Positions 1-64,000 of a stretch of 64,000 nucleotides of DNA are shown here, one piece after another. A program made the translations under genes and the position numbers. Positions within the stretch are counted from its first letter, which is position 1. Each line of letters opens with the position of its first letter. The DNA lies in contig JBGQBE010000001.1 in the NCBI GenBank assembly GCA_041494685.1, positions 62,001 through 126,000 on the forward strand. Reading direction: 5' to 3'. Under the pieces are notes generated by a model. That model had not been told where the DNA came from and did no database searches. It saw nothing but the letters and a program-made list of their open reading frames with translations. The DNA comes from Dehalococcoidia bacterium (lineage in GTDB: Bacteria; Chloroflexota; Dehalococcoidia; DSTF01; JACRBR01).

Positions 1-586
1 CAAGGACCTGCGGACCGCCGTCATCGCTTTCGTGCTGTTCAGCGCGTTCCTCGGACTCGCGTATCCGTACGCGATCACCGGCGTGGCGCAAGCAGTCTTC
101 CACCGGCAGGCGAACGGCAGCCTCATAGAGCGCGACGGCCAGGCGGTCGGCTCGTCGCTGGTGGGGCAGAACTTCAGCGACCCGAAGTACTTCCACCCGC
201 GGCCTTCGGCGGCCGGCGCGGACGGCTATGACGCCAGCGCGTCCTCCGGCTCGAACCTCGGCCCCTCAAGCCAGGTACTCGCCGATCGGGTGGCCGGCGC
301 CGTCCAGAAGGTCCGCGACGAGAACGCACTGGCTGCGGACGCAAAGCTGCCCGTCGACGCGGTCACCACCTCGGCGAGCGGGCTGGATCCGCACATCTCG
401 CCGGCGTACGCCGAGCTTCAGGTGGCGCGCGTGGCGCAGGTGCGGGGCATCTCGGAGGACGCGGTACGAACGCTCGTAGAGAAGTACACGGACGGCTCAA
501 CCTTGGGCGTGCTCGGCGAGCCACGCGTGAACGTGCTTCGACTGAACCTCGCGCTCGATGACCTGGCGAGTGGCCGGACGCAATAG
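1..586 (+). CDS. kdpC: K+-transporting ATPase subunit C (5' end outside window)
   Basis: YP..TG.AQ..F..QANGSL, GSSLVGQNF, YFHPRPSA, SSGSNLGP, TTSASGLDPHIS and GEPRVNVLRLNLALD motifs; frame is open from the window edge. Confidence 0.95.
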   Translation, partial: KDLRTAVIAFVLFSAFLGLAYPYAITGVAQAVFHRQANGSLIERDGQAVGSSLVGQNFSDPKYFHPRPSAAGADGYDASASSGSNLGPSSQVLADRVAGAVQKVRDENALAADAKLPVDAVTTSASGLDPHISPAYAELQVARVAQVRGISEDAVRTLVEKYTDGSTLGVLGEPRVNVLRLNLALDDLASGRTQ

Positions 587-595
587 ACTGCGTGA

Positions 596-1003
596 ATGAA
601 AGCCGATGTCATGAATGAGGTGGTCATCCTGAGCAGAGACGAAGCCGCGCTGATGGAGCTGGCGGTGGCCTTCCGGGGCACTCCGTATGAGATCACCGCC
701 GTAGAGCCAGCTCGAGCGATGCCCGCCGCGACACGGTTGGCGCGGCGACGGCCCGCGGCGATGGTCGTCTCGCTCGACGGGAAGGAGAACCTCGCCGAGA
801 TACGAGCGCTCCTTTCGGCGTCGCCGCTCACGCGCTTCCTGTTCCTCGTGCCGGGGATGCCTCCGAGCGCGGCGTTGTCTCGCGTCGTGAATGCATCCGG
901 GGCGTCGATTCTCGCGGCCGCCGAAGCGCCCATCGTCGTTGTCGCCACGCTGGTCGCGCTGCTTGCCAGAGACGGATCATCCGACCACGGTGGTGTCCTG
1001 TGA
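596..1003 (+). CDS. hypothetical protein, possibly degenerate receiver-like alpha/beta domain
   Basis: 135 aa ORF tightly packed between kdpC and kdpD (GTGA overlap). Confidence 0.6.
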   Translation: MKADVMNEVVILSRDEAALMELAVAFRGTPYEITAVEPARAMPAATRLARRRPAAMVVSLDGKENLAEIRALLSASPLTRFLFLVPGMPPSAALSRVVNASGASILAAAEAPIVVVATLVALLARDGSSDHGGVL

Positions 1004-2130
1004 CGGAAGGCGGCCGGCCCGACCCCGACGCTCTGCTTGCCCAGATCAAGCGCACTGAGCGTGCGCCCGACGGCCGGGGCAGGCTGCGCATCTTCCTCGG
1101 CGCGTTCCCCGGCGTCGGCAAGACGTACACCATGCTGAACGAGGCACACCGCCGGCGCTCGTACGGCGAGGATGTAGTCGTGGGGTTCGTGGAGACGCAC
1201 GGCCGGAAAGCGACACAGGCCATGGTCGAAGGCCTGGAAGTTATCCCACGCAAGCGGATCGAGTACAGGGGCGTGGTGATCGAAGAGCTCGACGTTGAGG
1301 GCGTACGGCGTCGGCACCCGGCCGTCTGCCTGGTCGATGAACTCGCGCACACCAACCCGCCCGGCTCCGAGCGCGAAAAGCGCTACGAAGACGTCGAGCT
1401 GATCCTGGACGCCGGCATCAACGTCGTGACCACGCTCAACATCCAGCACATCGAGAGCCTCAACGACAGAGTCGAGGCGCTGACCGGTGTCCGCGTCCGC
1501 GAAACGATCCCCGACCGCGTGGTCGATGACGCCGACGAAATCATCCTCATCGACCTGACGCCCGAGGGCGCGCGCGCTCGCATGGAGCACGGGCACATCT
1601 ATCCTCCGGCGCAGGCCGCCGCCGCCCTCCAGAACTTCTTCAAGCCCCAGAACCTCGCCGCGCTCCGCGAGCTCGCCCTGCGCCGCACGGCGCAGGAGGT
1701 CGATGAGCAACTCGACGAGTACATGCGCGAATCGGCCAAACAGCGCGTCGACGTCGAGGATCACGTGCTCGTCTTCATCGGCCCATCCGCGTTCTCTCGC
1801 ACGCTGATCCGGCGTGGTTGGCGCATTGCCCAGGGATTGCGGGCCGACCTGCTGGTCGCCTATCTCCGGCGCGAGATGAGCGAGCAGGAGCAAGCGGAGC
1901 TGGCGCGCACGCTCGAGCTCGCCGAGGACCTCAACGCACGCTTGTGCCCGCTGGACGGCGAGAACGAGGCCGCGGCGCTTGAAGGCTTCATCGCAGCTGA
2001 AGGGGTGAACCACCTTGTCCTGAAACACCGCAAACGCGGCGGTGTCGCCCGACTGCTCAAACGTTCGCTCCCGGACCAGCTCATGCTTGCCCTGCCGGCG
2101 CTCGACGTGCATTTGATCGCGGAGCCGTGA
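1000..2130 (+). CDS. kdpD: KdpD N-terminal sensor domain plus USP domain (no TM or kinase part)
   Basis: GRLRIFLGAFPGVGKTYTML, VGFVETHGR, LVDELAHTN, TTLNIQHIESLND, NFF...LAALRELALR. Confidence 0.9.
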   Translation: MTEGGRPDPDALLAQIKRTERAPDGRGRLRIFLGAFPGVGKTYTMLNEAHRRRSYGEDVVVGFVETHGRKATQAMVEGLEVIPRKRIEYRGVVIEELDVEGVRRRHPAVCLVDELAHTNPPGSEREKRYEDVELILDAGINVVTTLNIQHIESLNDRVEALTGVRVRETIPDRVVDDADEIILIDLTPEGARARMEHGHIYPPAQAAAALQNFFKPQNLAALRELALRRTAQEVDEQLDEYMRESAKQRVDVEDHVLVFIGPSAFSRTLIRRGWRIAQGLRADLLVAYLRREMSEQEQAELARTLELAEDLNARLCPLDGENEAAALEGFIAAEGVNHLVLKHRKRGGVARLLKRSLPDQLMLALPALDVHLIAEP

Positions 2131-2291
2131 CGCAGCCACGCCGGCGACCTCGCGTCTGCGTTCGTCACACACGACGCGAATATCGTGTGCGCCTACACTA
2201 GAAGATGGTCTCGCTTCACGGATTGGGCGCGAGAGAGCGCCGCCCGCCGCCGGTCGCGTAACGCCTCCCACCGGCGGACGTTCTCCCTTAT

Positions 2292-2768
2292 GTGAACCGC
2301 ATCGCCCACGACGGCACCCTGCTCGCTGACGCGCCGGCCGCGAGCCCGGACGGCAGCCTGTACGCCCGCTGGCGGACCGGGCCGACGTACCGGCTCGTCA
2401 ACCTCGCCGGCGACCCGCCGGCGTGGCAGTCCGTCGACCTCGATCTCCTGGAGTTGCTCGTCTTCGATCAGTGCCTGGTGTTCGGCGCTGCCTATCCCGG
2501 CACCGGACTCACGCTCGACGCCATCGCGCGCCGGGACGCCGTCGTGCGCCAGGCGCGCGACACGATCTCGGCGCTGTACCGCGCGTTCGCGGGACGAGTC
2601 AGCGTCGACCGCCGGCTTCAACTGCTGCGCGACGTCGCGCACGCCGTCGCGGGCGGCGCAGGGTCCGCGGGCTCGCTGCTGCCCTTCCGCGCGTACGACC
2701 CGGAGCCAGCCGTCGTGGCCGCCGCGCTGACAGCCGGCGCTCGCCTCGCTGCCACCGCTGACGGCTGA
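2292..2768 (+). CDS. hypothetical protein
   Basis: 158 aa ORF with host-like codon usage, convergent with the next gene. Confidence 0.55.
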   Translation: MNRIAHDGTLLADAPAASPDGSLYARWRTGPTYRLVNLAGDPPAWQSVDLDLLELLVFDQCLVFGAAYPGTGLTLDAIARRDAVVRQARDTISALYRAFAGRVSVDRRLQLLRDVAHAVAGGAGSAGSLLPFRAYDPEPAVVAAALTAGARLAATADG

Positions 2769-2793
2769 CCCGCGGTCGCCGCCGCATCATCCC

Positions 2794-3387
2794 CTACGCC
2801 GACATCGCCGCCTGGTAGCCGCGCACGAACGGATTGTCCAGCCACGCGACGATCTCCGGATCCTCGGCGCGCTCCGGCAGCGCCTTGATCATGTCCGCTA
2901 CGTGGATCGGGTCGTGCTGCGCCCAGCCGCCCAGGAACAGCTTCAGCGGGAAGTCCGCCGCACCGCGCTTCGCGTCGCCGGAGAAGTGCATCGGCTTCTC
3001 GATCTGCTCGTCGGTCAGACGTGACATGGCCTCGATCAGCCGCGCCCGGTTCTCGTGCGCCTCGCTGAAGATGCGCGCCAGCGGCCAGTCGCGCCGCTGC
3101 TCCACCTGTTCGTCGTTGAAGGCGTCCACGTCGAACGGCTGCCCGTCGCCGTCCACGCCCGCGCTCTGGTCGATCGCGCCGCCCTCGGCCGCCGACTCGA
3201 ACCAGCGCAGCAGCGCGGTGTCCAGCGTGTCCAGGTGCGCCGCGAAGTCGCGCACGACCCACGTACTGCCCGGCACCGGCCGCATCAGCTGTTCCTCCGT
3301 CAGCGAGTAGCAGAACGCCTCGAAGCGCTCACGGTTCTCGCGGATCGCGTCGATGACGCTCTGGATCGCCTGACTCTGCACTGCCAC
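2794..3387 (-). CDS. DinB / maleylpyruvate-isomerase-N-like protein
   Basis: WVVRDFAAHL and HDPIH motifs; GGAGGAG RBS before GTG at 3387. Confidence 0.75.
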   Translation of the reverse strand: MAVQSQAIQSVIDAIRENRERFEAFCYSLTEEQLMRPVPGSTWVVRDFAAHLDTLDTALLRWFESAAEGGAIDQSAGVDGDGQPFDVDAFNDEQVEQRRDWPLARIFSEAHENRARLIEAMSRLTDEQIEKPMHFSGDAKRGAADFPLKLFLGGWAQHDPIHVADMIKALPERAEDPEIVAWLDNPFVRGYQAAMSA

Positions 3388-3389
3388 GC

Positions 3390-3546
3390 TCAACTCTCCT
3401 CCAGCGGGGCCGCGTCGTCGCCCGCCGCCACCTCGCCCTCGACCAACACGGTGCCGTACACGCCGAAGACACGCTCCTTCGCGCGCACGCGCTCGACACG
3501 GCGCCATCTACGTCACCGGCGCGACGTAGATGCTTCGGTGCGCAAC
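3390..3546 (-). pseudogene. probable MOSC-domain gene remnant
   Basis: Fragments IYVAPV (then TAG) and, in another frame, FGVYGTVLVEGEVAAGD..*, resembling MOSC N- and C-termini. Confidence 0.4.
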
Positions 3547-3665
3547 GGCCCCGGGACTCCGTCCCTGCGATCGATTCTGCGCGTGTCGCGCGTATGGAGC
3601 AAGCGCGCTTGCGGCTACGCACGCCCCGTGGGAGACTCGCCCCGCACCGTGAAGGAGGTAGCGCT

Positions 3666-4517
3666 ATGGGAAAGCTCGATGGCAAGTGCGTCGTGGTTAC
3701 CGGTACCAGCCGCGGCATCGGCGCGGAGATCGCAAGGCTGTTCGCAGCGGAGGGCGGCCGTGTGGTCTGCGCCGCGCGCACCCTGAAGGAGGGCGACCAC
3801 CCGTACGAAGGCTCGCTCGAGAAGACCGTGAGCGACATCCGCGCCGCCGGAGGCGAGGCGGCGCCAGTCGCGGTCGATCTCTCGATCGAGGAGGACTGCC
3901 TGCGGCTGGTCAGCGAGGCCCGCGCGGCCTATGGGCCGGTCGATGTGCTGGTGAACAACGCCGCGCTCACCTACTTCATCCCGATCAAGGACTACCCGAC
4001 GAGCCGCTGGATGCGGTCGTGGGCGGTGAACTTCCACGCGCCGTTCATCCTCAGCCGCGAGGTCCTGCGGGACATGGTGCCGCGCGGCAGCGGCGCCATC
4101 GTCAACATCTCCTCCGGCGCGGCCATCGGCCCCGGCCGCGGCCCTTACAAGAACGCGATGCTGCGTGGCGGCACCTGCTACGGCGCCGAGAAGGCGGCAC
4201 TGGAGCGCCTTACGCAGGGCCTGGCGCAGGAAGTACAGGAGTACGGCGTGTCCGTCACCGGCTTCTCCCCGTCGCAGGTCGTGCCGACGCCGGGCACCGT
4301 GCACCACCACCTCGTCAGCGGCCTGGACGATCCGCGCGGCGAACCGCCCGCGATCATGGCGCAGGCGGCCCTGTTGCTGGCGACGGAGCCGCTGGAGAAG
4401 GTGACGGGACGCGTCACGTACAGCCAGCAGATCCTCAAGGAGTTCGGCCAGCTCGATGGCGCGCGGGGCATCGGCGTCGACCCGGCGATGAAGGGCTCCG
4501 GCTACAGCCAGATCTAG
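3666..4517 (+). CDS. short-chain dehydrogenase/reductase
   Basis: TGTSRGIG, DVLVNNAA, IVNISS, YGAEK; AAGGAGGT RBS. Confidence 0.92.
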   Translation: MGKLDGKCVVVTGTSRGIGAEIARLFAAEGGRVVCAARTLKEGDHPYEGSLEKTVSDIRAAGGEAAPVAVDLSIEEDCLRLVSEARAAYGPVDVLVNNAALTYFIPIKDYPTSRWMRSWAVNFHAPFILSREVLRDMVPRGSGAIVNISSGAAIGPGRGPYKNAMLRGGTCYGAEKAALERLTQGLAQEVQEYGVSVTGFSPSQVVPTPGTVHHHLVSGLDDPRGEPPAIMAQAALLLATEPLEKVTGRVTYSQQILKEFGQLDGARGIGVDPAMKGSGYSQI

Positions 4518-4578
4518 CGGACCGACGCAGAGGCCCTCGACCAGCAGCAGCCATGAACCAACGGCTCGCGGCGCAACC

Positions 4579-4782
4579 CTACGCGCAGCGATGCATGCCG
4601 AACACCAGTGCCTGCTTGCCGACGTCGCCGATCGTGATCTTGTTATCGCCTGTCTGGTCGTAGGAGGCGGGGGCCGGCGGCACGTCCTGCCCGAACCACA
4701 GTGCGACCTTGCCCAGGTCGCTGATGCTCACCACACCGTCGCCCGTTACGTCGGCCCTGGCAATCGCCGCACACTGCGCCGC
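4579..4782 (-). repeat. 204-bp dockerin-coding repeat, copy 1 (inverted relative to 9370-9573)
   Basis: 60 of 67 aa identical to copy 2, with high nucleotide similarity. Confidence 0.9.
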
Positions 4783-5502
4783 GGGGACCACGGTCACCAC
4801 CGCGCCCACGCAGGTTTCCGTGTTCTTGCTCGCGTCGGCGTAGCCGCACGAGATGGTCGGGGTGAATCCCGTGCTGTCCCCGACCGCCGCGTTGGCGATC
4901 GTCACGTTCACCGGCCCGCCCGTCGCGCCGACCGGCACCGTGTAGTGCACGACGGCCATCAGCATCGGCGCCGCCGTCGTCACCGGCCCGGCGGCCACAG
5001 TGAAGCACGATATGAACGAGTCTGTGATCGGCGGTACGCCCACGCCCGGCGGCGTGTCAGTCGGCCCCAGATTCGGATTCACCGGTGGCAGCGAGCAGTC
5101 CCACGAGCCCAGCGCGCCGATCGGCCCCGTCTCGTCGAAGTCCGGGTCTCCGTTCAGCGCCGGCGCGCTCGTGCAGGCCGCCACTGTCGTGCACGGGTTC
5201 GGATTCAGCCGCGACCGCTGGTCGCCCAGTATGTCGAAGTTGAACGAGCTGACGTCAAAGCCGCTGTTGCCGGAGTCGCCGTAGTACACGCCTATGTCCA
5301 CCGCCGTGCCCGCCACGTTCGGCACCATGCACGCGTCCTGGATCCCCGGCGTCGCCAAGTCGCAGTCCAGCGCCACCCAGCGGCCCGCGGGCGCTGTAAA
5401 CGCGCTCGCCATCCCCGACCGGGACAGGCTCGGCACCGCCAACGACACCGCGAGCAACAGGCCCAGCGTCAGCGCCCCCACCCAGGCTCTGTGCGTCTTC
5501 AG
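4579..5502 (-). CDS. secreted protein, cohesin-like beta domain plus C-terminal dockerin-like module
   Basis: Signal peptide; C-terminal DVTGDGVVSISDL...DQTGDNKITIGDV; start is either GTG 5481 or CTG 5502 after GGAGGT. Confidence 0.7.
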   Translation of the reverse strand: MKTHRAWVGALTLGLLLAVSLAVPSLSRSGMASAFTAPAGRWVALDCDLATPGIQDACMVPNVAGTAVDIGVYYGDSGNSGFDVSSFNFDILGDQRSRLNPNPCTTVAACTSAPALNGDPDFDETGPIGALGSWDCSLPPVNPNLGPTDTPPGVGVPPITDSFISCFTVAAGPVTTAAPMLMAVVHYTVPVGATGGPVNVTIANAAVGDSTGFTPTISCGYADASKNTETCVGAVVTVVPAAQCAAIARADVTGDGVVSISDLGKVALWFGQDVPPAPASYDQTGDNKITIGDVGKQALVFGMHRCA

Positions 5503-5946
5503 GCGTACCTCCCTGAGTTTCTGCGATGCGACCGTCAGCCGGCCGTGCCAGCGCGACTCCGTTTGTCAACTAGAGGGTTCCGGCGGCGGGAGGTCACGGA
5601 CGGGCCGCAGAACGGGCGCGGTTGATCCGTCTCTCAGTCGCAGGTTTCATGCCCGACGTCAACCGCCGGCCGCACGTCACGCGCGACGATGAACCATAGC
5701 ATGAGGGCGTTTCCCTGCGAATCTACAACGATCGAGCGTCCGTCAAGTTTTGCCCCGCGTCGGGTACCGTTTCCGGCGGGCGGACGCTGGCGAGTATGAA
5801 TATGCTAATCCACGGGGGCAATACTCTTGTGGGGCCAAACGTTCACAGGATAGGATCGGCTGCACCCCAAGGGAGAAATGGCGCGCGCATCCCGCTGCGC
5901 CGTCCGTACCGAATACCCCGCACGTCGCTGCCGAGGCGGAGAAGCC

Positions 5947-8900
5947 GTGAAACGTCTTCAGCTCCCGCTGTTCATTGCCGTGTGCGCGTGTGCCATCGCG
6001 CTCGCGCCGCTGCGTCCGCACTCCGCCGCCGCCGCGAACGGCACGTGGAGCGGCACCTACTACAACACGACCACGCTCAGCGGGCCCATCGCCCTCTCGC
6101 GCGACGATGGCGCCACCCTGAACTTCACCTGGCCCGGCTCGCCCGGACCCGGCGTCAACGCCGACAGCTGGTCGGCAAGCTGGTCCAAGACCGACACCTT
6201 CACCGCCGGCACGTTCCGCTTCACCGCGACCGCCGACGACGGCGTACGCGTCTACGTCGACGGGACCAAGATCATCGACGGCTGGGTGGATCAGAACCCG
6301 ACCACGTACACGGCGGACTACGCGGTCACGGCCGGCTCACACACGATCAAAGTCGACTACTACGACCACCTGAATGGCGCCCAGATCAGCGTCTTCATCG
6401 CGCCCGCGCCGTCGAACCCGGGCTGGCTCGGACAGTACTGGAGCAACCAGAACCTCTCGGGCCTGCCCGTGCTGACGCGCACCGACCCCGATGTCTACTT
6501 CGACTGGATCCTTGCCTCGCCCGGGCCCGGCGTGCCCGTGGACAACTGGAGCGCCCGCTGGACGTCGATCATCAACTTCCAGGCCGGCGTCTACCAGTTC
6601 ACGACCTGGAGCGACGACGGCGCCCGCGTCTTCGTCGACGGCGTGCCGGTGCTCAACTTCTGGGTTGACCAGACCGTCACCACGCACACCACGTTCGCGA
6701 ACATGACCGCCGGGCCGCATACCGTCGTGGTGGAGTACTACGACGATCTCTACGACGCGAAGATGCGCTTCAGCTACATGTTCGTGCCGCAGGGCGGATT
6801 CGTCGCCGACACCGTCGCGGCGGGCCTGGATACGCCGACGGCCTTCGCCTTCGCGCCCGACGGCCGCGTCTTCATCGCCGAAAAGCCCGGCATCGTACGT
6901 GTCGTGAAGAACGGCGCGCTGCTGACGACTCCCTTCTACACGGTCCCGAACGTCAACAACTTCCACGACCGCGGCCTGCTGGGCATCGCGCTCGACCCGA
7001 ACTTCGCCTCCAACGGCTACGTCTATCTCTCGTACACATACGACAACAACCCGGCGAACATCGGCGCCGCGAAAACGGACCAGATCATCCGCGTCACGGC
7101 CAGCGGCGACACGGCGCTCGCCAACAGCCAGTTCGTCCTTGCCGGCAGCGTCGTCGGCTCCGCCGCCCAGCCATCCTGCGAGAACCTGCCGCTGACCGCC
7201 GACTGCATCCCCACCGACGGTGACAGCCACTCGATGGGTTCGCTGCACTTTGGCCCCGATGGCATGCTCTACGCCGCCGTCGGCGACGGCGCGAGCTACT
7301 TCAGCGTCGATCCGCTCGCGCTGCGCGCGCAGGACGTGAACCGCTACCCCGGCAAGATCTTGCGCCTCAACCCTCAGAATGGCCAGGGCCTGCCCGACAA
7401 CCCCTTCGCCATCTGCAACCCGTCATGCGACCTCACCAGCACGCGGTCGAAAGTCTGGGCGCTGGGCGTGCGCAACGACTTCCGCTTCAACTTCAACCCA
7501 GCCACCGGCGTCATCGTCAGCGGCGACGTGGGCTGGGACACCTGGGAGGAGCTGAACCGGATCGCGAAGGGCGCGAACCTGGGTTGGCCCTGCTACGAGG
7601 GCGTCGCGCAGCAGCCCGGTTATGCTGCTTTCGCGCAGTGCCAGAGTCTGTACTCCGCGGGCGGCGTCACGCCGCCCATCTACCAGTACGGGCACGCGAA
7701 TCCGGGCGGCGAAGCCGCCATCGGCGGAGGCTTCACGGGGACAAACAACAGCTACGGCGTGCCCTTCCAGAACGCCTACTGGTTCGCCGATTACGCCCAG
7801 AACACCATCTCCGTCGCCAAGCTCGATGCGTCGGATCAGATCCTGGCCGGCAGCATGAGCAACATCACCAACTCCGCCGACGGCCCGGTCGATCTCGAGA
7901 CGGCGCCGAACGGCGACGTCTACTACCTCGCCATCAACACGGGAGAGTTGCGCCACCTGACCTACTACGGCGGCAACCGCCCGCCCGCCGCCGTGGCGAC
8001 GTCTGACAAGACGGCCGGCACCGCCCCGCTCACGGTGCAGTTCAACGGCGCGGCCTCCAGTGACCCAGATAGCAACCCTATCACCTACGACTGGGACTTC
8101 GGCGACGGCACGCCGCATGACACCGCCGTCAACCCATCGCACGTCTACACCGTCAACGGCGCTTACACGGCGCGACTGACCGTGAGCGACGGTGCGCTCA
8201 CCAACGCCGCCACGATCGCCATCACCGTCGGCAACCAGCCGCCGACCGCTACGATCACCTCGCCTGCCGCCGGCTCGCACTACGACATCGGCGACACGAT
8301 CACCGTCACCGGCACGGGATTCGATCCCGAGACCGGCAACCTGCCGCCGGCGAACCTGGCATGGAGCGTCGTCCTCAACCACTGCACCGACGTGACGTTG
8401 CTGACCTGCCACACGCACCCGCACCTCACGGCGACCGGCGCCAGCGCCACGTTCTTGGTCACCGACCACGGCGACTTCACCAGCTTCGACATCTTCCTCA
8501 CCGCCACGGACGGCGTACTCACGACGACGACCAAGATCAACATCTCGCCGAACACCGTCAACGCGACCTTCACGTCCAACCAGGCCGGCGTAAGCCTCAC
8601 CGTGGATAGCGGCAGTCAGGTCGTGCCGTTCACCCACACCGTGCCCCGTAAGTCCGCGCACGTCATCTGCGCGCCCTCACCGCAGACCATCGGCGGTACC
8701 GCGTACCAGTTCAGCGCCTGGTCCGACGGTGGCGCCGGCTGCCCCAGCGCCGCGCCGCTCCACACGATCACGGTCACCGCCGACACCACGTACACCGCCA
8801 CGTTCGTCCTGGCGCCGACGCCCACACCCACGCCGACCAATACGGCGACAGCGACCAACACGCCGCTGCCGACGGACACGCCTATCGGCCTGGGCGGCAC

Positions 8901-9573
8901 GTTGACGCCGCTGCCAACGGACACACCCGCGCCGCCGACGAACACCGCCGTCCCGGCGGCCACGAATACGCCCGTACCCCCGACGGCCACACCGGTGCCG
9001 CCGACGAGCACCGCCGTCCCGACGGCCACGAATACGCCGGTACCGCCAACGGCCACGCCGACGCCCGTGCCGCCCACTGCCACGAACACCCCGTCACCGG
9101 TGCCGCCCACTGCCACGAACACGCCGCCGCCGACGGCCACACCCGTGCCGCCGACGAGCACCGCCGTGCCGACGGCCACGGACACGCCGGCCCCGACAGC
9201 CACGCCGATACCGCCGACCGACACTCCGACGAGTACCGCCGTCCCGACGGCCACCGATACGCCGGTACCCCCGACAGCCACGCCGGTGCCGCCGACCGCG
9301 ACCGACACGCCAGTACCGCCGACAGCGACCGACACGCCGGTGCCGCCCACCGCCACGAACACGCCGACCGCGGCGCAGTGCGCGGCGATTGCCCTGGCCG
9401 ACGTGTCGGGCGACGGTGTGGTGGCCATCGACGACCTGGGCAAGGTCGCGCTCTGGTTCGGCCAGACCGTGCCGCCGGCCCCCGCCTCCTACGACCAGAC
9501 CGGCGACAACAAGATCACGATCGGCGACCTCGGCAAGCAGGCACTGGTGTTCGAGATGCATCGCTGCGCGTAG
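5947..9573 (+). CDS. secreted multidomain protein: 2x PA14, PQQ-dependent sugar dehydrogenase (GSDH) propeller, PKD/Ig, Pro-Thr linker, dockerin-like tail
   Basis: ADDGVRVYVDG and SDDGARVFVDG (PA14); RGLLGIALDPNF, FGPDGMLY..VGD, GKILR, WALGVRN (GSDH); YDWDFGDG (PKD); PT repeats. Confidence 0.88.
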   Translation: MKRLQLPLFIAVCACAIALAPLRPHSAAAANGTWSGTYYNTTTLSGPIALSRDDGATLNFTWPGSPGPGVNADSWSASWSKTDTFTAGTFRFTATADDGVRVYVDGTKIIDGWVDQNPTTYTADYAVTAGSHTIKVDYYDHLNGAQISVFIAPAPSNPGWLGQYWSNQNLSGLPVLTRTDPDVYFDWILASPGPGVPVDNWSARWTSIINFQAGVYQFTTWSDDGARVFVDGVPVLNFWVDQTVTTHTTFANMTAGPHTVVVEYYDDLYDAKMRFSYMFVPQGGFVADTVAAGLDTPTAFAFAPDGRVFIAEKPGIVRVVKNGALLTTPFYTVPNVNNFHDRGLLGIALDPNFASNGYVYLSYTYDNNPANIGAAKTDQIIRVTASGDTALANSQFVLAGSVVGSAAQPSCENLPLTADCIPTDGDSHSMGSLHFGPDGMLYAAVGDGASYFSVDPLALRAQDVNRYPGKILRLNPQNGQGLPDNPFAICNPSCDLTSTRSKVWALGVRNDFRFNFNPATGVIVSGDVGWDTWEELNRIAKGANLGWPCYEGVAQQPGYAAFAQCQSLYSAGGVTPPIYQYGHANPGGEAAIGGGFTGTNNSYGVPFQNAYWFADYAQNTISVAKLDASDQILAGSMSNITNSADGPVDLETAPNGDVYYLAINTGELRHLTYYGGNRPPAAVATSDKTAGTAPLTVQFNGAASSDPDSNPITYDWDFGDGTPHDTAVNPSHVYTVNGAYTARLTVSDGALTNAATIAITVGNQPPTATITSPAAGSHYDIGDTITVTGTGFDPETGNLPPANLAWSVVLNHCTDVTLLTCHTHPHLTATGASATFLVTDHGDFTSFDIFLTATDGVLTTTTKINISPNTVNATFTSNQAGVSLTVDSGSQVVPFTHTVPRKSAHVICAPSPQTIGGTAYQFSAWSDGGAGCPSAAPLHTITVTADTTYTATFVLAPTPTPTPTNTATATNTPLPTDTPIGLGGTLTPLPTDTPAPPTNTAVPAATNTPVPPTATPVPPTSTAVPTATNTPVPPTATPTPVPPTATNTPSPVPPTATNTPPPTATPVPPTSTAVPTATDTPAPTATPIPPTDTPTSTAVPTATDTPVPPTATPVPPTATDTPVPPTATDTPVPPTATNTPTAAQCAAIALADVSGDGVVAIDDLGKVALWFGQTVPPAPASYDQTGDNKITIGDLGKQALVFEMHRCA
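8812..9369 (+). repeat. coding Pro/Thr tandem repeats (PPTATNTP / PPTSTAVP)
   Basis: Seen directly in the translation. Confidence 0.9.
9370..9573 (+). repeat. 204-bp dockerin-coding repeat, copy 2
   Basis: See copy 1. Confidence 0.9.
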
Positions 9574-9589
9574 CCCAACGTCCGGACAG

Positions 9590-9678
9590 TGGTACCGGGG
9601 GTGGGGCTCGAACCCACAAGCCGCCGAAGCGACGGCGGATTTTAAGTCCGCTGCGTTTGCCGATTTCGCCACCCCGGC
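9590..9678 (-). tRNA. tRNA-Leu (anticodon TAA)
   Basis: GCCGGGGTGGCGAAATCGGCAAACGCA-GCGGA CTTAAAA TCCGC-long variable arm-GTGGGTTCGAGCCCCAC-CCCCGGTACCA. Confidence 0.95.
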
Positions 9679-9818
9679 GCGCGCGATCCGCACCGCCGGG
9701 CGTGCCGGCGGAAGCGCGTCGAATATAACACGATCCGCCCGGATCCGAGGCACGGCGGCACCTCCCGCGTTCTGGCTGCTCAGCCATCGATCACGCACAC
9801 TGGTCTCGGGGAGGGCCG

Positions 9819-10667
9819 ATGAAGCAGCCGTCAGGCAGCGCCGAGATCACCGTCGAAGCATTCCTCGATAACGAGGACAGCGCCGATATCCGCAACCCGA
9901 TCCACTCGACGGACTTCGCCCGGCGGTACGGCTTTCGCGGGCCCCTCGTCGGCGGCGTCACGGTCTGGGGCTGGGCCACGCCCGCAATCCTCGACGCCGT
10001 CGGCGCCGCGTGGCTCGACCGCGGCTGGTCCGAGTTCATCTTCCGCCAGCCCACCTATCCCGGCGACCGCCTGCGCGTCCGCGTGCGGCCCGCCGCGGAT
10101 CACGACGGCGGCGCGTTCAGCGTCACGATGACGAACCAGGACGGCGTCGACTGCGTCACCGCTACTGTGGGGCTCGGCGATGCGCCGTGGCTCGGCGACC
10201 TGTCCGTGCCCGCGCGCGTCGACGGTGCGCCCGCGCCCGACCCGCAGCCGGCGCTCCTGCTGGAGACGGCGCCCGTCGGCCAGGATCTGACGCCGATGGC
10301 CATCTCCTTCTCGGTACAGGATGCGCGCGACTACATCCGCGAGAGCCAGCGCACCGTCGATCCGCTCTTCGTGGGCGACCGCCCGCGCCTGCACCCCGGC
10401 TGGCTCGCCGGCCGCGTCGAAGAGCTGCTGCGGCACCACTTCGCGCTCCCCAGCTCGATGCACACGCGGAGCAAGGTGCAGCACCTCGCCCGCGCCGAGG
10501 CCGGCCAGACGGTGACCACCGCCGCCCGGCCGATCGAGGCGTACGAGCACAAGGGCCACCATATCGGCGTCTTCGACTGCGTGATCCTCGGCGAAGCCGG
10601 GACGAAGCTCGCGCAGATACGGCACACGACGATCTTCCGCATCGCTTTGCCCGCTGACCGCCGCTGA
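9819..10667 (+). CDS. double hotdog-fold (MaoC-like) protein
   Basis: NPIHSTDFARRYGFRGPLVGG and F..PTYPGD motifs; second hotdog repeat. Confidence 0.8.
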   Translation: MKQPSGSAEITVEAFLDNEDSADIRNPIHSTDFARRYGFRGPLVGGVTVWGWATPAILDAVGAAWLDRGWSEFIFRQPTYPGDRLRVRVRPAADHDGGAFSVTMTNQDGVDCVTATVGLGDAPWLGDLSVPARVDGAPAPDPQPALLLETAPVGQDLTPMAISFSVQDARDYIRESQRTVDPLFVGDRPRLHPGWLAGRVEELLRHHFALPSSMHTRSKVQHLARAEAGQTVTTAARPIEAYEHKGHHIGVFDCVILGEAGTKLAQIRHTTIFRIALPADRR

Positions 10668-10694
10668 CCAGCCGCGGCGCGGTACCATGTCTGC

Positions 10695-11057
10695 GTGGAC
10701 CGCACCGCCGTTATCGCCGTCTCAGACCTGATGTTCCAGCCGCGCATCACCGCGGCGGCGCAGGCGCTCGGACTGCGCGTCCGCATCGCCGATTCGGCGG
10801 AGACGGCGCGCGAAGCGATCGCCGGCGCGCCCGCGGTCGTCGTCGTCGACCTGCAGGAGCGCAACGCCGACGCCACGCAGATCATCCTCGCCGCGAAGGC
10901 AGCCGGGGCGCGGGTGCTGGCGTTCGGCCGGCACACTGACGCGGGAGCGTTGCGGGCAGCCCGGCGGGCCGGTGCCGACACGGTTGTGCCGCGCTCCGAG
11001 CTGGCCGAGGAGCTGCCGCGGCTGCTCGAAGCGCTCCTGCCCGCGCCGAGCGCGTGA
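10695..11057 (+). CDS. single-domain receiver-like protein
   Basis: DLMF..RI, VVVDL, AFGRH.D, AGAD.VVPRS pattern. Confidence 0.65.
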   Translation: MDRTAVIAVSDLMFQPRITAAAQALGLRVRIADSAETAREAIAGAPAVVVVDLQERNADATQIILAAKAAGARVLAFGRHTDAGALRAARRAGADTVVPRSELAEELPRLLEALLPAPSA

Positions 11058-11146
11058 ATATGAGTGCCGGTGCGCGACACGGGTACATCGATTGTGGGCG
11101 GATCAGGCCGCTGTTATAGTGCTCGCGGGCGCTCTTTCTACTGCTT

Positions 11147-12637
11147 ATGACCTCAGTCTCCGCAACAACCAGGTACGAGACCGTGATCGGTCTGGAGGTG
11201 CACGTGCAACTCCTGACCGAACGCAAGATGTTCTGCGGCTGCAGCGCGGACTACGCCGACGCCCCTCCGAACACGCACGTCTGCCCCGTCTGCATGGCGC
11301 TGCCAGGCGTCCTGCCGGTGATCAACCGCCGCGCCGTCGAGCTGACCGTGATGGCGGCGCTCGCGCTCAACTGCGAGATCCCGGCCTTCTCCAAGTTCGA
11401 CCGCAAGAACTACCCCTACCCTGACCTGCTCAAGGGCTACCAGATCTCGCAGTTCGACCTGCCGCTCTCGCAGAACGGCTGGATCGACATCGAAGTCGAG
11501 GGCCAGGAGCCCCGCCGCGTCGGCATCACCCGCTGCCACCTCGAGGAGGACACCGCGCGGCTCACGCACCGCGCGGAGTTCGGCGACACCTTCTCGCTAA
11601 TCGATATGAACCGCTCGGGCGTGCCGCTGATGGAGATCGTCGGCGAGCCCGACCTCCGCTCCGCCGACGAAGCGCGCGCCTACCTGGTGAAGCTGCAGAA
11701 GATCATGCGGTACATCGGCGTCAGCAAGGCGAACATGGAGGAGGGCAACCTCCGCTGCGACGCCAACGTCTCGCTCCGCCCGATCGGCGCCACGGAGCTC
11801 GGCTCCAAGGTCGAGATCAAGAACATGAACAGCTTCCGCTCCGTCTACCACGCGCTCCAGTTCGAAGTGGAGCGCCAGACGCGCGAGCTGGACCTCGGCA
11901 ACCGCATCCCGCAGGAGACGCGCGGCTGGATCGACACGGACGGCATCACCGTCAGCCAGCGCTCCAAGGAACAGGCGCACGACTACCGCTACTTCCCGGA
12001 GCCAGACCTGCCGCCCGTGACCCTGGCTGCCGCGGAGGTCGAGCGCCTCCGCGCCCTGCTGCCGGAGCTGCCGGACGCCAAGCTGCGCCGCTTCGAGGCG
12101 GAGTACGGCCTCTCGCCGTACGAGGCGGGCCTGGTCACCGACACGCGCGCCAAGGCCGACTACTTCGAGCAGACCGTCGCCCCGGCGCTGGCGAAGGACC
12201 CGGAGGCGATCCGGCATTATGCAAAGCAAGCGGCCAACTGGATCACCGGCGACTTCGCCCGCCTGACCAACGCCGCGAACATTGACATCGCTGAATCGAA
12301 CGTCAAACCGGCGGACTTGTATGCTATGATCGCGCTCGTCCAGGACGGGACGATCACCGGCGCGGCCGCCAAGACCGTGTTCGACGAGATGTTCCGCACG
12401 GGCAAAGCGCCGGCCGCGCTGATCGAAGAGCTGGGCCTGCAACCGATCAGCGGCGCTGAGGAGATCGACGCGATCGTCGACCGCGTTCTGGCGGCAAATC
12501 CGAGGCCGGTAGATGACTTCCGCGCAGGGAAGCAGGAAGCGATCAAGTTCCTGGTGGGGCAGGCCATGCGGGAGACGCGCGGCCGCGCGAATCCCGCCAC
12601 GCTCACAGAGATCCTGCGCACGAAGCTGGGAGGCTGA
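11147..12637 (+). CDS. gatB: Asp/Glu-tRNA amidotransferase subunit B
   Basis: IGLEVHVQL, FDRKNYPYPDL, HLEEDTA, NRSGVPLMEIV, LRCDANVS, DYRYFPEPDL. Confidence 0.98.
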   Translation: MTSVSATTRYETVIGLEVHVQLLTERKMFCGCSADYADAPPNTHVCPVCMALPGVLPVINRRAVELTVMAALALNCEIPAFSKFDRKNYPYPDLLKGYQISQFDLPLSQNGWIDIEVEGQEPRRVGITRCHLEEDTARLTHRAEFGDTFSLIDMNRSGVPLMEIVGEPDLRSADEARAYLVKLQKIMRYIGVSKANMEEGNLRCDANVSLRPIGATELGSKVEIKNMNSFRSVYHALQFEVERQTRELDLGNRIPQETRGWIDTDGITVSQRSKEQAHDYRYFPEPDLPPVTLAAAEVERLRALLPELPDAKLRRFEAEYGLSPYEAGLVTDTRAKADYFEQTVAPALAKDPEAIRHYAKQAANWITGDFARLTNAANIDIAESNVKPADLYAMIALVQDGTITGAAAKTVFDEMFRTGKAPAALIEELGLQPISGAEEIDAIVDRVLAANPRPVDDFRAGKQEAIKFLVGQAMRETRGRANPATLTEILRTKLGG

Positions 12638-12696
12638 GCGGTATTGCATAACAGGCTATTCACATTCGTGGAACCCGTGGTAGACTGGCGGTCGGC

Positions 12697-14022
12697 ATGC
12701 GATCGCTGATTAAAGACCCCAACTTCATCAAGTGGTTCTACTTCGGCATGCACATCAAGCGCTGGCTGTTGCTGCTGCTTGCCGGCGTCGCCATCATGGG
12801 CCTGGGATTCGGCTTCTTCCTCCGCGAGGTGTACGTCAACTACACCTTCCCGGCCTTCGTCTACTACCTCACGCTCCAATTCTTCCCCCGCTGGGCCCGG
12901 GGCGCGTTGTTCGTCGTCTCCAGCCTCGGCATCATCTCCTTCGCCGTCTGGAAGCTCAACCAGTCGCTGCTCTCCGCGTTCATCAAGCCGGAGCGCAACG
13001 AGAGCATCGTCGACATCATCTACAACCACCGCTACCTGCGGCGCGGCCCCAAGATCGTCGCCATCGGCGGCGGCACCGGGCTGTCGACGCTGCTCCGCGG
13101 CCTCAAGGAGTACACCGGCAACATCACCGCCATCGTCTCGATCGCCGATGACGGCGGCAGCAGCGGCCGCCTCCAGCGCGAACTGGGCGTGCTGCCGCCC
13201 GGCGACATCCGTAAGAACATCGCCGCACTGGCCGACGCCGAGCCGCTGATGTCGCGGCTCTTCGAGTATCGCTTCTCCGAGGGCGAAGGCCTGGAGGGCC
13301 ACAGCTTCGGCAACCTGTTCATCGTCGCCATGACGGAGGTCGCCGGCAACTTCGAAGAGGCCGTCCGCGAGACCAGCCGCGTCCTCGCGGTGCGCGGCCA
13401 GATCCTGCCCGCGACGCTCTCCGCGCTCACCATCTGCGCGCGCACCAACGACGGCGAGATCGTCCGCGGCGAGTCGGCGATCACCGAGCACGGCCACGTG
13501 AAAGAAGTCTTCCTCGACCCGGCGAATATCAAGGCGAACCCTGACGCCATCCGCGCCATCCTCCAGGCCGACATGATCATCTGCGGGCCCGGCAGCCTGC
13601 TCACGAGCGTGCTGCCGAACATGATGGTCGAAGGCATCCGCCGCGCCATCGAGACCTCGCCCGCACTCAAGGTCTACGTCTGCAACGTCGCGACGCAGCA
13701 CGGCGAGACGGACTCGTTCAAGGTCAGCGACCATGTGAAGGCGCTGAAGGAGCACCTCAAGGGCTCCCCGTTCGACTTCGTGCTGGCGAACAGCAACACC
13801 AACGCCACCCTCCCGGCCGAGTGGCACTCGGAGCCCGTGCAGGTCGACAGCACGGCGCTCGAGGGCGCCCGTGTCATGAAGGCGGACGTCGTCTCCGAGG
13901 AGAACCGCTACCGCCACGACTCCAAGAAGCTCGCCGATGCGCTCGTGCGCCTCTACTACGAGCGCAACCAGCTCAGCGAGGCCGAGCCCGCAACGCGCCG
14001 GGAGCCCGTCGGCGTCGGGTAG
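12697..14022 (+). CDS. yvcK: gluconeogenesis factor YvcK (UPF0052/CofD-related) with N-terminal membrane segment
   Basis: AIGGGTGLS, ADDGGSSGRL, PPGDIR, GHSFGNL, GPGSLLTSVLPN. Confidence 0.92.
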   Translation: MRSLIKDPNFIKWFYFGMHIKRWLLLLLAGVAIMGLGFGFFLREVYVNYTFPAFVYYLTLQFFPRWARGALFVVSSLGIISFAVWKLNQSLLSAFIKPERNESIVDIIYNHRYLRRGPKIVAIGGGTGLSTLLRGLKEYTGNITAIVSIADDGGSSGRLQRELGVLPPGDIRKNIAALADAEPLMSRLFEYRFSEGEGLEGHSFGNLFIVAMTEVAGNFEEAVRETSRVLAVRGQILPATLSALTICARTNDGEIVRGESAITEHGHVKEVFLDPANIKANPDAIRAILQADMIICGPGSLLTSVLPNMMVEGIRRAIETSPALKVYVCNVATQHGETDSFKVSDHVKALKEHLKGSPFDFVLANSNTNATLPAEWHSEPVQVDSTALEGARVMKADVVSEENRYRHDSKKLADALVRLYYERNQLSEAEPATRREPVGVG

Positions 14023-14045
14023 CGCGAGATCCCGCCAAGACGAAC

Positions 14046-14077
14046 AGGACGGCCGCCCGATGGGGCGGCCGTCCTGC
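14046..14077. terminator. GC-rich hairpin between convergent genes
   Basis: CAGGACGGCCGCCC-GATG-GGGCGGCCGTCCTG. Confidence 0.7.
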
Positions 14078-14103
14078 ATCTGCGATGCTCCCAGGCTACG
14101 GCG

Positions 14104-14805
14104 CTAGGCCGCCGTGCCGCCGCCGCGGGATCGATCGTCCCTCGCCAGCGCGCGCAACCCCGCGACCGCCATGTCGACAAGCTGCGGCGGCAACGCCCAC
14201 TCCCCCGGCGACCACCGCTCGAACGCGTGCAGCGCCGTGAAGTCGATCGAGTAGGTGTTGCGCCGCCCCTGCCGGTGGCGGACGATGATCCCGTCATGCT
14301 CCAGCTGGTTCAGAATCGCGACGACCGCGCGCTCCGTCACGCCCACGCCCACGGCCATCTCCCGCACGGTGCTGCCGCTGTCCATCGCGATGCTCAGGAG
14401 CAGGAGCGCGTGGTTCGTGAAGAATCCCCACGTCCCCATGCGCGGGTCCTGCGCGCCCGAATCCAGCGATTCCGGCGTGAGGCCGTTCGCGTCGCCTCCG
14501 TGGTAGTTGGAGATCGCCAGCAGCGTCTTGATCAGCGCGTCCACGAACTCCCGCGGCGTCAACGACGCCGTCCCCTCGCGGCGGTACGCCGCCAGCCGGT
14601 CGAAGTTCACCGCGTAGGTGTTCCGGCGCCCCTCGCGGCTCCGCTCGACGATCCCCTCTTCGCTCAGCTGCCGGAGGATCGCCAGCGTCGCGCGCTCCGT
14701 GACGCCCACGCCGGATGAGATCTCCCGCACCGTGGCGCCGTTGTGACGCACGACGTAGATGAGCACCAGTGCATGGTTGGTGAGGAAGCCCCACGTCTGC
14801 GTCAT
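14104..14805 (-). CDS. tandem winged-HTH (MarR/ArsR-like) regulator
   Basis: Two copies of TWGF(L/F)TNHAL...TVRE...VGVTERA...IL.QL...GI..R.R.GRRNTY. Confidence 0.85.
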   Translation of the reverse strand: MTQTWGFLTNHALVLIYVVRHNGATVREISSGVGVTERATLAILRQLSEEGIVERSREGRRNTYAVNFDRLAAYRREGTASLTPREFVDALIKTLLAISNYHGGDANGLTPESLDSGAQDPRMGTWGFFTNHALLLLSIAMDSGSTVREMAVGVGVTERAVVAILNQLEHDGIIVRHRQGRRNTYSIDFTALHAFERWSPGEWALPPQLVDMAVAGLRALARDDRSRGGGTAA

Positions 14806-14875
14806 ACCCCGTTCCCTCCTTGGAACCGTCTCGGCAGGTGCTGAAAAAGGGTCGAAAATTCGATGTCCAAAGTAC

Positions 14876-14903
14876 TTGACAGGTCGATTTCAGGAACTAC
14901 AAT
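14876..14903 (+). promoter_or_regulatory. sigma70-like promoter
   Basis: TTGACA-16 nt-TACAAT in an AT-rich intergenic region. Confidence 0.6.
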
Positions 14904-15067
14904 ACATGTATAGCCAATCAGGCTACTTGAATCACGTTACTTGGTTCATGTGGTGAATTTCACGAACCGATACACGTGTTATGGCAATCATCTCTCAGGC
15001 ATCATGCATTACCCTTCACGGATTTGCAAGACTTTGAGCTGCCATAACGCTACGAATTTCGAAAGAA

Positions 15068-15330
15068 GTGGGGCTGTCGCTGGGTCGAGGACGTGCGGAG
15101 GAGATCCCGCCACGCGCGGGGAACGGCGGCAGCGGATCCGAAAGGAGAGGGTCCCGGGAAGGAGCTGAGCCCGGCGAGTGCAAAATGCTTTGGTGGCAAC
15201 AAGGCGGGGGATTCGGCACTCAGGGCAAGGTTCCGGGGGCGGTTTGGCCGACCGCCCTTCCCTGCAGCATCATCGGTAGGTCGGTCCAAGGGAGGAACCG
15301 AGAGAGCCGGTCAGGAGGGCCGGCTTTTTC
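15068..15330 (+). ncRNA. candidate structured ncRNA of unknown class (may start near 14910)
   Basis: Series of hairpins and a + strand intrinsic terminator with no credible + strand CDS upstream. Confidence 0.45.
15304..15330 (+). terminator. intrinsic terminator
   Basis: GAGCCGGTC-AGGAG-GGCCGGCTTTTT. Confidence 0.7.
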
Positions 15331-15342
15331 GTGGCCCCGCTT

Positions 15343-16230
15343 CTACGCGCGCTTCGGACCGCCGCCCGCGGCCAGCACCGTGTTGTACAGCAGCATCGCC
15401 CGCGTCATCGGCCCGACGCCGCCCGGCACCGGCGTGATCGCCGACGCCTTCTCCGCCACGGCCGCGTAATCGACGTCGCCGACCAGCCGCGTGCCCTTCT
15501 TCTTCGTAGCGTCCGGTATCGCGTTGACGCCCACGTCGATGACGATCGCGCCTTCGCGCACCATGTCCGCGGTGATCGCGCCCGGCCGCCCCATCACCGC
15601 GATCAGGATGTCCGCCTGCCGCGTGAAGTGCGCGATATCCGGCGTGGCCGTGTGGCAGACCGTCACCGTGGCGTTGCCGCCGCGCCGCTTCTGCAGCAGC
15701 AGGCCCGCCAGCGGCTTCCCTACCAGGTTCGATCGCCCGCAGATCACGGCGTGCTTCCCGGCGGGATCGTGACCGGAGCGCAGGAGCATCTGCACCACTC
15801 CGTGCGGCGTGCAGCCGAGCAGCGCCGGCTCGCCCCGGAACAGCCGCCCCACGTTCGTCGGGTGCAGGCCGTCCACGTCCTTCTCGACCGCCACAGCGCC
15901 GGTGGCCGCCACCTCGTCGATGTGGTCCGGCAGCGGCAGCTGGACGATGATCCCGCTCCAGCGCGGGTCGGCGTTCAGCTCCGCGACGATTCGCAGCAGC
16001 TCCGCCTGCGAGGTCGTCGCCGGCAGCCGCACGGTGTCGGACCGCATCCCGACCTCCGCGGCGTCGCGCGTCTTCCCACGCACGTACGACACCGACGACG
16101 GATGCTCGCCCACCAGCACCACCGCCAGCCCCGGCTCGATGCCGCGCGCGCGCAGGCGCTCGACGTCCGCGCGGACCTCGTCGCGGACCTGCCGCGCGAT
16201 GGCGTTGCCGTCGATGACTGTGGCGGACAT
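15343..16230 (-). CDS. folD: methylenetetrahydrofolate dehydrogenase/cyclohydrolase
   Basis: YVRGK, GIIVQLPLP, KDVDGLHP, CTPHG, GRSNLVGKP, ITPVPGGVGPMT. Confidence 0.97.
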   Translation of the reverse strand: MSATVIDGNAIARQVRDEVRADVERLRARGIEPGLAVVLVGEHPSSVSYVRGKTRDAAEVGMRSDTVRLPATTSQAELLRIVAELNADPRWSGIIVQLPLPDHIDEVAATGAVAVEKDVDGLHPTNVGRLFRGEPALLGCTPHGVVQMLLRSGHDPAGKHAVICGRSNLVGKPLAGLLLQKRRGGNATVTVCHTATPDIAHFTRQADILIAVMGRPGAITADMVREGAIVIDVGVNAIPDATKKKGTRLVGDVDYAAVAEKASAITPVPGGVGPMTRAMLLYNTVLAAGGGPKRA

Positions 16231-16346
16231 GCTTCGCTCCGTCGCTACAAAGGGGCCGGCGGGCACATTCTACCGGCGCGCCCGCCCCGGCACAGCCCGC
16301 GCCGCCGCCGATACCGCATCCGGGCCCGCGCGCGTACAATCGCGGC

Positions 16347-16784
16347 ATGGAGATGGCCGTCGGCATCGACGTGATCGTCATCAGCCGCGTGGCGAAGGTG
16401 CTCGACAAGCACCCGGAGCGCTTCCTTCAGCGCGTCTATACGCCCGAGGAAGTGGCCTTTTGCCGCGGCCGCGTCCACGAGCTGGCAGCCCGCTTCGCCG
16501 CGAAAGAGGCGGTCATGAAGGCCCTGGGCACCGGCGCGCGCGGCCTCGCGTGGCGCGAGATCGAGGTGCTGCCGAACCGCCGCGGCAAGCCGCTCGTGTA
16601 CCTGCACGGCCTGGCGAAGCAGCGCGGCGAGGCCATCGGCCTGCAGGGCGTCGACATCAGCCTGACGCATGAAGGCGACCTCGCCATCGCGGTGGTCGTC
16701 GGCATGGCCAGCGACGCGCCCATCGATCGCGCCGCGCACCGTGCGGGCCTGGTCGAATGGCTGAAAGAGCAGGGACGGCTATGA
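16347..16784 (+). CDS. acpS: holo-ACP synthase
   Basis: GIDVI, LAARFAAKEAVMKALGTG, GKP, ISLTHE. Confidence 0.96.
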   Translation: MEMAVGIDVIVISRVAKVLDKHPERFLQRVYTPEEVAFCRGRVHELAARFAAKEAVMKALGTGARGLAWREIEVLPNRRGKPLVYLHGLAKQRGEAIGLQGVDISLTHEGDLAIAVVVGMASDAPIDRAAHRAGLVEWLKEQGRL

Positions 16785-18466
16785 AGCTCGTGACGGCTGC
16801 GCAGATGCGAGACCTTGAGCAGCAGGCGGTCGCCGCGGGAACTTCGCTCGACGCGTTGATGGAGGCCGCCGGGCTCGCCACGGCGCAGGAGGTGTGGCTG
16901 ACGCTCGGCGTCGTCGCCGGACGCCGCGTACTCGTGCTGTGCGGTCCCGGCAACAACGGCGGCGACGGCCTCGTGGCCGCGCGCCACCTGGCCGAATGGG
17001 ACGCCGACGTCTGCGTGTACCTGCTCGCGGAGCGCCCCGCTGACGATCCGAACCTCGCGCGCGTCCGTGAGCTCGGCGTGCCCGTCTTCGCCGCTCCCAC
17101 CGACGCCGGCTACGCCGCGCTCGACGACGCCCTCTCCGGCGCGGAGATAGTCGTCGATGCGCTGCTGGGAACAGGCCGCAGCCGCCCGGCCGAGGGCGCG
17201 CTCGCGGAGGTGCTGACGCAGCTGCGCGCGGCGAGCGCACGTCCGCGCCCGCCGAAGGTGATCGCCGTCGATCTGCCGACCGGCGTGGACGCCGACTCCG
17301 GCCGCGCCGACCCGCTGGCCGTGCGCGCCGACCTCACCGTCACGTTCGGGCTCGCGAAGGTCGGCCTCTACACGCTGCCCGGCTCCGAGTACGCCGGCCG
17401 CATCCAGGTCGTTGACATCGGCATCCCGAAGGAGGCCGAGCGCGCGGTGCCGCTGGACCTGCTGGGCATCTCCTGGGTGCGCGAGCGGCTGCCGCAGCGC
17501 CCGATGGCATCGAACAAGGGGACCTTCGGCCGCGTGCTCGTCGTCGCCGGCTCGCGGCAGTACGCCGGCGCGGCGCGGCTGGCGGCCGAGGCCTGCTACC
17601 GCGCCGGCGCCGGCCTCGTCACCATCGCCTGCCCGGCCAGCGTGCAGCCGCTGATCGCGCCCGCGCTGGCGGAGGCGACCTGGCTGCCGCTGCCCGAGAC
17701 GGACGGCGCCCTCAGCGAGCGCGCCGCGGCCCTGATCCGCGAGCGCCTCGCCGCCTACGACGTGCTGCTCATCGGCCCCGGCCTCACGCAAGCGGACAGC
17801 ACGCACCAGTGCGTGATCGACGTCCTGAAAGCGCCGCCGCCGAACGTGCGCGCGGCGGTGATCGATGCCGACGCGCTCAACGTGCTGCCCGTCGACCCGA
17901 ACTGGCGCGGCCGCGCGCGCGCCGAGAACGTCCACGTCCCGAACTGGCACACGCGCATCGGATTGCCCGCCGTGCTGACGCCTCACCCCGGCGAGATGGC
18001 GCGACTCCTCGGCAGCACCGTCGCGGACGTGCAGGCCGACCGCCTGGCCGCGGCGACGAAGGCCGCCGCCGACTGGCAGCAGGTCATCGTGCTGAAGGGC
18101 GCGCACACCGTCATCGCCGCTCCCGACGGGCGCGCGGCGATCAGCCCGTACGCGACGCCCCTGCTCGCGACCGCCGGCACCGGCGACGTGCTCGCAGGCA
18201 CCATCGCCGGCCTGCTGGCGCAGGGCGCCGACCCGTTCGACGCGGCGGGCTGCGGCGTCTACCTGCACGGCATGGCGGCGGAGGAGATCGGCGAGGAGAT
18301 GGGCGACCGCGGCATGCTCGCCGGCGACTTGCTGCGCGAGATCCCGCGCGCCATCCGCACCGTGCTGCACGGCCGCCCGTCGCGCGGCGCACCCGCCCTC
18401 GGCGGCCTCGGCGACCTCGCCGCGGCCTTCGGCGCAGGCGGCGCGCTGCCGCCCGACCTGGCGTAG
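16781..18466 (+). CDS. nnr: bifunctional NAD(P)H-hydrate epimerase/dehydratase
   Basis: CGPGNNGGDG, DALLGTG, DLPTG, NKGTFG, DADALN, TPHPGE, TAGTGDVLAG. Confidence 0.95.
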   Translation: MKLVTAAQMRDLEQQAVAAGTSLDALMEAAGLATAQEVWLTLGVVAGRRVLVLCGPGNNGGDGLVAARHLAEWDADVCVYLLAERPADDPNLARVRELGVPVFAAPTDAGYAALDDALSGAEIVVDALLGTGRSRPAEGALAEVLTQLRAASARPRPPKVIAVDLPTGVDADSGRADPLAVRADLTVTFGLAKVGLYTLPGSEYAGRIQVVDIGIPKEAERAVPLDLLGISWVRERLPQRPMASNKGTFGRVLVVAGSRQYAGAARLAAEACYRAGAGLVTIACPASVQPLIAPALAEATWLPLPETDGALSERAAALIRERLAAYDVLLIGPGLTQADSTHQCVIDVLKAPPPNVRAAVIDADALNVLPVDPNWRGRARAENVHVPNWHTRIGLPAVLTPHPGEMARLLGSTVADVQADRLAAATKAAADWQQVIVLKGAHTVIAAPDGRAAISPYATPLLATAGTGDVLAGTIAGLLAQGADPFDAAGCGVYLHGMAAEEIGEEMGDRGMLAGDLLREIPRAIRTVLHGRPSRGAPALGGLGDLAAAFGAGGALPPDLA

Positions 18467-18467
18467 C

Positions 18468-18881
18468 TCACCTGCTTTGATTGTCAGTTGTTTGCTCACG
18501 ATTTTCCTGTGCGGTGGGCGCGGGCGGCGGGCTTGAGGGCGGTCCAGATTCGACGGACGGCGGCGGGGCGGCCGCGGGGGCGCCGGAACGCGGTCGGGAC
18601 TGATTGTTTGGATTGACCGTGGCGCGCAGTCTATCAATGATCATCGGATGGATGAGCGGGACGACTTGGCGCATGTCGAAGCGCGAGCCGCGCGGGCCGA
18701 GGAGTCCGGCATCACGAATGGCGATCAGGATCTCGTGCAGGGCGGGCGTGTCGCCGCGCTCCTCAAGCACGCGCAGGCCCAAGGCGACTTCGCGCATGCG
18801 GCGGGAGCGATTGCCGCTGCGGAACGCGTTCAAGTTGCCGCGCGGCGCACCCGCGCCGGGCCGTCGCCCGCCTCTCGGCAT
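18468..18881 (-). CDS. small protein with terminase-small-subunit-like N-terminus
   Basis: MPRGGRRPGAGAPRGNLNAFRSG resembles the GAPxGNxNA motif; GAGG RBS. Confidence 0.55.
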   Translation of the reverse strand: MPRGGRRPGAGAPRGNLNAFRSGNRSRRMREVALGLRVLEERGDTPALHEILIAIRDAGLLGPRGSRFDMRQVVPLIHPMIIDRLRATVNPNNQSRPRSGAPAAAPPPSVESGPPSSPPPAPTAQENREQTTDNQSR

Positions 18882-18997
18882 GTCGTAGCCTCATTTCCAG
18901 TGCGGGGTGATCGCCGGGGCGAGTGTACGGCAGGGTGGGGGCGAGTTCGAAGCGGCGCGTGTCACTGCGTCTGGGGAGGACGCCGCGTCACGGGTAT

Positions 18998-19067
18998 CGT
19001 CCAAACTAGACGACTGACGGTCGGTGGAGTCGAAGAGGATCACTGACCTTCCCGTCCAGCGGCGAGC
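18998..19067 (+). repeat. conserved left-end sequence L, copy 1
   Basis: 60/70 identical to 48736-48805 by manual alignment. Confidence 0.9.
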
Positions 19068-19127
19068 AACGCGTCGTCAGTGTCGTGGCTCTTTCGGCCA
19101 CCCAGAAGAAATCGGCGCGCGAGGCAC

Positions 19128-19213
19128 TTGACATCTCCAAACTGAGAGTGATACTCTCCCTCTCAGTTACGGTAGCTGCACTCTCACTCTCTAATCTGAG
19201 AGTGGTGCTCTCA
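19128..19213 (+). promoter_or_regulatory. promoter with palindromic operator repeats
   Basis: TTGACA-16-GATACT; AACTGAGAG/CTCTCAGTT inverted repeat around the -10; TGAGAG-N5-CTCTC occurs twice. Confidence 0.65.
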
Positions 19214-19235
19214 CCATTCAAGGAGGCGTCCTGTC

Positions 19236-20477
19236 ATGACCAAGCTGACCGGTATCAGCGAAATTGTACTCACTGCTGTCGAGACCAAGAACCTCGACAC
19301 CCTCTGTTTCAGGGGGTCCGCACCGCTCGCCCATCTGGCAATCCTCTCACAAGCAGACGTGTTCGACCAGGACACGAACCCGCACGGACTCCAAAGGGAT
19401 CTGTCGGCGAAGCACGCCGCGGAGGCGTATGAGTACGCGCACCGACCCGCAGATGGATCGCATCCGCGCGCCTTTCCCGAAGTCGTTGTCAACGTGCGAG
19501 ACAAGAAGGTCATCGAGATCGAGGACGTGTCGCCGGCCGGGGACGACCAACTGCGGCAGGTGCGCGTGCATTTCTTCCTCGAGAAGATGCGCGGCCCCGA
19601 CAAGGTATTTGTGAGCCGCGTCGATGGGAACCATCGATTGTTCTACGGCGCCGGTGGCGATGACCGCGACCCCGTGTTGGCCGACGTGCCGTTCCAGATC
19701 CAGGTCGGACTCACAAGGGATCAGGAGGCCCATCTGTTCGTCGACATCAACGCGAACCAGAAGGGCCTGAACAGCTCGCACCTCGACATCCTTAAGAATC
19801 GGCTCACGCCTGCGGAGCGCGAGATCAAGGACTACCCGCAACGATGGATCGCGAAGCGGCTCACGGACGATCCCGGCTCTCCGTGGCACGGGTTGATCCA
19901 CATGGGTGGAGCGAAGAAGGGCGCCCGAGCCCAAGGGTTGTCGCGCCCGGTGAACTTCGCGAGCCTCGAATCAGGCGTGGCACGCACGTGGGCAAAGAGT
20001 CAGTACATCCACGATCTCACGCAGATCGAAGCGCAGTACGGCGTGATTCGCAACTACTGGATCGCGGTAAAGGCGGTCTTCGCGAAGGAGTGGGCCGACG
20101 CGAAGGGATACCTGCTGCTGAAGAACATCGGCGTCCTCAGTCTGTCGATCCTGGGTGGCACCGTGGTGGACCGCTGCATCCCGCGCGGGAAGGTGACGCC
20201 GGAGGAGATGGCGTACTACCTGCGGCAGGTGCAGGGCATCATCGATTGGCAGCGCGACGCCACCGGAGACGGGTCGATTAGTGGCATGTCGGGCAACCGT
20301 GCAGCACTGCTCATCGCCGCTCAGATGGCGGGACAGCTGTCCGATCCGACTGGCACGACGGTGATTAAGGACCTCGAAGATAAGTTGATTCGGGAGGCGG
20401 TCGGGACGAGGCAGAGCGATGACGAGCGCGCTATGGAGGGCGAGCTGGCAGCGGCGTCAGAATTCGTCAGGAGTTGA
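19236..20477 (+). CDS. DGQHR (DndB-like) domain protein
   Basis: GLQRDLS, FPEVVVN, RVDGNHRL, EAHLFVDINANQK; AAGGAGG RBS. Confidence 0.88.
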   Translation: MTKLTGISEIVLTAVETKNLDTLCFRGSAPLAHLAILSQADVFDQDTNPHGLQRDLSAKHAAEAYEYAHRPADGSHPRAFPEVVVNVRDKKVIEIEDVSPAGDDQLRQVRVHFFLEKMRGPDKVFVSRVDGNHRLFYGAGGDDRDPVLADVPFQIQVGLTRDQEAHLFVDINANQKGLNSSHLDILKNRLTPAEREIKDYPQRWIAKRLTDDPGSPWHGLIHMGGAKKGARAQGLSRPVNFASLESGVARTWAKSQYIHDLTQIEAQYGVIRNYWIAVKAVFAKEWADAKGYLLLKNIGVLSLSILGGTVVDRCIPRGKVTPEEMAYYLRQVQGIIDWQRDATGDGSISGMSGNRAALLIAAQMAGQLSDPTGTTVIKDLEDKLIREAVGTRQSDDERAMEGELAAASEFVRS

Positions 20478-20482
20478 GGAAC

Positions 20483-20581
20483 ATGGGCTACGAGATTGAC
20501 TTCCTGCCAGGAAAGGAATTCGGATCAGAATGGCGTGCCAACTTGCACGTCGCGAAGAAGCTATCGACGGGACTGGCTTAG
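20483..20581 (+). pseudogene. 32-aa remnant, MBL/ComEC-like N-terminus
   Basis: MGYEIDFLP after a GAGGA RBS, then diverges and stops. Confidence 0.4.
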
Positions 20582-20582
20582 C

Positions 20583-22013
20583 ATGCGGGTTTCAGAGCAC
20601 TACCGACTCAATCGCGCACAGGCGGATCTCGATTTCGTAGACGTGGACGTTACCGGCGACGTTCAGTTGTTCGTTGATCCGCGCGCTTTACACGCCTTGC
20701 CCTCCGAATGGGGAGCTTACTGCCGGAGTCTCATCCAGAACTTTTTTCATGCCGTCCTCGATGCGATCCGAACCGGGGACGATGAGCGAGCAAAGCAACT
20801 TCTTGGGCGCCTGCGCGAGCCGAACGAAACACATCTCGGGCTTTCAGCCGGAGCAGCGCGTGGACGTGCCTTGGGGCCTGACTCTGCGGAAGATGTGTGG
20901 GAGGCTCTAACGAGCAGCGAAGCCGCAAGAACCGGGATGCTGGATGACTTGGAGGATACCATCTTGTTGGTGCCCGGCATCAGTTCGGACATTGTGTCGG
21001 ACATCGCTACGAACGTGATTCGTGAGCCGTTGATTCGATACACAGCGGCGGTCGCAGAATACTTCGGAATACCACTGGAGAACGACGTTGACTCCGGTCC
21101 GCTCTGGAACCCTGTCAAACGGGTGTGGGAATCCGGATACGTGAAACTCCCCGTCACGCCACACGGCAAGCTGTTACTGATTCCGAAGAGCCTAGTGCGG
21201 AGAAAGATGGACTACGACCTTAAGGAGTACTATCGGGACTACATGATCGAGCACCTGCGGCATGTTGAGGAATCGGCGAATTCGGAGCTCGTACACCTCC
21301 TTCGCGACGGGAGGCGGCGCGTGTACGTCACGGAGCTCGAAGAGAAGTACGGGACAGGAAAACACGCCGTCGTGCGACTTAGCCGAGAATATCCGGATGT
21401 CCTTGATCGATACCGCGCGGACAAGAAGCGACGCACCTCACCTCCGTTATCCAACGACGAAATCGCGCCGTGGGTTGGCGCACCAGAGCCTGACTGGGAC
21501 GCGCTATTGGCGGACGTAACGCGCACGCGCAGAGGAAAGGACGCTGCAGACGACTACCACAGAGCGGTGGAACGAATGCTCACAGCTCTGTTCTATCCAC
21601 ACCTCACGGGCCCAGAGATTGAGTTCCCCATCCATGACGGACGCAAGCGAATCGATATTCGGTACACAAATGCCGCGACATCGGGCTTCTTCGACTGGCT
21701 CGGCTCTCGCTATCCTGCCCCATACGTCTTTGTGGAGTGCAAGAACTACACGGGGGATCCGGCGAATCCGGAACTCGACCAATTGGCCGGGCGCTTTTCG
21801 CCAAGACGGGGTCGGTTCGGGCTCCTAGTATGTCGGACCTTTAAGGACAAGGCGCGTTTCGTTGATCGCTGCAAGGACACGGCGCGTGATGATCGTGGGT
21901 TTATCATCGCCCTCGATGACGCGGACCTCGTTGCTCTTGTCGCCGACTATCGTGCTAGGGGCGCTCTGGCTTACGACGTGCTGCAAGCGCGCTTCGACGA
22001 ACTCATAAACTAG
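20583..22013 (+). CDS. hypothetical protein with C-terminal PD-(D/E)XK restriction-endonuclease-like domain
   Basis: DVQLFVDP N-terminus; GRKRID...FVECKNY...ELDQLAGRF; atypical codon usage. Confidence 0.75.
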   Translation: MRVSEHYRLNRAQADLDFVDVDVTGDVQLFVDPRALHALPSEWGAYCRSLIQNFFHAVLDAIRTGDDERAKQLLGRLREPNETHLGLSAGAARGRALGPDSAEDVWEALTSSEAARTGMLDDLEDTILLVPGISSDIVSDIATNVIREPLIRYTAAVAEYFGIPLENDVDSGPLWNPVKRVWESGYVKLPVTPHGKLLLIPKSLVRRKMDYDLKEYYRDYMIEHLRHVEESANSELVHLLRDGRRRVYVTELEEKYGTGKHAVVRLSREYPDVLDRYRADKKRRTSPPLSNDEIAPWVGAPEPDWDALLADVTRTRRGKDAADDYHRAVERMLTALFYPHLTGPEIEFPIHDGRKRIDIRYTNAATSGFFDWLGSRYPAPYVFVECKNYTGDPANPELDQLAGRFSPRRGRFGLLVCRTFKDKARFVDRCKDTARDDRGFIIALDDADLVALVADYRARGALAYDVLQARFDELIN

Positions 22014-22052
22014 ATCGGAGAACGTGTCGCGCGGCATGCAGCGAGCAGGCGT

Positions 22053-22137
22053 CAGGTGCTATTCGAAAATCGCGCGAACCGCAGGTAACTTGTGATTCTA
22101 GCTTCGGATCGCAGATACGCGAGCAGAGCATGAGCGC
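22053..22137 (+). repeat. conserved right-end sequence R, copy 1
   Basis: 22053-22118 matches 49831-49897 with 5 mismatches and 1 indel; weaker similarity continues ~19 nt. Confidence 0.9.
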
Positions 22138-22237
22138 CGGAGTGGCCCAGTCTCCAGTCCCCCGGCCTCTGAACTCCAACGTGCCCCACGGAGGCGCTTT
22201 ACTTCTTCCAGCGGGGTGATCTACGCTCAATCCACGT

Positions 22238-23428
22238 ATGTCACGCCTGATCTATCTCGACCACGCCGCCACGACGCCGCTGCACCCGAGCGCGCTCGAC
22301 GCGATGCTGCCGTTCCTCAGCGGCTCCTACGGCAACCCCTCGGCCACGTACGGGCTGGCGAAGCAGGCCGGCGACGCGGTGCAGCGCGCCCGCCGCAGCG
22401 TCGCCGCGGCGCTGGGCGCCCGGCCGACGGAGATCGTCTTCACGAGCGGCGGCACCGAGTCGATCAACACCGCCATCAAGGGCGTCGCGTTCCAGCAGAA
22501 GAAGGCGCGCGCCGGCAACCACATCGTCACCACGGCGATCGAGCACCACGCCGTGCTGCACGCCTGCCAGTACCTGGAGCGGTTCGGCTTCGAGGTCACC
22601 TACCTGCCGGTGGACCGCCACGGGCTCGTCGAGCCGCGACACGTCGCCGACGCGATCGGCGAGCGCACGGTGCTCGTCAGCGTGATGGCGGCGAACAACG
22701 AGGTCGGCACGATCGAGCCGATCGCGGAGATCGCCGCGGCCGTGCGCGAGCGCGCCGCCGCGCTGCACAAGCGCATCCCGCTGCACACGGACGCGGTGCA
22801 GGCACCGAACGCCATCGCCCTCGCCGAGATCGCGCGCGAGGTGGACGTGCTGAGCCTGGCGGCGCACAAGTTCCGCGGGCCGAAGGGCATGGGCGTGCTG
22901 TACATGCGCAGGGGCGTGCCGTTCCTCGCACAGCAGAACGGCGGCGGCCAGGAGCGCCAGCGCCGCGCCGGCACCGAGAACGTCGCCGGCATCGTCGGCA
23001 CGGCGGAGGCGCTGCGCATCACGCAGGGCGGACTCGCGGCCGACCGCGAGCGCATCGGCGGGCTGGCGGCGCGGCTGCGCGATGGCATCCTGCGCGCGAT
23101 CCCGGGCACCGCCCTCAACGGGCACCCGGAGCGCCGCCTGCCGAACAACGTCAGCATCAGCTTCGACGGCGCCGACGCGCGCGACCTCGTCGCGGCGCTG
23201 GACGCGGCCGGCATCGCGTGCAGCGCGGGCGCGGCATGCGGCGCGACCAACGTCGAGCCGTCGCACGTGCTGCTGGCGCTCGGCGTCCCGCTCGACCGCG
23301 CGATCGCGACGCTGCGCCTGACCGTGGGGCACGAGACGGCCGAGGCGGACATCGACGCCGTGCTGGCCGCGCTGCTGGGCATCGTCGAGCGCTCGCGCGC
23401 CGACCGCGCGCTCGCCGAGAGCGCCTGA
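22238..23428 (+). CDS. iscS: cysteine desulfurase (IscS/NifS family)
   Basis: YLDHAATTP, FTSGGTES, EHHAV, NNEVG, HTDAVQA, AHKFRGPKG, SAGAAC. Confidence 0.92.
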   Translation: MSRLIYLDHAATTPLHPSALDAMLPFLSGSYGNPSATYGLAKQAGDAVQRARRSVAAALGARPTEIVFTSGGTESINTAIKGVAFQQKKARAGNHIVTTAIEHHAVLHACQYLERFGFEVTYLPVDRHGLVEPRHVADAIGERTVLVSVMAANNEVGTIEPIAEIAAAVRERAAALHKRIPLHTDAVQAPNAIALAEIAREVDVLSLAAHKFRGPKGMGVLYMRRGVPFLAQQNGGGQERQRRAGTENVAGIVGTAEALRITQGGLAADRERIGGLAARLRDGILRAIPGTALNGHPERRLPNNVSISFDGADARDLVAALDAAGIACSAGAACGATNVEPSHVLLALGVPLDRAIATLRLTVGHETAEADIDAVLAALLGIVERSRADRALAESA

Positions 23429-23472
23429 GCCGCGCCTACCTGCCTGCCGCCCGCAGCCGATATGATCTCCGC

Positions 23473-24309
23473 ATGAGCGAGCGGACCTGGGACTTCGTCG
23501 TGCAGGACGCGCATGCGCGCCGCCGCCGCGGCACCGTCGCCTGGCGCGACGCGCTGCTGTCGCCGCTCACGTCGCCCGCAGCCCGCGCCGAGTTCGGCAT
23601 CGTGTTGCTCTCACGCGCGGGCGGCGTGCCGCTGCCGGTGCCGATCGAGGTCGCGGTCTGTGTGCCCGGCCTGACGAAGATCCACGTGCTGGGCGCCCGC
23701 GTGGCCGACGCCCTGCCGGCAAAGGTCGAGAACCTGACGCTGAAGCCGCAGCGCATGGCCGAGTTCGCCGCGGGCCGCATCGTCATGGCGGCCGAAGGCG
23801 TCATCACACCGGAGGCCGTGTTCCCGGCGGAGGGCGAGCGCCCGCGACTGGACCTGCTGGCGCTGGCGCTGATCGACGTCGCCACCGCCGAGGCGCTCGC
23901 GCCGTACCGCGCGCTGATCCGGCACCAGTTCCACCTGCGCCCCGGCACCGACCCGCTCGTCGCGCTCGAGGCGCGGCTCTCGCCGGCCGATGCCGAGTCG
24001 CGACCGCCCGCGCGCGCGCCCGGCATCCTGCGGCTGGCGCGGGCGCGGCGCCGCATGAAGCAGGACCTGCCGCCGGACAGCTACGACCTCGACGAGATGG
24101 CGGAGGACCTGCACTTCCTCTCGATGTTCGACGACGACGCCAAGGCGTTCAGCCGCCGCGGCCTCGACCGCCTGCTCGGCGACGTGCTGGACACGCCGGC
24201 GCCGCGCCGCACGGAGATCGCGGACGCCGCGCCGCCCGCCACTGACGAAGCGCCGCCGGACAACGTCGTGCCGATGCGCCGCAAGCCCGCGCCGAAGGAG
24301 GACGCGTGA
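23473..24309 (+). CDS. hypothetical protein
   Basis: 3' part of the 697 aa frame from MSERTW; coupled to pth by GTGA overlap. Confidence 0.7.
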   Translation: MSERTWDFVVQDAHARRRRGTVAWRDALLSPLTSPAARAEFGIVLLSRAGGVPLPVPIEVAVCVPGLTKIHVLGARVADALPAKVENLTLKPQRMAEFAAGRIVMAAEGVITPEAVFPAEGERPRLDLLALALIDVATAEALAPYRALIRHQFHLRPGTDPLVALEARLSPADAESRPPARAPGILRLARARRRMKQDLPPDSYDLDEMAEDLHFLSMFDDDAKAFSRRGLDRLLGDVLDTPAPRRTEIADAAPPATDEAPPDNVVPMRRKPAPKEDA

Positions 24310-24998
24310 GCGGCATGCTGCGCCGCGTCTTCGGCGCGCGCGATCGGGACGCGACGGAGACGCCGCGCGGCGACGACGGGCCGCGCGCGATCCGGCTCGT
24401 GTTCGCGCTGGGCAACCCTGGCAAGGACTACGCCGCCAACCGGCGCAACGTCGGCTTCTGGGTCGTCAACAAGCTGGCGAAGAAGCACGGGCTCGAGTTC
24501 TCGACGAAGACCGGCACGTACGCGCTCGCGCAGGGCGAGATCGCGGGACGGCGCGTCGCGCTGGCGCGGACTCGCACGTACAACAACGACTCCGGCAGCG
24601 CGGTGATGGCGCTCGTCCGCGCGCTCAAGCTCGACCACGCGCAGGAGATGCTGATCGTGTGCGACCACCTCGATCTGCCGACCGGCAGGGTGCGCCTGCG
24701 CCGCAACGGCAGCGGCGGCGGCCAGAAGGGCGTCGCCGACATCATCGCGAAGGCGCGCACCGACGACTTCCCGCGCGTCCGCATCGGCATCGGCCGCCCG
24801 ACGCACCGCGGCCAACCCACGCGCAACCCGGAGCACGTCGCCGCGTGGGTGCTGGGCGATCCGTCGCGCGACGAGAAGGCGAGGCTCGACGAGGCGGTGG
24901 ACCGCGCCGTTGAGGCGATCGAGGTGGCGCTGTCGGAGGGCATCGAGGCCGCGATGAACCGCTACAACCGCGACGATGGCGGCGAGGCGGAGGAATGA
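24306..24998 (+). CDS. pth: peptidyl-tRNA hydrolase (divergent motifs)
   Basis: LGNPG..Y...RRNVGF, TYNNDSG, DHLDLP.G..R, GGGQKG, RVRIGIGRP. Confidence 0.88.
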   Translation: MSGMLRRVFGARDRDATETPRGDDGPRAIRLVFALGNPGKDYAANRRNVGFWVVNKLAKKHGLEFSTKTGTYALAQGEIAGRRVALARTRTYNNDSGSAVMALVRALKLDHAQEMLIVCDHLDLPTGRVRLRRNGSGGGQKGVADIIAKARTDDFPRVRIGIGRPTHRGQPTRNPEHVAAWVLGDPSRDEKARLDEAVDRAVEAIEVALSEGIEAAMNRYNRDDGGEAEE

Positions 24999-25195
24999 CG
25001 CGCGCCCGCTACGCCCTCGCGCTCGTCGCCACGAGCGGCGTCCTGCTGGCGCTCGCGTCGATCTGGAAGCGCGAGACGTGCAGCTGCCGCGACAGCGTGC
25101 TGCCGCTCACGTCGATCGCCGTCTGGTCCGCCGTCGCGGCGGCCGTCGCCATCATCGCGTACGTCGCCGTCGGCCTCGCCACGCGCCGGCGGTAA
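24995..25195 (+). CDS. small two-TM membrane protein
   Basis: 66 aa, ATGA overlap with pth, two hydrophobic segments. Confidence 0.55.
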   Translation: MTRARYALALVATSGVLLALASIWKRETCSCRDSVLPLTSIAVWSAVAAAVAIIAYVAVGLATRRR

Positions 25196-25243
25196 GAAGC
25201 TCGGCGCCGTGCGGCTGCCTCGCGCAGCCGGTACGCTCCCGGC

Positions 25244-26407
25244 GTGACGAACACCCACGATCCCGACGACTACCGGTTGCTGCACGCCGCCGCGCTGCTG
25301 TCGCTGTTCTGCGTCGGCGTTTACATGTCGTCGTTCGGGCCGGCGCTCCCGTTCATCGCCCACGACTTCGGCGTCTCGCTCGACACCGCCGGCCTCATGC
25401 TCACCGCGATCTTCACGGGGTCGATCCTCTCGTCGGCGGGCGTCGCGATCTGGCTGCACGGCCGCCACCCGCGCCATCTGACGATCGCGGGACTGGTCTC
25501 CGCGACCGTCGGGGTGCTGCTGATCGCGGCGGCGCCGGCGTGGCCGCTCGCGCTGCTGGGCGGCGCGGCGCTGGGCGTGGGCGACGGCCTGATCATCGCG
25601 GCGCTGCACATCCTCATGGCGCAGACCTCGCGCGACGCCGCCGCCGCGATCAACCGGCTCAACCTGTTCTTCGCTTTTGGCGCGATGGTGGGGCCCGTCT
25701 GGGCGGCCGGCGTGCTGGAAGCCACGGACGAACGCTGGATCGTCTACACCGGCATCGCCGCGCTCACCTCCGCGACGCTCGCGATGCTGCTGGCCGCGGC
25801 GGCGCCGTCCGGCGAGCAGATGGCCGCACCCGAGGAGGCGTTCCGCCTGCCCGGCAATCCCACCGCCTGGATCATGGGCGGCGTGCTCTTCATGTACGTC
25901 GGCGCGGAGTTCGGGCTGGGGTCGTGGGTCTCGTCGTACACGCGCGAGACGGCCGGGGTCGGCGTGCTCGCCGGCGGACTGCTCACCGCGGGCTACTGGG
26001 GCGCGCTCGCGATCGGGCGCATCATCAGCGGCATCTATTTCTCGCGCCGGCGCGAGCCCAGCACGCTGCTCGCGGCCTCGGCGGCCGGCGCGGGCATCGC
26101 GGCGCTCGTGCTGGCGCTCTCGTCCGGCAACCTGGCGGTCGCGGGGGCAGCGGCGTTCGGCGCCGGGCTCTGCCTCGGGCCGGTGTGGCCCACGACCGTG
26201 GCCATCGCGTCCGAAGGGGCGCTCGCCAGCACGACGGCGGCCACCGTGACGATGGGCAACTCCGGAGGGCTGCTGCTGCCCTGGCTGCAGGGCAAGGTGC
26301 TGGTCGGCGCCGGGCCCACGCAGGGCGTCGCGGTCACCGCCGTGCTATGCGCGCTGATGTTCGTCATCGTCATGGGGTTCCGCGCCCGGCGCCCCGCGTC
26401 CGCCTGA
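25244..26407 (+). CDS. MFS transporter
   Basis: About 12 hydrophobic segments; GPALP, FFAFGAMVGP, YVGAE. Confidence 0.88.
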   Translation: MTNTHDPDDYRLLHAAALLSLFCVGVYMSSFGPALPFIAHDFGVSLDTAGLMLTAIFTGSILSSAGVAIWLHGRHPRHLTIAGLVSATVGVLLIAAAPAWPLALLGGAALGVGDGLIIAALHILMAQTSRDAAAAINRLNLFFAFGAMVGPVWAAGVLEATDERWIVYTGIAALTSATLAMLLAAAAPSGEQMAAPEEAFRLPGNPTAWIMGGVLFMYVGAEFGLGSWVSSYTRETAGVGVLAGGLLTAGYWGALAIGRIISGIYFSRRREPSTLLAASAAGAGIAALVLALSSGNLAVAGAAAFGAGLCLGPVWPTTVAIASEGALASTTAATVTMGNSGGLLLPWLQGKVLVGAGPTQGVAVTAVLCALMFVIVMGFRARRPASA

Positions 26408-27358
26408 GGCGGCTCGCTCACCCGGTTCACGCACCGCGGCATCCGACTCCATCCAGTACGACGAGAGCACGTCGATGCGCGGCACCGGCGAGCGGCCGCT
26501 GAACGCGAAGCTCAGCTGCACCAGTCCCACGGCGACGACCACGAGCACGAGCGGCGACGCGATCAGCACGTTCGCCACGCCGAACTGCGCCGCCGCCAGA
26601 CCCAGCCCGAGCAGCGGCAGGATCGCCGCGCCGTTCTTCAGCGTGCTCTGGAGCGCGAACGCCCGCCCCTGGTACGAGAGCGGCACCCGGCGGTTGAGAT
26701 ATGTGTGCACGGACGTGGTGGTGATGGCCAGCCCGAAGCCGAGGGGCACCGCCAGGATGCCTCCGGTGCGCAGCTCCGGGTTCATATCGAGGTTCAGCAG
26801 CGACAGCGCGCGCAGCGGGTTCGCCGGATCGATGACGTCCGCGAGCTGGTCGACGAGCCCCAGCAGCGACAGGACGCACGCCGTCAGCAGGAAGCCGCCG
26901 AGCGCCACCATGCGCTCGCCGCGAAAGCGGATCAGCGGCGGCGCGGCCACCAGCGCCAGAAGCAGGCCCAACGCCGACGGCGCGAAAACGTACACCGCGT
27001 CCGCCGGGTCGACGTGCAGGACGGCCTGCACGTAGCGCGGCGCCAGCGTCGTTACCACGATGTTCGCCGTGCCGACGAGCACCGCCACGAAGATCATCGT
27101 GGCGACGGCGGGCTCCTGCGCCAGCCAGCGGACCGTCGCGAACACGCGGACGTCCGGGCGGCGCCAGTCCATGCGGCGCAGTGGCTGGTGCGTCGCCAGG
27201 TCGAAGACGCGGCTCGCGGCGAACAGCAACATCAGCCCCGCCGCCGTGAACACCGCCTGCTCGCCGAAGGCGCGCACCAGGATCGGCGCCAGCAGCGCCG
27301 TGCCGAACTGCGCATCGTCGTTCACAAGTACTGGTGTCGACCGCTGGAGCTCGTTCAC
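26345..27358 (-). pseudogene. MFS transporter, N-terminally truncated
   Basis: Only the C-terminal MFS helices are present (VPLSYQGRAFA); 5' end runs into lower-GC DNA at ~27330. Confidence 0.6.
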
Positions 27359-27461
27359 GTTTTTACCACCATTCTTTCGATCTCGTCGGGCCTCTTGACA
27401 AACAACCTACGCAAGAGTACGCTCGCCGAGCATCCTGTATTGTAGGATTGGAGGCAGTGAT

Positions 27462-28709
27462 ATGCGTTGGAGTACCGTCCTATTCATCGGTGGCGTCATC
27501 GCTCTGTGTGTCTCCATGTCTCGGGTGCCGGTCGTGAACGCCCATCATTACGACGATGGGAGCCACGGCGGGTATCTTTTCCCGGCAGCGCAAGCGTACG
27601 AGATGAACGGTACGACGGTGCAAGGTCAGTCCACGCAAATTCAGCTGCAGACGTTCGATTCGGACTGGGCCGGCGCGCTGTCGACATCCATCACGAACTG
27701 GAACAGCGGCATGTCTTCGACGACCGGGTTCAACGTCTACTCGTCAGGCTCGGCGAACATAAACGTCTACGCGGACACGAGTCAGGTCTGCGACGTAGGT
27801 GCGCACGGCTGCGTCAAAGCGTGGTCACCCGCTGTTCCTTCGGCTGAGATACACATGGAGACGGCGTATTTCACGTTCCAAGATCATCGAGTGTCGGACC
27901 TGATGCACGAGATGGGACACGTCATCTTCCACGCGGGCGAGCACTATCCTACGTACGACTGCACGAGCATCATGGGCCATTCGGCAAAGGAATTCTCTGG
28001 GGCTGCCGGATATTGCGGGACAGGCTTGGGGAGTGACGTGCTGACCGTGGTGCAGTCGCATGACGTATCGGACTACGTGAGCGCTTACGGCGTTCGGGAG
28101 ACTCAGGACGCGATCTACGTGAACATGCTCGGGAGCGCGACCTTGGTGCACTACTTCGAGGGTGGGTGGTACGGAGGGATCGGTCTAACAGTTCATCAGG
28201 AGTACGAGAACGTGATAGACCGGTCGACGTCGAATATCACGGGTGGCTACTCCTTCTATCACTCTATTGGGCGGAAAGTCTCGAACGCGGACGACAGTAC
28301 GCCCGAGAACCAGTCTTACGGGGAAGAGCCGGGCGTGAACGCGGAGTGGTGCTTCAAGATGCACGGCCACACACACGCGTTGGCGAGCGGCGCGGCCAAC
28401 GAGTGGGGTCCGTACTCACATCGCTACTGCATAGCGCATTCCGGGGCTGGTTCGGGCGTCTTTGTGACTAGCGATCGTAACAACGGAAATGCGAACTTCA
28501 GGGTGTGGAACTTCTCGGGTGCTGCCATACCCAACGTCCAGATCAGGACACAGCCGTCGCCGGGCACGCAGATCTGCAACTTTGGCACGATCAACAACAA
28601 CGCGGTTAGCGCTACGTGCTCAAGCGGCGTCGGAGGGCCAGGGATCCTTGACCTCTGGTACAACAACAGTTGGGTGCCGCTCGACACGATCGGCTACGAC
28701 GGTAACTAG
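27462..28709 (+). CDS. secreted metzincin-type zinc metalloprotease
   Basis: Signal peptide; HEMGHVIFHAGEH followed by SIM Met-turn. Confidence 0.75.
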   Translation: MRWSTVLFIGGVIALCVSMSRVPVVNAHHYDDGSHGGYLFPAAQAYEMNGTTVQGQSTQIQLQTFDSDWAGALSTSITNWNSGMSSTTGFNVYSSGSANINVYADTSQVCDVGAHGCVKAWSPAVPSAEIHMETAYFTFQDHRVSDLMHEMGHVIFHAGEHYPTYDCTSIMGHSAKEFSGAAGYCGTGLGSDVLTVVQSHDVSDYVSAYGVRETQDAIYVNMLGSATLVHYFEGGWYGGIGLTVHQEYENVIDRSTSNITGGYSFYHSIGRKVSNADDSTPENQSYGEEPGVNAEWCFKMHGHTHALASGAANEWGPYSHRYCIAHSGAGSGVFVTSDRNNGNANFRVWNFSGAAIPNVQIRTQPSPGTQICNFGTINNNAVSATCSSGVGGPGILDLWYNNSWVPLDTIGYDGN

Positions 28710-28720
28710 GAGGCGATTCC

Positions 28721-29659
28721 GTGAACAGACGAGAGATTCCTGCTGCGTTCGGACTACTTCTTACGGTCGCGTTGTTGATCGGGTCAAACCGGGGCTGGAG
28801 CGTGGGGAACGTCGGGGCACAGACGCCGCCAATTGTCACTCCGACTTTCACGAGCACGGGTACGGTCACGGTCACAAGTACGACCGTGGCGAGCGGAACC
28901 GCCACGCCAGTAGCCACCCAAGTTGCGACGAGCACTGCGGTAGCTGGCAAGCTGGCTAGTGTCTCCGTGAAGTTGGTGGAGGACACTAACGCAAACGGGA
29001 TCGCTGACGCGGCGGATCGCGTACCACAGCAGACGCTCATTCAGCTGGTTCCGTGGGCGCGACCGAGCGCGGGTGCTGGCTTTCCCGGGGGCAAACCGAT
29101 CGACGCTCCGGCTGACATAACTTCCGATGGAGACTCAGTGATTAGTTTGCTGACGGCCGTTGACGGATCGTTCTCGCTCACACGAATGCCCGCTGGCGAC
29201 TACACGTTGTTGGTCTGGTGGGAGGCCGGCTTCGTAACTGGGGCATCGCCGTCTGTACCAGACGTATTCCAAGCGGTGTTCAGCGTAGGTGCGGACGGGA
29301 GCATCGGCGCGCCTACTGCAAGTCCAGAGGTGTGGCCCGGAGTACGCGGAGACGTAACGAACCCGACTAAAGAGGTCGGTACGATTGGCCGCGTGCCCTT
29401 ACAGATCTTGCTAAAAGCGAGTCCTCCCGGACTCATCCCGTACCCGGTATCTACGGGGGGTTCGGAACGCTTGGGGGTGGGTTCAGTGGATGTCTCGACG
29501 GCTCTGGGGTTACCGGGCGGCCGGGTGGCTCTACCAACGACGGGCGAATCCGGCGCGAACAGTTCGGAGTCCAACGTACCCGTTGTCTTGGCTTTGGCCG
29601 TGATAGTCATGATGTTGGCCGCCGCGCTTACCGTCGGGCTTAAGATCCGCCGCGCGTAG
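28721..29659 (+). CDS. surface protein with LPXTG-type C-terminal anchor
   Basis: Signal peptide, Thr-rich stretch, EDTNANGIAD (SdrD-B-like), LPTTG + TM helix + KIRRA. Confidence 0.72.
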   Translation: MNRREIPAAFGLLLTVALLIGSNRGWSVGNVGAQTPPIVTPTFTSTGTVTVTSTTVASGTATPVATQVATSTAVAGKLASVSVKLVEDTNANGIADAADRVPQQTLIQLVPWARPSAGAGFPGGKPIDAPADITSDGDSVISLLTAVDGSFSLTRMPAGDYTLLVWWEAGFVTGASPSVPDVFQAVFSVGADGSIGAPTASPEVWPGVRGDVTNPTKEVGTIGRVPLQILLKASPPGLIPYPVSTGGSERLGVGSVDVSTALGLPGGRVALPTTGESGANSSESNVPVVLALAVIVMMLAAALTVGLKIRRA

Positions 29660-29969
29660 CTGCCGGCACTAACATTCAGAGGGAGTAGCGACCGGCTACT
29701 CCCTTCGCGTTCTGCACCACGGCGCATTTGGTTCCTCGTGAGCTGCCCGCCCGCGTTCTGCAAGAGCAACGTAAAACGGCTCCGTCTGTTAAGTGGCGTG
29801 GATGCGTCAAATGGATAGTTTCCGCTTCAGTTCCGGCCCAACGGCGTTGCCCTCAGAGACGGCGGCCGCTGCGCGCGGTTGGTTTAACGGAGCTGAAGCG
29901 GGAATGGTCGGCTTGACACAGTACGCCGAAAGCCTCATACTGTGAAGGTAGCACAGATGAGGACGGACG

Positions 29970-30984
29970 ATGAACAGCGAACCGAAGCGCAAGGGCCACA
30001 CCAACAACCTGAACGATCTGCTCCAGACAGAAGCCGATGCACGGGCATTCCTTGAGTCGAAGCGATGGCCGAACGGCGTCGTCTGCGCCTTCGAGGACTG
30101 CGGCGGTTCCGATGTGACTCGAATGGAGATCGCGGCCAAGACGTACCCGCGCGCTGGCAAGCCGGATCGCGTCGTCCCGGCGCGCTCGCTGTTCAACTGC
30201 AAGGCATGCCGCCGTCAGTTCACCGTCACCAAGGGCACGATCTTCGAGGACTCGAAGATCGCTCTGCGGACGTGGCTCATAGTCGCCCAGCGGATGGCTG
30301 TCTCTAAGAAGTCCGTCAGCGCGCGCCAGATCGAGCGGGAGTTCGGCGTCACCCACGAGGCCGCATGGTTCATGTGCCACCGTATCCGCTGGGCCATGAC
30401 GGACAAGAACCCGTCTCGGCTCAAGGGCACCATCGAAGCCGATGAGACCTACGTGGGCGGCAAGCCTCGCGGCCACCGATTGCACCGCTCTGCGAAGATG
30501 AACATGAGCGAGCGGATAACCGAAGCCTGGGCGAACAAGACGCCAGTGTTCGGCATACGGGAGCGCGACGGGCGCGTGCGGGCGCGTGTCATGAAGAAGG
30601 TCTCTCAGCAGGAAATCGAGCGCACGATGTTTCACCACATCGACCGCGAGAACTCCCGGCTCATGACCGATGAGCACATAATCTACAACCGGATAAACCA
30701 GCTGCTCCCGCACGACGTGATCCGCCACAAGAGCGAGTACGTGCGCGGCGAAGTCCACACGCAAGGGATTCGAATCGTTCTGGGCGATCTTGAAGCGCGG
30801 GCTGATCGGCACGTACCACCACGTAGACGCGGGCTACCTGAACCAGTACGTGCAGGAATACGCCTTCCGCCACAACACCCGTCACATAAGCGACGAGGAA
30901 CGGTTCAACGCGCTCTTGGCGAACGTGGGCGGGCGGCTGGACTGGTACGTGGGAAAGAACGCGAAGGCGGAGACGCCTTCCTAA
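29970..30984 (+). pseudogene. IS1595-family DDE transposase with a one-base insertion near 30770
   Basis: RWPNGVVC zinc finger, GTIFEDSK, EADETY, MTDE, HTQGI/ESFWAILKRG split across frames. Confidence 0.88.
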
Positions 30985-31090
30985 GTTCCTTAGGCATTGG
31001 CCCCGCGTGTATGAGCCGTTGTAGGACTTCGTCGAAGTCCATCCCGGAGAGGTCTATCGGCTTGGCTTTCGGTTTCTTCACATCGCTCAT
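30905..31090 (-). CDS. small ORF antisense to the transposase 3' end
   Basis: PIDLSGMDFDEVLQRL; AGGA RBS. Confidence 0.5.
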   Translation of the reverse strand: MSDVKKPKAKPIDLSGMDFDEVLQRLIHAGPMPKELRKASPPSRSFPRTSPAARPRSPRAR

Positions 31091-31105
31091 GGTGTCCTGA
31101 TTGTA

Positions 31106-31702
31106 TCAGGGAATGGGCGGCGGAATCGGCGTGACAGTTGCTGGCGTCAGGGTGGGTGGGATCGGAGTTGCCGCCTGATGGATATATGGAACAAAGATAG
31201 GCTGAGGGTTGCTGGTGCCACGCGATAGCACTCCCGCATAGATTGTGTATGCCGCAGCGATAGCCGTGAGCAACACTATCTCTCCGATGTGCCACCTGCG
31301 ATCCGATGTGCGCCTCCGTTCTTCCTGCTCATGCATCCACTGTCGATCTAGCATCTCGCGATGCTCTTTCGGCGTAGAGCCTCGCCGCCATTCGACGTAT
31401 CCGGCGCAAGCACGTTCCTTGTGTAGTGTTTCGAGGATACTGACTTGAGTCGATGTTGGTGGGTCCGTCCCGTAATACGGGCTGGCAATAATCTCGGAAA
31501 AGAGGTCTGCGTATCCGTCCAGACAAAACGGGAGAAGTTCGGAATGCGACGTCGCTGTATAGCGGCCGCCCAGTGGCGCGGCGTGTAGCCGGAAGTCTTG
31601 ATCCGCCTCGATAATCGCGCCGCCCTCGCTTCGGAGCGAGAGTCGCCCGCAATTCGCGCACTTGACCTTTCCTGGCGTCGGCTGGGGAACCAACGTGGGC
31701 AT
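31106..31702 (-). CDS. IS passenger, hypothetical membrane-anchored protein
   Basis: CANC motif and a C-terminal TM helix. Confidence 0.6.
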   Translation of the reverse strand: MPTLVPQPTPGKVKCANCGRLSLRSEGGAIIEADQDFRLHAAPLGGRYTATSHSELLPFCLDGYADLFSEIIASPYYGTDPPTSTQVSILETLHKERACAGYVEWRRGSTPKEHREMLDRQWMHEQEERRRTSDRRWHIGEIVLLTAIAAAYTIYAGVLSRGTSNPQPIFVPYIHQAATPIPPTLTPATVTPIPPPIP

Positions 31703-31820
31703 GGCGCGATCCTATCACGCCTCACGCCACGCACCAGACGCGCCCTGTCAGGGTCGACCACGGTCACTTAATCACCGCCCTGATCTTCTGGGGCCATGAA
31801 GCGATTGAACGGAGGAGCCC

Positions 31821-32612
31821 ATGTCAGCAAAGCTTGCCGCCAAGAACGCCGCAGCGAAGTTCCGGCGCGCAGGCGTACATCTTCATGAACTTGATCGGCG
31901 GCTCCACTCCTTCCAAAAGCGTCATCCATACAAGGCGATCCGTCAGCACAAACCGGGACTTTCGTATGTTCAGTTCGACTTCCATCATGCAGCTGATCCG
32001 CCGCTCAGCATCGGTGCCGTGCTCGGCGACTTCATCCAAGACCTTCGCGGCTCTCTGAACTACCTGATCTTTGAGTTGTCGCTCCTTGACCCCAAAGTCC
32101 CGCAAGAAGCTCTCGACAGAGTCGAGTTCCCTATCTTTGCCGAAGACAGACCAGCCGCGATCGAAAGCCGGATCAGCCACATCCCCGAGGACGCGAAGCA
32201 CATAATCAAGGCGATGCAGCCACACCACAAAGGAGACGGCGCGAAGGCGGAACCGCTCTGGCTGCTCCACGAGATGGCGACACTGGACAGGCATTGTTTC
32301 ATCCCAGTCGCAGGCCATCAGTACCGGACGGGCGTCATCGGCCAGCCTGGTCAGGAAGTCATTCTTTCCGGCTTCTTCCAAGCAGGCGAAGTAATGATGC
32401 GGCTCCCCATCGCCCACGATGAGGAACTTCAACAGCCGTTTGAAGGGCGCGTAGCATTCGTCGCCACCTTGGAACCGCGCCGATGGATCGCCATCGACGG
32501 GCTCCATCAGATGCACTACATGGTCGGCAACGAAATACTGCCCCAGTTCAATCGCTTCTTCGCGAAGAAGATCGAGCGTGGTTGGGAGCGCGTTCGCAAT
32601 GCGTCGCAATAA
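31821..32612 (+). CDS. IS passenger, hypothetical helical protein (possibly HEPN-like)
   Basis: GDFIQDLRGSLNYL...FPI...LHEMATLDRH pattern; GGAGGAG RBS. Confidence 0.65.
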   Translation: MSAKLAAKNAAAKFRRAGVHLHELDRRLHSFQKRHPYKAIRQHKPGLSYVQFDFHHAADPPLSIGAVLGDFIQDLRGSLNYLIFELSLLDPKVPQEALDRVEFPIFAEDRPAAIESRISHIPEDAKHIIKAMQPHHKGDGAKAEPLWLLHEMATLDRHCFIPVAGHQYRTGVIGQPGQEVILSGFFQAGEVMMRLPIAHDEELQQPFEGRVAFVATLEPRRWIAIDGLHQMHYMVGNEILPQFNRFFAKKIERGWERVRNASQ

Positions 32613-32780
32613 TGGAGCCTTTCGCGGTGCTGTGTCAAGCCGACCATTCCCGCTGAAGCTCCGCGGCTACGGCTGAACGGGGCATTGGGGCTGTGCGGCC
32701 GCGCGCCCCCCGCTTGAGCCAGACGCGGCGTTCGCGGATAGTCAGACGTACCGGCACGCTCCGACTAGTGAAGAGGCCCG

Positions 32781-33737
32781 ATGAGCGAGATCACGCACCG
32801 CACGATCCAGACCAACGGCATCGATATGCACATCGCCGAGGCCGGCAGCGGGCCGCTGGTGCTGCTGGTCCACGGCTTCCCCGAGTCGTGGTACTCGTGG
32901 CGCCACCAGCTGCCGGCGCTCGCCGCCGCGGGCTACCATGCCGTCGCGCCCGACGTGCGCGGCTACGGCCGCACCGACGCCCCGCAGCCGATCGAGGCGT
33001 ACAGCATGCGGAACATGGTCGCCGACATGGCGGGCGTGCTCGACGCGCTGGGCGAGGAGACGGCCGTCATCGTCGGCCACGACTGGGGCGCGCCGATCGC
33101 CTGGAACAGCGCCGTCCTGCGGCCGGAGCGCTACCGCGCCGTCGCCGGGCTCAGCGTGCCGTTCCTGCAGCGCTCGCCGATGCCGCCGACGCGGCTGTTC
33201 AAGCTCGCCTTCCCGGAGAACTTCTTCTACATCCTCTACTTCCAGGAGCCCGGCGTCGCCGAGGCGGAGCTGGAGGCCGACCCGCGCCGCTCGATGCGCC
33301 TCTTCCTCTTCGCGGCGTCCGGTGACGCGCCGCAGGATCCGCTCACGTGGCAGAAGCCGAAGACCTCCACCTTCCTCGCCGGCATGCCGGAACCCGACAG
33401 GCTGCCGGCGTGGCTCACCGAGGCGGACCTGGACTACTTCACCGCCGAGTTCGCGCGGACCGGCTTCCGCGGCGGGCTGAACCGCTACCGCAACATGGAC
33501 CGCGACTGGGAGGAGATCCCGGAGCTGGCGGGCGCGAAGGTCTCGCAGCCGGCGATCTTCATCGCGGGCGAGCGCGACGGCGTCATCGCGATGAACCCGG
33601 CGGCCGTCGGGGCGATGAAGGAGACGGTGCCGAACCTGCGCAAGACGCTGCTGTTGCCGGGCGCGGGCCACTGGACGCAGCAGGAGCGCCCGGCCGAGGT
33701 GAACGCCGCCCTCATCGAGTTCCTGAAAGGACTGTGA
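32781..33737 (+). CDS. epoxide hydrolase (alpha/beta hydrolase)
   Basis: HGFPESWYSWRHQ, GHDWGA, GAGHWTQQE. Confidence 0.93.
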   Translation: MSEITHRTIQTNGIDMHIAEAGSGPLVLLVHGFPESWYSWRHQLPALAAAGYHAVAPDVRGYGRTDAPQPIEAYSMRNMVADMAGVLDALGEETAVIVGHDWGAPIAWNSAVLRPERYRAVAGLSVPFLQRSPMPPTRLFKLAFPENFFYILYFQEPGVAEAELEADPRRSMRLFLFAASGDAPQDPLTWQKPKTSTFLAGMPEPDRLPAWLTEADLDYFTAEFARTGFRGGLNRYRNMDRDWEEIPELAGAKVSQPAIFIAGERDGVIAMNPAAVGAMKETVPNLRKTLLLPGAGHWTQQERPAEVNAALIEFLKGL

Positions 33738-33739
33738 CC

Positions 33740-34666
33740 ATGCGCATTGGGCTGATGCTGGGCGACATCACGGGCGGCGGCACTGTGTTCGAGCAGGTCG
33801 AGCAAGTCGTCCAGGCTGAACGGGATGGATTCGACACGGCCTGGTTCGGCCAGGTCATGGGCGTCGACGCCATGACGGTGATCGCGCTGGCGGGGCCGCG
33901 CACATCGCGGATCGAACTCGGTGCGGGCGTCGTACCGACGTTCCCGCGCCACCCGTACGTGATGGCGCAGCAGGCGCTGACGGTGCAGGCGGCGACGAGC
34001 AACCGGTTCGTGCTGGGCGTCGGGCTGTCGCACCAGGTCGTGATCGAGATGATGTGGGGCCTGTCGTACGAGCATCCGGCGCGACACATGCAGGAGTACC
34101 TGTCGGTGCTGCTGCCGCTGGTGCGGGAAGGACGCGCCGCGTTCAGCGGCGAGGTGTTTCGCGTCAACGCGGGCGTGCAGGTGCCGGGCGCGACGCCGAT
34201 GCCGGTGCTCGTGGCGGCGCTGGCGCCGCGGATGCTGCGGATCGCAGGCGAGATGGCGGACGGCACGGTGACGTGGATGACGGGGCTCAAGACCGTGGCG
34301 TCGCACGTCGTGCCGGCGATCAGCGCCGCGGCGAAGGCGGCGGGGCGGCCGCAGCCGCGCGTCGCGGTGGGGTTGCCGGTCTGCGTGCACGACGACGTCG
34401 CCGCCGCGCGTGAAGCGGCGAACGCGGTGTTCCGGATCTACGGCACGCTTCCCAACTATCGCCGCATGCTCGACAAGGAGGGCGCTGGCGGGCCGGGCGA
34501 CGTGGCCATCGTGGGTGACGAAGCGGCGGTCGAGCGCCAGATCCGCGAGGTGGCGAGCGCCGGCGCGACGGACTTCGTGGCGCCGATGTATGCGACGGGC
34601 AGCGACGCGGCGGCGTCGCTGGCACGGACGCGCTCGCTGCTCAAGTCGCTCGTCGGCAAGGTGTAG
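33740..34666 (+). CDS. LLM-class (probably F420-dependent) oxidoreductase
   Basis: VVPTFPRHP..MAQQALT, LGVGLSH, AALAPRML, YGTLPNY. Confidence 0.88.
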   Translation: MRIGLMLGDITGGGTVFEQVEQVVQAERDGFDTAWFGQVMGVDAMTVIALAGPRTSRIELGAGVVPTFPRHPYVMAQQALTVQAATSNRFVLGVGLSHQVVIEMMWGLSYEHPARHMQEYLSVLLPLVREGRAAFSGEVFRVNAGVQVPGATPMPVLVAALAPRMLRIAGEMADGTVTWMTGLKTVASHVVPAISAAAKAAGRPQPRVAVGLPVCVHDDVAAAREAANAVFRIYGTLPNYRRMLDKEGAGGPGDVAIVGDEAAVERQIREVASAGATDFVAPMYATGSDAAASLARTRSLLKSLVGKV

Positions 34667-34670
34667 CGCC

Positions 34671-35903
34671 CTACAGCAGGTTCTTGTGCGCGCGGCCGCC
34701 CTGCATGATCAGCGACAGCTTCGCCTTGTCCTGCAGCACGCGGATGTCCGCCAGCGGGTCGCCGTCCACGGCGATCACGTCCGCCAGCTTGCCCGGCTCG
34801 ATCGTGCCGATCTCCCGCTCCATGCGGATGCACTCGCTCGCGGTCTTCGTCGTCGCCACGATCGCCTGCATGGGCGTCAGCCCGCCCTCCACCATGCGCT
34901 CCAGCTCCTCCGCGTTGTGGCCGTGCGGCCCGACGCCGCTGTCCGTGCCCATCGCGATGCGCACGCCGGCCCGCGCCGCGCGCGTGAAGCTGGCCTTGTG
35001 GTCCTCCATCACTTCCTTCGACTTGCGGAGCGACTGGGGCAGCACGCTGCCCGGGTTCTTCTCCGCGCCCCGAATCACCCAGAGCGGCGCCACCAGCGTC
35101 GGTACAAGGAACGTGCCGCGCCGCTTCATCTCGTCGATCACGTCGTCCTCCAGGAAGATGCCGTGCTCGATCGACTCGACGCCCCCGAGCACGGCGTTGC
35201 GGATGCCCTGCGCACCCTGCGCGTGCGCCATGCACGTCTTCCCGGCGGCGTGCGCCTCCTCCATCATCACCGCGATCTCCGCCGGCGTGAACTGCGTGTG
35301 GCCCGGCTCGTCCGACGGCGAGAGCACGCCGCCCGTCGTGCAGAACTTGATGAAGTCGGCGCCGGCGCGCAGCATCGCGCGCACCGCCTTGCGCACTTCG
35401 TCCGGCCCGTCCGCCACGTTCTCCGGGAACTCCGGGCCGCCCGGCTGGCGCGCCCGTACGCCCGACGGCATCGTCTGGTCGCCGTGGCCGCCGGACTGCG
35501 AGAGGATCGCGACGGCGATCTTCATCCGCGGGCCGGGGATCAGCGCGCGGTCGATCGCCATCTTGAAGCCCTGCGGCGTCATGCCAGCGTCGCGCACCGC
35601 CGTCACGCCGGCGTCCAGCGTCGCCAGCGCGTTGCGCGCGCCGATGAACGCCTGCAGCGTCGGCGGCGTCAGCAGCCGCTCCTGCAGCGACGCCGGCTCG
35701 AACAGCATGTGGACGTGGCAGTCGATCATGCCCGGCATGAGCGTCCGCCCGCCCGCGTCCAGCACGTCCGCGTCGCGCGGCACGTCGATGCCCGCCCCGG
35801 CGCGTGTGATGCGCCCGTCCTCGATGATGATGGTGCTTCTCGCGACGGGGTCCGCGCCGGTCCCGTCGATCAACGTCGCCCCGACAATCGCCGTCGTCGC
35901 CAT
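34671..35903 (-). CDS. metal-dependent amidohydrolase
   Basis: PGMIDCHVH, SGGHGD, MAHAQG, SIEHG, GTDSG, GKLAD. Confidence 0.92.
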   Translation of the reverse strand: MATTAIVGATLIDGTGADPVARSTIIIEDGRITRAGAGIDVPRDADVLDAGGRTLMPGMIDCHVHMLFEPASLQERLLTPPTLQAFIGARNALATLDAGVTAVRDAGMTPQGFKMAIDRALIPGPRMKIAVAILSQSGGHGDQTMPSGVRARQPGGPEFPENVADGPDEVRKAVRAMLRAGADFIKFCTTGGVLSPSDEPGHTQFTPAEIAVMMEEAHAAGKTCMAHAQGAQGIRNAVLGGVESIEHGIFLEDDVIDEMKRRGTFLVPTLVAPLWVIRGAEKNPGSVLPQSLRKSKEVMEDHKASFTRAARAGVRIAMGTDSGVGPHGHNAEELERMVEGGLTPMQAIVATTKTASECIRMEREIGTIEPGKLADVIAVDGDPLADIRVLQDKAKLSLIMQGGRAHKNLL

Positions 35904-36000
35904 GCCTGTCCTCCCCTATCGCCGCGGCAGGGTCGCCGCGCGGACAGGGTACGCCAGCCCGCGGGCAGCCGCGACCGGCCGCGGGGCCGCGCGCCGGCGG

Positions 36001-36216
36001 TCAGTCGGGGGCGCAGGACGACGGGATGGTCAGCCAGTTCGGCGTTTCAAGCAGGCCGTCGAGCATCTTTGCGATGCGGGGCAGGCACGCCGGGCAGAGC
36101 ACGATCTCGCCACGGTCTTCCGGGCCGTGCGACACGGCGGCAGCGCGCCGGGAGCCGGTGGCGGTGCAGTCGTCGAGTTCGCCGACGCAGACGGAGTGCG
36201 CTTCCCGCTTGTTCAT
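36001..36216 (-). CDS. possible small Cys-rich protein
   Basis: LCPACL motif; fills the intergenic gap. Confidence 0.3.
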   Translation of the reverse strand: MNKREAHSVCVGELDDCTATGSRRAAAVSHGPEDRGEIVLCPACLPRIAKMLDGLLETPNWLTIPSSCAPD

Positions 36217-36327
36217 CACCCTGATCGTCGGAGCGCGCGCGCCCACCCGTGCCACGAACTGCTCACAGACGGCAGCGGTTGAGGATCGCGCGCGAGAAGG
36301 TCGCCCGTGATTGAGTCAGCGCCGCCG

Positions 36328-37275
36328 TCAGGCGTCGCGGGCGCAGCGGAAGCCCATGTTGCCCGTCGAGCTATCGGGCGTGTTCGAGCTGCGCGCGGCC
36401 ACGCGGTAGCGGTGGCAGTACGACGCGTGGCACAGATACGAGCCGCCGCGGATGACGCGATGCGTGCCGAACGCGGCGCCCTTCGGGTCCTCGCGCGGGC
36501 CCTGCGCCGCGTCGCGCGCGAACCAGTCGGCGCACCACTCCCAGACGTTGCCGGCGATGTTGTAGAGCCCGTAGCCGTTCGGCGGAAACGCGCGGACGGG
36601 CGCCGTGCCGTAGTAGCCGTCCTCGACCGTGTTGCGGCGCGGGAACTCGCCCTGCCAGATGTTGCAGCGATGCTCGCCGCCCGGCGTCAGGTCGTCGCCC
36701 CAGGGGAAGCGCCGCTGCTCCAGACCGCCGCGCGCCGCGTACTCCCACTCCGCCTCGGCCGGCAGCCGCGTGCCCGCCCACGAGCAGTACGACGCCGCGT
36801 CGCCCCACGTGACGTGCACGACGGGGTGATCGTCGCGTCCGGCGAGGTCCGACTGCGGGCCCTCCGGGCGCCGCCAGTCCGCGCCGTAGACCTGCCGCCA
36901 CCACGGCGCCGCCTCGACGCCGCGCGTCTCCTCGAAGTCGTCCGGCAGCAGGCCGCCGAAGACGAACGACCAGCCGTAGCGCTCGGCGTCGGTGAGGTAG
37001 CCCGTCGCTTCCGTGAACGCGGCGAAGTCGGCGTTGCTGACGGCGGCCGTCGCGATCCAGAACGGCGCGAGCGTGACGCGGCGCACCGGCCCCTCGCCAT
37101 CGGCGGGATAGCCGGCGCCGTCGTCCGTGCCCATCAGGAATTCGCCGCCGGGCAGCAGCACCATGCCGGCCGTCGCGCCCTGCGACGCGGCCGGCGTGAC
37201 CGGCGGCGCTGCGTCGCCCGCGTCACCGCGGCCGCTCGATGGCGCGCAGCACGGCTTGTCCGCGTCGTCGCACAT
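36328..37275 (-). CDS. formylglycine-generating enzyme (SUMF1/FGE)
   Basis: GEFLMG, HPVVHV, EWEYAARGG, GNVWEW, RGGSYLCHASYCHRYR. Confidence 0.93.
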   Translation of the reverse strand: MCDDADKPCCAPSSGRGDAGDAAPPVTPAASQGATAGMVLLPGGEFLMGTDDGAGYPADGEGPVRRVTLAPFWIATAAVSNADFAAFTEATGYLTDAERYGWSFVFGGLLPDDFEETRGVEAAPWWRQVYGADWRRPEGPQSDLAGRDDHPVVHVTWGDAASYCSWAGTRLPAEAEWEYAARGGLEQRRFPWGDDLTPGGEHRCNIWQGEFPRRNTVEDGYYGTAPVRAFPPNGYGLYNIAGNVWEWCADWFARDAAQGPREDPKGAAFGTHRVIRGGSYLCHASYCHRYRVAARSSNTPDSSTGNMGFRCARDA

Positions 37276-37296
37276 GTGACCCCCGCGCGCCAGCGG

Positions 37297-39597
37297 CTAC
37301 TGGCGCGCCATCTCGATCATCGCTTCCTGCTCCAGGTCGCGCGGCGGATCGCTGCCGGTCAGGTCCACGATCACGCGACGCAGCTTGCCGGTGAACGCGA
37401 ACGGCGACGCATACTCTTCCGACACGGGGTTGCCGGCGTCGCGGCCGACCTGCATGCTCTCGCCCAGCGCGAAGAGGAACGGCACCGTGCGCGGGATCGC
37501 GCCCTCGCCCACCTGCTTGCCGTTGATATACAGCCGGCCGACGCCGCCCGCGCCGAAGAGTTGCTGCCCCGTCTTCTCGAACCCGAACGCCAGGTCGCAG
37601 GCGCCCGCGGGCACCGGCTCCGTCGAGACGATCGTGAAGCGCGCCTTGCCGAGCAGGTTGTACACGTAGCGCAGCTTCCCGCCCTGTACGTACAGCGAGA
37701 AGCCGCCGAAGCGGCCGCCGTCGGCAAGCAGCACGCCCTCCGCGCCGCCCTCCGGGATCACAACCTGCGCCGTGATCGTGTGCGAGCGGTTCTTCGTGTT
37801 CGCCGCGACGACCGCCTCGACCGGCGCGCCGTGCGGATAGTAGACGAAGCGGCGCTTGCGCAGGCTCAGCCGCGGGCGGTTGATCGCCCGGCCGCCGCCG
37901 CGCGCGTCGACCGGGAGCGCGCCGTAGCGGCTGGCCTCGGCCCACCACAGCATCTCCATCTCGCGCACCTTCTCCGGGAACTCCGCCGCCAGGTCGTGCG
38001 CCTCGGAGAAGTCCTCCTCGACGTGGTAGAGCTCCCACTTGTCCTGGTCGAAAGGCTTCGTCGGGTCGGTGACGCCGTCGTAGATCATGCCCTCGGTGCC
38101 GTGGTACGTCACCAGCTTCCAGCCGCGGTGATACACCGCGCGGTTGCCGAGCATCTCGTAGTACTGCGTCTCGTGCCGCGTCGGCGCGTCGGGCTGCTCG
38201 AACGTGAACGCGAAACTCGTGCCATGCACCGGCGACTGCTGCACGCCGCGCACGGCGGCCGGCGGCTCGATGCCCAGCAGCTCCAGCACCGTCGGCGTGA
38301 TGTCCACCGCGTGGACGTACTGGCCGCGGATCTCGCCGCGCGCCTTGAGGCCCTTCGGCCAGTGGACGATGCACGGGTCGGCGATGCCGCCCTCGTGCAC
38401 CTCGCGCTTCCAGCGCTGGAACGGCGTGTTGCCCGCCCACGCCCAGCCGAACGGGTAGTGGTTGAACGTCGTCGGGCTGCCCAGCTCATCGATTTTCGCC
38501 AGGTTCTCCGCCACCGTCTCCGGCACGCGGTTGAAGAAGTTCGCCTCGTTCAGCGAGCCGTGCGGCCCGCCCTCGGCGCTGGCGCCGTTGTCGGAGATCA
38601 GCACCGTGATGGTGTTGTCCAGCTCGCCGATCTCCTCCAGGAAGTCCAGCAGGCGGCCGATCTGGTGGTCCGTGTGCGAGATGAAGCCCGCGAACACCTC
38701 CATCATCCGCGCGTAGAGCGTGCGCTCGTCGTCCGTCAGCGAGTCCCAGGCCGGGATCCAGTGGGGGCGCTCCGTCAGGTCGGTGCCGGGCGGCACGATG
38801 CCCAGCTCCTTCTGGCGCGCGAAGACGCGGTCGCGGGCGGCGTCCCAGCCCATGTCGAACATGCCGCGGTACTTCTCGATCCATTCGCGCGGCGCGTGGT
38901 GCGGCGCGTGGCCGGCGCCCGTGCAGAAGTAGAGGAAGAACGGCTTCTCCGGCACGACGTTCTTCAGGTCCGTGACGAACTCGATGGCGCGGTCCGCCAG
39001 GTCCTCCGTCAGGTGGTAGCCCGCCTCGGGCGCCTTCGGCGGCTCGATGGGGTGGTTGTCGTACACCAGGTCCGGGTGCCACTGGTCCGTGTCGCCGGAC
39101 AGGAAGCCGTAGAAGCGCTCGAAGCCGCGGCCGAGCGGCCAGCGCGTCTTCGGCGCGCCCATGTTCATCTCCTGGTGCGGCGTCAGGTGCCACTTGCCGA
39201 CGGCGTACGTGGCGTAGCCGTGCGGCGCCAGCATCTCCGAGAGGAAGCCGTTCTCGAACGGGATCTCACCGGTGTAGCCGGGGAAGCCCGCCGAGGCCTC
39301 GACGATGCTGGCCATGGCGTTGCTGTGGTGGTTGCGGCCGGTGAGCAGGCAGGTGCGCGTGGGCGAGCAGAGCGCGGTGGTGTGGAAGTTGCGGAAGCGC
39401 AGGCCGTTGGCGGCCAGGCGGTCCATGTTCGGCGTCTCGCAGAGGCCGCCGAATGCGGAGATCTGCCCGAAGCCGACGTCGTCGAGCACGATGTAGAGGA
39501 CGTTGGGCGCCCCCTCCTTCGCGCGGACGGGCTCGGGCCACCACGGCGTCGACTCCGCGGGCGTCCGCCCGATCACACCCTTGAACTGCTGCGTCAT
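37297..39597 (-). CDS. arylsulfatase (Cys-type)
   Basis: PNVLYIVLDDVG, ALCSPTRTCLLTGRN, GKWHL, SDNGAS. Confidence 0.95.
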   Translation of the reverse strand: MTQQFKGVIGRTPAESTPWWPEPVRAKEGAPNVLYIVLDDVGFGQISAFGGLCETPNMDRLAANGLRFRNFHTTALCSPTRTCLLTGRNHHSNAMASIVEASAGFPGYTGEIPFENGFLSEMLAPHGYATYAVGKWHLTPHQEMNMGAPKTRWPLGRGFERFYGFLSGDTDQWHPDLVYDNHPIEPPKAPEAGYHLTEDLADRAIEFVTDLKNVVPEKPFFLYFCTGAGHAPHHAPREWIEKYRGMFDMGWDAARDRVFARQKELGIVPPGTDLTERPHWIPAWDSLTDDERTLYARMMEVFAGFISHTDHQIGRLLDFLEEIGELDNTITVLISDNGASAEGGPHGSLNEANFFNRVPETVAENLAKIDELGSPTTFNHYPFGWAWAGNTPFQRWKREVHEGGIADPCIVHWPKGLKARGEIRGQYVHAVDITPTVLELLGIEPPAAVRGVQQSPVHGTSFAFTFEQPDAPTRHETQYYEMLGNRAVYHRGWKLVTYHGTEGMIYDGVTDPTKPFDQDKWELYHVEEDFSEAHDLAAEFPEKVREMEMLWWAEASRYGALPVDARGGGRAINRPRLSLRKRRFVYYPHGAPVEAVVAANTKNRSHTITAQVVIPEGGAEGVLLADGGRFGGFSLYVQGGKLRYVYNLLGKARFTIVSTEPVPAGACDLAFGFEKTGQQLFGAGGVGRLYINGKQVGEGAIPRTVPFLFALGESMQVGRDAGNPVSEEYASPFAFTGKLRRVIVDLTGSDPPRDLEQEAMIEMARQ

Positions 39598-39844
39598 GCT
39601 GCTGCACCTCTCTGGCGCCGGCGTCCGGCGCGCGGGGACTGGCTGGTGCGCCGGGAGCCCGGCGCGGCGACTATCTGCACAGCCGTGCGAAATGCGGCGG
39701 CGCGGGCGCATTATCCCGCCACGCGGAGGTCAGCCGCAATGCGGGGGCCGCAGATGGGCGCCGGGGGAGTTTTCCTCGGGCACTTGGGCGGGCCGGCTAC
39801 GGCGGCATCTTGTTGCCGCCGCGGGCGCTTCACACGCGCGTGTC

Positions 39845-40324
39845 CTACGTGACCCGAGAGCTGGTCGTAACCGTGACGCCGCCGCAAGTGATGGAGATTG
39901 GCGAGTTGCCGGGCGCTGTTCCAGTGGGAACGCCCCACGTCCACGACACCTTCCCGCTTGCGTCCGCCTGCTTGGGCGCAAGCCCTGCAGCGGTGCTGGG
40001 GCCCGAAGCGTAGGTGACCGTGATCGTGCACGATGCTCCCGGCGCCGCGCCTTCGACCACCACAGTCGCGGTGGACCCCGGCGCCGTCGCAATCGTCACC
40101 GACGAGACCTTCAGCACGGGCGCAGCCGTGGGCGAAGGCGCCACTGACGGCGCCGCCGTCGGAGCCGATGTCGGCGCCTTGGCGATCGCAGTGGATGTCG
40201 GCGCGCTCGCCACGGTAGACGCCGCTGACGTCGCAACGGGGCTCGGCGTGCTGGATGAACTGCCGCGGCACCCGGCAGCCAGGACCAGGACAGGGATTAC
40301 GAACATCAGCGATGCTTTTCGCAC
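39845..40324 (-). CDS. lipoprotein with Ser/Thr/Ala linker and small Ig-like domain
   Basis: LAAGC lipobox; GLAPKQADASGKVSWTW; GGAGG RBS. Confidence 0.7.
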   Translation of the reverse strand: MRKASLMFVIPVLVLAAGCRGSSSSTPSPVATSAASTVASAPTSTAIAKAPTSAPTAAPSVAPSPTAAPVLKVSSVTIATAPGSTATVVVEGAAPGASCTITVTYASGPSTAAGLAPKQADASGKVSWTWGVPTGTAPGNSPISITCGGVTVTTSSRVT

Positions 40325-40460
40325 GACAAACCTCCGATACCAGGCGACAACGCAGAGACCAGCGGAGTTTACTTCGCCGTCGATGAACTGTCGAGGAAAT
40401 GGAGCAAGAGCCTGGCCACGTGCGTGGCCGCAAGCGTCTGCCGAATCCAGGGGAGTGATA

Positions 40461-40503
40461 TGGTCGGGGCGATAGGACTTGAACCTGCGACCTCCTGACC
40501 CCC
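40461..40503 (-). repeat. tRNA-Pro 3'-half duplicate (att-like)
   Basis: Matches 48557-48599 with 2 mismatches and ends in the anticodon loop. Confidence 0.9.
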
Positions 40504-40559
40504 GCTGCTGCGAAGCGCTGATCGGGCGATCAGCCCCCGATCGTGCCGGCCGGCCGGAC

Positions 40560-41594
40560 TCAGCGGAGGGAGAACGAGAGGACGCCCGCGTAACGGTCCG
40601 TCACCAGGAGCGAGCCGTCCGCGATGGACAGCCCGGCCGGCGCCGTGAACAGCGAGCCGGAGTTCAGGTCCCGCATATCGCGCCTGCCGATCAGCCCGAG
40701 GTACCTGCCGTCGGGCGCGAACACTTCCACGGCGACCAGCAGCCCGTCGCTCACGAAGACGCGCCCTGCCGCATCGACCGCGACGCCTTTCGGGCGCGCC
40801 AGCGATCCCGCCGTGTCGCCGCGCCGCCCGAACTCGCGCAGGAACGCGCCGCCCGGCGACAGCTCCACGACGCGCGCGTTGAGCGTGTCGACGACGTACA
40901 CGTTGCCGGCGGCGTCCACGGCGAGGGCGCCGGGGACGTTGAAGCCTTCGGCGCCGCCCGCACGCGTGCCGGTCCCGGCCGTCCAGAGGACGTCGCCGCC
41001 TTCGGTGAACCGCAGCACCTGGTGGTTCTCGGCGTCGGAGACCACGACGCCTCCGTCCGGCAGCACCGCCACGCCGACGGGGCGCGCCGGCTTGCCGTTG
41101 ACGCCCGCCGGCAAGAGGAGGGCCCGCTGCACCTCCCCCGAGAGATCCATGACGACGATGCTCGGGTCCAGCGAGTTGGCGATGAACAGTCGCTGGCCGT
41201 CCGTCGCGATCGCCATGGGCAGCTGGAGGCTCACGCGCGCGCTGAGTTGGCCGCCGAAGGTCGCGATGACGCGGCCGGCGGAGTCGAGCTTGAGGACGCG
41301 GTTGTTCCCCGTGTCCAGCACGAACGTGGCGTCGCCGACCCGGACGGCGTCCACCGGGATCGTCCAGCTTCCGCCCGCCGGCGCGGCGATCGAGCGGGCG
41401 AGCGGCGCCGGGTACACCAGGCGGGAGACCCGGACGCCCGAGGCCGCGCCGCCGATCGGGATGATCGCCGGGAGGATGAGCCACGTCGCCGCGGAGAACA
41501 GCAGCCCGACGGCGGCCAGCGCCAGCAGCTTCTTGTGAAGCTCAACCGGCAACAGGTGTTCCGCGCCCCAGAGGCCGTACGAACCGCGCTGCAA
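40560..41594 (-). CDS. membrane-anchored NHL-repeat protein
   Basis: P.G.AVD..GNVYVVDT.N.RV repeats; N-terminal TM. Confidence 0.85.
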   Translation of the reverse strand: MQRGSYGLWGAEHLLPVELHKKLLALAAVGLLFSAATWLILPAIIPIGGAASGVRVSRLVYPAPLARSIAAPAGGSWTIPVDAVRVGDATFVLDTGNNRVLKLDSAGRVIATFGGQLSARVSLQLPMAIATDGQRLFIANSLDPSIVVMDLSGEVQRALLLPAGVNGKPARPVGVAVLPDGGVVVSDAENHQVLRFTEGGDVLWTAGTGTRAGGAEGFNVPGALAVDAAGNVYVVDTLNARVVELSPGGAFLREFGRRGDTAGSLARPKGVAVDAAGRVFVSDGLLVAVEVFAPDGRYLGLIGRRDMRDLNSGSLFTAPAGLSIADGSLLVTDRYAGVLSFSLR

Positions 41595-41616
41595 AGGACC
41601 ACCTCGTTCCTTTTCC

Positions 41617-42291
41617 CTATTTCTTGTGGCAGTTCTGGCACAACGTCACGGTCGGCATCGTGTTGAACTGCGTCCCCGGCGTGCCGCCGTGCGTGGCGTG
41701 ACAGCTCAGGCACTTCACGTAGTCGCCCGGCCCCGTCCCGTCCGCGTTCCAGAGGCGCGTGCCGGAGTAATCGCCGTGGTACGGGTCCCACGAGCTGTCG
41801 ACAGGGGCGATGCCAAGCTCACGGGCGTTGACGTCGACGGGGTGGTTGACGGGCCCCGCCTTCGTGTGGCAGTTGCGGCAGAAGTCGGCGCCACCCGGCA
41901 ACTTCAGGAACTTGGCGTAGGGCGTGCCGTGGGCGTCGTGGCAGCGGTCGCAGTCCGCCCCTTTGACGCCGGGACTTCGCAGGTGCAGCGGCCGCGAGAG
42001 GTCGAACGCGAAGGTCCCGACCGTGGTGACGGTGCCGTCGTGGCAGCTGAAGCACAGCGGCCGCAGACCGGCGAACGGTCCGCTCGTGTTCGGTTTGGAG
42101 GCCCAGAGCGCGTCCGCGCCGGCGTCGTGCGGCACGTGGCAATTGACGCAGACGGACGTGCCGGGGATCGACACGCCGTGCTTGGTACCGGTCACGTCCT
42201 TCTCGTCGCCGAAGGCCACGCGCCCCCGCGCCGCGAGGACGACCCCCATCGCCACCAGGACGCACACTGCCACGGCTACCAGGTGCTTCAT
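41617..42291 (-). CDS. multiheme cytochrome c (6 CxxCH)
   Basis: CVNCH, CFSCH, CDRCH, CRNCH, CLSCH, CQNCH; signal peptide. Confidence 0.92.
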   Translation of the reverse strand: MKHLVAVAVCVLVAMGVVLAARGRVAFGDEKDVTGTKHGVSIPGTSVCVNCHVPHDAGADALWASKPNTSGPFAGLRPLCFSCHDGTVTTVGTFAFDLSRPLHLRSPGVKGADCDRCHDAHGTPYAKFLKLPGGADFCRNCHTKAGPVNHPVDVNARELGIAPVDSSWDPYHGDYSGTRLWNADGTGPGDYVKCLSCHATHGGTPGTQFNTMPTVTLCQNCHKK

Positions 42292-42361
42292 GAGCCCCGC
42301 GGCCGGTGGCCGGCGCCAGCCCCTCGCGCCGGGCGGGAACCCGGACCCCGGCTTCGCTCCG

Positions 42362-44005
42362 TCACGGCGCCCCCAACTGGAACACGAACATCCCCATCAG
42401 GCGATCCATCACGTACAGACGGTCGCCGACGATCTCGACGCCGTAGGGGTACTGAAGCCCGGACTCGGGCAGCCCGTTGCCCGCGGCGTCGGGTCCGCCG
42501 ATCGACCCGAGAAACGCCCCGGCGGCCCCGAATACGCGCACCTCGCGGAGCGCTTCGTCGCTCACGAAGACGCGCCCTTGCTCATCGATGGCGACGTCCT
42601 GCGGCATGGCCAGATCGTCACGCCCGATCGCCGACACAAACGTGCCCTGCGGCGAGTACTCCTTCACCTCGTGGGTCCCCGTATCCACAACCCACAGGTT
42701 GCCGTGGCCGTCGAGCGCGATGCCGCTCGGCGTCGCCAGGCGTTCGCTGCTCGACGTGACCGCGTGCTGGCCGATGGCGGCGAGGAACACGCCGCTCGCG
42801 CTCAACAGCACGACGCGCTGGTTGCTGGAATCGCTGAGCCAGATCGCCCCCGAGTCGGTCACGGCGATGCCGGCGGGGTGGAACGGTCGCGCCGCCTTGG
42901 GCGCCTGCACCGGGATCACCTTATCGACGAGCCCGGCCGGCGACAGCTCGATCACGTTTCCGAAGAGTGGCGCGGCGACGTAGATCTCGCCCCCGTGCGT
43001 CGTCATCGACAGGGCACGCAAGATCGATGTCGGGCCACCGGGATCGCTCTCGAACGTCCGGGCAAGTTTCCCGTCCGCGGTGACCGTCAGGACGCGCCCC
43101 TTGTTCGTATCCAGGACGAACACGCGGCCGTCCACGACCGCCAGATCCGCCGGCAGGTCCGGCGAATCGGGCATGATGTGGCCTTCTTGATCGGTAGTGA
43201 ATGCGGGGATCGTCTGCACGAGCCGGGCCGCGAATGGGCCGTCGGCGGGCTGCGCGTCGCCGCCGTCGAATGAGCCTACCGGAGCCACGAGGCTCGCCTC
43301 GCTGCCGCGCGCGCGCGGGAGCAAGAGTCCGACGAACAGCGCAACGGCCGTGAGCGCGATCAGCGCCGCCAGCATGGGGCTCAGCGAGGCCGGTCGCAGG
43401 GACGGCTGCCCCGTCCGAGCGGTCGTTGCGGGCGCCGTCGCCGGCTCGGCGGCCGAGATCCCCAAGACGGTCCGGAGCACGACAAGGCCGAGAATGCCCC
43501 ACACCGCCAGGACGGCAAGGCCCGCTCCGAGCGGAGCGAACTGGCGCGGCGTCGCCAGTCCGAACTTCGCGTTCTCGTGCAAGTGCGGAGGTGCGACCGA
43601 GTTGAAGCGGAAGGTCGTCTGGGCCGGCGTGTATTCGCTGCCGCCGCCGTAGCGGACCACGACTGTGTGCTCGCCGCCCCACGTGGGCTCGTACGGCAAA
43701 GCCGCGGTACCCGTCGCGTCGGTCATGGCGCTGCCGAGCGTCATCAGCCGTTCGCCAAAGACCGTCGAGATCTCGGAGAAGACCACGGGCTCGCCGCGCG
43801 AAGGCGTGCCGTCCTCCGCTGAAAGCTTCGCTGAGAGGGTCATGGTGGAGCGACCCTCGACCTGGTCCGTCAGCGTCACGCCCCGCAGCACCGTCGGAAC
43901 CGGCCCGCCGGCCGGGCCCTCGGCCCTGGCCGCGCCGCTCATCGACCATGCCAGCGCGAGAGCGCCGAGCGCCGCCAGGATCGCGCCGCGCTTCGTGATC
44001 TGCAT
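42362..44005 (-). CDS. Ig-like domain, two TM helices and NHL-repeat protein
   Basis: Signal peptide; HTVVVRYGG (Ig-like); PSGIALDGHGNLWVVD repeats. Confidence 0.8.
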   Translation of the reverse strand: MQITKRGAILAALGALALAWSMSGAARAEGPAGGPVPTVLRGVTLTDQVEGRSTMTLSAKLSAEDGTPSRGEPVVFSEISTVFGERLMTLGSAMTDATGTAALPYEPTWGGEHTVVVRYGGGSEYTPAQTTFRFNSVAPPHLHENAKFGLATPRQFAPLGAGLAVLAVWGILGLVVLRTVLGISAAEPATAPATTARTGQPSLRPASLSPMLAALIALTAVALFVGLLLPRARGSEASLVAPVGSFDGGDAQPADGPFAARLVQTIPAFTTDQEGHIMPDSPDLPADLAVVDGRVFVLDTNKGRVLTVTADGKLARTFESDPGGPTSILRALSMTTHGGEIYVAAPLFGNVIELSPAGLVDKVIPVQAPKAARPFHPAGIAVTDSGAIWLSDSSNQRVVLLSASGVFLAAIGQHAVTSSSERLATPSGIALDGHGNLWVVDTGTHEVKEYSPQGTFVSAIGRDDLAMPQDVAIDEQGRVFVSDEALREVRVFGAAGAFLGSIGGPDAAGNGLPESGLQYPYGVEIVGDRLYVMDRLMGMFVFQLGAP

Positions 44006-44007
44006 CG

Positions 44008-45342
44008 CTACCTCACCGAGCCGATGGCTGCGTCTTCGCGACGGCTCGCTTCCATTGCCGCGATTTCCTCGATCTCATAGATCGAGATGATGGGGAACAG
44101 CCGGAAGAAGAGCATCATCAGCAGCGGAATAGCCGCCGCGGCGCCAACCGTGATCGCGACCTCGACGCGGCTGGGCCAGTAGACGACGACCGCGGTCGGC
44201 ATCAGCGGCTGCGCCAGTCCCGGCACCACGATGAGGAACCGCTTGAGCCACATCGCCAGCACCACCGCGAGCGCCGCCAGGGTGATGCCGGGGATGTTCC
44301 GCGTCCACGGCAGCGCGACCAGCAATATCGGCACGATGATCCCGCCGATCCCGAAGAACCACATCAGCGGCGCAAGGCGACCCACCAGGAGCAGCTCCAG
44401 GATCGACCCCGGGCCCTGGTGCATCTTGTAGCCCTCCGTGAGGTACTCGGCGAACATGAAGTACCCGTAGGCGGCGCCGAGCGCCATCATGATGAACGCC
44501 AGATACTTGAAGTGCTTCTCCTCGATGTACTCCTCGAGGTGGTACGCCCAGCGGAACCCCGCCGTCACCAGGATGACGGTGGCGACACCGGAGAACATCG
44601 CCGCCACGACGAAGTACGGCGCGAGGATCGTGCTGTCCCAGGCGGGACGCGATGTGACGCCGAAGAGGAACGCCAGCACGGAGTGCACCGCCACCGCCAG
44701 CGGGATAATCACGATCGCCACAACCGTCGTGCCCCACTCGAGCACGTGCTTCTGCGCCGGCGTGCCGTGCCAGCCCAGCGCGAGGTGTTTGTACAGCAGT
44801 TCGCGCGCCCGCCCCGCGGTCGGCCCCAGCCGGTCGCGGCAGGCGGCGATGTCCGGGATCAGTGGCAGGTAGAGGAAGACGGCGCCGGCCGTCAGGTACG
44901 TGGTCACGGCGACCACGTCCCAGAGCACCGGCGAGCCGACCTGGCCGTACCGGAAGAGGTAGATCATCCGCTCGGGGCGTCCCATGTCGATCAGCGGGAA
45001 CACCGCGCCGACCAGCACCGACATCACCGCCATCGTCTCCGCGATGCGCGAAAGCGGCGCCCGCCAGGGGGCGTTCGTGAGACGCAGGATGGCCGACGTC
45101 ATCGCACCGCCGTAGCTGATGCCGATGAAGAAGACCATGTCCCCGATGTAGAACCCCCAGGACACGCGCTGGCTCAGCCCCGTGACCCCTAGTCCCTCTT
45201 TGAGCTGCTGCAGGTACGCCACGAGCGCCATGAACACCAGGATCGACAGGCTGGCGACGGCCACCCAGAAGAACTGCCCCGGCCGGATGATCGGCCGCAT
45301 GGCGGTTTCTTCGAGGTCAGCCTGTTGCATGTGTTCCAACAC
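44008..45342 (-). CDS. NrfD/PsrC-family membrane quinol-interacting subunit
   Basis: GLGVTGL, WGFYI..VFFIGIS, R.AE, DMGRPER, SPVLWD, VHS, APYFV; exact start uncertain. Confidence 0.92.
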   Translation of the reverse strand: MLEHMQQADLEETAMRPIIRPGQFFWVAVASLSILVFMALVAYLQQLKEGLGVTGLSQRVSWGFYIGDMVFFIGISYGGAMTSAILRLTNAPWRAPLSRIAETMAVMSVLVGAVFPLIDMGRPERMIYLFRYGQVGSPVLWDVVAVTTYLTAGAVFLYLPLIPDIAACRDRLGPTAGRARELLYKHLALGWHGTPAQKHVLEWGTTVVAIVIIPLAVAVHSVLAFLFGVTSRPAWDSTILAPYFVVAAMFSGVATVILVTAGFRWAYHLEEYIEEKHFKYLAFIMMALGAAYGYFMFAEYLTEGYKMHQGPGSILELLLVGRLAPLMWFFGIGGIIVPILLVALPWTRNIPGITLAALAVVLAMWLKRFLIVVPGLAQPLMPTAVVVYWPSRVEVAITVGAAAAIPLLMMLFFRLFPIISIYEIEEIAAMEASRREDAAIGSVR

Positions 45343-45348
45343 CGTACG

Positions 45349-46152
45349 CTAACTCCAGTGCTCGCCCTCGATCGTCTGTCCGTGGCCCGCGATGTACCAC
45401 ACGCGCGGGCTCGTGTTCAGCTCTTCCTTCAGGCGGAATCCGTCGTTCTCGCTCAAGTAGCGGGACATCTCGTACGTCTCGCCGGACCGGTTCGTCATCA
45501 CCCGAGTATTGAGATCGGCGATGTAGAGCGCGTCCATCGGACACGCGGCGACGCACGCCGGCAGCTTGCCTTCATCGACGTAGTGGACGCAGAGGACGCA
45601 CTTCCCCACGGTCCCGCGTCTCTGCGGCACCGGGAACTCGGGCATCGGGTTGTTGAAGTTCTTCGGCGGTTGCGGCGGCTGGCGGAAGTTGAAGTACCGC
45701 GCCTCATACGGGCACGCCGCCATGCAGAGGCGGCAGCCGATGCAGCGGTCTTGATTCACCAGCACGACGCCTTCAGCGCTCTTGAACGTCGCCCCGACCG
45801 GGCACACCTTCAGGCAGGGAGCGTTCTCGCACTGCATGCAGAGGCGGGGCATGAAGAAGCGGTTGCCGTTGGCGTCTTCCACTTCGTAGATCTTGATCCA
45901 CTCCATCTCCTTGGGCAGGTAGTGGGTGGCCTGGCAGGCCTGCGTGCAGTACTTGCAGCCGTCGCACCGCCGGAGATCGACGACGGCCGCCCACTGATGC
46001 TGTTCCTTCGGCGCGGCATCCGGCGCGGGCGGCGCCGCCACAGCCGGCTGCCCATCGACCTGGCGCAGCGCGGACCAGGCCACCTCGCCCGTGAGCACGA
46101 AGGCCGTCGCGGCTCCCAGGGTCTGGAGCAGTTCCCTCCTGGAGATGGGCAT
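45349..46152 (-). CDS. Tat-exported 4Fe-4S protein (NrfC/PsrB-like)
   Basis: SRRELL Tat motif; CDGCKYC, CMQCENAPC..VCP, CIGCRLCMAACPY, KCVLC...PAC...CP. Confidence 0.93.
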   Translation of the reverse strand: MPISRRELLQTLGAATAFVLTGEVAWSALRQVDGQPAVAAPPAPDAAPKEQHQWAAVVDLRRCDGCKYCTQACQATHYLPKEMEWIKIYEVEDANGNRFFMPRLCMQCENAPCLKVCPVGATFKSAEGVVLVNQDRCIGCRLCMAACPYEARYFNFRQPPQPPKNFNNPMPEFPVPQRRGTVGKCVLCVHYVDEGKLPACVAACPMDALYIADLNTRVMTNRSGETYEMSRYLSENDGFRLKEELNTSPRVWYIAGHGQTIEGEHWS

Positions 46153-46360
46153 CGACAGGCTCCATTCATGCCGGCGAACTGGCGGTCGCTCTCGACAGAA
46201 CAATTGTGCCCCGGTCGATGCCGTTTGGCATGCGTGGTACCGCTTCAGCGCACACGGGCAGATCTACCTGCGTCAACCTCGAAGGTCTATGCCCACAGAT
46301 ACATGACCCCGTGCCACCGGCGAGCGCCTAATGGGTGTAAATACGCGCTTGGAGGTTGCC

Positions 46361-47059
46361 GTGGCCGAGGCGTCGATCCTGGGAACCAGCGCGCCGATGC
46401 GCGTCGTCATCGCTGACGACCACACCCTCATCCGCGAGGGGACCAGCCGGATCCTCGAGACCCAGCCGGACATCGCCGTCGTCGGCGAGGCGGGCGACGG
46501 CGCCAGCGCTGTCGAGACGGCGCTGCGTCTCCAGCCGGACGTCGCCCTGCTCGACCTCCGCATGCCCGTCCTGAACGGCATCGAAGCGACGCAGCGCATC
46601 CGCGCGCAGGCTCCGAACATCGCCGTGCTCATCCTCACCGCCTACGACGACGACGAGTACGTCTCGGCGGTCATCAAGGCCGGCGCCTCGGGCTATCTCC
46701 TCAAGACCGTCCGCGCCAACGAGCTCATCGAGGCCCTCCGCCGCGTCCGCATGGGAGAAGTCGTGCTGCATCCCGCGATCGCCAGCAAACTGGCGCGGCT
46801 CTTCGCGAAGAACCTCGGCACCGTGCCGGAAGAGCACCGGCTGACATCGCGCGAGATGGACATCCTGCGGCAGGTGTGCATGGGGAACCTCAACAAGGAG
46901 ATCGCCGGCGAGCTGGGGCTCAGCATCCGCACTGTCGAGGGCCACCTGAACGCCATCCTGGGCAAGCTCAACGTGCGGTCGCGCACGGAAGCGGCGATGT
47001 ACGCGTCCTATAAGGGCTGGTTCAGCGAGGGCGGCTTGTCGCCATGGGCACACACGTAG
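46361..47059 (+). CDS. NarL/LuxR-family response regulator
   Basis: IADDH, LLDLRMP, GYLLK, LTSRE...NKEIA.EL..S.RTV. Confidence 0.95.
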   Translation: MAEASILGTSAPMRVVIADDHTLIREGTSRILETQPDIAVVGEAGDGASAVETALRLQPDVALLDLRMPVLNGIEATQRIRAQAPNIAVLILTAYDDDEYVSAVIKAGASGYLLKTVRANELIEALRRVRMGEVVLHPAIASKLARLFAKNLGTVPEEHRLTSREMDILRQVCMGNLNKEIAGELGLSIRTVEGHLNAILGKLNVRSRTEAAMYASYKGWFSEGGLSPWAHT

Positions 47060-48510
47060 GGCTCGCCGCGCGGCGGCCGTTGCTCGCCGGCGCCGATCGC
47101 TGGCCGCGCCTCGATGCGCTGCGCGCCGCGGCGAGGCTGCCGCTCAGGGATCGCCGGTTCTGGATCACGCAGGCCATGATCCTGGGCATCATCGGCCTCC
47201 ATGAGTCGATCGAGCTGTTCGGGTTCGTGCCCAGCCTCGGCATGCTGTACTTCGTGCCGACCGCGCTCTTCTTCATGCCCGTGGTCTACGCCGCCATCAA
47301 CTTCGGCCTGCGCGGGTCGCTCGCCACCGTGCTCTGGTGCACGCTGATCACGCTTCCCAACTGGGTATTCTGGCACGAGGGCTTCGAACGGTACGCCGAG
47401 ATCGCGCAGATGGGCTTCGTCGCGGCCTTCGCACTGATGGTCGGCCTCCGCGTCGATGAGGAGCGCAAGGCATATGCGCGCGTCGAGATGGTCTCCCACG
47501 CGCTCGAACGCTCCGAGCAGCGATACCGCGAGCTGTTCGAGGCCGCCCGCGAGGGTATTCTCGTGCTCGACGAAGCGGGCCGGATCGTCGAGTGCAACTC
47601 CGCCGCGCGCGCGCTGATGCAGGCCTCGCCCGCGGCGGCGGACCACGGCCGCCTCCACGACGTCTTCCCACGGGAAGCGGCGGCGCAGATCATGGCGCAG
47701 GTGTCGAATCCGGACGAGCGCCCCGGGGCGATCCGGCTGCGCACGCCCGCCGGAGACGAGGCGTGGGTCGAACCCGTGTGCACCCGTCTGCGCGGCGATG
47801 CCCCCGGCACCCAGGTCTTGCTGCGCGACGTGACGCGGCAGCAGCGCCGCCAGGAGAACCTCGAGACGTACACCGCCCAGGTGCACAGGGCGCAGGAGGA
47901 CGAGCGGCGCAGGATCGCGCAGGAGATCCACGACGACACCGTGCAGTCGCTCGTCCTCCTGTGTCGCGAGTTGGACGACGTGGAGGAGCGCTGCGGCGAG
48001 ACGCCGGACCGCGTCGCATCCAGCCTCCGCAGCGCGCGGGACCATGCGGCAGAGATCGTGGGGACGCTGCGCGTGCTGATCCGGGGCATCCGTCCGCCCG
48101 CGCTCGATGATCTGGGGCTCGTCCCCGCCGTGCAGCGGCTGCTGACCGACGTCGCGTCGCACTCGACGGTCCGCACGGATCTGGTCGTGGCGGGCGCGGT
48201 GCATCGCGCGCCCCGCGCGGTCGAGCTGGCAATGCTCCGCATCGTGCAGGAGTCGCTGCGCAACGCGGAGCGTCACGGCGCGCCGGCGCGCATCGACGTC
48301 CACATCACGTACGCGCACGGACACGTCGAGCTGGAAGTCCGGGACGACGGTGCGGGGTTCGTCCCACCGCAGGATCCCTCCGACCTCGCGAGGGGGGGGA
48401 AGTGGGGGATCATCGGCATGCACGAGCGCGCGCGGGAGGTAGGCGGCGAGCTGCGCGTCTCCTCGACGCCCGGCGCCGGGACGACGGTGCAGGCAGCCTT
48501 CGGCATCTAG
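47044..48510 (+). CDS. PAS-containing HisKA_3 sensor histidine kinase
   Basis: TM region, [35 protein letters not shown]. Confidence 0.93.
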
Positions 48511-48556
48511 TCCGCGCGGCGGTGACCCAGCCGCAGGCGTCCGCAGCGGGGGTGAA

Positions 48557-48633
48557 TGGTCGGGGCGACAGGATTTGAACCTGCGACCTCCTGACCCCCA
48601 GTCAGGTGCGCTACCGGGCTGCGCTACGCCCCG
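48557..48633 (-). tRNA. tRNA-Pro (anticodon GGG)
   Basis: CGGGGCGTAGCGCAGCCCGGTAGCGCA-CCTGA CTGGGGG TCAGG-AGGTCGCAGGTTCAAATCCTGTCGCCCCGACCA. Confidence 0.96.
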
Positions 48634-48735
48634 AACGGGACGATCGTAGCACGGCAAGCAGGGCGCGCCAAAGGCGGCGGGAGTCTGCGCGACCGCGGAG
48701 CGATTCTGGATACCCGCTTGATGCGCGGGTGCTGG

Positions 48736-48805
48736 CGTCGAATCTGGACGACCGAAGGTCGGTGGAGTCGAAGATGATCACTAACCTTCCTGCCGAGCGG
48801 CGAGC
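48736..48805 (+). repeat. conserved left-end sequence L, copy 2
   Basis: 60/70 identical to 18998-19067. Confidence 0.9.
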
Positions 48806-48811
48806 GATTTC

Positions 48812-49693
48812 TCAGTCAACAACTGGACGCTGCTCGAGTGGGCGCATCACGACGTCGAGCGCCGGCCACGGTGGACCCTCGCGCAGGGCGCGGAGAAGCT
48901 CTCGCCCTGCTCGCTGCCCATTCGGGAATTGGTCGCCTCGATCCCACCGCCAGGCTGCGACCATCGCAAGCACGAGGCCACGGCACTCGGCGAGCAGTTC
49001 TTGGTCAGCGCCCGCATAGCGCTCGCTGACCTCTTCGGGCACATGGGCGAGGTCGAATTCGACAGGCCCCCGGCAGCACGTCTCGAGGTCGATGAACAGC
49101 AGCCCGCTCTTCGTGTCGAGCAGGTTGCCCGGGTGCGGCTCGCCGTGCAGCAGTTGCTCGGCGGCGCCGCGGTCGCAGATCGTTTGTCTCAGGCTTCCTA
49201 ACGTGTCGCTGAGAAGCTCCCGGTCCGCGTCGGCGAGCGCCGGAGTGAGGTCGCGGCTCGCAACGAGTTGTTGAGCCTCCGCGACTCGATCCGTGAAGTG
49301 TGGCGTCGTGAAATCGAGCTGCCGCATGCCGGCATGCAGCCGCTCGAGCGCATTCGCGTAGTCGGCTGGTGAGACCTCCCCAGTTGCTACAGGTTCGTAG
49401 TAGGTCCACAGCGTGACCACGAAGCCGTCACGGTCGTAGACCCGCGGCTCCACTCGAGGCTCAAGAGCACCCGCGGGGCTCCCGGTTTCGGCGAGGCGTT
49501 GCGCCAGCTCGACTTCGAACTGTGCGACCTCCTGCCCTACATACGCGACGCGGGCAAGCACGTCGCAGGGGAGCAGCCGCAACGCGAGCTTGTTCGAGTT
49601 GCAAAGAACGATTGCGTTCGTCGACTCCAGGCCAAGCGCTGAGCCAATCGATATGGTCGCAGCCACGGCGCGCGAAACGTCTGATGCCTGCAT
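48812..49693 (-). CDS. aminoglycoside-phosphotransferase-like (APH/kinase fold) protein
   Basis: LLHGEPHPGNLL, LFIDLE, GPVEFDLA. Confidence 0.85.
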   Translation of the reverse strand: MQASDVSRAVAATISIGSALGLESTNAIVLCNSNKLALRLLPCDVLARVAYVGQEVAQFEVELAQRLAETGSPAGALEPRVEPRVYDRDGFVVTLWTYYEPVATGEVSPADYANALERLHAGMRQLDFTTPHFTDRVAEAQQLVASRDLTPALADADRELLSDTLGSLRQTICDRGAAEQLLHGEPHPGNLLDTKSGLLFIDLETCCRGPVEFDLAHVPEEVSERYAGADQELLAECRGLVLAMVAAWRWDRGDQFPNGQRAGRELLRALREGPPWPALDVVMRPLEQRPVVD

Positions 49694-49830
49694 CTTTCGC
49701 TTACCCCTCGCCGCGTTGCGCCAGGAGATCTCGATGGCGCGTGCAACCTGCGCACGATACCGAACGGTTCAATCGAGAACCGCCGGATCAATAAGGTGAG
49801 ACTGGGGGTTGTCTAACGGTCGATGTGAGA

Positions 49831-49916
49831 CAGGTGTTATTCGAAAATCGCGCGAACAGTAGATAACTTCGTGATTTTAGCTTCGGATCGCAGATACAAC
49901 TGCACAGCGTTAGCGC
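49831..49916 (+). repeat. conserved right-end sequence R, copy 2
   Basis: Matches 22053-22137. Confidence 0.9.
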
Positions 49917-49924
49917 AGCGTTAG

Positions 49925-50010
49925 CCCCCAGTCAGGTGCGCTACCGGGCTGCGCTACGCCCCGAACGGGACGAATCGTAGCACGGCCGTCGTACCGCGCC
50001 AAACGCGGCG
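49925..50010 (-). repeat. tRNA-Pro 5'-half plus promoter duplicate
   Basis: 49925-49986 matches 48595-48655 with one indel; CGCGCCAAA.GCGGCG also shared further out. Confidence 0.9.
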
Positions 50011-50033
50011 CGTCGCCGGAAGCGCCGCTGCCC

Positions 50034-51629
50034 CTACCCCGCCAGTCGCTGCGCGCCGTCGGCGCCGGGTGCGGCGACCGGCGCGTACAGGCGGTAGCCG
50101 CCGCCGCCGCGCTTCGCCTCGTACATGGCGGCGTCGGCGTTGCGGAGCAGGGTCTCGGAATCGGCGCCGTCGCCCGGGTACGCGGCGATGCCGAGGCTCG
50201 CCGCGATCCGCGGCCCTTCGGGAGCGGCGGCGTCTTCGGCCAGCTGCCGCAGCACGCGCCCCGCGACCAGCGTCGCCTCGTCCACGCCGCTCATCGTCGG
50301 CAGCAGCAGCACGAACTCGTCGCCGCCGACGCGCGCGACCGTATCGCCTTCGCGCACCAGCGCCGCCAGCGTGTCCGCGATGTAACACAGCACCCTGTCG
50401 CCGGCTTCGTGCCCCTGCGTGTCGTTGATGTCCTTGAAGCCGTCGAGGTCGATGAACACCAGGCCGACCCCGTCGCCGCTGCGGTGCGCCTGCGCCAGGG
50501 CCTTGCCCAGGCGGCCCATCAGCACGGACCGCGTCGCCGCGCCGGTGAGCGGGTCGTGGAACGCCAGGTAGCGGATCTGCTCCTCGTCGCGCTTGCGCTC
50601 GGTGATGTCGCGCATGATGCGGACGGTGCCGACCCACTCGCCCCGGTGGTCGTACAGCTTCGACGTCGAGACGGTCGCCGTGCCCTGCATCCCGTCCGCC
50701 CGCCGGTAGTCCACTTCCAGCGAACACATCTCGGCGGGGTCGCCCAGCGGGTCGAACGGGTCGTCCGGCCAGCGCTCGTGCGCGTCCGCCCACGGCCTGC
50801 CGATCAGGCTCCGGTACGGGGCGCCCAGCAGATCGCCGGCCGCGCCGTTCGCGACGCGGATGACACCGTCGCGGTCGAACACCAGCAGGCCGTCGGCCAT
50901 CGTGTCGACGATCTGGCGCGCCGCCAACGCCGGCGTGATGTCGACGAGGCGGTCCTTCCACACCGCGCGCCCCGCCAGCAGGATGAAGGCGCTGATGAAG
51001 ACGTAGCCAAACGGATAGACCGGCACGCCGAACGCCGGCAGGAAATCGATGAGGGCGAAGTTGGCGATGAGCAGCGCGATCATGATCCGCTCCACGCGCC
51101 GGCGCTGCACGGCCGACTGCGTGTTTCTTGCCGTCGTCCGGTACAGGTGCATGCTCGCCGTCGTGAACACGGCAAAGTAGGCGAGGAGCAGCGCGCCCGG
51201 CCATCCGAGGGCCGGATAGTAACCCCAGGCATATCGATGCAGGCCGGTCACCAGCCAGTCCGTCAGGATGACGGGCGCGAACAGCGCGGCGCACACGAGC
51301 GCGGCCCACGGCCACGGGCTGCGCCAGCGCAGCGTGCGCGTGACGGACGCCGCGAAGACGTATTGTCCGGCGGGCAGGATCACGAGCCCCATGTGCTCTA
51401 TCCTCACCCACGTGAGCGCGACCGAGGCATCCGATGTCGAGTACACGCCGGCGAAGCTGAGCAGCCAGAGCGACGCGCCGAAGTTCAGCAGCCAGTAGCA
51501 GAGACCCACGGCCGAACCGCGTTCCCGTACCAGGATCGCGACGCCGAAGATCACGTTCATCACGCCGACGACGATCAGCGGCGCCGAGTACCAGCTGAAC
51601 GCATAGCTCGCCGGGTCGAAGAACCCCAT
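50034..51629 (-). CDS. 7TM-PAS-GGDEF diguanylate cyclase
   Basis: N-terminal 7TM region, PAS/PAC, AFHDPLTG, DLDGFKDIND, RVGGDEF. Confidence 0.93.
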   Translation of the reverse strand: MGFFDPASYAFSWYSAPLIVVGVMNVIFGVAILVRERGSAVGLCYWLLNFGASLWLLSFAGVYSTSDASVALTWVRIEHMGLVILPAGQYVFAASVTRTLRWRSPWPWAALVCAALFAPVILTDWLVTGLHRYAWGYYPALGWPGALLLAYFAVFTTASMHLYRTTARNTQSAVQRRRVERIMIALLIANFALIDFLPAFGVPVYPFGYVFISAFILLAGRAVWKDRLVDITPALAARQIVDTMADGLLVFDRDGVIRVANGAAGDLLGAPYRSLIGRPWADAHERWPDDPFDPLGDPAEMCSLEVDYRRADGMQGTATVSTSKLYDHRGEWVGTVRIMRDITERKRDEEQIRYLAFHDPLTGAATRSVLMGRLGKALAQAHRSGDGVGLVFIDLDGFKDINDTQGHEAGDRVLCYIADTLAALVREGDTVARVGGDEFVLLLPTMSGVDEATLVAGRVLRQLAEDAAAPEGPRIAASLGIAAYPGDGADSETLLRNADAAMYEAKRGGGGYRLYAPVAAPGADGAQRLAG

Positions 51630-51794
51630 CACAATCCCAGGCGCCGATGACGGCGCGGCTACCGGTGCGGGCCGCGTGGTCCACATCCGATGCGGGATTA
51701 TCGACACATACCGATGCGAATTGATGTGAATGTCGGGCTGCCGCGCACGAAGTTCAGCTCCGGGGCGAAGCGGCGCGAGCCTCCCGCGGCACGC

Positions 51795-53732
51795 TTACGC
51801 CGCCAGCGCCAGGTCGCGGTCGCCTTCGTCCAGCTCGGCCAGGAGGCCGCGCCGATGCAGCCGCACCAGCGCGGCGACGATCTTCGGGTGGAACTGCTGC
51901 CCCGACCAGGCGACGATCTCCGCCACCGCCTCGTCGGTCGAGCGGCCGCGGCGGTATGGACGGTCGCTGGTCAGCGCGTCGTAGCAGTCCGCGACCGCCA
52001 CGATCGCCGCCTGCTCCGGTATCGCCTCCCCGGCGAGGCCGTGGGGGTAGCCGCTGCCGTCCCATCGCTCGTGGTGCGCGCGCGCCACGAGCGCGGCCAG
52101 CTCCATGCCCGGGCGGCCGGCGAGGAACTCGGCGCCCCACAGCGGGTGGCGCTCCATCACCTCGCGCTCGCTTCTGCTGAGCGGAGCGGTGCTGGTCAGG
52201 ATTGACTTCGGCACCTGGATCTTGCCGACGTCGTGCAGCATCGCCGCCAGGCCCAGCGCGCGCGCGTCCGCGTCCGGGTACCCCAGCTCGCGGGCGACCG
52301 CCTCGCTCACCTGGCGCACGCGCTGCAGATGCACGCCGGTCGTGTGGTCGTGCGCCTCGGCCGCGGCGGCCAGCAGCACCACGGCGTCGTCGTGCGCCTG
52401 CATCAGCTCCGCGGTGGAGCCGGCCAGCTGGTCGACGAGCTGCGTCATGTGGACCAGCGCGGCCACCTGCGTCGCGATCGTCATGACGAACTCGGCGTCG
52501 CGCGGGCCGAAGGCAGCGGCGCGCTTGCTCGCCACGCCCAGCGTGCCGATGACCTCGCTGCCCCACAGCAGCGGCGCCACCATCGCGGAGGCCAGCCCGG
52601 CAACGGTGAGTATGCGGCGCTGGCCTTCCGTCAGCAGCGGGTCGTGCTCCGGATCGTCGAAGAACACCGGCCGGTGGGTGCGTGCCAGGATGGCATCGAC
52701 GGGATGCTGTACACGCCGGCCCGTCTCGACCTGCCACTCCTGGACCAGCGCAAGCGGCGCGCGCGATTTCGTGGCGTAGGTTGGGGCATCGGCGAGATGC
52801 GGATCGGCGATCTGGAAATCGACGGCGTCGTATCCGGCGTGCGCCGAGATGCGGTGCGCGACGGCGTCGAGCTTGTCGGCGAGATCCCCGGGCGAGGTGA
52901 GCAGCGGCACGATCTCGCGGAGCGCCGTCGCGATCGGGTCGCTGTGCTGCGCCCGTGCCGCCAGGCTGTCCGGGTGCACGGGCCGCCCGCGGCGCATCGC
53001 GTACATCGCGCTGTCGGCGATGCGTATCAGGTCGTCGACGCGCGCGGCCTCGGTGGGGAACATCGCGATACCGATGCTCACCGACATCCGCACGCGCGCG
53101 CCGGTCGGCGCGTCGCGCAGATCCTCCGCGTGCACCGCGGCGATCACGTCGTCGCAATATCGCGCGGCGCGCTCGCGGTCCGCGCCGGGCAGGATGGCGA
53201 CGAATTCGTCGCCGCCGTAGCGCCCGACGATCGCGGCGTCGCGCTGGAGCAGCCGGGCCACCCGCACGATTAACTCGTCGCCGGCCTGGTGCCCGTAGGT
53301 GTCGTTGACGTACTTGAGGTCGTCCACGTCGATCATCGTGACGGCGCACGTCTCGCCGCCGGCGATGGCATCGCAGAGCGCCTCGGTGATGGCGCCGTGG
53401 TTCAGGGTACCGGTGGGCGCGTCGCGCCTGCTCGCCTCTCGTTCGAGGGAGAGGGCGCGCTCGTTCACTTGCTTCTGCGTGCCCAGGACCCAGCCGGTCG
53501 GAGCCAGGACCAGCGGCGCGCAATCGATGATCCAGTACAGGCCGTCACGCATGTGCAACTGCCAGACGAGGTCCGGGGACACCTTGAGGTTAAAGAGGAA
53601 GATGCCGAGCACCCAGCCGATCAGCGGGAACACGGAGCCGAACGCGCCGGCACCGAGCGTGTACGCCACGACCGTGCGCGATGGTTCTGGGCGGGCTGAT
53701 TCCCGGCGTCGGGCCGCCGTGTTCTCGGACAT
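51795..53732 (-). CDS. GGDEF-GAF-HD-GYP c-di-GMP enzyme
   Basis: RYGGDEF; GAF (MVAPLLWG); HDVGK, HHERWDGSGYP. Confidence 0.92.
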   Translation of the reverse strand: MSENTAARRRESARPEPSRTVVAYTLGAGAFGSVFPLIGWVLGIFLFNLKVSPDLVWQLHMRDGLYWIIDCAPLVLAPTGWVLGTQKQVNERALSLEREASRRDAPTGTLNHGAITEALCDAIAGGETCAVTMIDVDDLKYVNDTYGHQAGDELIVRVARLLQRDAAIVGRYGGDEFVAILPGADRERAARYCDDVIAAVHAEDLRDAPTGARVRMSVSIGIAMFPTEAARVDDLIRIADSAMYAMRRGRPVHPDSLAARAQHSDPIATALREIVPLLTSPGDLADKLDAVAHRISAHAGYDAVDFQIADPHLADAPTYATKSRAPLALVQEWQVETGRRVQHPVDAILARTHRPVFFDDPEHDPLLTEGQRRILTVAGLASAMVAPLLWGSEVIGTLGVASKRAAAFGPRDAEFVMTIATQVAALVHMTQLVDQLAGSTAELMQAHDDAVVLLAAAAEAHDHTTGVHLQRVRQVSEAVARELGYPDADARALGLAAMLHDVGKIQVPKSILTSTAPLSRSEREVMERHPLWGAEFLAGRPGMELAALVARAHHERWDGSGYPHGLAGEAIPEQAAIVAVADCYDALTSDRPYRRGRSTDEAVAEIVAWSGQQFHPKIVAALVRLHRRGLLAELDEGDRDLALAA

Positions 53733-54013
53733 AGTGTAGTATCGCCAGCGCAAACCAACACTTGACAGGTTGCGAACAACTAGGCGCGACCGGCCACGAT
53801 CCTTCCGCATAGCTCGCTCGCTAGCTTCCGGTCGAAGCTGCGCCCGCGGTGCGAACGGCGGCCGATGGAGCCGGAAGGACCCTGCGATCGGCGTCCGCCG
53901 GGCGCTACGTTGAGCCAGATTATTGGAGGATTGTCATGCAACGCGCCGTGTCGCCCGCACGATCCCGCCGGCGCTCATCGCGCTCCTGCGCTGACCGCGC
54001 GGCCATCTCGCGA

Positions 54014-55450
54014 TCAACCGCCGCGCAGCCAGCGCAGCGCCCGTTGCACCGGGCGCAGCAGCCAGAGGTATTCGTGCTCCGCCCAGCGCGCCGCCTGACG
54101 CTCCCGCTCCCCTACCTCGATGGCGAGGCCGCGCCAGTGCGCGCCCCGCACCGCGTACAGCACGAAGCCGGCCAGCATCACCGCCGCGCCGATGGCCATC
54201 TGCGTCCGCGACGCCTGCGCCGAGAGGTACACCGCGCTCGCCGCCGCCAGCAGCAGCCAGACCTTCAGCCCCGGGATGCGCAGCGCCTGTTCCGGGTTCC
54301 GGCTGACGAGCCGCAGCGCCGCCAACGCGGTCAGCAGGTAGGCGACGCCGAGGAACAGCACCGCGATCGTGATCAGCCCGCCCAGGCCGAACAGCGTCGC
54401 GCCGATCAGCGCCGTGCCCGCCTGGAACGCCAGGCCGACGTGCGGCGTACCGAACCTCGGGTGGATGCTCGCGAACGGCCGCGGGAACAGACCGTCCGCC
54501 GCGAGCGCGTAGCTCAGCCGCGCCACGCCCAGCGTGAACGCCTCGTAGACGCCGGCGATCGACACCAGCGCGCCGATGCTCATGAACGTGCCGCCCGCGC
54601 CCGACGGTACGCCGAGCCCGTCGAGAATCGCCGTCATCGCCGCGGCGAGCGGGCTCGTCGAGCCGGCGGCTTCGCCCCACGGCAAGGCGGCGACGACGGT
54701 GAACGCCGTCAGCAGGTAGAAGACGGTGGCGACCAGCATGCCCAGGATCAGCCCCTGCGGCAGCGTGCGGCGCGGGTCGCGTACCTCGCCCGCCGGCAGC
54801 ACTGCCAGCTCGAATCCCGCGTACGCCCAGAAGATCGGCAGCACCGCGTGGCCGAAGCCGCCCCAGCCGAGCGGCGCGAACGGCTGCAGGTGGCCCGTCG
54901 CCAGGTGCGGACGGAACGCCGCGAACGCCAGCGCCAGCACGATCAGCACCGCCAGCGGCAGCAGCTTCGCGATCGCCAGCACGTCGTTGATGCTCGCACC
55001 CTTGCGGACACCCAGCAGGTTCGCGCCCGTGACGCCCGCGACCAGCGCGACCTTCACGGCCAGCGCCGCCGGGCCCGGCAGGCCGGGGACGATGTGCTCG
55101 AGGTAGTTGACGAAGGCCAGCGGAAACACCGGCAGCGCCACCCACTCGCCGACGTACAGCGCCCAACCGGCCAGGAATCCCGCCAGCGGCCCGAACGCCG
55201 AGCGCGCGTACGCGTACGGCCCACCGACGTCGGAGTCAATCGCCGCGCACTGCACGAACGCCAGCGCGATGACGCCCGCCAGCGCGCCCGCGGTGAGCCA
55301 CGCCACCAGCTGCGCCGGGCCCAGGAACTGCGCCCCCATCGACGCGACCACGTACACGTCGGCGCCGATCACCGCGCCGATCACGAGCAGCGTGAAGTCG
55401 AGACGGCCGAGATCCGGGCGGAACTGCGACGGGCGCTGCTCCATCATCAA
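54014..55450 (-). CDS. APC-family amino acid permease
   Basis: GAVIGADVY, GGPYAY, FWAYAGFE, P.RTLP, GLFP. Confidence 0.92.
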   Translation of the reverse strand: MMMEQRPSQFRPDLGRLDFTLLVIGAVIGADVYVVASMGAQFLGPAQLVAWLTAGALAGVIALAFVQCAAIDSDVGGPYAYARSAFGPLAGFLAGWALYVGEWVALPVFPLAFVNYLEHIVPGLPGPAALAVKVALVAGVTGANLLGVRKGASINDVLAIAKLLPLAVLIVLALAFAAFRPHLATGHLQPFAPLGWGGFGHAVLPIFWAYAGFELAVLPAGEVRDPRRTLPQGLILGMLVATVFYLLTAFTVVAALPWGEAAGSTSPLAAAMTAILDGLGVPSGAGGTFMSIGALVSIAGVYEAFTLGVARLSYALAADGLFPRPFASIHPRFGTPHVGLAFQAGTALIGATLFGLGGLITIAVLFLGVAYLLTALAALRLVSRNPEQALRIPGLKVWLLLAAASAVYLSAQASRTQMAIGAAVMLAGFVLYAVRGAHWRGLAIEVGERERQAARWAEHEYLWLLRPVQRALRWLRGG

Positions 55451-55590
55451 TCCGATCAGCGAACCGGGCGCGGCGCACCGGCGCTGCCATTATCGGAGAT
55501 AGCGGGAGCGGGCGCTGCGCGCCGGGACAAGAAGAAAAGCCGCCCGGTGCCGGCGGCCCTCCTATTCTGCTGCGTGCGCGATGCCGCGCG

Positions 55591-56166
55591 TCAGGCGGCC
55601 GCGGCCAGCGCGATCTGCTCCGGCGCGCCCCGGCGGTCGGCCAGCGCGATCAGCGCCGGCACATCGACGATCGAGACCAGGTACTCCGGCAGCTTGGCGA
55701 TCGCGACGATGAAGTCGTGCTCGCGCGCGCCGCAGGCCGACGCGTCGTCGATGTTCGCGCCGTCCACCATCATCACCTCCGTCACCGCGTCCACGACAAG
55801 GCCGAGGAATCCGCCGTTGTTCTCGACGACGACGATCCGCGTCTTATCGCCGACCTCGGTCGGCGCCATGCCCACCAGGTCCGTGAACGCCGCGACCGGG
55901 ATCACCCGCCCGCGCAGGTCCGTCATGCCGGCGATATACGGCGCGCTCGACGGGATCCGCGTGATCTCCTGCATCAGGATGATCTCCTGCACGATCTTTA
56001 TGTCGATGCCGAAGTAGCCGTTTGCCGACTTGAAGATCACCAGGTGGGCGTTCTGTCCCGCCTGGAAGAGCACCGGCGTCTCCCCCGCGGCGGCCTGCGC
56101 TGCGGCGACCTGCTCGACCGACACCGGCCCAGCCACGGCGGCCGTCGCGTTCTTCTTCGCTGCCAT
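55591..56166 (-). CDS. cheW: chemotaxis coupling protein CheW
   Basis: FGIDI..VQEI, TRIP, GMTDLRGRVIPV, GLVVDAVTEV. Confidence 0.93.
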   Translation of the reverse strand: MAAKKNATAAVAGPVSVEQVAAAQAAAGETPVLFQAGQNAHLVIFKSANGYFGIDIKIVQEIILMQEITRIPSSAPYIAGMTDLRGRVIPVAAFTDLVGMAPTEVGDKTRIVVVENNGGFLGLVVDAVTEVMMVDGANIDDASACGAREHDFIVAIAKLPEYLVSIVDVPALIALADRRGAPEQIALAAAA

Positions 56167-56237
56167 GATGATCGTCCCTTCTTGCACAACTCGCTGAGGG
56201 GCGGCGATGGCGCCGCCCCTCAGCGGTCAGGTTCCTG

Positions 56238-57881
56238 TCAGGCGGCCTGCTTGAACGCGTCGATCCGCTGCTTCTCCTGGAGCACGAGCACCAGGAACTC
56301 GTCCATGCCCTGCGCCTCGCGGCCCAGCGCGGCGGTTTTCTGCGCCATCTCGGAGATCTGGGCCGTCACTTCTTCGACGCCGGCCGAGACCTGTTCCGCC
56401 GCCGCCGCCGCCTGCTCGGCCTGCGCCGACGCGGTGCCCACGGAGTCGTTCACCTTCTGGCTGTTCTGGGTCATGGCGTCCGACGACACCTTCATCTCTC
56501 CGGCCACCGACGTCAGGTCGGTCATCGCCGTGTTCAGCTGCTCCGCTTGCGCGGTGATGTTCTTCGCCGCGTCCGCGATGCGCGCGATACCGCTGCTCAA
56601 CTGGACGTTCGTGGCCACGATCGACTGCATCGCCTCGCCGGCTTCGCCCGCCACGCCCATGCCCTTCTCCACGTCGGCGACGCCGGCCTGCATCGCCTGT
56701 ACGACCTCGGCCGTACCGGCCTGCACCGCGCTGATCAGCTGCGCGATCTGCTTCGACGACGACGCAGCCCGCTCCGCGAGCTTGCGCACCTCGTCCGCCA
56801 CGACCGCGAAGCCGCGTCCCTGCTCTCCCGCCCGCGCCGCCTCGATGGCCGCGTTCAGCGCCAGCAGGTTCGTCTGGCTGGCCACATCGTCGATCGTCTT
56901 GACGATGCCGCCGATCTCCTCGCCGCGCTCGCCGAGCTGCTCGACGCGCGCGGCCGCCTTGTTGACCGCATCGCGGATCGACTGCAGGCCGACGATCGTG
57001 TTCTCGACCGCCGACTGCCCCGAAGCCGCGCCGGCGCTTGCCGTGGCGGCCAGTTCGTTGGCGGCCTCCGCATCGCCGGTGATGGACTCGATGGCGCGCG
57101 TCACGCTGTCGGTGATCGTGGCACCCTGGGTCGCCGTCACCTCGGTCCGCTGCGCGGCCTGCGCCACTTCCCGGATCGACCCGCCGAGCTGCTTCATCTG
57201 CTCCGACGTGAAGGTCATGGCCTCGGTCTGGCGCGTGGCGCCCGTCGCGATCTCGTTGATCGCCTTCGCCATCTCCTGCGCCGCCTTGTCGATCTCGCTG
57301 GCGCCCGTCGTCAACTCGCTCGACGACGTGGTGACGGCGTCGCTTGTATTGATCAGGCGCTCCAGCATCGCGCCGAGGTACGCCTCAATGGCCAGGGTCA
57401 TGTCGAAGGTGAGCACCTTGTTCCACGCGAGCAGCGTGTTCATCAGCTTCTCGCCTTGCAGGTGCTTGAACAGCACCGGGTAGACCAGCGTGTAGTACAG
57501 GACGTACGAGCCCATGTTCCAGCGCGGCTCCACGCCCAGCACCAGGTGGCGCTCGCCGATCAGCAGGCGGTTGTCGATGTACTCCTCGTCGATCCGGCCC
57601 TGAAGCAGCGAACGGAAGTAGCCCTTCTGCGCGCCCTGCAGCCGCGCGCGGTTGGTGCCGCCGCGGTCCACGACCGACGTGAACTCACGGAACTGGAAGC
57701 TGAAGTCGTAGAATTCGGTGACGATCCGCTCCGCCTCGGGGTCGAGGAATGGCGCGCAGTCGCGGATCAACTGCATCTCCTCGTCGCTGATGTCGAGCCA
57801 CCGCTTGCGGAGCGAGACATCGCTCTGCGTGATGCCCAGCTTCTCCCGCATCTTCCTGGTGCTACCGTTGTTCGTTGCCAT
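56238..57881 (-). CDS. globin-coupled methyl-accepting chemotaxis protein (HemAT-like, soluble)
   Basis: Protoglobin pattern FYD...Q..YF..L...IGERH...[36 protein letters not shown]. Confidence 0.92.
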
Positions 57882-58015
57882 GATGCCCCCTCGTAATGAA
57901 ACCCCTGGCGATAATCTCGCGTCATGACGAATCTTCGCACCGGAGCGACGTGATACACATAGGGAAGTCGCTACTTCGCGTCTCTCACTGCTGAGAGCCG
58001 GTCGATAGTGACGCG

Positions 58016-59122
58016 TTAGTCCGCGACGCCGAGGAACAGCCGGTGCGTCGCGTCGATGATCGACGTCTCGTCGCCGGCGCGCAGCGCCTTGCCATACGTG
58101 TGGAACAGCCGCTTCACCAGCGCCTTCGTCACGTTGTCCAGCAGTTGCCGCTCGCGTGGATCCAGCGCGCCCGCGCGCTGGATCTCCGCCCGGCGCACGT
58201 CTTCCACGTGGCGGTAGAGCTGCTGCGCCGCCGCCGCGCCGTCGCCGTGATCGTGTGCCCATTGCCGCCGCGCGGCCGCCGTCGCGGCCACGGCAAGCTG
58301 CTCCCGCAGGTACAGCTCCGCCGGCGAAAGCACGTCGCCGCGCATCAGGCCCGCCAGGTCGGTCACGCGCGGCGACACGTCGGCCGGCCACGCGAAGCGC
58401 GGCATCGTCAGGTCGATGATCAGGCCGCTCGCGCGCGCGGCATCGACGACGGCCGACCGCATCGCGGGCGCCGGTTCGCCCTTGAACGCCAGCACCAGGC
58501 ACGCGCCGGACGCTGCCGCCGCCAGCTCTTCGACCGGCGCCGCCACCGCGTCCGCCGCGAACGCCGCCGCGATCGCCCGGCTGTGATGGCGGCTGAACAT
58601 GCGCACGTCGCCCACGCCAAGCGCCCGCGCTCGCCGGGCGAGATGCCCCGCCATGGCGCCCGCGCCGGCGATGCACATCCGCTCGGGCGCGTCCGCGCCC
58701 GCATGCCGCAGCGCCAGGTCGAGCTGCAGCCCGGCGTTACGCGCGTCGACGTCGACCGAGAGGCGCGCCTCGCGCCCGGCGGCGATGGCCGCGTCGCCGA
58801 ACGCCCGCAGCACGCCGGTCGTATCGGCGAACGCCGCCCGCACCTGCGCCAGCACGTCGATCTCGCCGACGACCAGCGAATCCGCGCCCGCCGCGACGAT
58901 CGCCAGGTGCTCCAGCGCCTGCCATGCCGAGAGCGCGGCCGCAGGAATATCACAGCGGTCGAAGGCGCGCTCGTCGGCGCTGTAGACCTCGACGCGCGTG
59001 CAGGTAGCGACGACGGCGAGGCCGGGCGCCGCGCAGAAGGCGCGCGCGGCCCGTTCGACGTCTTCAGCGGGCGAGGTCTTCAGCGACCATGCGCGCGCGA
59101 CGATCCGGTCCAACTGCTGCAC
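58016..59122 (-). CDS. hemA: glutamyl-tRNA reductase-like protein (divergent)
   Basis: [44 protein letters not shown]. Confidence 0.75.
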
Positions 59123-59285
59123 GCGATTTCGCTCCCCGCAACGACACGGTGCGCCGTCCGTCCGGCGCACTCGTCCGCGTAGAGTACGGCGTCACGAGTG
59201 CCATCTGGCATCAGGGGTTCACCGAAGGATCGGCGCCCTCACAGAACCGAGATACGTGCCGCAACGTGTTGACTGTGGGCGGGCG

Positions 59286-59320
59286 CAAGAAGAGGCGCCC
59301 CTCGCGGAGCGCCCCCTTCG
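59286..59320 (-). terminator. intrinsic terminator after the capsid gene
   Basis: On the - strand GGGGGCGCTCC-GCGA-GGGGCGCCTC then TTCTT. Confidence 0.65.
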
Positions 59321-59360
59321 CGGCGCAAGCGCCGCGTCCGACACCGCGCGGCCGCCACCC

Positions 59361-60248
59361 CTACGGCCGCACGCCCGTCAGCTTCGCCACCTTGATCGTG
59401 TTGAAGAGCGCGCTCGCCACGTACCACTTCACCCGCGTGCGCGTCGCGTCCTTCGTCTCCAGGCTGCCGATCGTCTCCACTTGCAGTCCGCCGGGCGCCG
59501 TCAGCCCCGCCAGCGCGCCCTCGCCCAGCTGCATCGCGTACACGGTCGAGCAGTCGGTGCTGGTACCCACCGTCTTCGCGTCGGAGATGTAGTCCGACAC
59601 GCCGATCGGCACGCCGTCGTAGAACTGGACCATCTGGCCGAACTCGTTGCGGTCGGTCTGCAGGAAGCTGCCCGTCGTGCGCGCGAGGTTGTTCAGCGTG
59701 CGCCGCGTGCGCTTGCTCATCAGCAGCAGCGCCGGCGGCCCGCCCTTCACGAGGTCGATCACTTCGTCCAGCTTCGCCAGCGTCAGCGTCGCGCCGTTCG
59801 CGCCCATCGTCGCCAGCTGGCCGCCAGTCGTCAGCTTGTCGATGCCGTCGAACGACTTGGCGTCCACGCTCGTGTCGCCGTTGAGGAAGGTGTCCTCGAA
59901 CTTCTGCTGCACCGCCTTCGCCCGCAGGCGGATCACCGACGCCTGCAGGTCCTGCACGTTGCTGCGCGTCGTCAGCAGGTAGTTGTCCACGTCCGCGTCG
60001 CCGCCGATGATCTTCAGCGTCGCCGTGATCTGCGAGAATGTCGGCGTGCCCTCTACCCAGGTGTCGCCGACGTCGAAGAACGCGGCGTTGGGGTTCGTGT
60101 TCTCGCGGTTGTACGTCAGCCCGTTGCCGGTGATCTCGATGAACGGGAGCACCTGCAGGATGGGCGAGTCCTGCACGATCGTCTCGATCACCCCCTGCAG
60201 GACGATGTCGTTCGAAAGCTTGGCGGCCTCCGCCAGCGTCAGTGCCAT
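59361..60248 (-). CDS. phage-type (HK97-like) major capsid protein
   Basis: GVIETI...SPIL..LPFIEI.G....YNRE, LKIIGGDADVD, FLNGD....SFDGI, SLETKDATRTRVKWY; GAGGAG RBS. Confidence 0.85.
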   Translation of the reverse strand: MALTLAEAAKLSNDIVLQGVIETIVQDSPILQVLPFIEITGNGLTYNRENTNPNAAFFDVGDTWVEGTPTFSQITATLKIIGGDADVDNYLLTTRSNVQDLQASVIRLRAKAVQQKFEDTFLNGDTSVDAKSFDGIDKLTTGGQLATMGANGATLTLAKLDEVIDLVKGGPPALLLMSKRTRRTLNNLARTTGSFLQTDRNEFGQMVQFYDGVPIGVSDYISDAKTVGTSTDCSTVYAMQLGEGALAGLTAPGGLQVETIGSLETKDATRTRVKWYVASALFNTIKVAKLTGVRP

Positions 60249-60321
60249 GGTCGTATCTCCTCACTCCCCCGCACGATGGCGGGGCTCCACTTCTCTCGAT
60301 GCTCCGCGCCGTGCCGCGCGG

Positions 60322-60837
60322 CTACTGCGGCGGGTGCGCCAGCCCGTAGCGGATCTTCTGCTCCGCCGTCATGCCGCGCAGGTCCGGCCCTGATCGCGGC
60401 GGCGCGCCTGCCGGCACCCGCCCTGCCTGCGCCTGCGACTCGATGTGCGCGCGCACCCGCCCTACCATGCTCCGCGCCGCCTCCACCGACGCATCGACCG
60501 CGTCGATGCTGTCGCCGGCGATCAGGTCGGCCGGCAGCGCGGGTTCCGTGCGCACCACCAGGTCGCGGTAGCGCTCGGCCGCGGCGCGCTGCCGCTCCGC
60601 CGCCTCGTCCAGTTGCGCCCGCAGCGCCGATGCCTCGGCGGCGGTCGCGGCCACCGCCTCGCTCTGCGCCGCCAGTTCGCCGCGCAGGCCGGCCGTCTCG
60701 GCCAGCGCCTGTTCGGCGCGCGCCGCGGCGTTCGCGGCGTCCGCCTGCAGCCGCTCTGCCTCGGCGCGCGCGTCCGCGAGTTGCTCCTGCAACGCCGCCA
60801 GTTCCTCCCCGTCCGGGGGTCTCCCGGGCTCCATCAT
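60322..60837 (-). CDS. capsid scaffold-like coiled-coil protein
   Basis: Ala/Glu coiled coil, LIAGDSI, C-terminal PAGAPPR...MTAEQKIRYGL; directly upstream of the capsid gene; GGAGGT RBS. Confidence 0.7.
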   Translation of the reverse strand: MMEPGRPPDGEELAALQEQLADARAEAERLQADAANAAARAEQALAETAGLRGELAAQSEAVAATAAEASALRAQLDEAAERQRAAAERYRDLVVRTEPALPADLIAGDSIDAVDASVEAARSMVGRVRAHIESQAQAGRVPAGAPPRSGPDLRGMTAEQKIRYGLAHPPQ

Positions 60838-61019
60838 CCGCACCTCCATCCACTGGTCGCGTATCCGATGCACCGACACTAGTCTGCACGCCGCGCGATC
60901 TCCAAGCGGCGGGGATCATCGGCTCTAGACCCCGCCGGTCGAAAGAGGCAGAGTGACGTGATCAGCCTGGCGGCTGACCAGCCGACCAGCCGACCAGCCG
61001 ACGAGCTAAGGAGCCGACC

Positions 61020-62042
61020 GTGCCGAACAAACCGAAGTACTGGGGCGTCATCTCATCGCTCCCCGCGCCGTTCCTCACCGCGCAGGCGCAGCAGCTGGAA
61101 TCGCTGGGGCTCGAGGGCATCTTCGCGCCGCAGGTCTACGGCCCCCCGTTCGTGCCGCTCGCCGCCGCCGCCGCCGTCACCCAGCGCGTGCGCCTCGCCA
61201 CGGGCATCGCTCTGGCGTTCGCGCGCAGCCCGTTCGAGACGGCCGCCGCCGCGATGGACCTGGACCGCATCAGCAACGGCCGCTTCACGCTCGGCCTCGG
61301 CACCAGCGTCAAGGCGTGGAGCGAGGGCTTCTTCGGCATGGAGTACGGCAAGCCAGTCGCCCACATGCGCGAGGTGATCGACATCGTCCGCACGGTGATC
61401 GCGAAGGCGCACACCGGCGAGCTGACGCGCTACGACGGCCAGTACCACCACCTGGACTTCAGCGAGTTCAACCCGCTCGGCGCGCCGCTGCGCACCGAGA
61501 TCCCGGTCTGGATCGCCGCGCTGCGCACGCCCCTGATCCGCCTCGCTGGCGAGATCGCGGACGGCGTCATCGGCCACCCGATCTGGTCGATCGACTGGGC
61601 GACGACGAAGGTGATGGACGACCTGAAGGCGGGGCTGGCGAAGGGCGGCCGCGCGCGCGGCGACATCGAATTCAACATGTGGCTGTTCGTCGCGCCGAAC
61701 GACGACCCGAAGCAGGCCATCGAGGACGCGCGCGCGACGGTGGCGTTCTACGGCGGCGTCGGGCAGTACGAGGAGTACTTCGCCGCGCACGGCTTCCGCC
61801 GCGAGGCGCAGGCGCTGCAGGAAGGCGTGCGCCGCGGCGACTACCTCTCGGTGAAGCACCTGGTCAGCGACGAGATGGCGCGGACCTTCGTCGTGTGCGG
61901 CAAGCCGGACGACGTGCGGACGCGCGTCATGCGGATCTGGGAGCACGCCGACTCCGCGACCCTCGGCCCTCCGGTCTACGGACTCGACCCCGGCGCCATT
62001 CTCCGCTACGGCGCGAAGATCGCGGAGCTGTTCTACGGGTGA
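61020..62042 (+). CDS. LLM-class flavin/F420 oxidoreductase
   Basis: LATGIALAFARSP, GRFTLGLGT, AGEIADG. Confidence 0.9.
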   Translation: MPNKPKYWGVISSLPAPFLTAQAQQLESLGLEGIFAPQVYGPPFVPLAAAAAVTQRVRLATGIALAFARSPFETAAAAMDLDRISNGRFTLGLGTSVKAWSEGFFGMEYGKPVAHMREVIDIVRTVIAKAHTGELTRYDGQYHHLDFSEFNPLGAPLRTEIPVWIAALRTPLIRLAGEIADGVIGHPIWSIDWATTKVMDDLKAGLAKGGRARGDIEFNMWLFVAPNDDPKQAIEDARATVAFYGGVGQYEEYFAAHGFRREAQALQEGVRRGDYLSVKHLVSDEMARTFVVCGKPDDVRTRVMRIWEHADSATLGPPVYGLDPGAILRYGAKIAELFYG

Positions 62043-62171
62043 CGGTGGCACTCGGCCAATAGCAAAGGCGGAGTACATCTGCGCGAACCTGGGGCGAGCG
62101 GGGCTGCCCGAGCCGCACCCCTGGATCTGGCGCGCGTGGATCGAAGCCGCCGCGCCGCGTACGATCTCTGC

Positions 62172-63107
62172 ATGACCGCGATCTATCTCTTCGACGGCGA
62201 GGCGGTGCGCCCGCTCGATGCCCCGGCGGCGCGGCCGCTGCGCTGGGCGGCCTGGCGGCCCGACGGCGTTCACGCGCTGCTCGCCGGCAATCGCGGCGCC
62301 ATCCTCCGCTTCGACGGCCTCCGCTTCGAGGCCGTGGACTCCGGCGCGCAGCACAACCTGCGCGGCGTCGCCTGGGCGCCCGACGGCGCGCGCGCGCTGC
62401 TCGTCGGCAACCGCGGCGCCGTGCTGCTATACGACGGCCGCCGCTGTACGGAGCTGCCAGCCATCACCACCGAGAACCTGCGCCGCGCCGCCTGGGCGCC
62501 CGACGGCTCCTGCGCGCTGATCGCCGGCAACGCCGGCTGCGTGCTGCGCTACGACGCCGCGACCGGCGCGCTGCTGCCGCTGCCCGGCGACCGCGCCCAT
62601 ACGATGCGCTCCATCGCCTGGCGGCCCGACGGCGCGTACGCGTTGATCGGCGCGTACGCCAGCAGCTACGCCGGCTACCCGCGCCCGCATGTCCTCTACC
62701 GCTGCGACGGCCGCTACACGCAGGCCATCCTCGCCACCGACGACGACGATGACGCCGTCGCGATCGACTGGCAGCCGGGCGCATCGCCGCACCGCGCGAC
62801 GGTGCTCGTCGCGTCGTACGGCGCGGGCGGCGTGCGCAACAAGATCTTCGACTACACCGGCGCCGGCGTGCGCCTGCGCGAGATCGACCGCGGGCCGGCG
62901 CTGCTCGGCGCGGCGTGGCAGCCGGACGGCTCGCGCCTGCTGCTCTGCGGCGAGGCCGGGGCGCTCTTCGTAGACGACGGAGCGGCGATGCACGCGGTGG
63001 CGTCGGGCACGAGAGACAACCTGGTCGGACCGTTCTGGCGGCCCGGCGCGGCGCAGCCGCTGGCGCTGATGCTCAAGGGACCGGACGAGAAGGTCTACAC
63101 GATTTAG
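62172..63107 (+). CDS. WD40-like beta-propeller protein
   Basis: Repeats of LR..AW.PDG..ALL.GN.G..L.YD. Confidence 0.8.
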   Translation: MTAIYLFDGEAVRPLDAPAARPLRWAAWRPDGVHALLAGNRGAILRFDGLRFEAVDSGAQHNLRGVAWAPDGARALLVGNRGAVLLYDGRRCTELPAITTENLRRAAWAPDGSCALIAGNAGCVLRYDAATGALLPLPGDRAHTMRSIAWRPDGAYALIGAYASSYAGYPRPHVLYRCDGRYTQAILATDDDDDAVAIDWQPGASPHRATVLVASYGAGGVRNKIFDYTGAGVRLREIDRGPALLGAAWQPDGSRLLLCGEAGALFVDDGAAMHAVASGTRDNLVGPFWRPGAAQPLALMLKGPDEKVYTI

Positions 63108-63157
63108 AGAACCGAGAACTTAGAACCTAGAACCTGGGGCCTGGCCGGGAGCCGCGG

Positions 63158-64000
63158 CTACTCGCGGCGCAGCGCCTCGATCGGGTCGAGGCGGGAGGCG
63201 CGCCAGGCGGGGTAGACGCCGAACACGAGGCCCGTCACGGCCGACATGCCGAGTCCCATGCCGACCCAGAACGGCGTTACCAGGTACTTCGTGTCGGATC
63301 CCCCGATCTCGAAGGTCCTGGCAATCTCGATCGCGCCCACACCCGCAAGCACGCCGATCGCGCCGCCGATCGTTGTCACGACGAGCGCCTCGATCACGAA
63401 TTGCATGAGGATGTCGAGGCGTTTGGCGCCAACCGCCTTCCGGATGCCGATCTCCCGCGTGCGCTCGCTGACTGAGACGAGCATGATGTTCATGATGCCG
63501 ATGCCGCCGACGACCAGCGAGATGATCGCGATGGAGACCAGCAGCACCTGCAATGTCCGGTCGACCGAGGTGGCGGTCGAGAGCACGTCGCTCTGTGACT
63601 GCACCTTGAAGTCATCGTCGTTGACGATGTTGTGCTGCTTGCGCAGCACGTCGGCGACGGCGGCCTTGACCGCTTGCTCCTTCGAGCCGTCGGTGAGCTT
63701 GATGCTGATCTGCGTGACGTTCGTGTAGCCTCGCGAATTCCGAATCAGCGGGACGCGCGCCTGGAAGGCGGGCAGCGGCACGAAGATCTGATTGTCCGGG
63801 TTGCCCGTGGGCGTGACGCCCTTACGCTCCATCACACCGACCACGGTGAAGCTGAACGTGACGCCGAACTGACGACTGACGCCTGCGAAGATGCGGATGG
63901 TGCTGCCGACCGGGTCGGTATCACCGAACAAGTCTTCGGCGACCTGCGCGCCGAGGACGACCACCAGCGCCTTCTTGTCGAGGTCCTCTTGTGAGATGAA
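63158..64000 (-). CDS. MacB/FtsX-family ABC transporter permease (5' end outside window)
   Basis: SLVVGGIGIMNIMLVSVSERTREIGIRKAVGA, PAWRASRLDPIEALR. Confidence 0.95.
   Translation of the reverse strand, partial: FISQEDLDKKALVVVLGAQVAEDLFGDTDPVGSTIRIFAGVSRQFGVTFSFTVVGVMERKGVTPTGNPDNQIFVPLPAFQARVPLIRNSRGYTNVTQISIKLTDGSKEQAVKAAVADVLRKQHNIVNDDDFKVQSQSDVLSTATSVDRTLQVLLVSIAIISLVVGGIGIMNIMLVSVSERTREIGIRKAVGAKRLDILMQFVIEALVVTTIGGAIGVLAGVGAIEIARTFEIGGSDTKYLVTPFWVGMGLGMSAVTGLVFGVYPAWRASRLDPIEALRRE

Follow-up and report, generated by a model that had tools for sequence, protein, structure and literature searches.

Small RNAs that are encoded divergently from the gene of their regulator are a well-known arrangement in enterobacteria, where a transcription factor is paired in this way with a small RNA in oxyR/oxyS, gcvA/gcvB and sgrR/sgrS. 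Dehalococcoidia of soil and sediment are abundant and nearly all uncultured, and to our knowledge nothing has been described about their regulatory RNAs. Here we report a locus of a Dehalococcoidia bacterium (assembly GCA_041494685.1) in which a structured RNA is predicted back to back with the gene of a tandem winged-helix (tandem-wHTH) regulator. The window, i.e. the whole stretch of DNA that was analysed, comprises 64,000 nucleotides (positions 62,001 to 126,000 of contig JBGQBE010000001.1), and all coordinates are counted from its first letter.

The locus has in common with the enterobacterial pairs that a non-coding RNA is found back to back with a regulator gene, that the candidate sites are located in the shared intergenic region, and that the RNA closes in a hairpin with no ORF downstream of it. 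It differs from them in that the RNA is three to four times longer, is junctioned and contains invariant unpaired stretches, that the regulator is a tandem-wHTH protein, and that the sites are organized as a 14-bp phased array of 9-13 slots reaching approximately 110 bp into the transcript. A further difference is that the predicted promoters overlap, so that the two transcripts would be mutually antisense.

Overlapping, opposed transcription units with an HTH repressor and an antisense RNA are known from prgQ/prgX of pCF10. The likeness is that the repressor gene and the RNA unit would be transcribed through each other's start regions, allowing interference or antisense pairing; the difference is that our locus is chromosomal, with housekeeping surroundings and no peptide signalling genes, and that its overlap is a predicted one. 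For the Omega repressor of pSM19035, heptad WATCACW repeats over promoters have been described. They resemble the words reported here in being short repeats of the same sense with a similar core (ATCAC), placed over promoters and variable in copy number, whereas our period is 14 bp and not 7, the protein is of the winged-helix and not the ribbon-helix-helix type, and the array lies mostly downstream of the start. Like raiA, OLE, ROOL, GOLLD and HEARO, the RNA is a conserved, complex, stand-alone bacterial RNA and an orphan; it matches none of them even at E values up to 10, and its spread is much narrower, being confined to one family.

As the best explanation, which we consider rather probable, we propose that the locus contains a new stand-alone structured ncRNA gene of approximately 430 nt that is gated by the back-to-back regulator, and that it is organized in two parts, a control region acting at the DNA level (14890-15065) and the functional RNA proper (15134-15330). 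The full-text literature, as far as it was covered, yielded no published account of such an RNA in Chloroflexi or Dehalococcoidia, and measured against that part of the literature three features appear to be new: the RNA family, an operator array that is phased at 14 bp and for the most part transcribed, and two promoters that are predicted to overlap. With one RNA and one regulator, the locus offers a clean pair that lends itself to testing. Its operator grammar is unusually regular, with a 14-bp period and promoters shifted only by whole units, and one purified protein could suffice to study it in vitro. The conserved RNA core of 130 nt with its invariant unpaired stretches is of a kind that has repeatedly been found to bind a ligand or a protein.

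Genomic context and extent of the predicted RNA

The RNA stretch is located in a gap of 537 bp (14806-15342) between the minus-strand gene of the regulator (14104-14805, 233 residues) and the 3' end of folD (15343-16266, minus strand). Pfam confirmed FolD as the downstream neighbour as well as CofD/YvcK upstream of the gap. The neighbourhood appears housekeeping-like, with gatB, a yvcK/CofD-like gene, folD, an acpS-like ORF and a long NnrD/NnrE-like ORF, these names being taken from the translations only; the plus-strand ORFs at 16757-18466 and 16347-16784 belong to the same surroundings. No mobile-element or phage genes were noticed near the RNA. Apart from two tRNA genes on the minus strand (9593-9678, with a long variable arm, and 48560-48633), the window contains no Rfam match.

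The GC content is 0.40-0.46 in 14850-15050, compared to approximately 0.70 in the flanks, which agrees with the AT-rich stretch that an earlier, sequence-only reading of this DNA had placed after the promoter. It returns to 0.65-0.67 in 15050-15300, where a strong excess of G over C is found. The AT-rich island is followed by approximately 270 nt of G-rich sequence closing in a hairpin at 15300-15330. The locus is present in a single copy in the 3.29-Mb assembly.

A promoter of the form TTGACA-16-TACAAT (P_RNA, 14876-14903, plus strand) had been noted before and is borne out by the promoter scan, in which it is the sole sigma-70-like site in 14000-16500 compared to 0.1 sites in shuffles. It is nearly invariant in an alignment of 20 genomes and was recognised in 54 out of 55 loci. 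Transcription from this site would start at approximately 14909-14911. The RNA would then span 14906-15333 on the plus strand, with an extent taken from the alignments and a length of approximately 420-430 nt (358-511 nt among the homologues).

The terminator that had been assumed at the plus-strand end was retained in one respect and lost in another. The terminator-like hairpin itself (15300-15330) exists and is conserved, with 12 pairs of which several are compensated, and its loop word (C)AGGAGG is kept in all sequences listed. The terminator scan reports 0 sites at the locus; the hairpin fails the T-run rule, and its T run mostly forms the 3' side of the stem.

Neither at the gathering score nor at E values up to 10 did Rfam give a match in the region, save for a match to the model of a human lncRNA that is due to chance, which is in agreement with the suggestion of an RNA class outside Rfam. 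RNase P RNA (C43, 287.5 bits), tmRNA (C13, 124.6 bits) and SRP RNA (C42, 76.2 bits) were all found elsewhere in the genome; the sequence-only reading had seen no signatures of these RNAs here. The 6S model RF00013 found nothing in the genome, but this model is insensitive and detects its RNA in only 5 out of 14 control genomes. 6S RNA was rejected as a candidate on account of its shape: a single rod of approximately 150-200 nt with a central bubble, compared to a junctioned fold of approximately 430 nt.

Distribution and conservation

By blastn the stretch was recovered with 67-75% DNA identity over approximately 480 nt in 19 out of the 24 other genomes of the family, and in none of the 16 genomes from four sister families. 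With a covariance model built on the 3' core it was found in 28 out of 35 family genomes, in 0 out of 57 genomes of four other families of the order, and in 0 out of 146 further genomes of the class. These tallies include G021, a genome flagged as unpublished, on which no claim rests. The order yvcK, regulator, RNA stretch, folD and acpS is mostly kept in the fetched loci. With identities of 66-91% among the proteins on either side, the conservation of the gap is similar to that of the genes. All homologues stem from one family, and they are therefore not independent.

A 21-base pattern from the 5' half retrieved 27 species-representative records, all of them titled uncultured Dehalococcoidia, Chloroflexota or Chloroflexia MAGs, and also 33 metagenome contigs; in viral contigs neither this pattern nor a 3' pattern was present. 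Removal of duplicates, of short pieces (4 loci) and of one chance match (L056, 42% identity and without promoter) left 55 distinct loci. L017, L075 and L076 were excluded by the end-finding pattern, and L051, L055, L060 and L081 were excluded due to one missing anchor. The architectural outliers L016, L020, L035, L043 and L061 were kept outside the arm test and the seed alignment, and the model recovered all of them but L020.

The 233-residue protein is the conserved partner of the RNA. Pfam places TrmB, MarR_2 and HTH_24 at residues 6-64 and HTH_Crp_2 and PaaX at residues 146-193, so that the tandem-wHTH architecture previously proposed for it is found in two separate wHTH stretches. The regulator adjoins the RNA in 20 out of 20 loci, and matches to it at E<1e-90 are confined to the family that carries the RNA. 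Paralogues with 47-57% identity occur in the same genomes, and the other families of the order have single-domain relatives only. In G018 and G047, as in the case of the orthologue in G016, the regulator is located next to folD without the RNA. This indicates that the RNA needs the regulator and not the reverse.

In G016 the RNA adjoins a paralogue of the regulator. The diverged copy (L110, G016:C17:53022-56135) is a shortened RNA beside a 51%-identical paralogue; of the elements described below it retains the G run, H4, the C/U strand and the AGGAGG loop, together with the promoter and four phased words, and the rest of the 5' half is gone. The regulator orthologue of G016 that adjoins folD without RNA is 65% identical. 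Apparently, the unit of RNA and regulator can move or be replaced.

A conserved fold in the 3' part

The stretch 15134-15267 is a genuine RNA fold of the plus strand. RNAalifold on the full MAFFT alignment returned fragments only, the variable arms being misaligned, and mutual information with APC was swamped by phylogenetic noise. For these reasons an arm-partner test and a model-based alignment were adopted. In the model-based alignment (55 matches from 56 sources, 53 distinct sequences), which is fitted to the structure and leans towards it, covariation amounts to 0.300 compared to 0.156 in shuffles; 0 out of 500 shuffles were as high, and slid structures gave 0.101 at most. There, 25 out of 38 pairs change on both sides, and 85.4% of the cells pair compared to 76.1% in shuffles. 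Due to this leaning the alignment-free arm test was run, in which the strands of 39 long arms were combined with their own partner (-26.2 kcal/mol), with a distant foreign partner (-15.5 kcal/mol) or with shuffled strands (-13.2 kcal/mol). A plain MAFFT alignment of 39 sequences gives a covariation of 0.150 compared to 0.112 in shuffles; again none of 500 shuffles reached this value, and slid structures stayed at or below 0.097.

The strand follows from two observations. The 3' part folds at z -2.59 on the plus strand compared to -0.34 on the minus strand, and G-U pairs are frequent, occurring in 41, 38, 28 and 19 sequences at four pairs. The conserved promoter, the covarying fold and the conserved end hairpin together support the independent plus-strand ncRNA that the sequence-only reading had suggested.

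The core begins with helix H1 (GGAUCC/GGGUCC, 15134-15139/15149-15154), in which U-G changes to C-G in 9 sequences. Its loop GAAAGGAGA occupies 15140-15148, and the helix leads into the nearly invariant GGGUCCCGGG. Next comes H2, a long interrupted arm (15161-15234) recognised by its own-partner energies and its covariation. It carries a tip hairpin GCUUUG-GUGGCAA-CAAGGC (15187-15205) and an invariant G run (15206-15210). H4 (GGGGCGGU/ACCGCCCU, loop UUGGCCG, 15236-15258) is paired in 100% of the cells, with 4 out of 8 pairs changing on both sides. In helices 2-5 all 18 pairs show some two-sided changes, except for one that never varies. The C/U-rich stretch CCCUUCCCUGCAG (15255-15267) is nearly invariant, and a loosely conserved tail separates it from the end hairpin. 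Between the 5' half and the core lies a GC-rich hairpin region (15073-15133) of variable length, 14-227 nt among the homologues. Its outer stem GCTGTCGCTG/CGGCGGCAGC (15073-15082/15124-15133) had been drawn before and is indeed present in this genome, with weak support across the homologues (mean z -1.08, 12 out of 41 below -1.5).

The other hairpins drawn from the single sequence fared unequally. GAGTGC/GCACTC belongs to the covarying long arm. TCC-GAAA-GGA sits in the loop of the better kept GGAUCC/GGGUCC helix and is superseded by it, CCGGG/CCCGG is peculiar to this genome, and GGTTCC pairs with GGAGC (15161-15165) instead of GGAACC. Additional pairings were considered and rejected. Pairing of GGGAAG (15156-15161) with CCCUUCCCUGCAG would be possible, but is left uncompensated when AAG changes to UUG or UAG; by eye no compensating changes were seen for GGGAAG/CUUCCC, nor for a kissing of the H3 and H4 loops.

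Possible function of the RNA and the role of CsrA

We commit ourselves to a regulator-gated RNA whose 3' domain would act in trans by binding a protein or a ligand. Its functional parts would be the first hairpin, the long covarying arm with the G run, the second hairpin, the C/U strand and the end hairpin with AGGAGG. CsrA is the only candidate that we can name as a partner, and a doubtful one.

According to the latter idea, which had been brought forward in the sequence-only reading, the RNA would be a sponge of the CsrB/Rsm type, in which CsrA dimers would be captured by loops carrying GGA, namely GAAAGGAGA (15140-15148), (C)AGGAGG (15311-15319) and additional A(N)GGA words, so that their mRNA targets are released. 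With CsrB, CsrC and RsmX/Y/Z the RNA shares that it stands alone, that GGA is found in hairpin loops including the one of the end hairpin, and that CsrA is encoded in the genome: the search for csrA, which had been recommended, revealed two genes with matches over the Pfam cut-off (C4 and C28). In the end loop, CAGGAGG is similar to the CAGGA(N)G repeats known from CsrB. Good conservation is seen for two GGA loops, and AGGA occurs mildly above expectation (3.7 compared to 2.2, mean z 1.15 over 52 homologues). FliW was not found in this 97.6% complete genome, and neither was Hfq; moreover, in many genomes of the order one csrA gene has a single-domain relative of the regulator as its back-to-back neighbour. 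As CsrA is encoded and FliW was not found in this genome, the locus provides one concrete candidate for a CsrA antagonist in the phylum.

The count of approximately twelve GGA triplets, several of them in loops, on which the argument was built is correct as such, since 12 are found in 15060-15333, but a count of this size is expected from the composition: GGA is not enriched in the 52 homologues (10.4 compared to 9.9 in dinucleotide shuffles, mean z 0.25). The GGA of the H1 loop is missing in 2 out of 39 homologues. The large fold is unrelated to GGA, and CsrA binding leaves the invariant GGGUCCCGGG, the G run, the UUGGCCG loop and CCCUUCCCUGCAG unexplained. Furthermore, csrA is present in 90 out of 93 genomes of the order, whereas the RNA is confined to one family, and no Rfam family of the Csr/Rsm type gives a match. 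These points distinguish the RNA, with its approximately two conserved GGA loops, from the known sponges and leave the original argument unsupported. We consider a CsrA sponge improbable, though it fares best among the alternatives to our reading.

Base pairing with mRNAs was also looked at. Sites complementary to CCCUUCCCUGCAG and GGGUCCCGGGAAG with up to two mismatches occur beside start codons in 61 and 81 cases, respectively, and none of them is perfect or compelling.

The 5' half as a putative phased control region

The 5' half contains words of the form WWTCA(C/G/T)G that are arranged in a phased array (14890-15021) with TCA at positions 14890+14k. In this genome 8 out of 10 slots are filled (k=0, 2, 3, 4, 5, 7, 8 and 9), and no second phased array exists in the 3.29-Mb genome. 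The word at k=0 is located inside the spacer of P_RNA, and the one at k=8 coincides with the predicted -10 element of the regulator promoter. Among the loci 5-10 exact words are in phase, distributed over 9-13 slots, and the array extends approximately 110 bp into the transcribed region. In 53 out of 54 loci the -10 element of P_RNA is found at -48, -62, -76, -90 or -104 from a fixed anchor, i.e. in steps of 14 bp. This quantised offset indicates that array units are gained or lost as a whole while the promoter stays in register. In 45 out of 54 loci a word precedes the -10 element by 8 nt, within the untranscribed promoter spacer.

The predicted regulator promoter (P_reg, 15001-15029, minus strand) consists of TTGCAA (15029-15024) and CATGAT (15006-15001) separated by 17 bp. 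It was not listed by the promoter scan, because it scores 8 out of 12 against the consensus. The corresponding pattern TCAT[GC]-N17/18-TNNCAA, which reads TTGNNA-17/18-(C/G)ATGA on the minus strand, occurs in 49 out of 55 RNA loci compared to 7 out of 3200 shuffled sequences. Among 16 loci that contain a paralogue, or an orthologue without RNA, it is found in 12; the other 4, including this genome's own paralogue on C7, lack it. We take this pattern for the putative promoter of the regulators themselves. The distal part of the region (TTCACGAA, TGTTAT, TCA.., TCATGCA, TTCAC and TTGCAA) is found again, with its order unchanged, in front of tandem-wHTH paralogues without an RNA as well as in front of regulator orthologues whose RNA is missing.

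The array would accordingly serve as the operator and promoter region of the regulator, which happens to be transcribed. If P_reg is real, it should fire leftwards from approximately 14994 through the array and P_RNA, and the two transcripts would overlap by approximately 85 nt. The tandem-wHTH protein might bind along the array and thereby gate both promoters, and transcription of the RNA would read antisense through the promoter and the leader of the regulator. Control by the adjacent regulator, as had been suspected, is favoured by the phased array spanning the promoter and by the related words upstream of the paralogous regulator genes.

The AT-rich stems that had been described for this part could not be upheld as conserved RNA structure. 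They fold well in this one sequence (z -3.28), but over 52 homologues RNAalifold found no shared structure in 14906-15070, and their covariation (0.135) is not above that of the controls, with 0.117 in shuffles, 48 out of 500 shuffles as high and up to 0.111 when slid. They are better read as operator and promoter words at the DNA level. The single-genome z and the fact that the long stem of the 5' half is paired in approximately 75% of the cells leave some room for a role at the RNA level.

One such role would be that of an unstructured leader on which several RNA-binding proteins, possibly the wHTH protein itself, land and are titrated. In keeping with such a platform, all words have the same orientation and are part of the transcribed strand, no conserved secondary structure is found in the leader, and the copy number of the words varies among the genomes (9-13 slots). 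Against it, one in-phase word lies in the untranscribed promoter spacer in 45 out of 54 loci, and related words precede paralogous regulator genes at which the RNA is missing. The best family matches of the regulator are in addition DNA-binding wHTH families. We regard this possibility as quite unlikely, less likely than the sponge.

The proposed DNA-level control could be extended to a toggle of two promoters, a speculative variant to which we give little probability. Here the wHTH repressor on the array would shut P_RNA, the antisense RNA would shut the repressor, and the 3' fold would provide the input or output of the toggle as a new class of module that binds a ligand or a protein such as CsrA. 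The transcribed operator words might themselves titrate the repressor.

Sensor and no-RNA readings

The fold is complex and junctioned, contains invariant stretches that are unpaired and is followed by a hairpin, and in this it is also reminiscent of a riboswitch-like sensor, in which the end hairpin would choose between a stop and antisense read-on into the convergent folD-acpS. Antisense RNAs controlled by riboswitches are known from other bacteria, and folD is convergent in most loci. It is not always the neighbour, however: in G011 a convergent oxidoreductase-like ORF and in G007 a co-directional RidA-like ORF takes its place, and for this reason a folD-antisense riboswitch is unlikely. 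By eye no convincing alternative pairing with the end hairpin was seen, and THF, ZTP and other riboswitch families gave no match. Altogether we would give the sensor hardly any weight. A cis-regulatory leader of a co-directional gene was rejected, the next gene being convergent in most loci and a different one in G011 and G007.

That there is no functional RNA at all, the block being DNA-level regulatory sequence or the coding gene of a 133-residue protein (15068-15469), is the least probable reading and is largely refuted by the arm test, the covariation and the frame analysis: although the 5' half does resemble DNA-level control sequence and the ORF is open in this genome, the compensatory changes and G-U pairs of the 3' half make sense only in a plus-strand RNA, and the frame, whose conservation as protein had been named as an argument against an RNA, is not kept, with distances between two invariant blocks of 0, 1 and 2 modulo 3 in 9, 20 and 15 out of 44 homologues and a stop in the frame of the ORF in 26 out of 44.

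Signals in RNA libraries

RNA libraries yielded sequence from relatives of the locus rather than from the locus itself. Six RNA library runs contained only 0.04 of the sampled words, and the best DNA run, which may stem from the source sample, contained all of them. Four RNA runs were compared at 80% likeness, and three of them, from three studies, each yielded one short contig of a relative (15185-15267, 15185-15282 and 15185-15285) with 10-13 differences, one of them at a depth of 42.6; the fourth run yielded none within the RNA stretch. These contigs, whose strand and ends are unreadable and which may include DNA contamination, are compatible with expression in relatives and prove nothing on strand, ends or this genome; the absent cover over 14736-15177 is in itself no finding. 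In run X19 (15185-15293) the contig with depth 42.6, 154 nt in length, enters adapter sequence 11 nt beyond 15282. A common end of many fragments near this position is thus possible, while contigs of this kind cannot prove the end of an RNA.

Related regulator genes in this genome

Two further loci of this genome contain relatives of the regulator. At C7:45904-46830 a tandem-wHTH paralogue with 57% identity is divergent from an aconitase-like ORF. The words GATTCAGG, CTTCACCTGTTATGC and CTTCATGG upstream of it are array-like, and a tandem-wHTH paralogue beside the start of an aconitase-like ORF was also observed in at least three other genomes. At C28:2352-3019 one of the two csrA genes is located back to back with a single-domain wHTH gene, a pairing shared by many genomes of the order. 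The encoded wHTH protein is 56% identical to residues 2-83 of the regulator. In the 267-bp spacer between both genes, TTGACA-17-CTAACT is found along with repeats of ATTACCGG, and the leader of the wHTH gene contains several GGA words.

Follow-up and report, generated by a model that had tools for sequence, protein, structure and literature searches.

Shared end sequences of two small islets in a Dehalococcoidia genome and their probable origin from tRNA-targeting integrative elements

Described systems and the place of the two islets among them

The original work on CIMEs is reportedly that of Pavlovic in 2004 and Bellanger in 2011. The pSAM2-type AICEs of actinomycetes carry RepSA and target tRNA-Pro. 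In the part of PMC5704250 that treats them, CIMEs are elements without integration and transfer genes which have kept attL and attR, and they are seen as decay products of ICEs and IMEs; the same source, in its part on Rep_trans proteins, notes that these can be relaxase and replication initiator at once. Islands that displace the 5' fragment of a tRNA gene are a known minority, 159 of 3919 in the counts that PMC4383910 gives for the Islander database.

The window analysed here is a stretch of 64,000 nucleotides from a Dehalococcoidia genome of 3.29 Mb, which we compared with 35 other genomes, Dehalococcoidia/Chloroflexia-labelled MAGs. A sequence-only reading had noticed two repeats, L and R, that enclose different genes at two sites of the window, and had taken them for the two ends of one cassette platform. 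Our analysis makes it probable that L and R are instead conserved non-coding pieces of one site-specific integrative-element family, and that the segments in the window are integrase-less and Rep-less islets resembling CIMEs. The shared end sequences of both islets would then be due to the descent of both from tRNA-targeting integrative elements, with their own mobility genes lost.

As in the CIMEs of PMC5704250, so far as its passage on them goes, both islets are free of integration and transfer genes, attachment repeats are kept at site 2, the islets are related to autonomous elements using the same target, and tandem arrays with further islets or full elements occur: a glyoxalase islet lies beside a full element in G002 and several APH copies stand in a row in G001. 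An attachment site is shared with autonomous elements as well, since R-right (the right half of R) and a tRNA-Pro fragment are present in three integrase-bearing elements. In contrast to the CIMEs of that passage, the islets are very small (1.3-3.7 kb), target the 5' half of a tRNA and not its 3' end, keep a structured module, L, besides the att sites, and include copies at non-tRNA sites without repeats; their mobilisation is putative. With the tDNA islands that PMC4383910 outlines for Islander, site 2 shares an intact tRNA and a co-oriented displaced fragment on the correct side as island ends, an arrangement that site 1 does not have. A probable crossover at the anticodon loop and, in the autonomous relatives, a tyrosine integrase by the restored tRNA are further likenesses to the islands outlined there, but the islets of the window would fail the Islander integrase filter, as neither has an integrase inside. 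The autonomous relatives carry an integrase and a Rep_trans or RepSA-like Rep, similarly to the IMEs and ICEs with a tyrosine integrase and Rep_trans (MobT-type) in the corresponding part of PMC5704250. They differ from IMEs and AICEs in their Chloroflexota host, in the replacement of the 5' and not the 3' half of the tRNA, in a size of only about 4.5-6.6 kb, and in that no FtsK/TraB-type or coupling protein was identified (element proteins of 423 aa and 823 aa gave no Pfam match of these kinds). The islets of the window have neither integrase nor Rep genes, and an integrase combined with a replication or transfer initiator is absent from the whole genome too. The tRNA-Pro target is common to these elements and the pSAM2-type AICEs.

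Repeats, cargo and boundaries of the islets in the window

The two L copies (L1, 18998-19067; L2, 48736-48805) are 85.7% identical in BLAST against the 3.29-Mb genome (60 of 70 positions, 10 mismatches, 0 gaps, E 6e-17). The two R copies (R1, 22053-22137; R2, 49831-49916) are 84.9% identical over 86 nt in BLAST (12 mismatches, 1 gap, E 3e-20), and their core, from CAGGTG through GCAGATAC, differs by 5 mismatches and 1 indel. A genome-wide search with nhmmer profiles yielded 6 L and 4 R copies (E <= 1e-16) and no further match better than E 1e-3; these E values and the gap in the profile search place the similarity of the copies far above chance. The positions and identities first given for L and R were thus reproduced by BLAST and nhmmer. 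Their same order and orientation at both sites was confirmed, and so was the statement that neither is an inverted repeat of the other; L and R have just two 7-nt words in common, and terminal inverted repeats were found at neither site. L extends about 50 nt further to the left than had been supposed, and R about 30 nt further to the right, where it reaches the tRNA-derived repeat. The proposal of exchangeable cargo finds support, since at least six unrelated cargos are bracketed by L and R across the MAG family. A third pair of this genome lies outside the window on contig C75; altogether seven pairs were seen (two in the window, one each on C75, in G024 and in G007, and two in G002), and unrelated cargo stands between L and R of the same orientation in all seven. 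Cargo boundaries in these islets are sharp.

Both segments are insertions of foreign DNA with a lower GC content (0.58-0.61 compared with 0.69-0.76 in the flanks). Domain searches with PF00589 and PF00239 gave no match in or beside either segment, which agrees with the earlier observation that no recombinase is there. The segments are rightly called non-autonomous, because mobility genes of their own are absent and all that they encode is cargo-type products and one small protein of unassigned family. All integrase matches of this genome are on contigs other than that of the window, and the best integrase match is 32-33% identical; neither Rep_trans nor a RepSA-like Rep was found in this genome, which has no cognate integrase or Rep. 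Attachment repeats are present on both sides at site 2; at site 1 and C75 the right side has R only and a core is missing from the left. The assembled contigs of public runs, which break at the repeats, showed no circular excised form, no tRNA site without an insert and no junction of R with L.

The integration target of site 2 is an intact tRNA-Pro(GGG) gene on the minus strand (48557-48633; ARAGORN, Rfam tRNA 66.7 bits). The left, attL-like copy of a direct repeat (48595-48679) reaches from the anticodon loop of this tRNA to its 5' end and continues into the upstream flank, and the right, attR-like copy (49925-50010) consists of a displaced 5' half of tRNA-Pro(GGG) with upstream flank. The copies are identical at 49 of 49 positions (48595-48643 and 49925-49973) and run on for 37 nt at 78% identity. 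These tRNA-derived direct repeats are the true ends of the site-2 islet; neither the tRNA nor the 49-nt repeat had figured in the sequence-only reading. Inside the islet L2 (48700-48806, plus strand) is composed of an A-part remnant (48700-48753), hairpin B (48754-48789) and the tail CTGCCGAGCGGCGAGCG (48790-48806). The cargo gene (48812-49693, minus strand) encodes a protein of 293 aa which is indeed a phosphotransferase, of the APH family (Pfam PF01636, E 8.8e-12). R2 in its full extent (49831-49924, plus strand) contains R-left (49831-49858), R-right (49859-49897) and tandem GCGTTAGC repeats (49898-49924) that adjoin the crossover region. The hairpin of L2 has one C/A mismatch and one G.T pair, and L2 as single-stranded DNA folds no better than shuffles (z 0.14); the same is true of R2, R being not significantly structured. 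Upstream of the intact tRNA the sequence is host-like, unlike the element-type arm of integrase-bearing elements. The site-2 islet is 85.6% identical over 1250 nt to a tRNA-Pro(GGG) islet in G024, and G001 has a copy with 91% identity over 731 nt. Three genera have the APH islet at tRNA-Pro(GGG), with flanks that are not syntenic. Its similarity between genera, 85.6%, modestly exceeds that of two housekeeping genes, which is 73-79%.

Site 1 (18468-22153) is an insertion as well, and empty sites, for which a search had been advised, were found: its flanking genes are adjacent in 22 of 29 loci of the relatives, where about 130-380 nt separate them. The left module of the islet is a minus-strand gene for a small basic protein of 137 aa (18468-18881) with the conserved N-terminus MPRGGRRPGAGAPRGN.NA, which has no match in Pfam, PHROG, PADLOC or NCBIfam. 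A homologue on contig C59, 63% identical, occupies the same place, left of L and divergent, and G033 has the same arrangement of this gene and L; 27 of 30 loci with homologues of the small protein do not adjoin L. L1, recognised by sequence comparison and folding as a decayed L module (18960-19067, plus strand), retains an A-part remnant without hairpin A (18960-19015), hairpin B (19016-19051; -15.2 kcal/mol, one C/T mismatch, one G.T pair) and the tail CCGTCCAGCGGCGAGC (19052-19067). The two cargo genes lie on the plus strand and had been read as a DGQHR protein and a nuclease. The first assignment stands (19236-20477; NCBIfam TIGR03187, E 1.1e-21; PADLOC DpdB, 8.9e-10). The second is unsupported, since the product of 20496-22013 matches PDC-M36A (PADLOC PDLC04597, 9.3e-42) and PHROG 27295 (1.3e-132) and no Pfam family; it is a candidate defence protein like PDC-M36A. 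R1 in its full extent (22053-22153, plus strand) comprises R-left (22053-22080), R-right (22081-22119) and a diverged spacer through GGCCCAGTC at 22153. Host intergenic DNA follows, first host-like CCAGTCTCCAGTCCCC and then the aminotransferase promoter box GCGCTTTACTTCTTCC, as in the empty sites of the relatives. Site 1 shows no displaced tRNA fragment, no target-site duplication and no terminal inverted repeat. The islet is probably fixed in place, because the site is not a tRNA, the remnant of a core is a CCCAGTC microhomology on the right only, and the left is without a core. The closest transposase, of the IS1595 type (29970-31100), is unrelated to either site.

R and L in the relatives

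In the autonomous elements a Xer-like tyrosine integrase adjoins the tRNA gene and is accompanied by a rolling-circle Rep of the Rep_trans or the RepSA/G2P type. Three such elements lie at tRNA-Pro(GGG) and carry R-right with the displaced fragment: L081 in G002 (integrase PF00589, 2.9e-22; Rep_trans, 3.8e-24), L082 in G027 (integrase, 2.1e-23; RepSA/G2P-like Rep) and the integrase-bearing L146 in G016. Two others, both in G005, are located at tRNA-Phe (L145) and tRNA-Lys (L147) and have the order tRNA, integrase, Rep_trans, small ORF, L, cargo, displaced 5' fragment, so that L follows closely on the Rep module and opens the cargo slot. All three tRNA-Pro elements have R-right without L, which was absent by nhmmer at E <= 1 and by a motif scan; therefore the two repeats were in no case found together in one autonomous element. 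The search for a recombinase-bearing copy that had been advised thus succeeded for each repeat separately, with an integrase accompanying R-right in three cases and L in two, and not for both together. The close integrase clade is present in 5 genomes, and Rep_trans in 2 of the 35 others.

R was found in 7 of the 35 other genomes at nine places, and at seven of these a tRNA-Pro 5' half detectable by BLAST is fused to it; the remaining two are a degenerate copy of the fragment and a place with CCCCCAG only. A 20-nt R word gave 10 matches in metagenomes, 8 of them R, and the tRNA-Pro fragment was detected in 7 of the 8. R-left is specific to islets and R-right is common to islets and integrase-bearing elements, the two halves being separable. 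R would accordingly be the element-side arm of the tRNA-Pro(GGG) attachment site, abutting the crossover. One metagenome contig, with the order tRNA-Pro(GGG), 3' remnant of a RepSA-like rep (72% identity), 1.2 kb, R and fragment, looks like a deletion intermediate.

L is more widespread (18 of the 35 other genomes); without R it adjoins tRNA-Arg, -Lys, -Thr and -Phe, and it also occurs alone. Each of the two repeats was found without the other, an outcome that the sequence-only reading had itself named as evidence against its proposal, and its view of L and R as the two termini of one element type or cassette platform does not hold. The hairpin folds in 26 of 28 L copies, with compensatory pair types by position of GC 11/AT 6/GT 2, GC 15/AT 4 and GC 15/TA 5; L147 has a TTCGG/CCGAA swap, and its module folds with a z of -5.6. 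L is strand-specific and strongly structured, with up to three hairpins, and these are strand-biased, G.T pairs outnumbering A.C pairs. It seems to be a non-coding, structured, internal backbone module that is selected for structure, its main hairpin kept by compensatory changes. It also marks an island edge: in 17 of 22 copies the GC content on its right side is lower by 0.04 or more. Neither L nor R matched an Rfam family, at the gathering threshold or at E <= 1, the tRNAs alone giving matches. Position and structure suggest that L may serve as an origin, of replication or of transfer (dso, sso, oriT), or may control rep; a Rep-dependent L would mostly be without a partner, given the 2 genomes with Rep_trans genes and the 18 with L.

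Origin of the islets and competing explanations

If R is the att arm of Int/Rep elements and L their internal module, the islets of the window would be integrase-less, Rep-less derivatives of such elements. From the observed homology, architecture, insertion status and hairpin covariation we propose that an autonomous element integrates at the anticodon loop, where its integrase would make the crossover, and replaces the 5' half of the tRNA, the displaced half being left at the far end of the element. Internal deletion and cargo replacement would then turn such elements into islets that retain the cis sequences L and R and have neither integrase nor Rep. A helper element could move islets whose repeats are intact, and the autonomous relatives could in principle act on islets in trans, such mobilisation at the present day being hypothetical. 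Site 1 and C75 have no tRNA-derived repeat, so that a simple recombination of core with core can neither account for these insertions nor undo them. The islets are a variant of a known decay product, here with phage-defence-type genes, the islet cargo being DGQHR/PDC-M36A, APH-like and GmrSD genes, and the odd repeat pattern is accounted for by known biology, namely tRNA islands decaying into integrase-less islets. No earlier description of the integrative elements of these MAGs turned up in the literature searched. The family documented here uses the uncommon 5'-half mode of tRNA integration, has at least five tRNA specificities (Pro, Arg, Lys, Thr, Phe) and ferries defence-type genes (DGQHR/PDC-M36A, GmrSD, AbiJ-like, HNH, methylase). 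With its covarying structure L, which is outside Rfam, is a well-defined DNA or RNA element and a candidate origin for rolling-circle replication or transfer. If it is true that helpers move the islets, they would be a compact natural case of cargo that retains cis sites only.

One could argue that the islets are inert leftovers of old integrations, in which L and R are alike by recent common descent alone and no longer act in cis, and the cargo differs by local deletion and insertion. The helper integrase and Rep are absent from this genome, the hairpins of L1 and L2 carry mismatches and are weakened, L2 and R2 fold no better than shuffles, site 1 has no left core, and the R of G001 is degenerate and interrupted by a DinB-family gene. 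However, the compensatory changes in the L hairpin span genera and four tRNA specificities, L and R are 85-90% identical between genera where ordinary intergenic DNA cannot be aligned, the APH islet recurs in three genera amid non-syntenic flanks, and the 49-nt repeats of site 2 are still identical. We regard this explanation as possible, though rather unlikely.

It is quite doubtful that the units of L, cargo and R-left are exchangeable cassettes in a gene-capture slot of the tRNA-targeting Int/Rep elements, integron-like and independent of IntI and attC. L would then be a folded single-strand origin or recombination site, the word AAAATCGCG, common to hairpin A of L and to R-left, would be the point at which a circular cassette is closed, and the smallest mobile units would be protein-less islets like site 2, which a helper integrase and Rep would move. 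The sharp cargo boundaries, the separable halves of R, the two tandem L copies in G002 and the strand-biased hairpins are compatible with this. The islets also resemble integron attC cassettes in their small, mostly promoter-less, exchangeable cargos, in a strand-specific hairpin site at one boundary and in the same tandem L copies. Contrastingly, they have no IntI, attI or Pc, their boundaries L and R-left are unlike each other, the A-part of L also stands in front of a rep gene, and the orientation of the cargo relative to L is mixed. An integron cassette proper was rejected, as no integrase is nearby and the two cargo boundaries differ in sequence.

In 9 places L stands upstream of an intact tRNA gene (Pro, Arg, Lys or Thr), 20-170 nt away from it, and this, with the TTGAC box and hairpins of L, could point to a host feature of tRNA upstream regions, a regulatory site or small RNA gene unrelated to R and mobility. 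This is very improbable, since L is present at places remote from tRNAs too (site 1, C75, C11, L084, L085, L088, L091) and within the integrase/Rep elements of G005, 2.7 kb from the tRNA, the unoccupied tRNA-Pro(GGG) of G033 has no L within 260 nt, the GC drop starts at L, Rfam gave no match, and a sigma-70 scan revealed no promoter.

That L and R form the asymmetric ends of a separate transposon or cassette platform, non-autonomous (for example HUH/IS200-like or IS110-like) and with a dedicated enzyme elsewhere, is largely refuted and barely credible: unrelated cargo bracketed in one orientation by 7 of 7 pairs, hairpins near both ends and the distance of site 1 and C75 from tRNA genes would suit it, but L and R are found independently, R is joined to a piece of tRNA-Pro and has a right half that is part of tyrosine-integrase elements, L is internal and not terminal in the G005 elements, this genome has no Y1 transposase gene, and site 1 has neither a target-site duplication nor a terminal inverted repeat. 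An IS200/IS605-type (HUH) element or PATE was rejected on the lack of significant structure in R, the internal L of the G005 elements and the lack of a PF01797 match in this genome, the control search having given matches in 6 of 14 genomes. From MITE/PATE-like derivatives the islets differ in their implied chemistry, which is site-specific recombination and not transposition, in carrying cargo genes, and in having no terminal inverted repeats or target-site duplications; they resemble them in that non-autonomous copies, with L in 18 of 35 genomes, far outnumber the autonomous ones.

Site 2 and its tRNA-Pro(GGG) gene

Site 2 is situated within a tRNA gene, which the sequence-only reading had overlooked. 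The tRNA-Pro(GGG) gene lies at 48557-48633 on the minus strand, and the stretch 48595-48643, which spans the tRNA sequence between anticodon loop and 5' end together with upstream flank, is duplicated perfectly (49/49) at 49925-49973, at a spacing of 1330 nt; beyond this 49-nt repeat a further 37 nt retain 78% identity. The displaced 5' half directly continues the right repeat, R2, and the left repeat, L2, is found upstream of the intact tRNA gene at a distance of about 100 nt and faces away from that gene. Contig C67 of the same genome carries another tRNA-Pro(GGG) gene with a like layout: the tRNA is followed by 1.9 kb, R and a displaced 5' half. This islet (a small cargo-bearing insert without integrase; C67:8087-10216, locus L185) is bounded by R and the displaced half and lacks L. 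Its two proteins, one of 216 aa that faintly matches RexA (E 0.024) and one of 192 aa from no known family, might form an abortive-infection system.

The repeats themselves are real. The two L copies (18998-19067 and 48736-48805) are identical at 60/70 positions without gaps, the two R copies (22053-22137 and 49831-49916) at 84.9% over 86 nt, with 5 mismatches and 1 indel in the 66-67-nt core. Sequence comparison also bore out that L and R are not inverted repeats of each other, and neither site 1 nor site 2 has terminal inverted repeats. A profile search of the source genome (3.29 Mb, 87 contigs; the window is C1:62001-126000) placed six copies of L and four of R at E <= 1e-16, with no other match of note, and contig C75 carries a third complete L..R pair in the same order and orientation, around a GmrSD_N-domain gene and another gene of 119 aa. 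Rfam holds no match to L or R, either at the gathering threshold or at E <= 1. As for the cargo, the DGQHR domain protein of site 1 (19236-20477) and the APH-family phosphotransferase of site 2 (48812-49693, minus strand) stand as first called; the nuclease label for 20496-22013 has no support, as this protein matches PADLOC PDC-M36A / PHROG 27295 and no Pfam family.

Reading by eye suggested TTGGCG..TACGAT as a tRNA promoter and a TTGAC box within L, but a sigma-70 promoter and terminator scan of 48500-50100 returned no hit of either kind and so does not support them. The same by-eye promoter, likewise not called by the scan, is retained in the displaced 5' half (49694-49965, minus strand), and faces across R toward the APH gene, which shares its strand; the captured tRNA promoter could drive transcription of this cargo. 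Beside the crossover, the GCGTTAGCGCA unit is present in four tandem copies at locus L076 of relative G024 (C1:10220-10256) versus two in the window.

A tRNA-Pro(GGG) 3' half is also present at 40456-40552 (minus strand; 95% over 43 nt), ending exactly in the anticodon loop (..CCTGACCCCC). It is followed by a 44-nt stretch with a perfect 11-bp palindrome (GGGCTGATCG..CGATCAGCCC), 91% identical to the right end of the islet on contig C59. The 8 kb from this fragment to the intact tRNA have host-like codon usage and no integrase, and a similar 3'-half fragment lies at C1:26760-26799. The 3'-half fragment may be a relic of an integration of opposite polarity or of an att-site rearrangement.

Distribution and structure of L and R

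R is present in 7 of the 35 other genomes of the family. At its nine places there the tRNA-Pro 5' half is detectable by BLAST in seven cases, degenerate in one and reduced to CCCCCAG in one. Ten metagenome contigs contain a 20-nt R word; eight of them are R, seven of these with a detectable tRNA fragment, and the other two are chance matches in low-GC coding DNA. L is more widespread, occurring in 18/35 family genomes (17/34 excluding the unpublished G023), and the L copy of G005 as a query found none in 57 genomes from four sister families. It lies 20-170 nt upstream of an intact tRNA-Pro(GGG) gene in the window, G024, G007, G001 and G032, and G009 and G018 have it so placed at tRNA-Arg(CCT), G035 at tRNA-Lys(CTT) and G002 at tRNA-Thr(CGT); other copies lie remote from any tRNA. 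Displaced 5' halves mark the far ends of the tRNA-Arg island of G009 (3.2 kb off) and the tRNA-Thr island of G002 (about 7.7 kb), and R-like words accompany both (GATAACTT, GCACAGCG and AGTTAG adjoining the anticodon loop). GC content falls by at least 0.04 rightward of L in 17 of 22 copies. The L-tail pattern gave 19 matches among 185,579 species: eight are true L, all in MAGs labelled Dehalococcoidia or Chloroflexia, and the remaining eleven, from other phyla and with no hairpin, look like chance. A GAAAATCGCGCG word near an integrase gene on contig C38 looked unrelated on inspection.

The full L module is clearest in G005 (locus L147), where its four components can be told apart: hairpin A, which is an AT-rich palindrome (AAAATCGCG / CGCGATTTT); ATGGATACCCCTTGAC with a small GGGT/ACCC hairpin after it; hairpin B (GAAGGTCRRYG .. 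CRYYGACCTTC); and the tail CTGCCTAGCGGCGAGCG. Folded as single-stranded DNA, this module has a z score of -5.6, its opposite strand -4.8. Hairpin B is folded in 26 of 28 L copies and shows compensatory pair types at several positions, with a complete TTCGG/CCGAA swap in L147, and the L strand has more G.T than A.C pairs. The A part occurs without hairpin B about 190 nt before the RepSA-type rep gene of the G027 element and in two other places, each time followed by a different hairpin. In the window itself, L1 is missing hairpin A, and L1 and L2 both carry mismatches in hairpin B. R gave no significant structure in the folding test, and we read it as putative double-stranded protein-binding DNA. 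The two halves of R are separable, since at locus L089 (G001:C12, 2560-3460) R-left and a degenerate R-right are held apart by a DinB-superfamily gene placed exactly between them.

Autonomous relatives and mobility

Three relatives harbor complete small elements between R with its tRNA fragment and an intact tRNA-Pro(GGG) gene. The element of G002 (L081) encodes a tyrosine integrase, a 113-aa ORF, a rolling-circle Rep of the Rep_trans type and a 423-aa ORF; that of G027 (L082) an integrase and a RepSA/G2P-like Rep; that of G016 (L146) the G027 gene set with a SIR2-TPR gene and a DUF6414 gene. In these tRNA-Pro elements about 100 nt separate the 5' end of the tRNA from the start of the integrase gene, which is directed away from the tRNA. 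What they have in common with the window is R-right alone (GCAGATAACTT.., a small hairpin, GCAGATAC and GCACAGCGTTAGC repeats); R-left (CAGGTGCTATTCGAAAATCGCGCGAACC) is restricted to islets, and no L-like sequence was found in the three elements. By eye, ATAACTT-like and GCACAG-like words are seen in both R-right and the tRNA-integrase arm of the full elements, which would fit putative protein-binding sites on both arms.

The integrase clade (above 50% identity to the G027 protein) also comprises proteins of G016, G002, G030 and, in two copies, G005. The G005 integrases head elements at tRNA-Phe(GAA) and tRNA-Lys(CTT) with the order tRNA, integrase, Rep_trans, small ORF, L, 1.3-1.6 kb of cargo and displaced 5' fragment. 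Thus L is internal there, where the backbone meets the cargo slot. A deletion intermediate is seen on a metagenome contig that has, after tRNA-Pro(GGG), the final ~54 codons of a rep gene of RepSA-like type, 1.2 kb, R and the fragment. Elements also stand in tandem: a glyoxalase islet adjoins the full element in G002, G001 has several APH copies, and two L copies lie at the tRNA-Thr of G002.

The site-2 islet resembles the tRNA-Pro(GGG) islet of G024 (85.6% over 1250 nt) and one APH copy among the several that G001 has at tRNA-Pro(GGG) (91% over 731 nt), with flanks that are non-syntenic in both cases. Between the window's genome and that of G024, identity at two housekeeping genes is 73% and 79%, so the excess similarity of the islet is modest. 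A search of the window's genome yielded no cognate integrase (the best is 32-33% identical) and no Rep_trans, RepSA-like Rep or Y1 transposase; two large serine recombinases lie on other contigs. At a genome completeness of 97.6% the absence of a helper is likely but not certain, and Rep_trans itself was found in just 2 of the 35 other family genomes. Contigs from four public runs end at both the tRNA and the displaced fragment, and among the joints listed none links 48595 to 49925 (excision) or R to L (circle). The summed contig depth of the APH gene exceeds that of its flanks in three public runs, in depths that mix organisms and from which we conclude nothing.

The earlier reading holds in part: the window islets are non-autonomous, have exchangeable cargo and are kin to elements that could act in trans. 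The identity it assigned to L and R is wrong. According to passages of the Islander study, 159/3919 islands displace a 5' tDNA fragment, a known but uncommon arrangement, and anticodon-centred crossovers are common among tDNA islands (PMC4383910). Cis-mobilisable elements (CIMEs) are described, in passages of a second source, as having lost their integration and transfer genes and kept attL and attR, with an origin in decay and tandem accretion; Rep_trans proteins are capable there of both relaxase and replication-initiator roles (PMC5704250). The window islets agree with the CIME picture at site 2. However, they differ from the CIME and tDNA-island picture in the 5'-half target, the very small size, the retention of the structured module L and the copies at non-tRNA sites. 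Our literature search found no description of such elements in Dehalococcoidia, which does not prove that none exists.

Site 1 and its relatives

Site 1 is empty in 22 of 29 loci from relatives: a class-V aminotransferase gene comes directly after the NAD(P)HX epimerase/dehydratase gene, with gaps of about 130-380 nt; in the remaining seven the second gene is absent within 1.5 kb. The 3.7-kb insert of the window comprises a gene for a 137-aa basic protein (18468..18881, minus strand), L1, two cargo genes and R1, at a GC content of 0.58-0.61 versus 0.69-0.76 in the flanks. On the right, R1 runs to ..GGCCCAGTC and host-like intergenic DNA follows; a similar CCAGTCTCC.GTCCCC word stands in host intergenic DNA at the empty site of G034. 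With this one distant relative as a basis, the right end would fit a crossover in a CCAGTC stretch that is microhomologous to the anticodon-loop core. The left junction adjoins the stop codon of the upstream gene and has no tRNA-derived core, and therefore core-by-core recombination cannot reverse site 1. Two other readings, both considered by eye, were dropped: R as a degenerate tRNA 3' half, and the right flank as a tRNA remnant, since this flank matches the G034 host intergenic DNA.

The left module has a counterpart on contig C59, made up of a tRNA-Pro 5' half that is displaced, the gene for the small protein (over 490 nt, 77% nucleotide identity with that of site 1), L and a complete GmrSD gene; R is lacking there. 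A role of the small protein as an L-binding factor was rejected; its gene lies beside L in just three places, and 27 of 30 homologue loci are without L. Database searches gave no annotation for this family. A third homologue is encoded at C20:795-1136, a few hundred bases past the R end of the C75 islet; C75 itself overlaps C20 and C38 at its ends, with 98% identity.

A second low-GC island (26700-32700, GC 0.58-0.63 versus about 0.72) contains no L, R or tRNA fragment; it has five ORFs for which Pfam, PADLOC and NCBIfam gave no match, together with a transposase of the IS1595 family (29970-31100). Just upstream of the DGQHR gene, two 25-nt direct repeats (19134-19158 and 19188-19212, 84% identical), each with a GAGAGT..ACTCTC palindrome, look like operator sites for the cargo operon.

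Follow-up and report, generated by a model that had tools for sequence, protein, structure and literature searches.

Two insertions of opposite polarity as the probable origin of split tRNA-Pro(GGG) copies in a Dehalococcoidia bacterium

A tRNA-Pro(GGG) gene in a Dehalococcoidia bacterium is flanked by a copy of its 3′ half on one side and a copy of its 5′ half on the other, an arrangement that, taken as a whole, is most probably explained by two independent site-specific insertions into the anticodon loop of a single gene. The locus lies in a 64,000-nt stretch of contig JBGQBE010000001.1, referred to as the window. The 5′ scar would mark a cassette whose family, found in Dehalococcoidia-type Chloroflexota, comprises small integrative elements with a reversed polarity of insertion. 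The 3′ scar, as part of the same explanation, probably marks the edge of another insertion, distinct from the first and classical in polarity. An earlier sequence-only reading of this DNA had offered two integrations of opposite polarity as one of its options, and that option is the one supported: the 5′ scar sits in a recurrent, self-restoring family, and the 3′ scar has unrelated arms and is more diverged.

The tRNA gene and its partial copies

The tRNA-derived features and the adjoining promoter-like stretches are as follows.

40461–40503, minus strand: orphan 3′ half of tRNA-Pro(GGG), positions 35–77, 41/43 identical to the live gene
48557–48633, minus strand: live tRNA-Pro(GGG) (ARAGORN, Rfam)
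48634–48703, minus strand: promoter-like stretch and leader upstream of the live tRNA, apparently brought by the cassette (TTGGCG 48666–48671, TACGAT 48643–48648)
49925–49973, minus strand: orphan 5′ half, tRNA positions 1–39 (49925–49963) plus a 10-nt leader, 49/49 identical to 48595–48643
49974–50002, minus strand: promoter-like stretch belonging to the tRNA unit of the host, now orphaned (TTGGCG 49997–50002, 17 nt, TACGAT 49974–49979)

The intact gene of the sequence-only reading was recovered by ARAGORN as tRNA-Pro(ggg), with an Rfam tRNA score of 66.7 bits. The repeat finder paired 40460–40503 with 48556–48599 (family D4, 44 nt, 95%), 48595–48643 with 49925–49973 (D2, 49 nt, 100%) and, past a 1-nt indel, 48643–48679 with 49974–50010 (D5, 37 nt, 78%); repeats of 43–49 nt are well above chance expectation. 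The 3′-half copy is thereby confirmed, one of its two mismatches disrupting a T-stem pair (C50:A64). The 5′-half copy, which had been placed together with its promoter-like sequence at 49925–50010, is exact as far as 49973, with only the weaker similarity of D5 beyond. Both fragments begin or finish in the GGGGG of the anticodon loop, as had been proposed. The 5′ half of the live tRNA is from the cassette, and its 3′ half derives from either the host or the 8 kb block.

The promoter-like sequence claimed upstream is visible by eye as TTGGCG–17 nt–TACGAT, and this arrangement is common to all four tRNA-Pro(GGG) units of the window's own genome (G000); a strict sigma-70 consensus scan, however, called 0 promoters at either tRNA copy, both stretches falling under threshold. 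A consensus terminator scan found 0. Promoters of the G000 type match one another pairwise at 36–38 of 45 positions, too similar for a host promoter to be told from an element promoter.

A 1.33 kb cassette without a recombinase

The cassette (window 48595–49924) contains neither an integrase nor a rolling-circle Rep. It is composed of a conserved arm of approximately 110 nt, one APH-family gene, a conserved right arm, the promoter-like stretch and the tRNA 5′ half, in that order. The orphan 5′ half at 49925–49973 forms its left junction (attL side), where the break in GGGGG is followed by CTA. The features internal to the cassette are these.

49815–49924, minus strand: conserved element arm (P′ arm), starting directly after GGGGG, CTAACGCTGCGCTAACGCTG..GTATCTGCGATCCGAAGCTAAAATC..GAAGTTATCT..GTTCGCGCGATTTTCGAA
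48812–49693, minus strand: cargo gene for a 293-aa APH-fold (phosphotransferase/kinase) protein (Pfam PF01636, E 8.8e-12)
48704–48807, minus strand: conserved right arm of mini-cassettes, with a hairpin at 48754–48789 (arm comparison)

The P′ arm is 88–90% identical in three related genomes (G005, G018 and G004) and 94.5% identical over 127 nt in locus L052. The right arm is 82.7% identical to that of the G004 cassette, whose cargo differs; the right arms of G004 and G005 are 91% alike over 70 nt, and part of the right arm matches an internal stretch of an integrase-bearing element in G010. The folding energy of the right-arm hairpin is not significant (z −1.3). For the arm and the orphan half, Rfam found only the tRNA, and folding was no better than that of shuffled sequences (z −1.3 and −0.9). 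The APH-family protein, for which NCBIfam gave weak matches far under the cut-offs, is 83% identical in amino acids to its G005 counterpart, and its gene runs in the direction of the orphan tRNA promoter. The GC content of cassette cargo is 0.60–0.66, compared with 0.69–0.74 in the flanks.

In the proposed mechanism, the attachment site of the element would comprise a promoter, tRNA positions 1–39 and the conserved arm. Recombination, probably near the end of the anticodon loop, would join the promoter and 5′ half of the element to the resident 3′ half, yielding a working tRNA. The promoter and 5′ half of the host would be stranded as an orphan at the far end (49925–50010), the stranded promoter now facing the APH-family gene.

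Within the element family, the copy in the window counts as defective or non-autonomous. No tyrosine integrase accompanies the attachment site, either in the window or anywhere on contigs C1 and C67 of the same genome, and the closest G000 relative of the family's integrase is only 31% identical to it. Because the cassette has neither integrase nor Rep, and no such integrase is encoded elsewhere in the genome, the cassette must either be immobile or depend for any movement on an integrase provided in trans.

Recurrence and complete members of the family

A second locus in the same genome, on contig C67, repeats the succession of a 5′ half (positions 1–39), CTA and the arm, and G000 carries four arm copies. 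At E ≤ 1e-3, the arm is present in 8 of the 36 genomes (7 of 19 genera) of the host's family; across the class it was found in 4/301 genomes, all four within that family. An 18-nt word spanning the junction marked a true junction in 8 of its 9 matches in the genome collection and in 16 of 22 in metagenomes, the remaining 1 and 6 stretches being judged chance matches; the viral collection gave zero matches. Neither an excised (attP-form) nor an empty site occurs among these 9 genome and 22 metagenome stretches, a kind of search that cannot show absence, and no such junction was found among the assembled contigs of four sequencing runs.

The units in view, each running from an orphan to the next tRNA, number 17 including that of the window. 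In the 16 others, a 5′ half and arm give way within 0.6–6.6 kb to a full tRNA or a further 5′ half; the flanks of the other loci examined showed no 3′ orphan downstream of the full tRNA. An intact tyrosine integrase is present in 4 of the 17 (L021, L022, L051 and L052), divergent from the full tRNA and 38–108 nt upstream of it. These complete elements measure 4.4–6.6 kb and encode a rolling-circle Rep together with the Xer-like integrase (313–336 aa, 85–87% amino acid identity among the four). One further unit, L074, has a truncated integrase, and the remaining 12 are integrase-less minis. Tandem units occur at L051 and L058. At L054, one 5′ half is foreign, because the orphan and the full gene bear different, compensatory versions of the D-stem.

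Cargo across the family includes kinase/APH-like, ANT(2″)-like, glyoxalase, FAD monooxygenase, restriction-modification and HNH genes. In all nine integrase-less cassettes with Pfam-supported cargo, this cargo is co-oriented with the orphan promoter, which makes transcription of the orphan 5′ half plausible; the orphan promoter may also express the cargo.

The tRNA-side promoter stretch of the minis is of the host lineage's type and is unlike the arm next to the integrase in complete elements, so the minis are not simple deletion products. Their cargo also runs opposite to the first Pfam-supported gene of the complete elements (2/2), and on promoter and direction together simple internal deletion was rejected. 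At L058, Rep fragments abut 5′ halves. These data would fit minis that arose when faulty excision captured the attL junction.

Spread of cassettes between hosts

The body of the window's cassette is 85.6% identical to that in G005 over 1250 nt, but the flanks are not shared and the promoter stretch of the live tRNA is not homologous. This pair alone could reflect vertical inheritance, because host genes near the locus share 73–85% nucleotide identity between G005 and G000. Two further comparisons concern more distant hosts. Over 345 nt, the cassette has a 94.8% identical counterpart in a metagenome contig that otherwise matches G000 at 68–77%, and the C67 cassette is 97.5% identical to that of L054, with flanks at 66–74%. 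Judged by these nucleotide identities, cassettes have spread between distant hosts, and a related autonomous element may have mobilised them in trans.

The 3′-half scar and the 8.05 kb block

Between the live tRNA and the 3′-half copy lies a block of respiratory and two-component genes, assigned by Pfam.

40504–48556, no strand assigned: 8.05 kb respiratory and two-component block
40560–41594, minus strand: NHL protein
41617–42291, minus strand: multihaem cytochrome c
42362–44005, minus strand: NHL/Big protein
44008–45342, minus strand: NrfD
45349–46203, minus strand: 4Fe-4S protein
46331–47059, plus strand: LuxR-type response regulator
47044–48510, plus strand: PAS histidine kinase

At the far end of this block stands a direct repeat of the tRNA 3′ part (positions 35–77, 41/43), the arrangement left by classical islands. 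Its status as an island draws on this flanking repeat and on patchy occurrence. Under the two-insertion explanation, the second, classical insertion would have its far junction at 40461–40503 and would enclose a block that has since come to be without a recombinase. No recombinase was found in the 9.5 kb of the window's locus or on contigs C1 and C67, and the block itself holds no integrase and leaves no room for a pseudogene. A comparable integrase-less block of 12.3 kb separates tRNA-Pro(GGG) from a 3′ orphan beginning at position 36 in G045, and in G024 a 3′ orphan begins at position 34. The insertion of the 8 kb block is probably older than that of the cassette. When relatives lacking the inserts were sought by synteny, the flanks proved not to be syntenic in the other genera.

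Alternatively, the 5′ scar could have arisen as proposed above and the 3′-half copy have no connection with the adjoining 8 kb: it would be what is left of a tRNA-Pro duplicate in decay or of an element since lost or replaced, and the block would be ordinary chromosome. The block does have a GC content like that of its flanks and contains no mobility genes; element-family arm motifs are absent from the 3′ scar, the only matches in the window being at 22094 and 49873; and the copy itself is decayed, with its T-stem mismatch. G000 also holds other stray tRNA-Pro pieces (C1:26760–26799 and C59:14070–14114), whose contigs carry no recombinase gene; the genes beside C1:26760 are ordinary ones by Pfam. 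The copy, however, is in direct orientation and starts exactly in the anticodon loop, like those in G045 and G024, and a collinear block is present in just one relative out of 30, G002 (75–77% nucleotide identity), where it stands in another context with no tRNA halves beside it. We regard this alternative as unlikely.

The other option of the sequence-only reading, a single 9.4 kb element (40504–49924) with a GGGGG core that split the host tRNA and carries a complete replacement tRNA-Pro(GGG), is not supported and appears very improbable. Its appeal is that one GGGGG limits both orphans, which joined together would restore a tRNA, and that a promoter-like stretch precedes the internal tRNA. 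A precedent exists in the tRNA-dependent lysogeny of some actinobacteriophages (PMC10865867), whose identity with attB is limited to about 10 bp and which encode a replacement tRNA, and the nearest phage integrases to that of the family include those of mycobacteriophages of approximately 72–75 kb (30% identity). Yet the 9.4 kb contains no integrase, the 16 other arm-bearing units show no 3′ orphan in the flanks examined, and the parts occur separately, the APH cassette alone in G005 and the 8 kb block alone in G002. Moreover, the shared core would be GGGGG only, the sequence to its left at 40504 (..GCAGCAGC) is unlike the family's tRNA core side, and the two repeats are unequally diverged (41/43 and 49/49).

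Assembly artefacts of a metagenome bin, with repeats collapsed or mis-joined at tRNA sequences, are scarcely credible as the source of the duplications: the genome is an 87-contig MAG, the De Bruijn contigs of the runs break within tRNA repeats and no single run contig examined spans the whole 9.9 kb, but the 40503/40504 junction is bridged by contigs of both the probable source run and an independent run, junctions of the 49925 type are present in over 20 further assemblies (among them L060, with partly shared surroundings), and the complete chromosome OY969567.1 has the same architecture. L060 and the window share only an HD-GYP gene, approximately 2 kb away and 84% identical in amino acids. 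One contig showed a joint 48639>49904 (side 30), which was attributed to alignment because it falls within the 49-nt repeat. Three runs had a higher summed depth over the APH region; this may stem from other organisms and was not used as evidence.

Comparison with known systems

Zhao and Williams are said to have described, in 2002, a Mesorhizobium loti element with reverse-polarity integration, into the 5′ part of a tRNA gene. Integration of this kind is rare according to the sections of PMC6563490 and PMC8371274 that deal with it. As in the M. loti element and the pTN3-like plasmids of Thermococcales, to the extent that PMC8371274 sets them out, the direct repeat here is the 5′ part of the target tRNA (49/49 in the window, and likewise in the 16 other units). 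An uninterrupted tRNA, in the window that at 48557–48633, is restored at one end; in the reverse-polarity elements described there it stands beside the integrase gene and has to be transcribed from element DNA, and the carriers are similarly small and plasmid-like. Unlike the ‘suicidal’ pTN3 type of that account, the family's Xer-like integrase is not split by integration. The family further differs from known reverse-polarity elements in its bacterial Chloroflexota host and in that most copies are integrase-less cassettes of one or two genes, some in tandem, with a host-type tRNA promoter.

Cis-mobilizable elements (CIMEs) have, in the portion of PMC6323972 that defines them, lost their integration and transfer genes and kept attL and attR. 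The window's cassette is similar in keeping both junctions and its arms (left arm 88–94%, right arm 83–91% identical to those of other cassettes) without a recombinase; complete relatives occur in the same organism family, as do tandem units. CIMEs, however, derive from ICEs and ride on conjugation, whereas the complete relatives here are elements of about 5 kb with a rolling-circle Rep and an integrase, and the cassettes, differing from these in cargo direction and promoter, are not plain deletion derivatives.

In tRNA-dependent lysogeny, as summarised in the relevant part of Guerrero-Bustamante and Hatfull (2024, PMC10865867), the core is approximately 10 bp, the tRNA is not rebuilt and a phage tRNA is needed. 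The likeness, on that summary, lies in a tyrosine integrase that targets a tRNA gene and in a second tRNA of the same isotype between two tRNA fragments; the difference lies in an identity block of 39 nt (plus leader) from which the family rebuilds the tRNA, and in a window without an integrase. Membership in this class was rejected, given the missing integrase, the rebuilding of the tRNA without a 3′ orphan elsewhere, and the separate occurrence of the parts in G005 and G002.

Integrons consist of an IntI integrase, an attI site and cassettes ending in attC. Their cassettes are promoterless units of one or two genes without a recombinase of their own, inserted at one site in the direction of a resident promoter and sometimes forming arrays. 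The minis resemble them in gene content, single site, direction, arrays and resistance- or defence-like cargo, a likeness that concerns a possible way of working and not membership. IntI, attC and attI are all absent; insertion is into a tRNA gene, to which every unit adds a new promoter and 5′ half. The element integrase scored 49.6 bits against the integron-integrase model (cut-off 265) and the junctions are tRNA halves, so the family was not classed with integrons.

Implications

A wider reading, which we offer tentatively as a possibility, is that the tRNA-Pro(GGG) gene of this Chloroflexota family is an integron-like site of gene capture. The cassette unit would consist of the arm, one or two genes, the tRNA promoter and the tRNA 5′ half, and small rolling-circle plasmids would provide, in trans, the Xer-like integrases that insert it. 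With every insertion the promoter and 5′ half of the tRNA would be renewed and the former promoter left to express the new cargo, so that tandem arrays of expressed accessory genes would accumulate. The integrase-less 3′-side blocks of the window and G045 might have arisen in the mirror-image way, faulty excision having captured host flank.

Insertion at the 5′ end of tRNA genes by such reverse-polarity integration, considered rare and with very few bacterial cases, is here the rule for a whole element family, in an uncultured host lineage of soil and sediment. In the material examined, non-autonomous cassettes outnumber complete elements (12 of 17 units). The tRNA ‘halves’ that tRNA finders overlook thereby gain an explanation useful for annotation, and small accessory islets missed by integrase-based island finders become recognisable. 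If the orphan promoters drive cargo, the family would have arrived at an integron-like capture-and-express platform by a second and independent route, and would also be a source of promoter-bearing tRNA 5′ halves.

Two partial copies of tRNA-Pro break in the anticodon loop

ARAGORN identified a tRNA-Pro(ggg) gene in the window, with which Rfam concurs, and a repeat finder located two partial copies of it, bearing out the coordinates and description in the sequence-only reading.

48557–48633 (−): tRNA-Pro(GGG)
40460–40503: 3′-half copy, matching 48556–48599 over 44 nt at 95% identity (tRNA positions 35–77, two changes)
49925–49973: 5′-half copy, matching 48595–48643 over 49 nt at 100% identity (tRNA positions 1–39 plus a 10-nt leader)
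48812–49693 (−): APH-family protein, 293 amino acids (Pfam)
48704–48807: right arm, with a hairpin at 48754–48789, common to a cassette in the relative G004 whose cargo is HNH and DndB-like genes

The anticodon-loop GGGGG is the breakpoint of both fragments. Beyond the 5′-half repeat, a 1-nt indel is followed by a further 37 bases at 78% identity, reaching 50010; a strict consensus scan called no promoter for this orphan half. In the 3′-half copy, one of the two changes mispairs C50 with an A within the T stem, and this copy is therefore decaying.

A Pfam search of 33 ORFs at 36.3–53.8 kb placed between the outer fragments two NHL-repeat proteins, a multihaem cytochrome c, NrfD, a 4Fe-4S protein, a LuxR-type response regulator and a PAS histidine kinase, followed by the tRNA. 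No integrase or serine recombinase was found among the 33 ORFs, and scans of the whole genome (G000) with PF00589 and PF07508 gave no match on C1, the 208-kb contig holding the window, or on contig C67. The 1.3 kb separating the tRNA from the 5′ copy has a GC content of 0.60–0.66, against 0.69–0.74 in the surroundings.

The 5′-half junction and its arm recur

G000 (87 contigs, 97.6% complete) contains a second locus of like architecture on C67, in which an orphan 5′ half is followed by approximately 2 kb and a somewhat degenerate tRNA-Pro(GGG). At both loci a homologous, conserved arm of about 110 nt directly follows GGGGG, and the order ‘5′ half then CTA plus arm’ is also seen in the relatives G005, G004, G014, G010 and G018. 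In the host family the arm occurs in 8 of 36 genomes (a tally that takes in the unpublished genome G042, which has no match) and 7 of 19 genera at E ≤ 1e-3, G000 itself contributing four copies; a class-wide sample yielded it in 4 of 301 genomes, all members of the host family. True junctions were present in eight of the nine species-genome-collection stretches containing an 18-nt junction word, titled as Dehalococcoidia, Chloroflexota and Chloroflexia MAGs and one ‘Binatia’ MAG, and in 16 of 22 metagenome stretches, of which L058 and L059 are overlapping parts of the same contig; the remaining one and six were chance matches.

The C67 locus (8071–10934) has the order orphan 5′ half, cassette, tRNA-Pro(GGG), its 76-nt tRNA showing an anticodon-stem mismatch and an altered 3′ end; downstream lies a piece of a DUF1801 cassette 97.5% identical to a metagenome cassette. 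The third arm copy (window 22040–22150, −; 85% over 85 nt) sits behind a degenerate tRNA-core remnant, ..GACTGGG, and adjoins a 4-kb low-GC stretch (18400–22400; 0.58–0.62 versus 0.72–0.76 around it). ORFs at 16.4–24.3 kb gave no Pfam match. The arm family probably inserted here as well, away from any tRNA gene, and the insertion has since decayed. The fourth copy is at C75:600–665. G000 also holds a stray tRNA-Pro fragment (C1:26760–26799, anticodon stem to T arm) with dehydrogenase and aldo-keto-reductase genes on either side, and a stray 5′ half (C59:14070–14114) that likewise breaks after GGGGG, with different following sequence.

The arm start CTAACGCTGCGCTAACGC (window 49905–49924, −), present two or three times in some arm copies, imperfectly repeats, in inverted orientation, tRNA positions 5–16 (GCGTAGCGCAGC; 49948–49959, −), with which it pairs in the predicted fold; it could serve as a recombinase binding repeat.

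Integration with reversed polarity

Seventeen units, each running from an orphan 5′ half to the next tRNA, were compared (window, C67, L019–L022, L051 (two), L052, L054–L056, L058 (two), L064, L068 and L074). Four of these (L021, L022, L051 and L052; 4.4–6.6 kb) encode an intact tyrosine integrase of 313–336 amino acids, starting 38–108 nt upstream of the full tRNA and transcribed away from it, together with a rolling-circle replication protein (Pfam REP_ORF2-G2P/RepSA or Rep_trans). The integrases are mutually 85–87% identical, have Xer-like scores under every equivalog cut-off, and their closest relatives in phage and plasmid collections are 39.6% and 31.5% identical. In L074 the integrase is reduced to its first 97 residues, and in 12 units of 0.6–2.9 kb, the window's included, it is absent.

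No 3′ orphan was found downstream of the full tRNA at any other locus, within the available flanks; the insertion thus rebuilds the tRNA unaided, the element giving positions 1–39 and the upstream region. In L054 the D stems of the orphan and the full gene differ by mutually compensating changes, which fits a foreign origin for one of the two 5′ halves. Insertion of the arm family is integration with reversed polarity, which PMC6563490 describes as far less common than 3′ integration. Cases are known among pTN3-like archaeal plasmids, in which the rebuilt tRNA is reportedly expressed from the integrase promoter, while such integration is ‘seldomly encountered in bacteria’ (PMC8371274).

The 3′-half scar probably marks a separate insertion

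Family arm motifs are absent from the 3′-scar arm (..GCAGCAGC/GGGGG) and from the tRNA's downstream flank; a whole-window search with two arm motifs returned only 49859–49886, the relic at 22094 and an unrelated one-mismatch place at 12509. The 8.05-kb block between the 3′-half copy and the full tRNA (40504–48556) is collinear at 75–77% in only one of 30 relatives searched, G002, where it has different flanks and no tRNA halves. Additional tRNA 3′ halves are scarce in the host family (a tally including G042), although G045 has a like design, in which 12.3 kb of ordinary genes, no integrase among them, separate tRNA-Pro(GGG) from a 3′ orphan that starts at position 36. We read the block as the remains of a separate insertion of classical polarity, probably older than the 5′-half event judging by its repeat, in which 41/43 positions are identical compared with 49/49 on the 5′ side, a difference that gene conversion acting on the two closer repeats could also explain.

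The sequence-only reading had offered either two integrations of opposite polarity or one 9.4-kb element that split the host tRNA and carried a replacement. The latter has a precedent in phages whose core measures about 10 bp and which are reported to destroy the host tRNA and carry a replacement (PMC10865867), but it fails here: no integrase is present, the arm family rebuilds the tRNA at other loci, the cassette and the 8.05-kb block are found apart, in G005 and G002, and the would-be core has a left side that does not resemble the tRNA. Two integrations, a reversed one leaving the 5′ scar and a classical one leaving the 3′ block, are the likelier reading. Nor do the duplications look like assembly artefacts: contigs from two runs cross the 40503 junction, and the 49925-type junction recurs in many assemblies, including a complete chromosome and a contig that has an HD-GYP gene in common at a distance of about 2 kb. 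The region in its full length is not covered by any one contig.

In G045 (L075, contig C3), both arms of the integrase-less 3′-side block (about 14660–14690 and 2540–2560) contain CCGAAGCTA(C/A)A-like motifs resembling the arm of the reverse-polarity family, which suggests that a single integrase family may serve both polarities. In G005 (L019, contig C1), a 635-residue large serine recombinase frame (5393–7300) runs antisense across the entire tRNA-Pro(GGG) gene, and G005 and G007 (L028, contig C116), from two genera, have almost the same sequence over the 60 nt that directly follow the tRNA; the 3′ side may therefore also be targeted by serine-recombinase elements.

Integrase-less cassettes and their movement

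In all nine integrase-less units with Pfam-supported cargo, the cargo is co-oriented with the putative promoter of the orphan tRNA half: APH (window and G005, one and the same cassette), HNH plus DndB-like, glyoxalase, DUF1801, FAD monooxygenase, ANT(2″)-like, a 760-residue protein, and EcoRI-type methylase plus GmrSD/HNH. The other three have no such cargo. The first gene past the arm has the opposite direction in both complete elements where it is Pfam-supported. Next to the full tRNA, the integrase-less units have a promoter-like stretch of the type native to the host lineage, not the complete elements' integrase-proximal arm, and in L058 the 5′ halves are abutted by Rep fragments. On these grounds we argue that they form a class of their own, which may have arisen by faulty excision with the attL junction retained.

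The best G000 match to the element-type integrase is 31% identical, and none of that type is encoded there; the window's cassette (48595–49924) is thus a non-autonomous or dead member of the arm family. It keeps attL and attR and has lost the integration genes, in line with the definition of CIMEs given in PMC6323972. Separately, G000 carries four copies (C8, C25, C26 and C38) of an approximately 1-kb repeat with a short Xer-like recombinase (frames of 302–325 residues), also in G005 at 78–80% nucleotide identity, which is likely an insertion-sequence-like element.

The cassette body (orphan 5′ half, arm, APH gene and 71 nt past its stop) is 85.6% identical to the G005 unit over 1,250 nt, and the APH-family proteins are 83% identical; the two units share neither of their promoter regions and neither flank. 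A portion of the right arm has a match inside the G010 element that encodes an integrase. Host genes neighbouring the G005 unit are 73–85% identical to G000, so this pair alone could reflect vertical descent. Yet one 345-nt segment of the window's cassette has a 94.8% identical counterpart on a metagenome contig that otherwise matches G000 at 68–77%, and C67 and L054 have a DUF1801 cassette in common at 97.5% identity, compared with 66–74% for their flanks, which indicates that cassettes of this family move between distant hosts.

Follow-up and report, generated by a model that had tools for sequence, protein, structure and literature searches.

A capsid gene and a scaffold-like gene encoded among host genes of a Dehalococcoidia bacterium probably encode the head of a domesticated, short-tailed particle whose genes are dispersed over the genome and which resembles a gene transfer agent (GTA). 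We give this reading a probability of roughly 0.6, the figure blending the question of function with that of the transfer role. Taken separately, a functional and domesticated particle system spread over several loci, with this pair as its head module, is highly probable, and gene transfer specifically as the role of that system has a little less than an even chance. The window, i.e. the whole 64,000-nucleotide stretch of DNA that was analysed, lies on contig C1 of a 3.29 Mb genome (G000), whose other contigs encode the remaining parts of the putative particle. We found no published description of this gene set.

The capsid and scaffold gene pair of the window

Both genes are encoded on the minus strand of the window, each behind its own ribosome binding site (RBS), and the following features can be assigned:

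59361..60248, minus strand: major capsid protein (MCP) gene of the gp7/epsilon15 type, 295 aa, ATG start, identified by family HMMs
60257..60262, minus strand: RBS GAGGAG, 8 nt 5′ of the MCP start, read from the sequence
60322..60837, minus strand: scaffold-like coiled-coil gene, 171 aa from the ATG at 60837, assigned by position and coiled-coil character
60843..60847, minus strand: RBS GGAGG, 5 nt 5′ of the scaffold ATG, read from the sequence
60895..60917, minus strand: 23-nt promoter-like element GATCCNCGCCGCTTGGAGNTCGC, ∼57 nt upstream of the scaffold start
59289..59345, minus strand: GC-rich hairpins 3′ of the MCP stop codon, weak candidate terminator, from folding energy

The preliminary description of this DNA had proposed a two-gene unit of a scaffold-like and a phage-type capsid ORF, and the MCP indeed scores far above the cut-offs of capsid HMMs. 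Its residues 4–293 match NF045672 (MCP_gp7_epsi_15) with 206.7 bits (cut-off 75), a full-length match above the curated cut-off that places it in the gp7/epsilon15 type, and it also matches phrog_212 ‘major head protein’ (8e-74), PF05065 (51.2 bits, cut-off 24.2) and PF20911 (32.1 bits, cut-off 27). The HK97 fold of the MCP is predicted from these HMMs, because the AlphaFold2 model, computed from 14 close sequences, was poor (pLDDT 46); a PDB profile search returned one marginal match, the 8cjz ‘Major Capsid Protein’ chain (E 0.001). Among 50,697 phage records the closest match reaches 40.6% identity. The MCP gene is present in a single copy, as a genome-wide search of the 3.29 Mb found no second capsid gene.

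For the upstream gene the longest ORF (60322–60879) begins with a GTG at 60879 and encodes 185 aa, but alignment with 13 orthologues favours the ATG at 60837 and hence a protein of 171 aa, of which the C-terminal 80 residues are the conserved part. The protein matches coiled-coil families only, with every score under the cut-off, and the named Atlas cluster nearest to it, Gp46 capsid assembly scaffolding protein (score 0.92), is no more than a lead; the gene adjoins the MCP gene in 20 of the 20 loci compared. Its position, its coiled-coil character and the one Atlas lead suggest that it is a putative scaffold. Comparison of its profile with two phage scaffolds using hhalign gave E values of 0.3 and 0.15, neither of them significant. 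A faint, likewise non-significant C-terminal likeness to the scaffold of Pseudomonas phage ZC01 was visible in hhalign.

The good RBSs and host-like codon style ascribed to the pair were borne out, with GC3 values of 0.97 (MCP) and 0.91 (185-aa scaffold ORF) lying within the range of the neighbouring genes (0.88–0.97). A terminator of its own, which had also been ascribed to the unit, was not: a consensus scan found none on the minus strand and one terminator-like site on the plus strand, and the hairpins downstream of the MCP (MFE –52.8 kcal/mol) are no better than shuffled sequences (z –1.5). A scan of positions 59000–61100 for consensus promoters found none. The 23-nt pattern has exactly two sites in the 3.29 Mb genome, one in the upstream region of the scaffold gene and the other ∼126 nt upstream of the adaptor gene on contig C14 (see below). 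Its inner 13-mer has six genomic sites compared to 0.07 for scrambled 13-mers, the other four sitting beside ordinary genes, downstream of which Rfam gave no match. The shared 23-nt element was not found before the locus of the large terminase (TerL), and a motif search found no motif common to all three upstream regions. We regard it as a candidate element by which the scaffold and adaptor loci may be co-regulated. A search for RNA runs that contain the locus listed none.

An assembly junction at the operon edges had been raised as a potential objection. The pair sits mid-contig (C1:121–123 kb of 208 kb), and there is no such junction, since contigs from four public runs cover both of its borders; an assembly artefact was rejected on these grounds. 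Recent horizontal acquisition was also rejected, given the host-like GC3 and trees that follow the host families. All 27 flanking proteins (∼20 kb on each side) are encoded by host genes and none belongs to a phage family, as had been described. The neighbour previously called hemA is a divergent GluTR-like gene, which scores 73–82 bits against cut-offs of 209–429.

Packaging and tail modules at separate loci

If, as the preliminary description had considered, the pair supplies the head of a GTA-like system with genes dispersed around the chromosome, then portal, terminase and tail genes should be found in isolation elsewhere in the genome. The genome-wide search it had proposed located them on two other contigs. 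Contig C37 encodes a TerL with a Terminase_6C domain and an SPP1-type portal (SPP1_portal, 68 bits), and C14 encodes an SU10-type adaptor, a 658-aa tail hub and a 70-aa protein (p70). In the family of the window the set is thus split over at least three loci (C37, C1 and C14), and in two genomes of a second family that have both genes on one contig the MCP and portal genes are 320–600 kb apart. Most other orders of the class carry a single compact cluster of ∼9 kb in the order p165-TerL-HTH protein-portal-scaffold-MCP-adaptor-hub-p70. Together with p73 the whole set comprises ∼10 genes, among them the HTH protein (100 aa), which is conserved within the cluster. Host genes flank all three loci of G000 as well as the compact cluster of a further genome, G166.

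The six TerL motifs that were checked (Walker A, Walker B and others) are largely invariant in 22 of 22 orthologues; because these motifs are almost entirely invariant and the portal is kept, DNA packaging appears to be retained. The small protein p165, encoded upstream of TerL, is possibly the small terminase; no small terminase was identified in the set, as p165 could not be assigned to a family and the closest named Atlas cluster reaches a score of 0.79. Orthologues of the adaptor match PF24175 (SU10_adaptor) with 44.3 bits (the G166 copy) and 38.2 bits (cut-off 27), and the G000 copy has no Pfam match at E 0.001. The structure model of the hub (pLDDT 89) predicts an N-terminal beta-propeller followed by a C-terminal gp27/Mu gp44-like tail hub: in a search with the model the C-terminal ∼340 residues match Mu gp44, T4 gp27, VgrG and the hubs of injection systems (E 6e-15), and the protein matches a phage ‘tail protein / protein D’ in BFVD. 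A PDB sequence search with the hub profile returned nothing useful.

Family searches across the G000 genome, which is 97.6% complete, found no S78 protease, tape measure, HK97-type portal, Terminase_6N or TerL_ATPase. Within the set no lysis genes or receptor-binding fibres were identified and no tail-tube gene was recognised. There are no integrase, replication or lysis genes among the 27 proteins around the pair, around the C14 locus or around the compact clusters, so that the contiguous integrase, replication/regulation and lysis genes of a prophage or satellite are missing from these loci.

Distribution, descent and interruption of the gene set

The MCP is present in 39 of 41 relatives, nearly always as a single copy; 32 relatives have an uninterrupted full-length gene and 7 a split, fragmentary or broken one, and in 2 the gene was not found. 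The portal is found in all 41 relatives and TerL in 40, and portal, TerL, adaptor and hub genes are conserved along with the capsid across the order. At the level of the class Dehalococcoidia the MCP occurs in 89 of 151 genomes, including genomes of 0.8–1.2 Mb, and among small genomes (0.8–1.6 Mb) TerL was found in five of five and the hub in four of five. The MCP was not found in the other 62 class genomes, with whole families lacking it (0/8, 0/5 and 0/4), and the gene set is therefore dispensable. The single-copy MCP orthologues are 53–91% identical across the class, and a few other lineages of Chloroflexota keep the set at 48–52% identity.

The preliminary description had suggested comparing synteny, dN/dS and trees across relatives. 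Three changes, the minimum possible, suffice to place the four host-family labels on the MCP, portal and TerL trees, and the same genus-level sister pairs appear in the MCP and RecA trees. Pairwise distances of the MCP correlate with those of RecA (0.75/0.80) and of the portal (0.85/0.92), and the mean p-distance is 0.225 for the MCP and 0.220 for RecA. Median NG86 dN/dS values are 0.24 (MCP), 0.25 (RecA), 0.33 (portal), 0.42 (TerL) and 0.52 (scaffold), of which only the comparison with RecA carries weight, because the extreme GC3 compresses dS and makes the absolute values unreliable. The flanks of the set vary between orders while the trees follow the host families. Together these data demonstrate that the set is inherited vertically and kept under purifying selection, and that the MCP is conserved as strongly as RecA. 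A patchy distribution, homologues residing mostly inside complete prophages and relaxed selection had been named as observations that would speak against domestication; instead the distribution is dense and follows taxonomy, close homologues do not lie inside complete prophages, and selection is as strong as on RecA.

In IMG/VR the MCP occurs in at least 536 stretches that are listed as viral contigs. Sixteen of these loci (≥9 kb) were mapped; they consist mainly of the genes of the cluster, arranged as in the host genomes, and the annotated flanks of four loci carry integrative or unknown genes and no complete phage.

In some genomes host genes and mobile elements are inserted between and into genes of the set, and in G000 and several relatives defence-type genes adjoin or invade the cluster. 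Elements of 8–15 kb interrupt the MCP or portal gene of relatives, with a serine recombinase at one junction, and their cargo looks defence-like (a KAP NTPase, an OLD-family protein with AAA_15 and an OLD-like TOPRIM, and a TIR protein). The recombinases that were encountered are part of separate insertions of low GC. Sporulation genes are known to harbour intervening elements with large serine recombinases, for example skin in sigK of Bacillus, and the interrupting elements of the relatives resemble these; they differ from skin-type elements in carrying defence-like cargo, and gene-restoring excision is putative for them. As a bolder addition to our reading, particle production would be terminal for the producing cell, and for this reason recombinase-borne defence islands may have come to use the genes of the set as insertion sites; by excision they may restore these genes, as intervening elements in sporulation genes do.

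Alternative explanations, proposed mechanism and known systems

The conservation evidence supports equally a domesticated particle that serves something other than gene transfer, be it a killing or defence device, a phage decoy, DNA export or a vehicle for cargo other than random host DNA. The gp27/VgrG-like hub with its beta-propeller, a fold common to puncturing devices, would suit such a role, as would the lack of recognised fibres and lysis genes and the defence-type genes that adjoin or invade the cluster in G000 and several relatives. We nevertheless consider this explanation unlikely, as the near-invariant TerL motifs and the portal argue for DNA packaging and the cluster has no conserved gene for a cargo or toxin; to our knowledge tailocins, the known killing particles, are devoid of capsid, portal and terminase. 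Another non-transfer role, a scaffold-loaded encapsulin-like HK97 nanocompartment with the coiled-coil protein as cargo or loader, had been offered in the preliminary description and fits a pair that stands alone in the family of the window with its own RBSs, all the more as encapsulin family 3 comprises PF05065-type shells that lack phage neighbours. Several observations speak against this explanation, which is very improbable: the same genomes retain portal, TerL, adaptor and hub, whose genes form one stretch with the pair in other orders, there is no conserved enzyme cargo (the neighbouring LLM oxidoreductase is seen only in the family of the window), and Pfam gave only phage capsid families and no encapsulin shell match. 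An encapsulin was rejected on this evidence.

Split, frameshifted or missing copies in some genomes, and the host genes and mobile elements inserted between and into genes of the set, are what would be expected if a very old prophage had left an inert relic that persists by chance and slowly decays, but we give such a relic only a slim chance given an MCP conserved like RecA over class-level divergence, full-length MCP frames in 32 of 41 relatives, retention of the genes in genomes of 0.8–1.2 Mb and largely invariant TerL motifs. It is scarcely more probable that the set is a live mobile element in tight co-speciation with its hosts, be it a minimal phage or a satellite that forms capsids. The listing of at least 536 such stretches as viral contigs and the compactness of the cluster in most orders are consistent with a live element; the absence of integrase, replication and lysis genes in or beside the cluster, the three-locus split in the family of the window, the 320–600 kb between MCP and portal in the second family, and flanks that vary between orders while trees follow host families all speak against it. 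The mapped IMG/VR loci likewise show mainly cluster genes, with no complete phage in the four annotated flanks.

In the favoured reading of a domesticated GTA-like system, an ancestor of much of the class Dehalococcoidia would have captured the phage-derived gene set, which has been inherited vertically since. We infer that in some cells the host expresses the split loci together, whereupon scaffold and MCP would assemble a procapsid on the portal, TerL would package DNA, and adaptor and hub would seal the particle and form its short tail. The released particles would then deliver host DNA to kin in the manner of a GTA. That a minimal short-tailed phage was domesticated independently and long ago in Chloroflexota, and that its ∼10 genes act as a GTA, we propose tentatively and at somewhat less than even odds.

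Functional GTAs are known from a handful of lineages, each a separate phage capture, and each has changed views of gene flow in its hosts. If the proposal is true, the present set would for the first time extend GTA-like viriforms beyond the few known lineages, and it would represent a new structural type that combines an epsilon15-type capsid, an SU10-type adaptor and a gp27-like hub. Dehalococcoidia abound in sediments, aquifers, soils and the deep ocean; most of them are uncultured, and small genomes are frequent among them. For this group the system would be a major, so far unrecognised route of DNA exchange, or of another particle-based function. Structural and synthetic studies would also gain a well-defined particle kit of very small size. 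Viral-detection pipelines already list these chromosomal clusters as viral, as seen in IMG/VR, which inflates virus and lysogeny estimates for the class.

Several known systems share parts of this picture. Phages with an MCP of the same family (phrog_212), such as Clostridium phage vB_CtyS-FA70, Gordonia phage Ewald and Pseudomonas phage ZC01, have the order terminase-portal-scaffold-MCP, with the scaffold directly upstream of the MCP in Ewald and ZC01, but their genomes (41–57 kb) also contain full sets of tail, lysis and replication genes, compared to about ten genes in host DNA in the present case. Podophage SU10 has the adaptor family PF24175 in common with the orthologues of the present set, and differs in that here the gene after the adaptor encodes a gp27/gp44-like hub with a beta-propeller. 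Encapsulins are HK97-class shell proteins, the class predicted for the present MCP, and are likewise encoded among host genes, whereas the present MCP has no encapsulin-family match and no conserved cargo enzyme, and portal and terminase are kept. A further parallel is provided by GTAs such as RcGTA of Rhodobacter capsulatus, with which the set shares structural and packaging genes derived from tailed phages, loci devoid of integrase and replication genes, and vertical inheritance with the host under purifying selection. Nor do GTA genes need to share one locus: those of RcGTA are spread over five (PMC9662315), compared to three in G000. Unlike RcGTA, the present set belongs to a different phylum (Chloroflexota, class Dehalococcoidia), combines a gp7/epsilon15-type MCP and a scaffold with no S78 protease, and has an SPP1-type portal, an SU10-type adaptor and a hub with no recognised tape measure or tail-tube gene, all within ∼10 genes in ∼9 kb that encode a putative particle.

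Capsid and scaffold genes in the window

The scaffold-like and major capsid protein (MCP) genes of the window are the head-shell module of a phage-derived set of about ten genes (p165, p73, terminase large subunit TerL, a helix-turn-helix (HTH) protein, portal, scaffold, MCP, adaptor, hub and p70) that behaves like host genes. The pair and one neighbour are:

59361-60248, minus strand: MCP gene, a 295-aa ORF with HMM matches
60322-60879 (longest frame; ATG at 60837 favoured), minus strand: scaffold-like coiled-coil gene, directly upstream of MCP
58016-59170, minus strand: GluTR-like gene (the 'hemA' neighbour), with GluTR N-terminal and dimerisation domain matches

The preliminary description of a phage-type capsid ORF is borne out, as the MCP reaches 206.7 bits against NCBIfam NF045672 (MCP_gp7_epsi_15; cut-off 75), passes the cut-offs of both Pfam PF05065 and PF20911, and matches phrog_212 'major head protein' at 8e-74. 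Alignment of 13 orthologues places the scaffold start at the ATG at 60837, giving 171 aa, and family searches with this protein returned generic coiled-coil families only, all under cut-off. The good ribosome-binding sites and host-like GC claimed for the pair also hold, with Shine-Dalgarno-like sequences at normal spacing before both genes and a third-position GC of 0.97 (MCP) and 0.91 (scaffold ORF) vs 0.88-0.97 in neighbouring genes; the terminator assigned to it after MCP lacks statistical support. The genome holds no second capsid gene.

The 27 proteins encoded within ~20 kb of the pair, to its left and right, are of ordinary cellular kinds (chemotaxis, GGDEF, permease, cytochromes, ABC exporter, SerA and others), and none belongs to a phage, integrase or transposase family, in agreement with the earlier view that no phage genes lie beside the pair. 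An assembly junction at the edges of the pair had been named as something that would refute the idea, and there is none: the pair lies well inside its contig (121-123 kb of 208 kb), contigs of the public run that accounts for 97% of the sampled words bridge both edges, and 59040-59412 and 60836-61095 are also spanned by small contigs of three other runs. The neighbour first called hemA is GluTR-like, but at 73-82 bits it falls below the NCBIfam cut-offs (209-429), and a search of 20 related loci did not find it beside the capsid pair. This gene is perhaps a diverged GluTR paralogue and not the housekeeping glutamyl-tRNA reductase.

Three further observations concern the surrounding sequence. 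Between the scaffold and LLM genes (60955-61000) lies a short tandem repeat of about three copies of an 8-nt unit (GGCTGGTC-like), and the contig of one public run lacks 8 bases at 60976, suggesting copy-number variation of the repeat. A protoglobin-coupled methyl-accepting chemotaxis protein followed by CheW (55591-57800, minus strand) is a haem-based gas/redox sensor feeding chemotaxis. At 40560-46203 (minus strand), NHL-repeat proteins, a multihaem cytochrome c (paired CXXCH), an NrfD-like membrane subunit and a 4Fe-4S ferredoxin subunit make up what looks like an extracytoplasmic respiratory or redox module.

Particle genes elsewhere in the genome and their order across the class

A Pfam search of the whole genome located an SPP1-type portal on contig C37 (68 bits), adjoined by a 474-aa TerL with a Terminase_6C domain and a phrog_5909 match, and the ~100-aa protein between them ends in a C-terminal helix-turn-helix. 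This locus (C37:21900-33900; 7900-19900 of the extracted stretch L127) has a GC content of 71-76% vs 53-60% in its defence-like neighbours; on one flank these are two ABC-3C-type proteins (DUF2326, CTD10), on the opposite flank an N6 DNA methylase. Searching the genome by tblastn with the proteins of contiguous clusters in relatives recovered the small genes beside TerL and a third locus, on contig C14, that encodes the adaptor, a 658-aa protein and a 70-aa protein between rpsF-ssb-rpsR and an M20 peptidase. Adaptor orthologues exceed the PF24175 (SU10 adaptor) cut-off. The 658-aa protein has a confident predicted fold (pLDDT 89) with an N-terminal beta-propeller half and a C-terminal half whose model resembles the hub fold of Mu gp44, T4 gp27, VgrG and contractile injection systems (Foldseek E 6e-15, probability 1.0), and its BFVD matches are phage 'tail protein / protein D / 43 kDa tail protein'. 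Two very small genomes (G154, C40:7777-10725; G176, C32:657-3176) have the hub in a longer frame of 850-987 aa, with ~150-300 extra residues inserted past the first 70-90. HK97-type portal, Terminase_6N, TerL_ATPase, S78 prohead protease and tape-measure families gave zero matches in the window's genome (97.6% complete). The proposal that the pair is the head module of a dispersed GTA-like (gene transfer agent) system is supported by the portal and TerL on C37 and the adaptor, hub and p70 on C14.

A 23-nt element occurs at exactly two sites in this genome, before the scaffold gene (window 60895-60917) and before the adaptor gene (C14:22101-22123), a hint that two or more of the split loci are co-regulated. 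Against this, it is absent before the TerL locus, and its inner 13-mer also occurs at four unrelated sites. The 13-mer, GCTTGGAG[AT]TCGC with TGAY ~6-8 nt upstream, has six genome sites vs 0.07 expected. The four others, away from particle genes, have an ordinary ORF or no obvious one downstream and zero Rfam matches; the motif may be a promoter class of the host organism. They are:

C11:69732, strand not stated: 13-mer site
C19:14065, strand not stated: 13-mer site
C47:19448, strand not stated: 13-mer site
C53:16377, strand not stated: 13-mer site

In other orders of the class the genes of the set are joined in one cluster. In the complete genome G166 this cluster spans ~9 kb, flanked by an acyl-CoA dehydrogenase/HD gene at one end and an MFS transporter at the other, in the order p165, p73, TerL, HTH protein, portal, (methyltransferase, opposite strand), scaffold, MCP, adaptor, hub, p70. 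Scaffold and MCP stand alone at all nine loci examined in the window's family, while in the remaining families of its order the modules are variously joined, rearranged or parted by host genes, with MCP and portal 320-600 kb apart in two second-family genomes that carry both on one contig.

Integration into the genes of the cluster also seems to be favoured. The MCP gene is broken near residues 35-42 and 64-68 by low-GC insertions of 8-15 kb in G028 (L037 6127-16389), G036 (L035 8715-17328) and the IMG/VR locus L243. Such insertions also break the portal gene in G028 (L206) and G030 (L207), which belong to different families, and both fall near residues 218-233; a similar element lies directly beside the portal in IMG/VR L212. 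Each carries a recombinase next to one junction (serine type; tyrosine type in L243) and cargo of defence-like appearance (KAP NTPase, SMC-like ATPases, an OLD-family protein with AAA_15 and OLD-like TOPRIM domains, a TIR protein). In G033 (L036) the MCP gene is in three pieces, parted by insertions of 2.6 and 2.2 kb (6205-8800 and 9209-11430) with zinc-ribbon and BNR-repeat ORFs and no recognised recombinase.

Distribution, descent and selection

Within the window's order, sampled as 41 genomes from 5 families and 27 genera (counts include the unpublished genome G021, on which no conclusion rests; alignments and trees exclude it), an MCP match is present in 39 genomes, full length and in a single open frame in 32, the portal in 41 and TerL in 40. 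Scaffold and MCP are adjacent at 20/20 fetched loci (19/19 without G021). The sole MCP duplicate among the 41 is in G022 (C208:1433-2317 and C23:10276-11109, both full length, 72% and 74% identical to the window's), which may be a mixed bin because the genome is 84% complete with 3% contamination. Across the class, MCP occurs in 89 of 151 sampled genomes (72 of 125 high-quality ones), almost always as a single copy and at 53-90% identity, even in genomes of 0.8-1.2 Mb; some families gave no match (0/8, 0/5 and 0/4). Five small genomes (0.8-1.6 Mb) all have TerL, and four have the hub. Beyond the class, matches turned up in 9 of ~134 genomes sampled from the phylum; in eight of these the gene is single copy, with 48-52% identity. 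The best 80 public relatives are titled Chloroflexota or Dehalococcoidia MAGs, including some Tepidiformaceae and one Candidatus Amarobacter.

Among 50,697 phage records the closest reaches 40.6% MCP identity. At least 536 related stretches are present in IMG/VR, and identity is 52-76% for the best 80. Of these 80, the 16 mapped loci of at least 9 kb consist mainly of the cluster's own genes, with their order unchanged. On one IMG/VR contig, L240, the MCP (10001-10915, 55% identical to the window's) is surrounded by same-strand ORFs without assigned function, one of 2319 aa, and the rest of the cluster is missing from its vicinity; this contig may represent a real phage akin to the one from which the domesticated set arose.

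MCP and RecA diverge to a similar extent, with mean protein p-distances of 0.225 and 0.220 in the same 24 genomes. Relative to the window's genome, MCP identity is 81-91% within the family (71-72% in one genus) and 72-80% across the order (55-59% in one family), and RecA identity 85-91% and 68-73%, respectively. Pairwise MCP distances correlate with those of RecA (Pearson 0.75, Spearman 0.80) and portal (0.85 and 0.92), the MCP tree recovers the genus-level sister pairs of the RecA tree, and the four family labels require the minimum of 3 changes on the MCP, portal and TerL trees (none of 200 shuffles needed so few). Median pairwise NG86 dN/dS is 0.24 for MCP, 0.25 for RecA, 0.33 for portal, 0.42 for TerL and 0.52 for scaffold, with RecA serving as yardstick since GC3 near 0.95 compresses dS and inflates the absolute values. 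Six short TerL motifs, taken here to be one Walker A-like and one Walker B-like motif, a coupling motif and three nuclease-domain stretches with acidic residues, are invariant or nearly so in 22/22 orthologues.

A phage-derived set of the putative gene transfer agent type

Such a set would build a procapsid from scaffold, MCP and portal, which TerL would fill with DNA, perhaps with p165 or the HTH protein as DNA-recognition partner, and a short tail of adaptor, hub and p70 would close the particle. The set has no gene to replicate, integrate or move, and no lysis or receptor-binding functions were identified in it.

That the particle serves some role other than gene transfer is unlikely, though it is the rival we take most seriously. 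A live mobile element is improbable, since mobility genes are missing, the loci are split and the trees agree with host relationships. It is hard to credit that the set is an inert, decaying relic when it shows RecA-level constraint and is retained in tiny genomes. We give equally little credence to an encapsulin-like compartment, the scaffold-loaded nanocompartment offered in the preliminary description, as portal, terminase and tail-end genes are kept alongside the capsid.

Judged from its genes, the set fits the definition of a GTA in genomic terms. Full-text searching of the main texts of openly accessible literature found no description of the cluster, and the elements in a Dehalococcoides virus preprint (10.64898/2026.09.15.751708) are unrelated and lack the hallmark proteins of tailed phages. 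The finding is, at the level of gene content, a putative GTA-type viriform in which both the host phylum and the parts list are new. It resembles the GTA of Rhodobacter capsulatus (RcGTA) in that its genes are dispersed, over three loci here and over five in RcGTA (PMC9662315).
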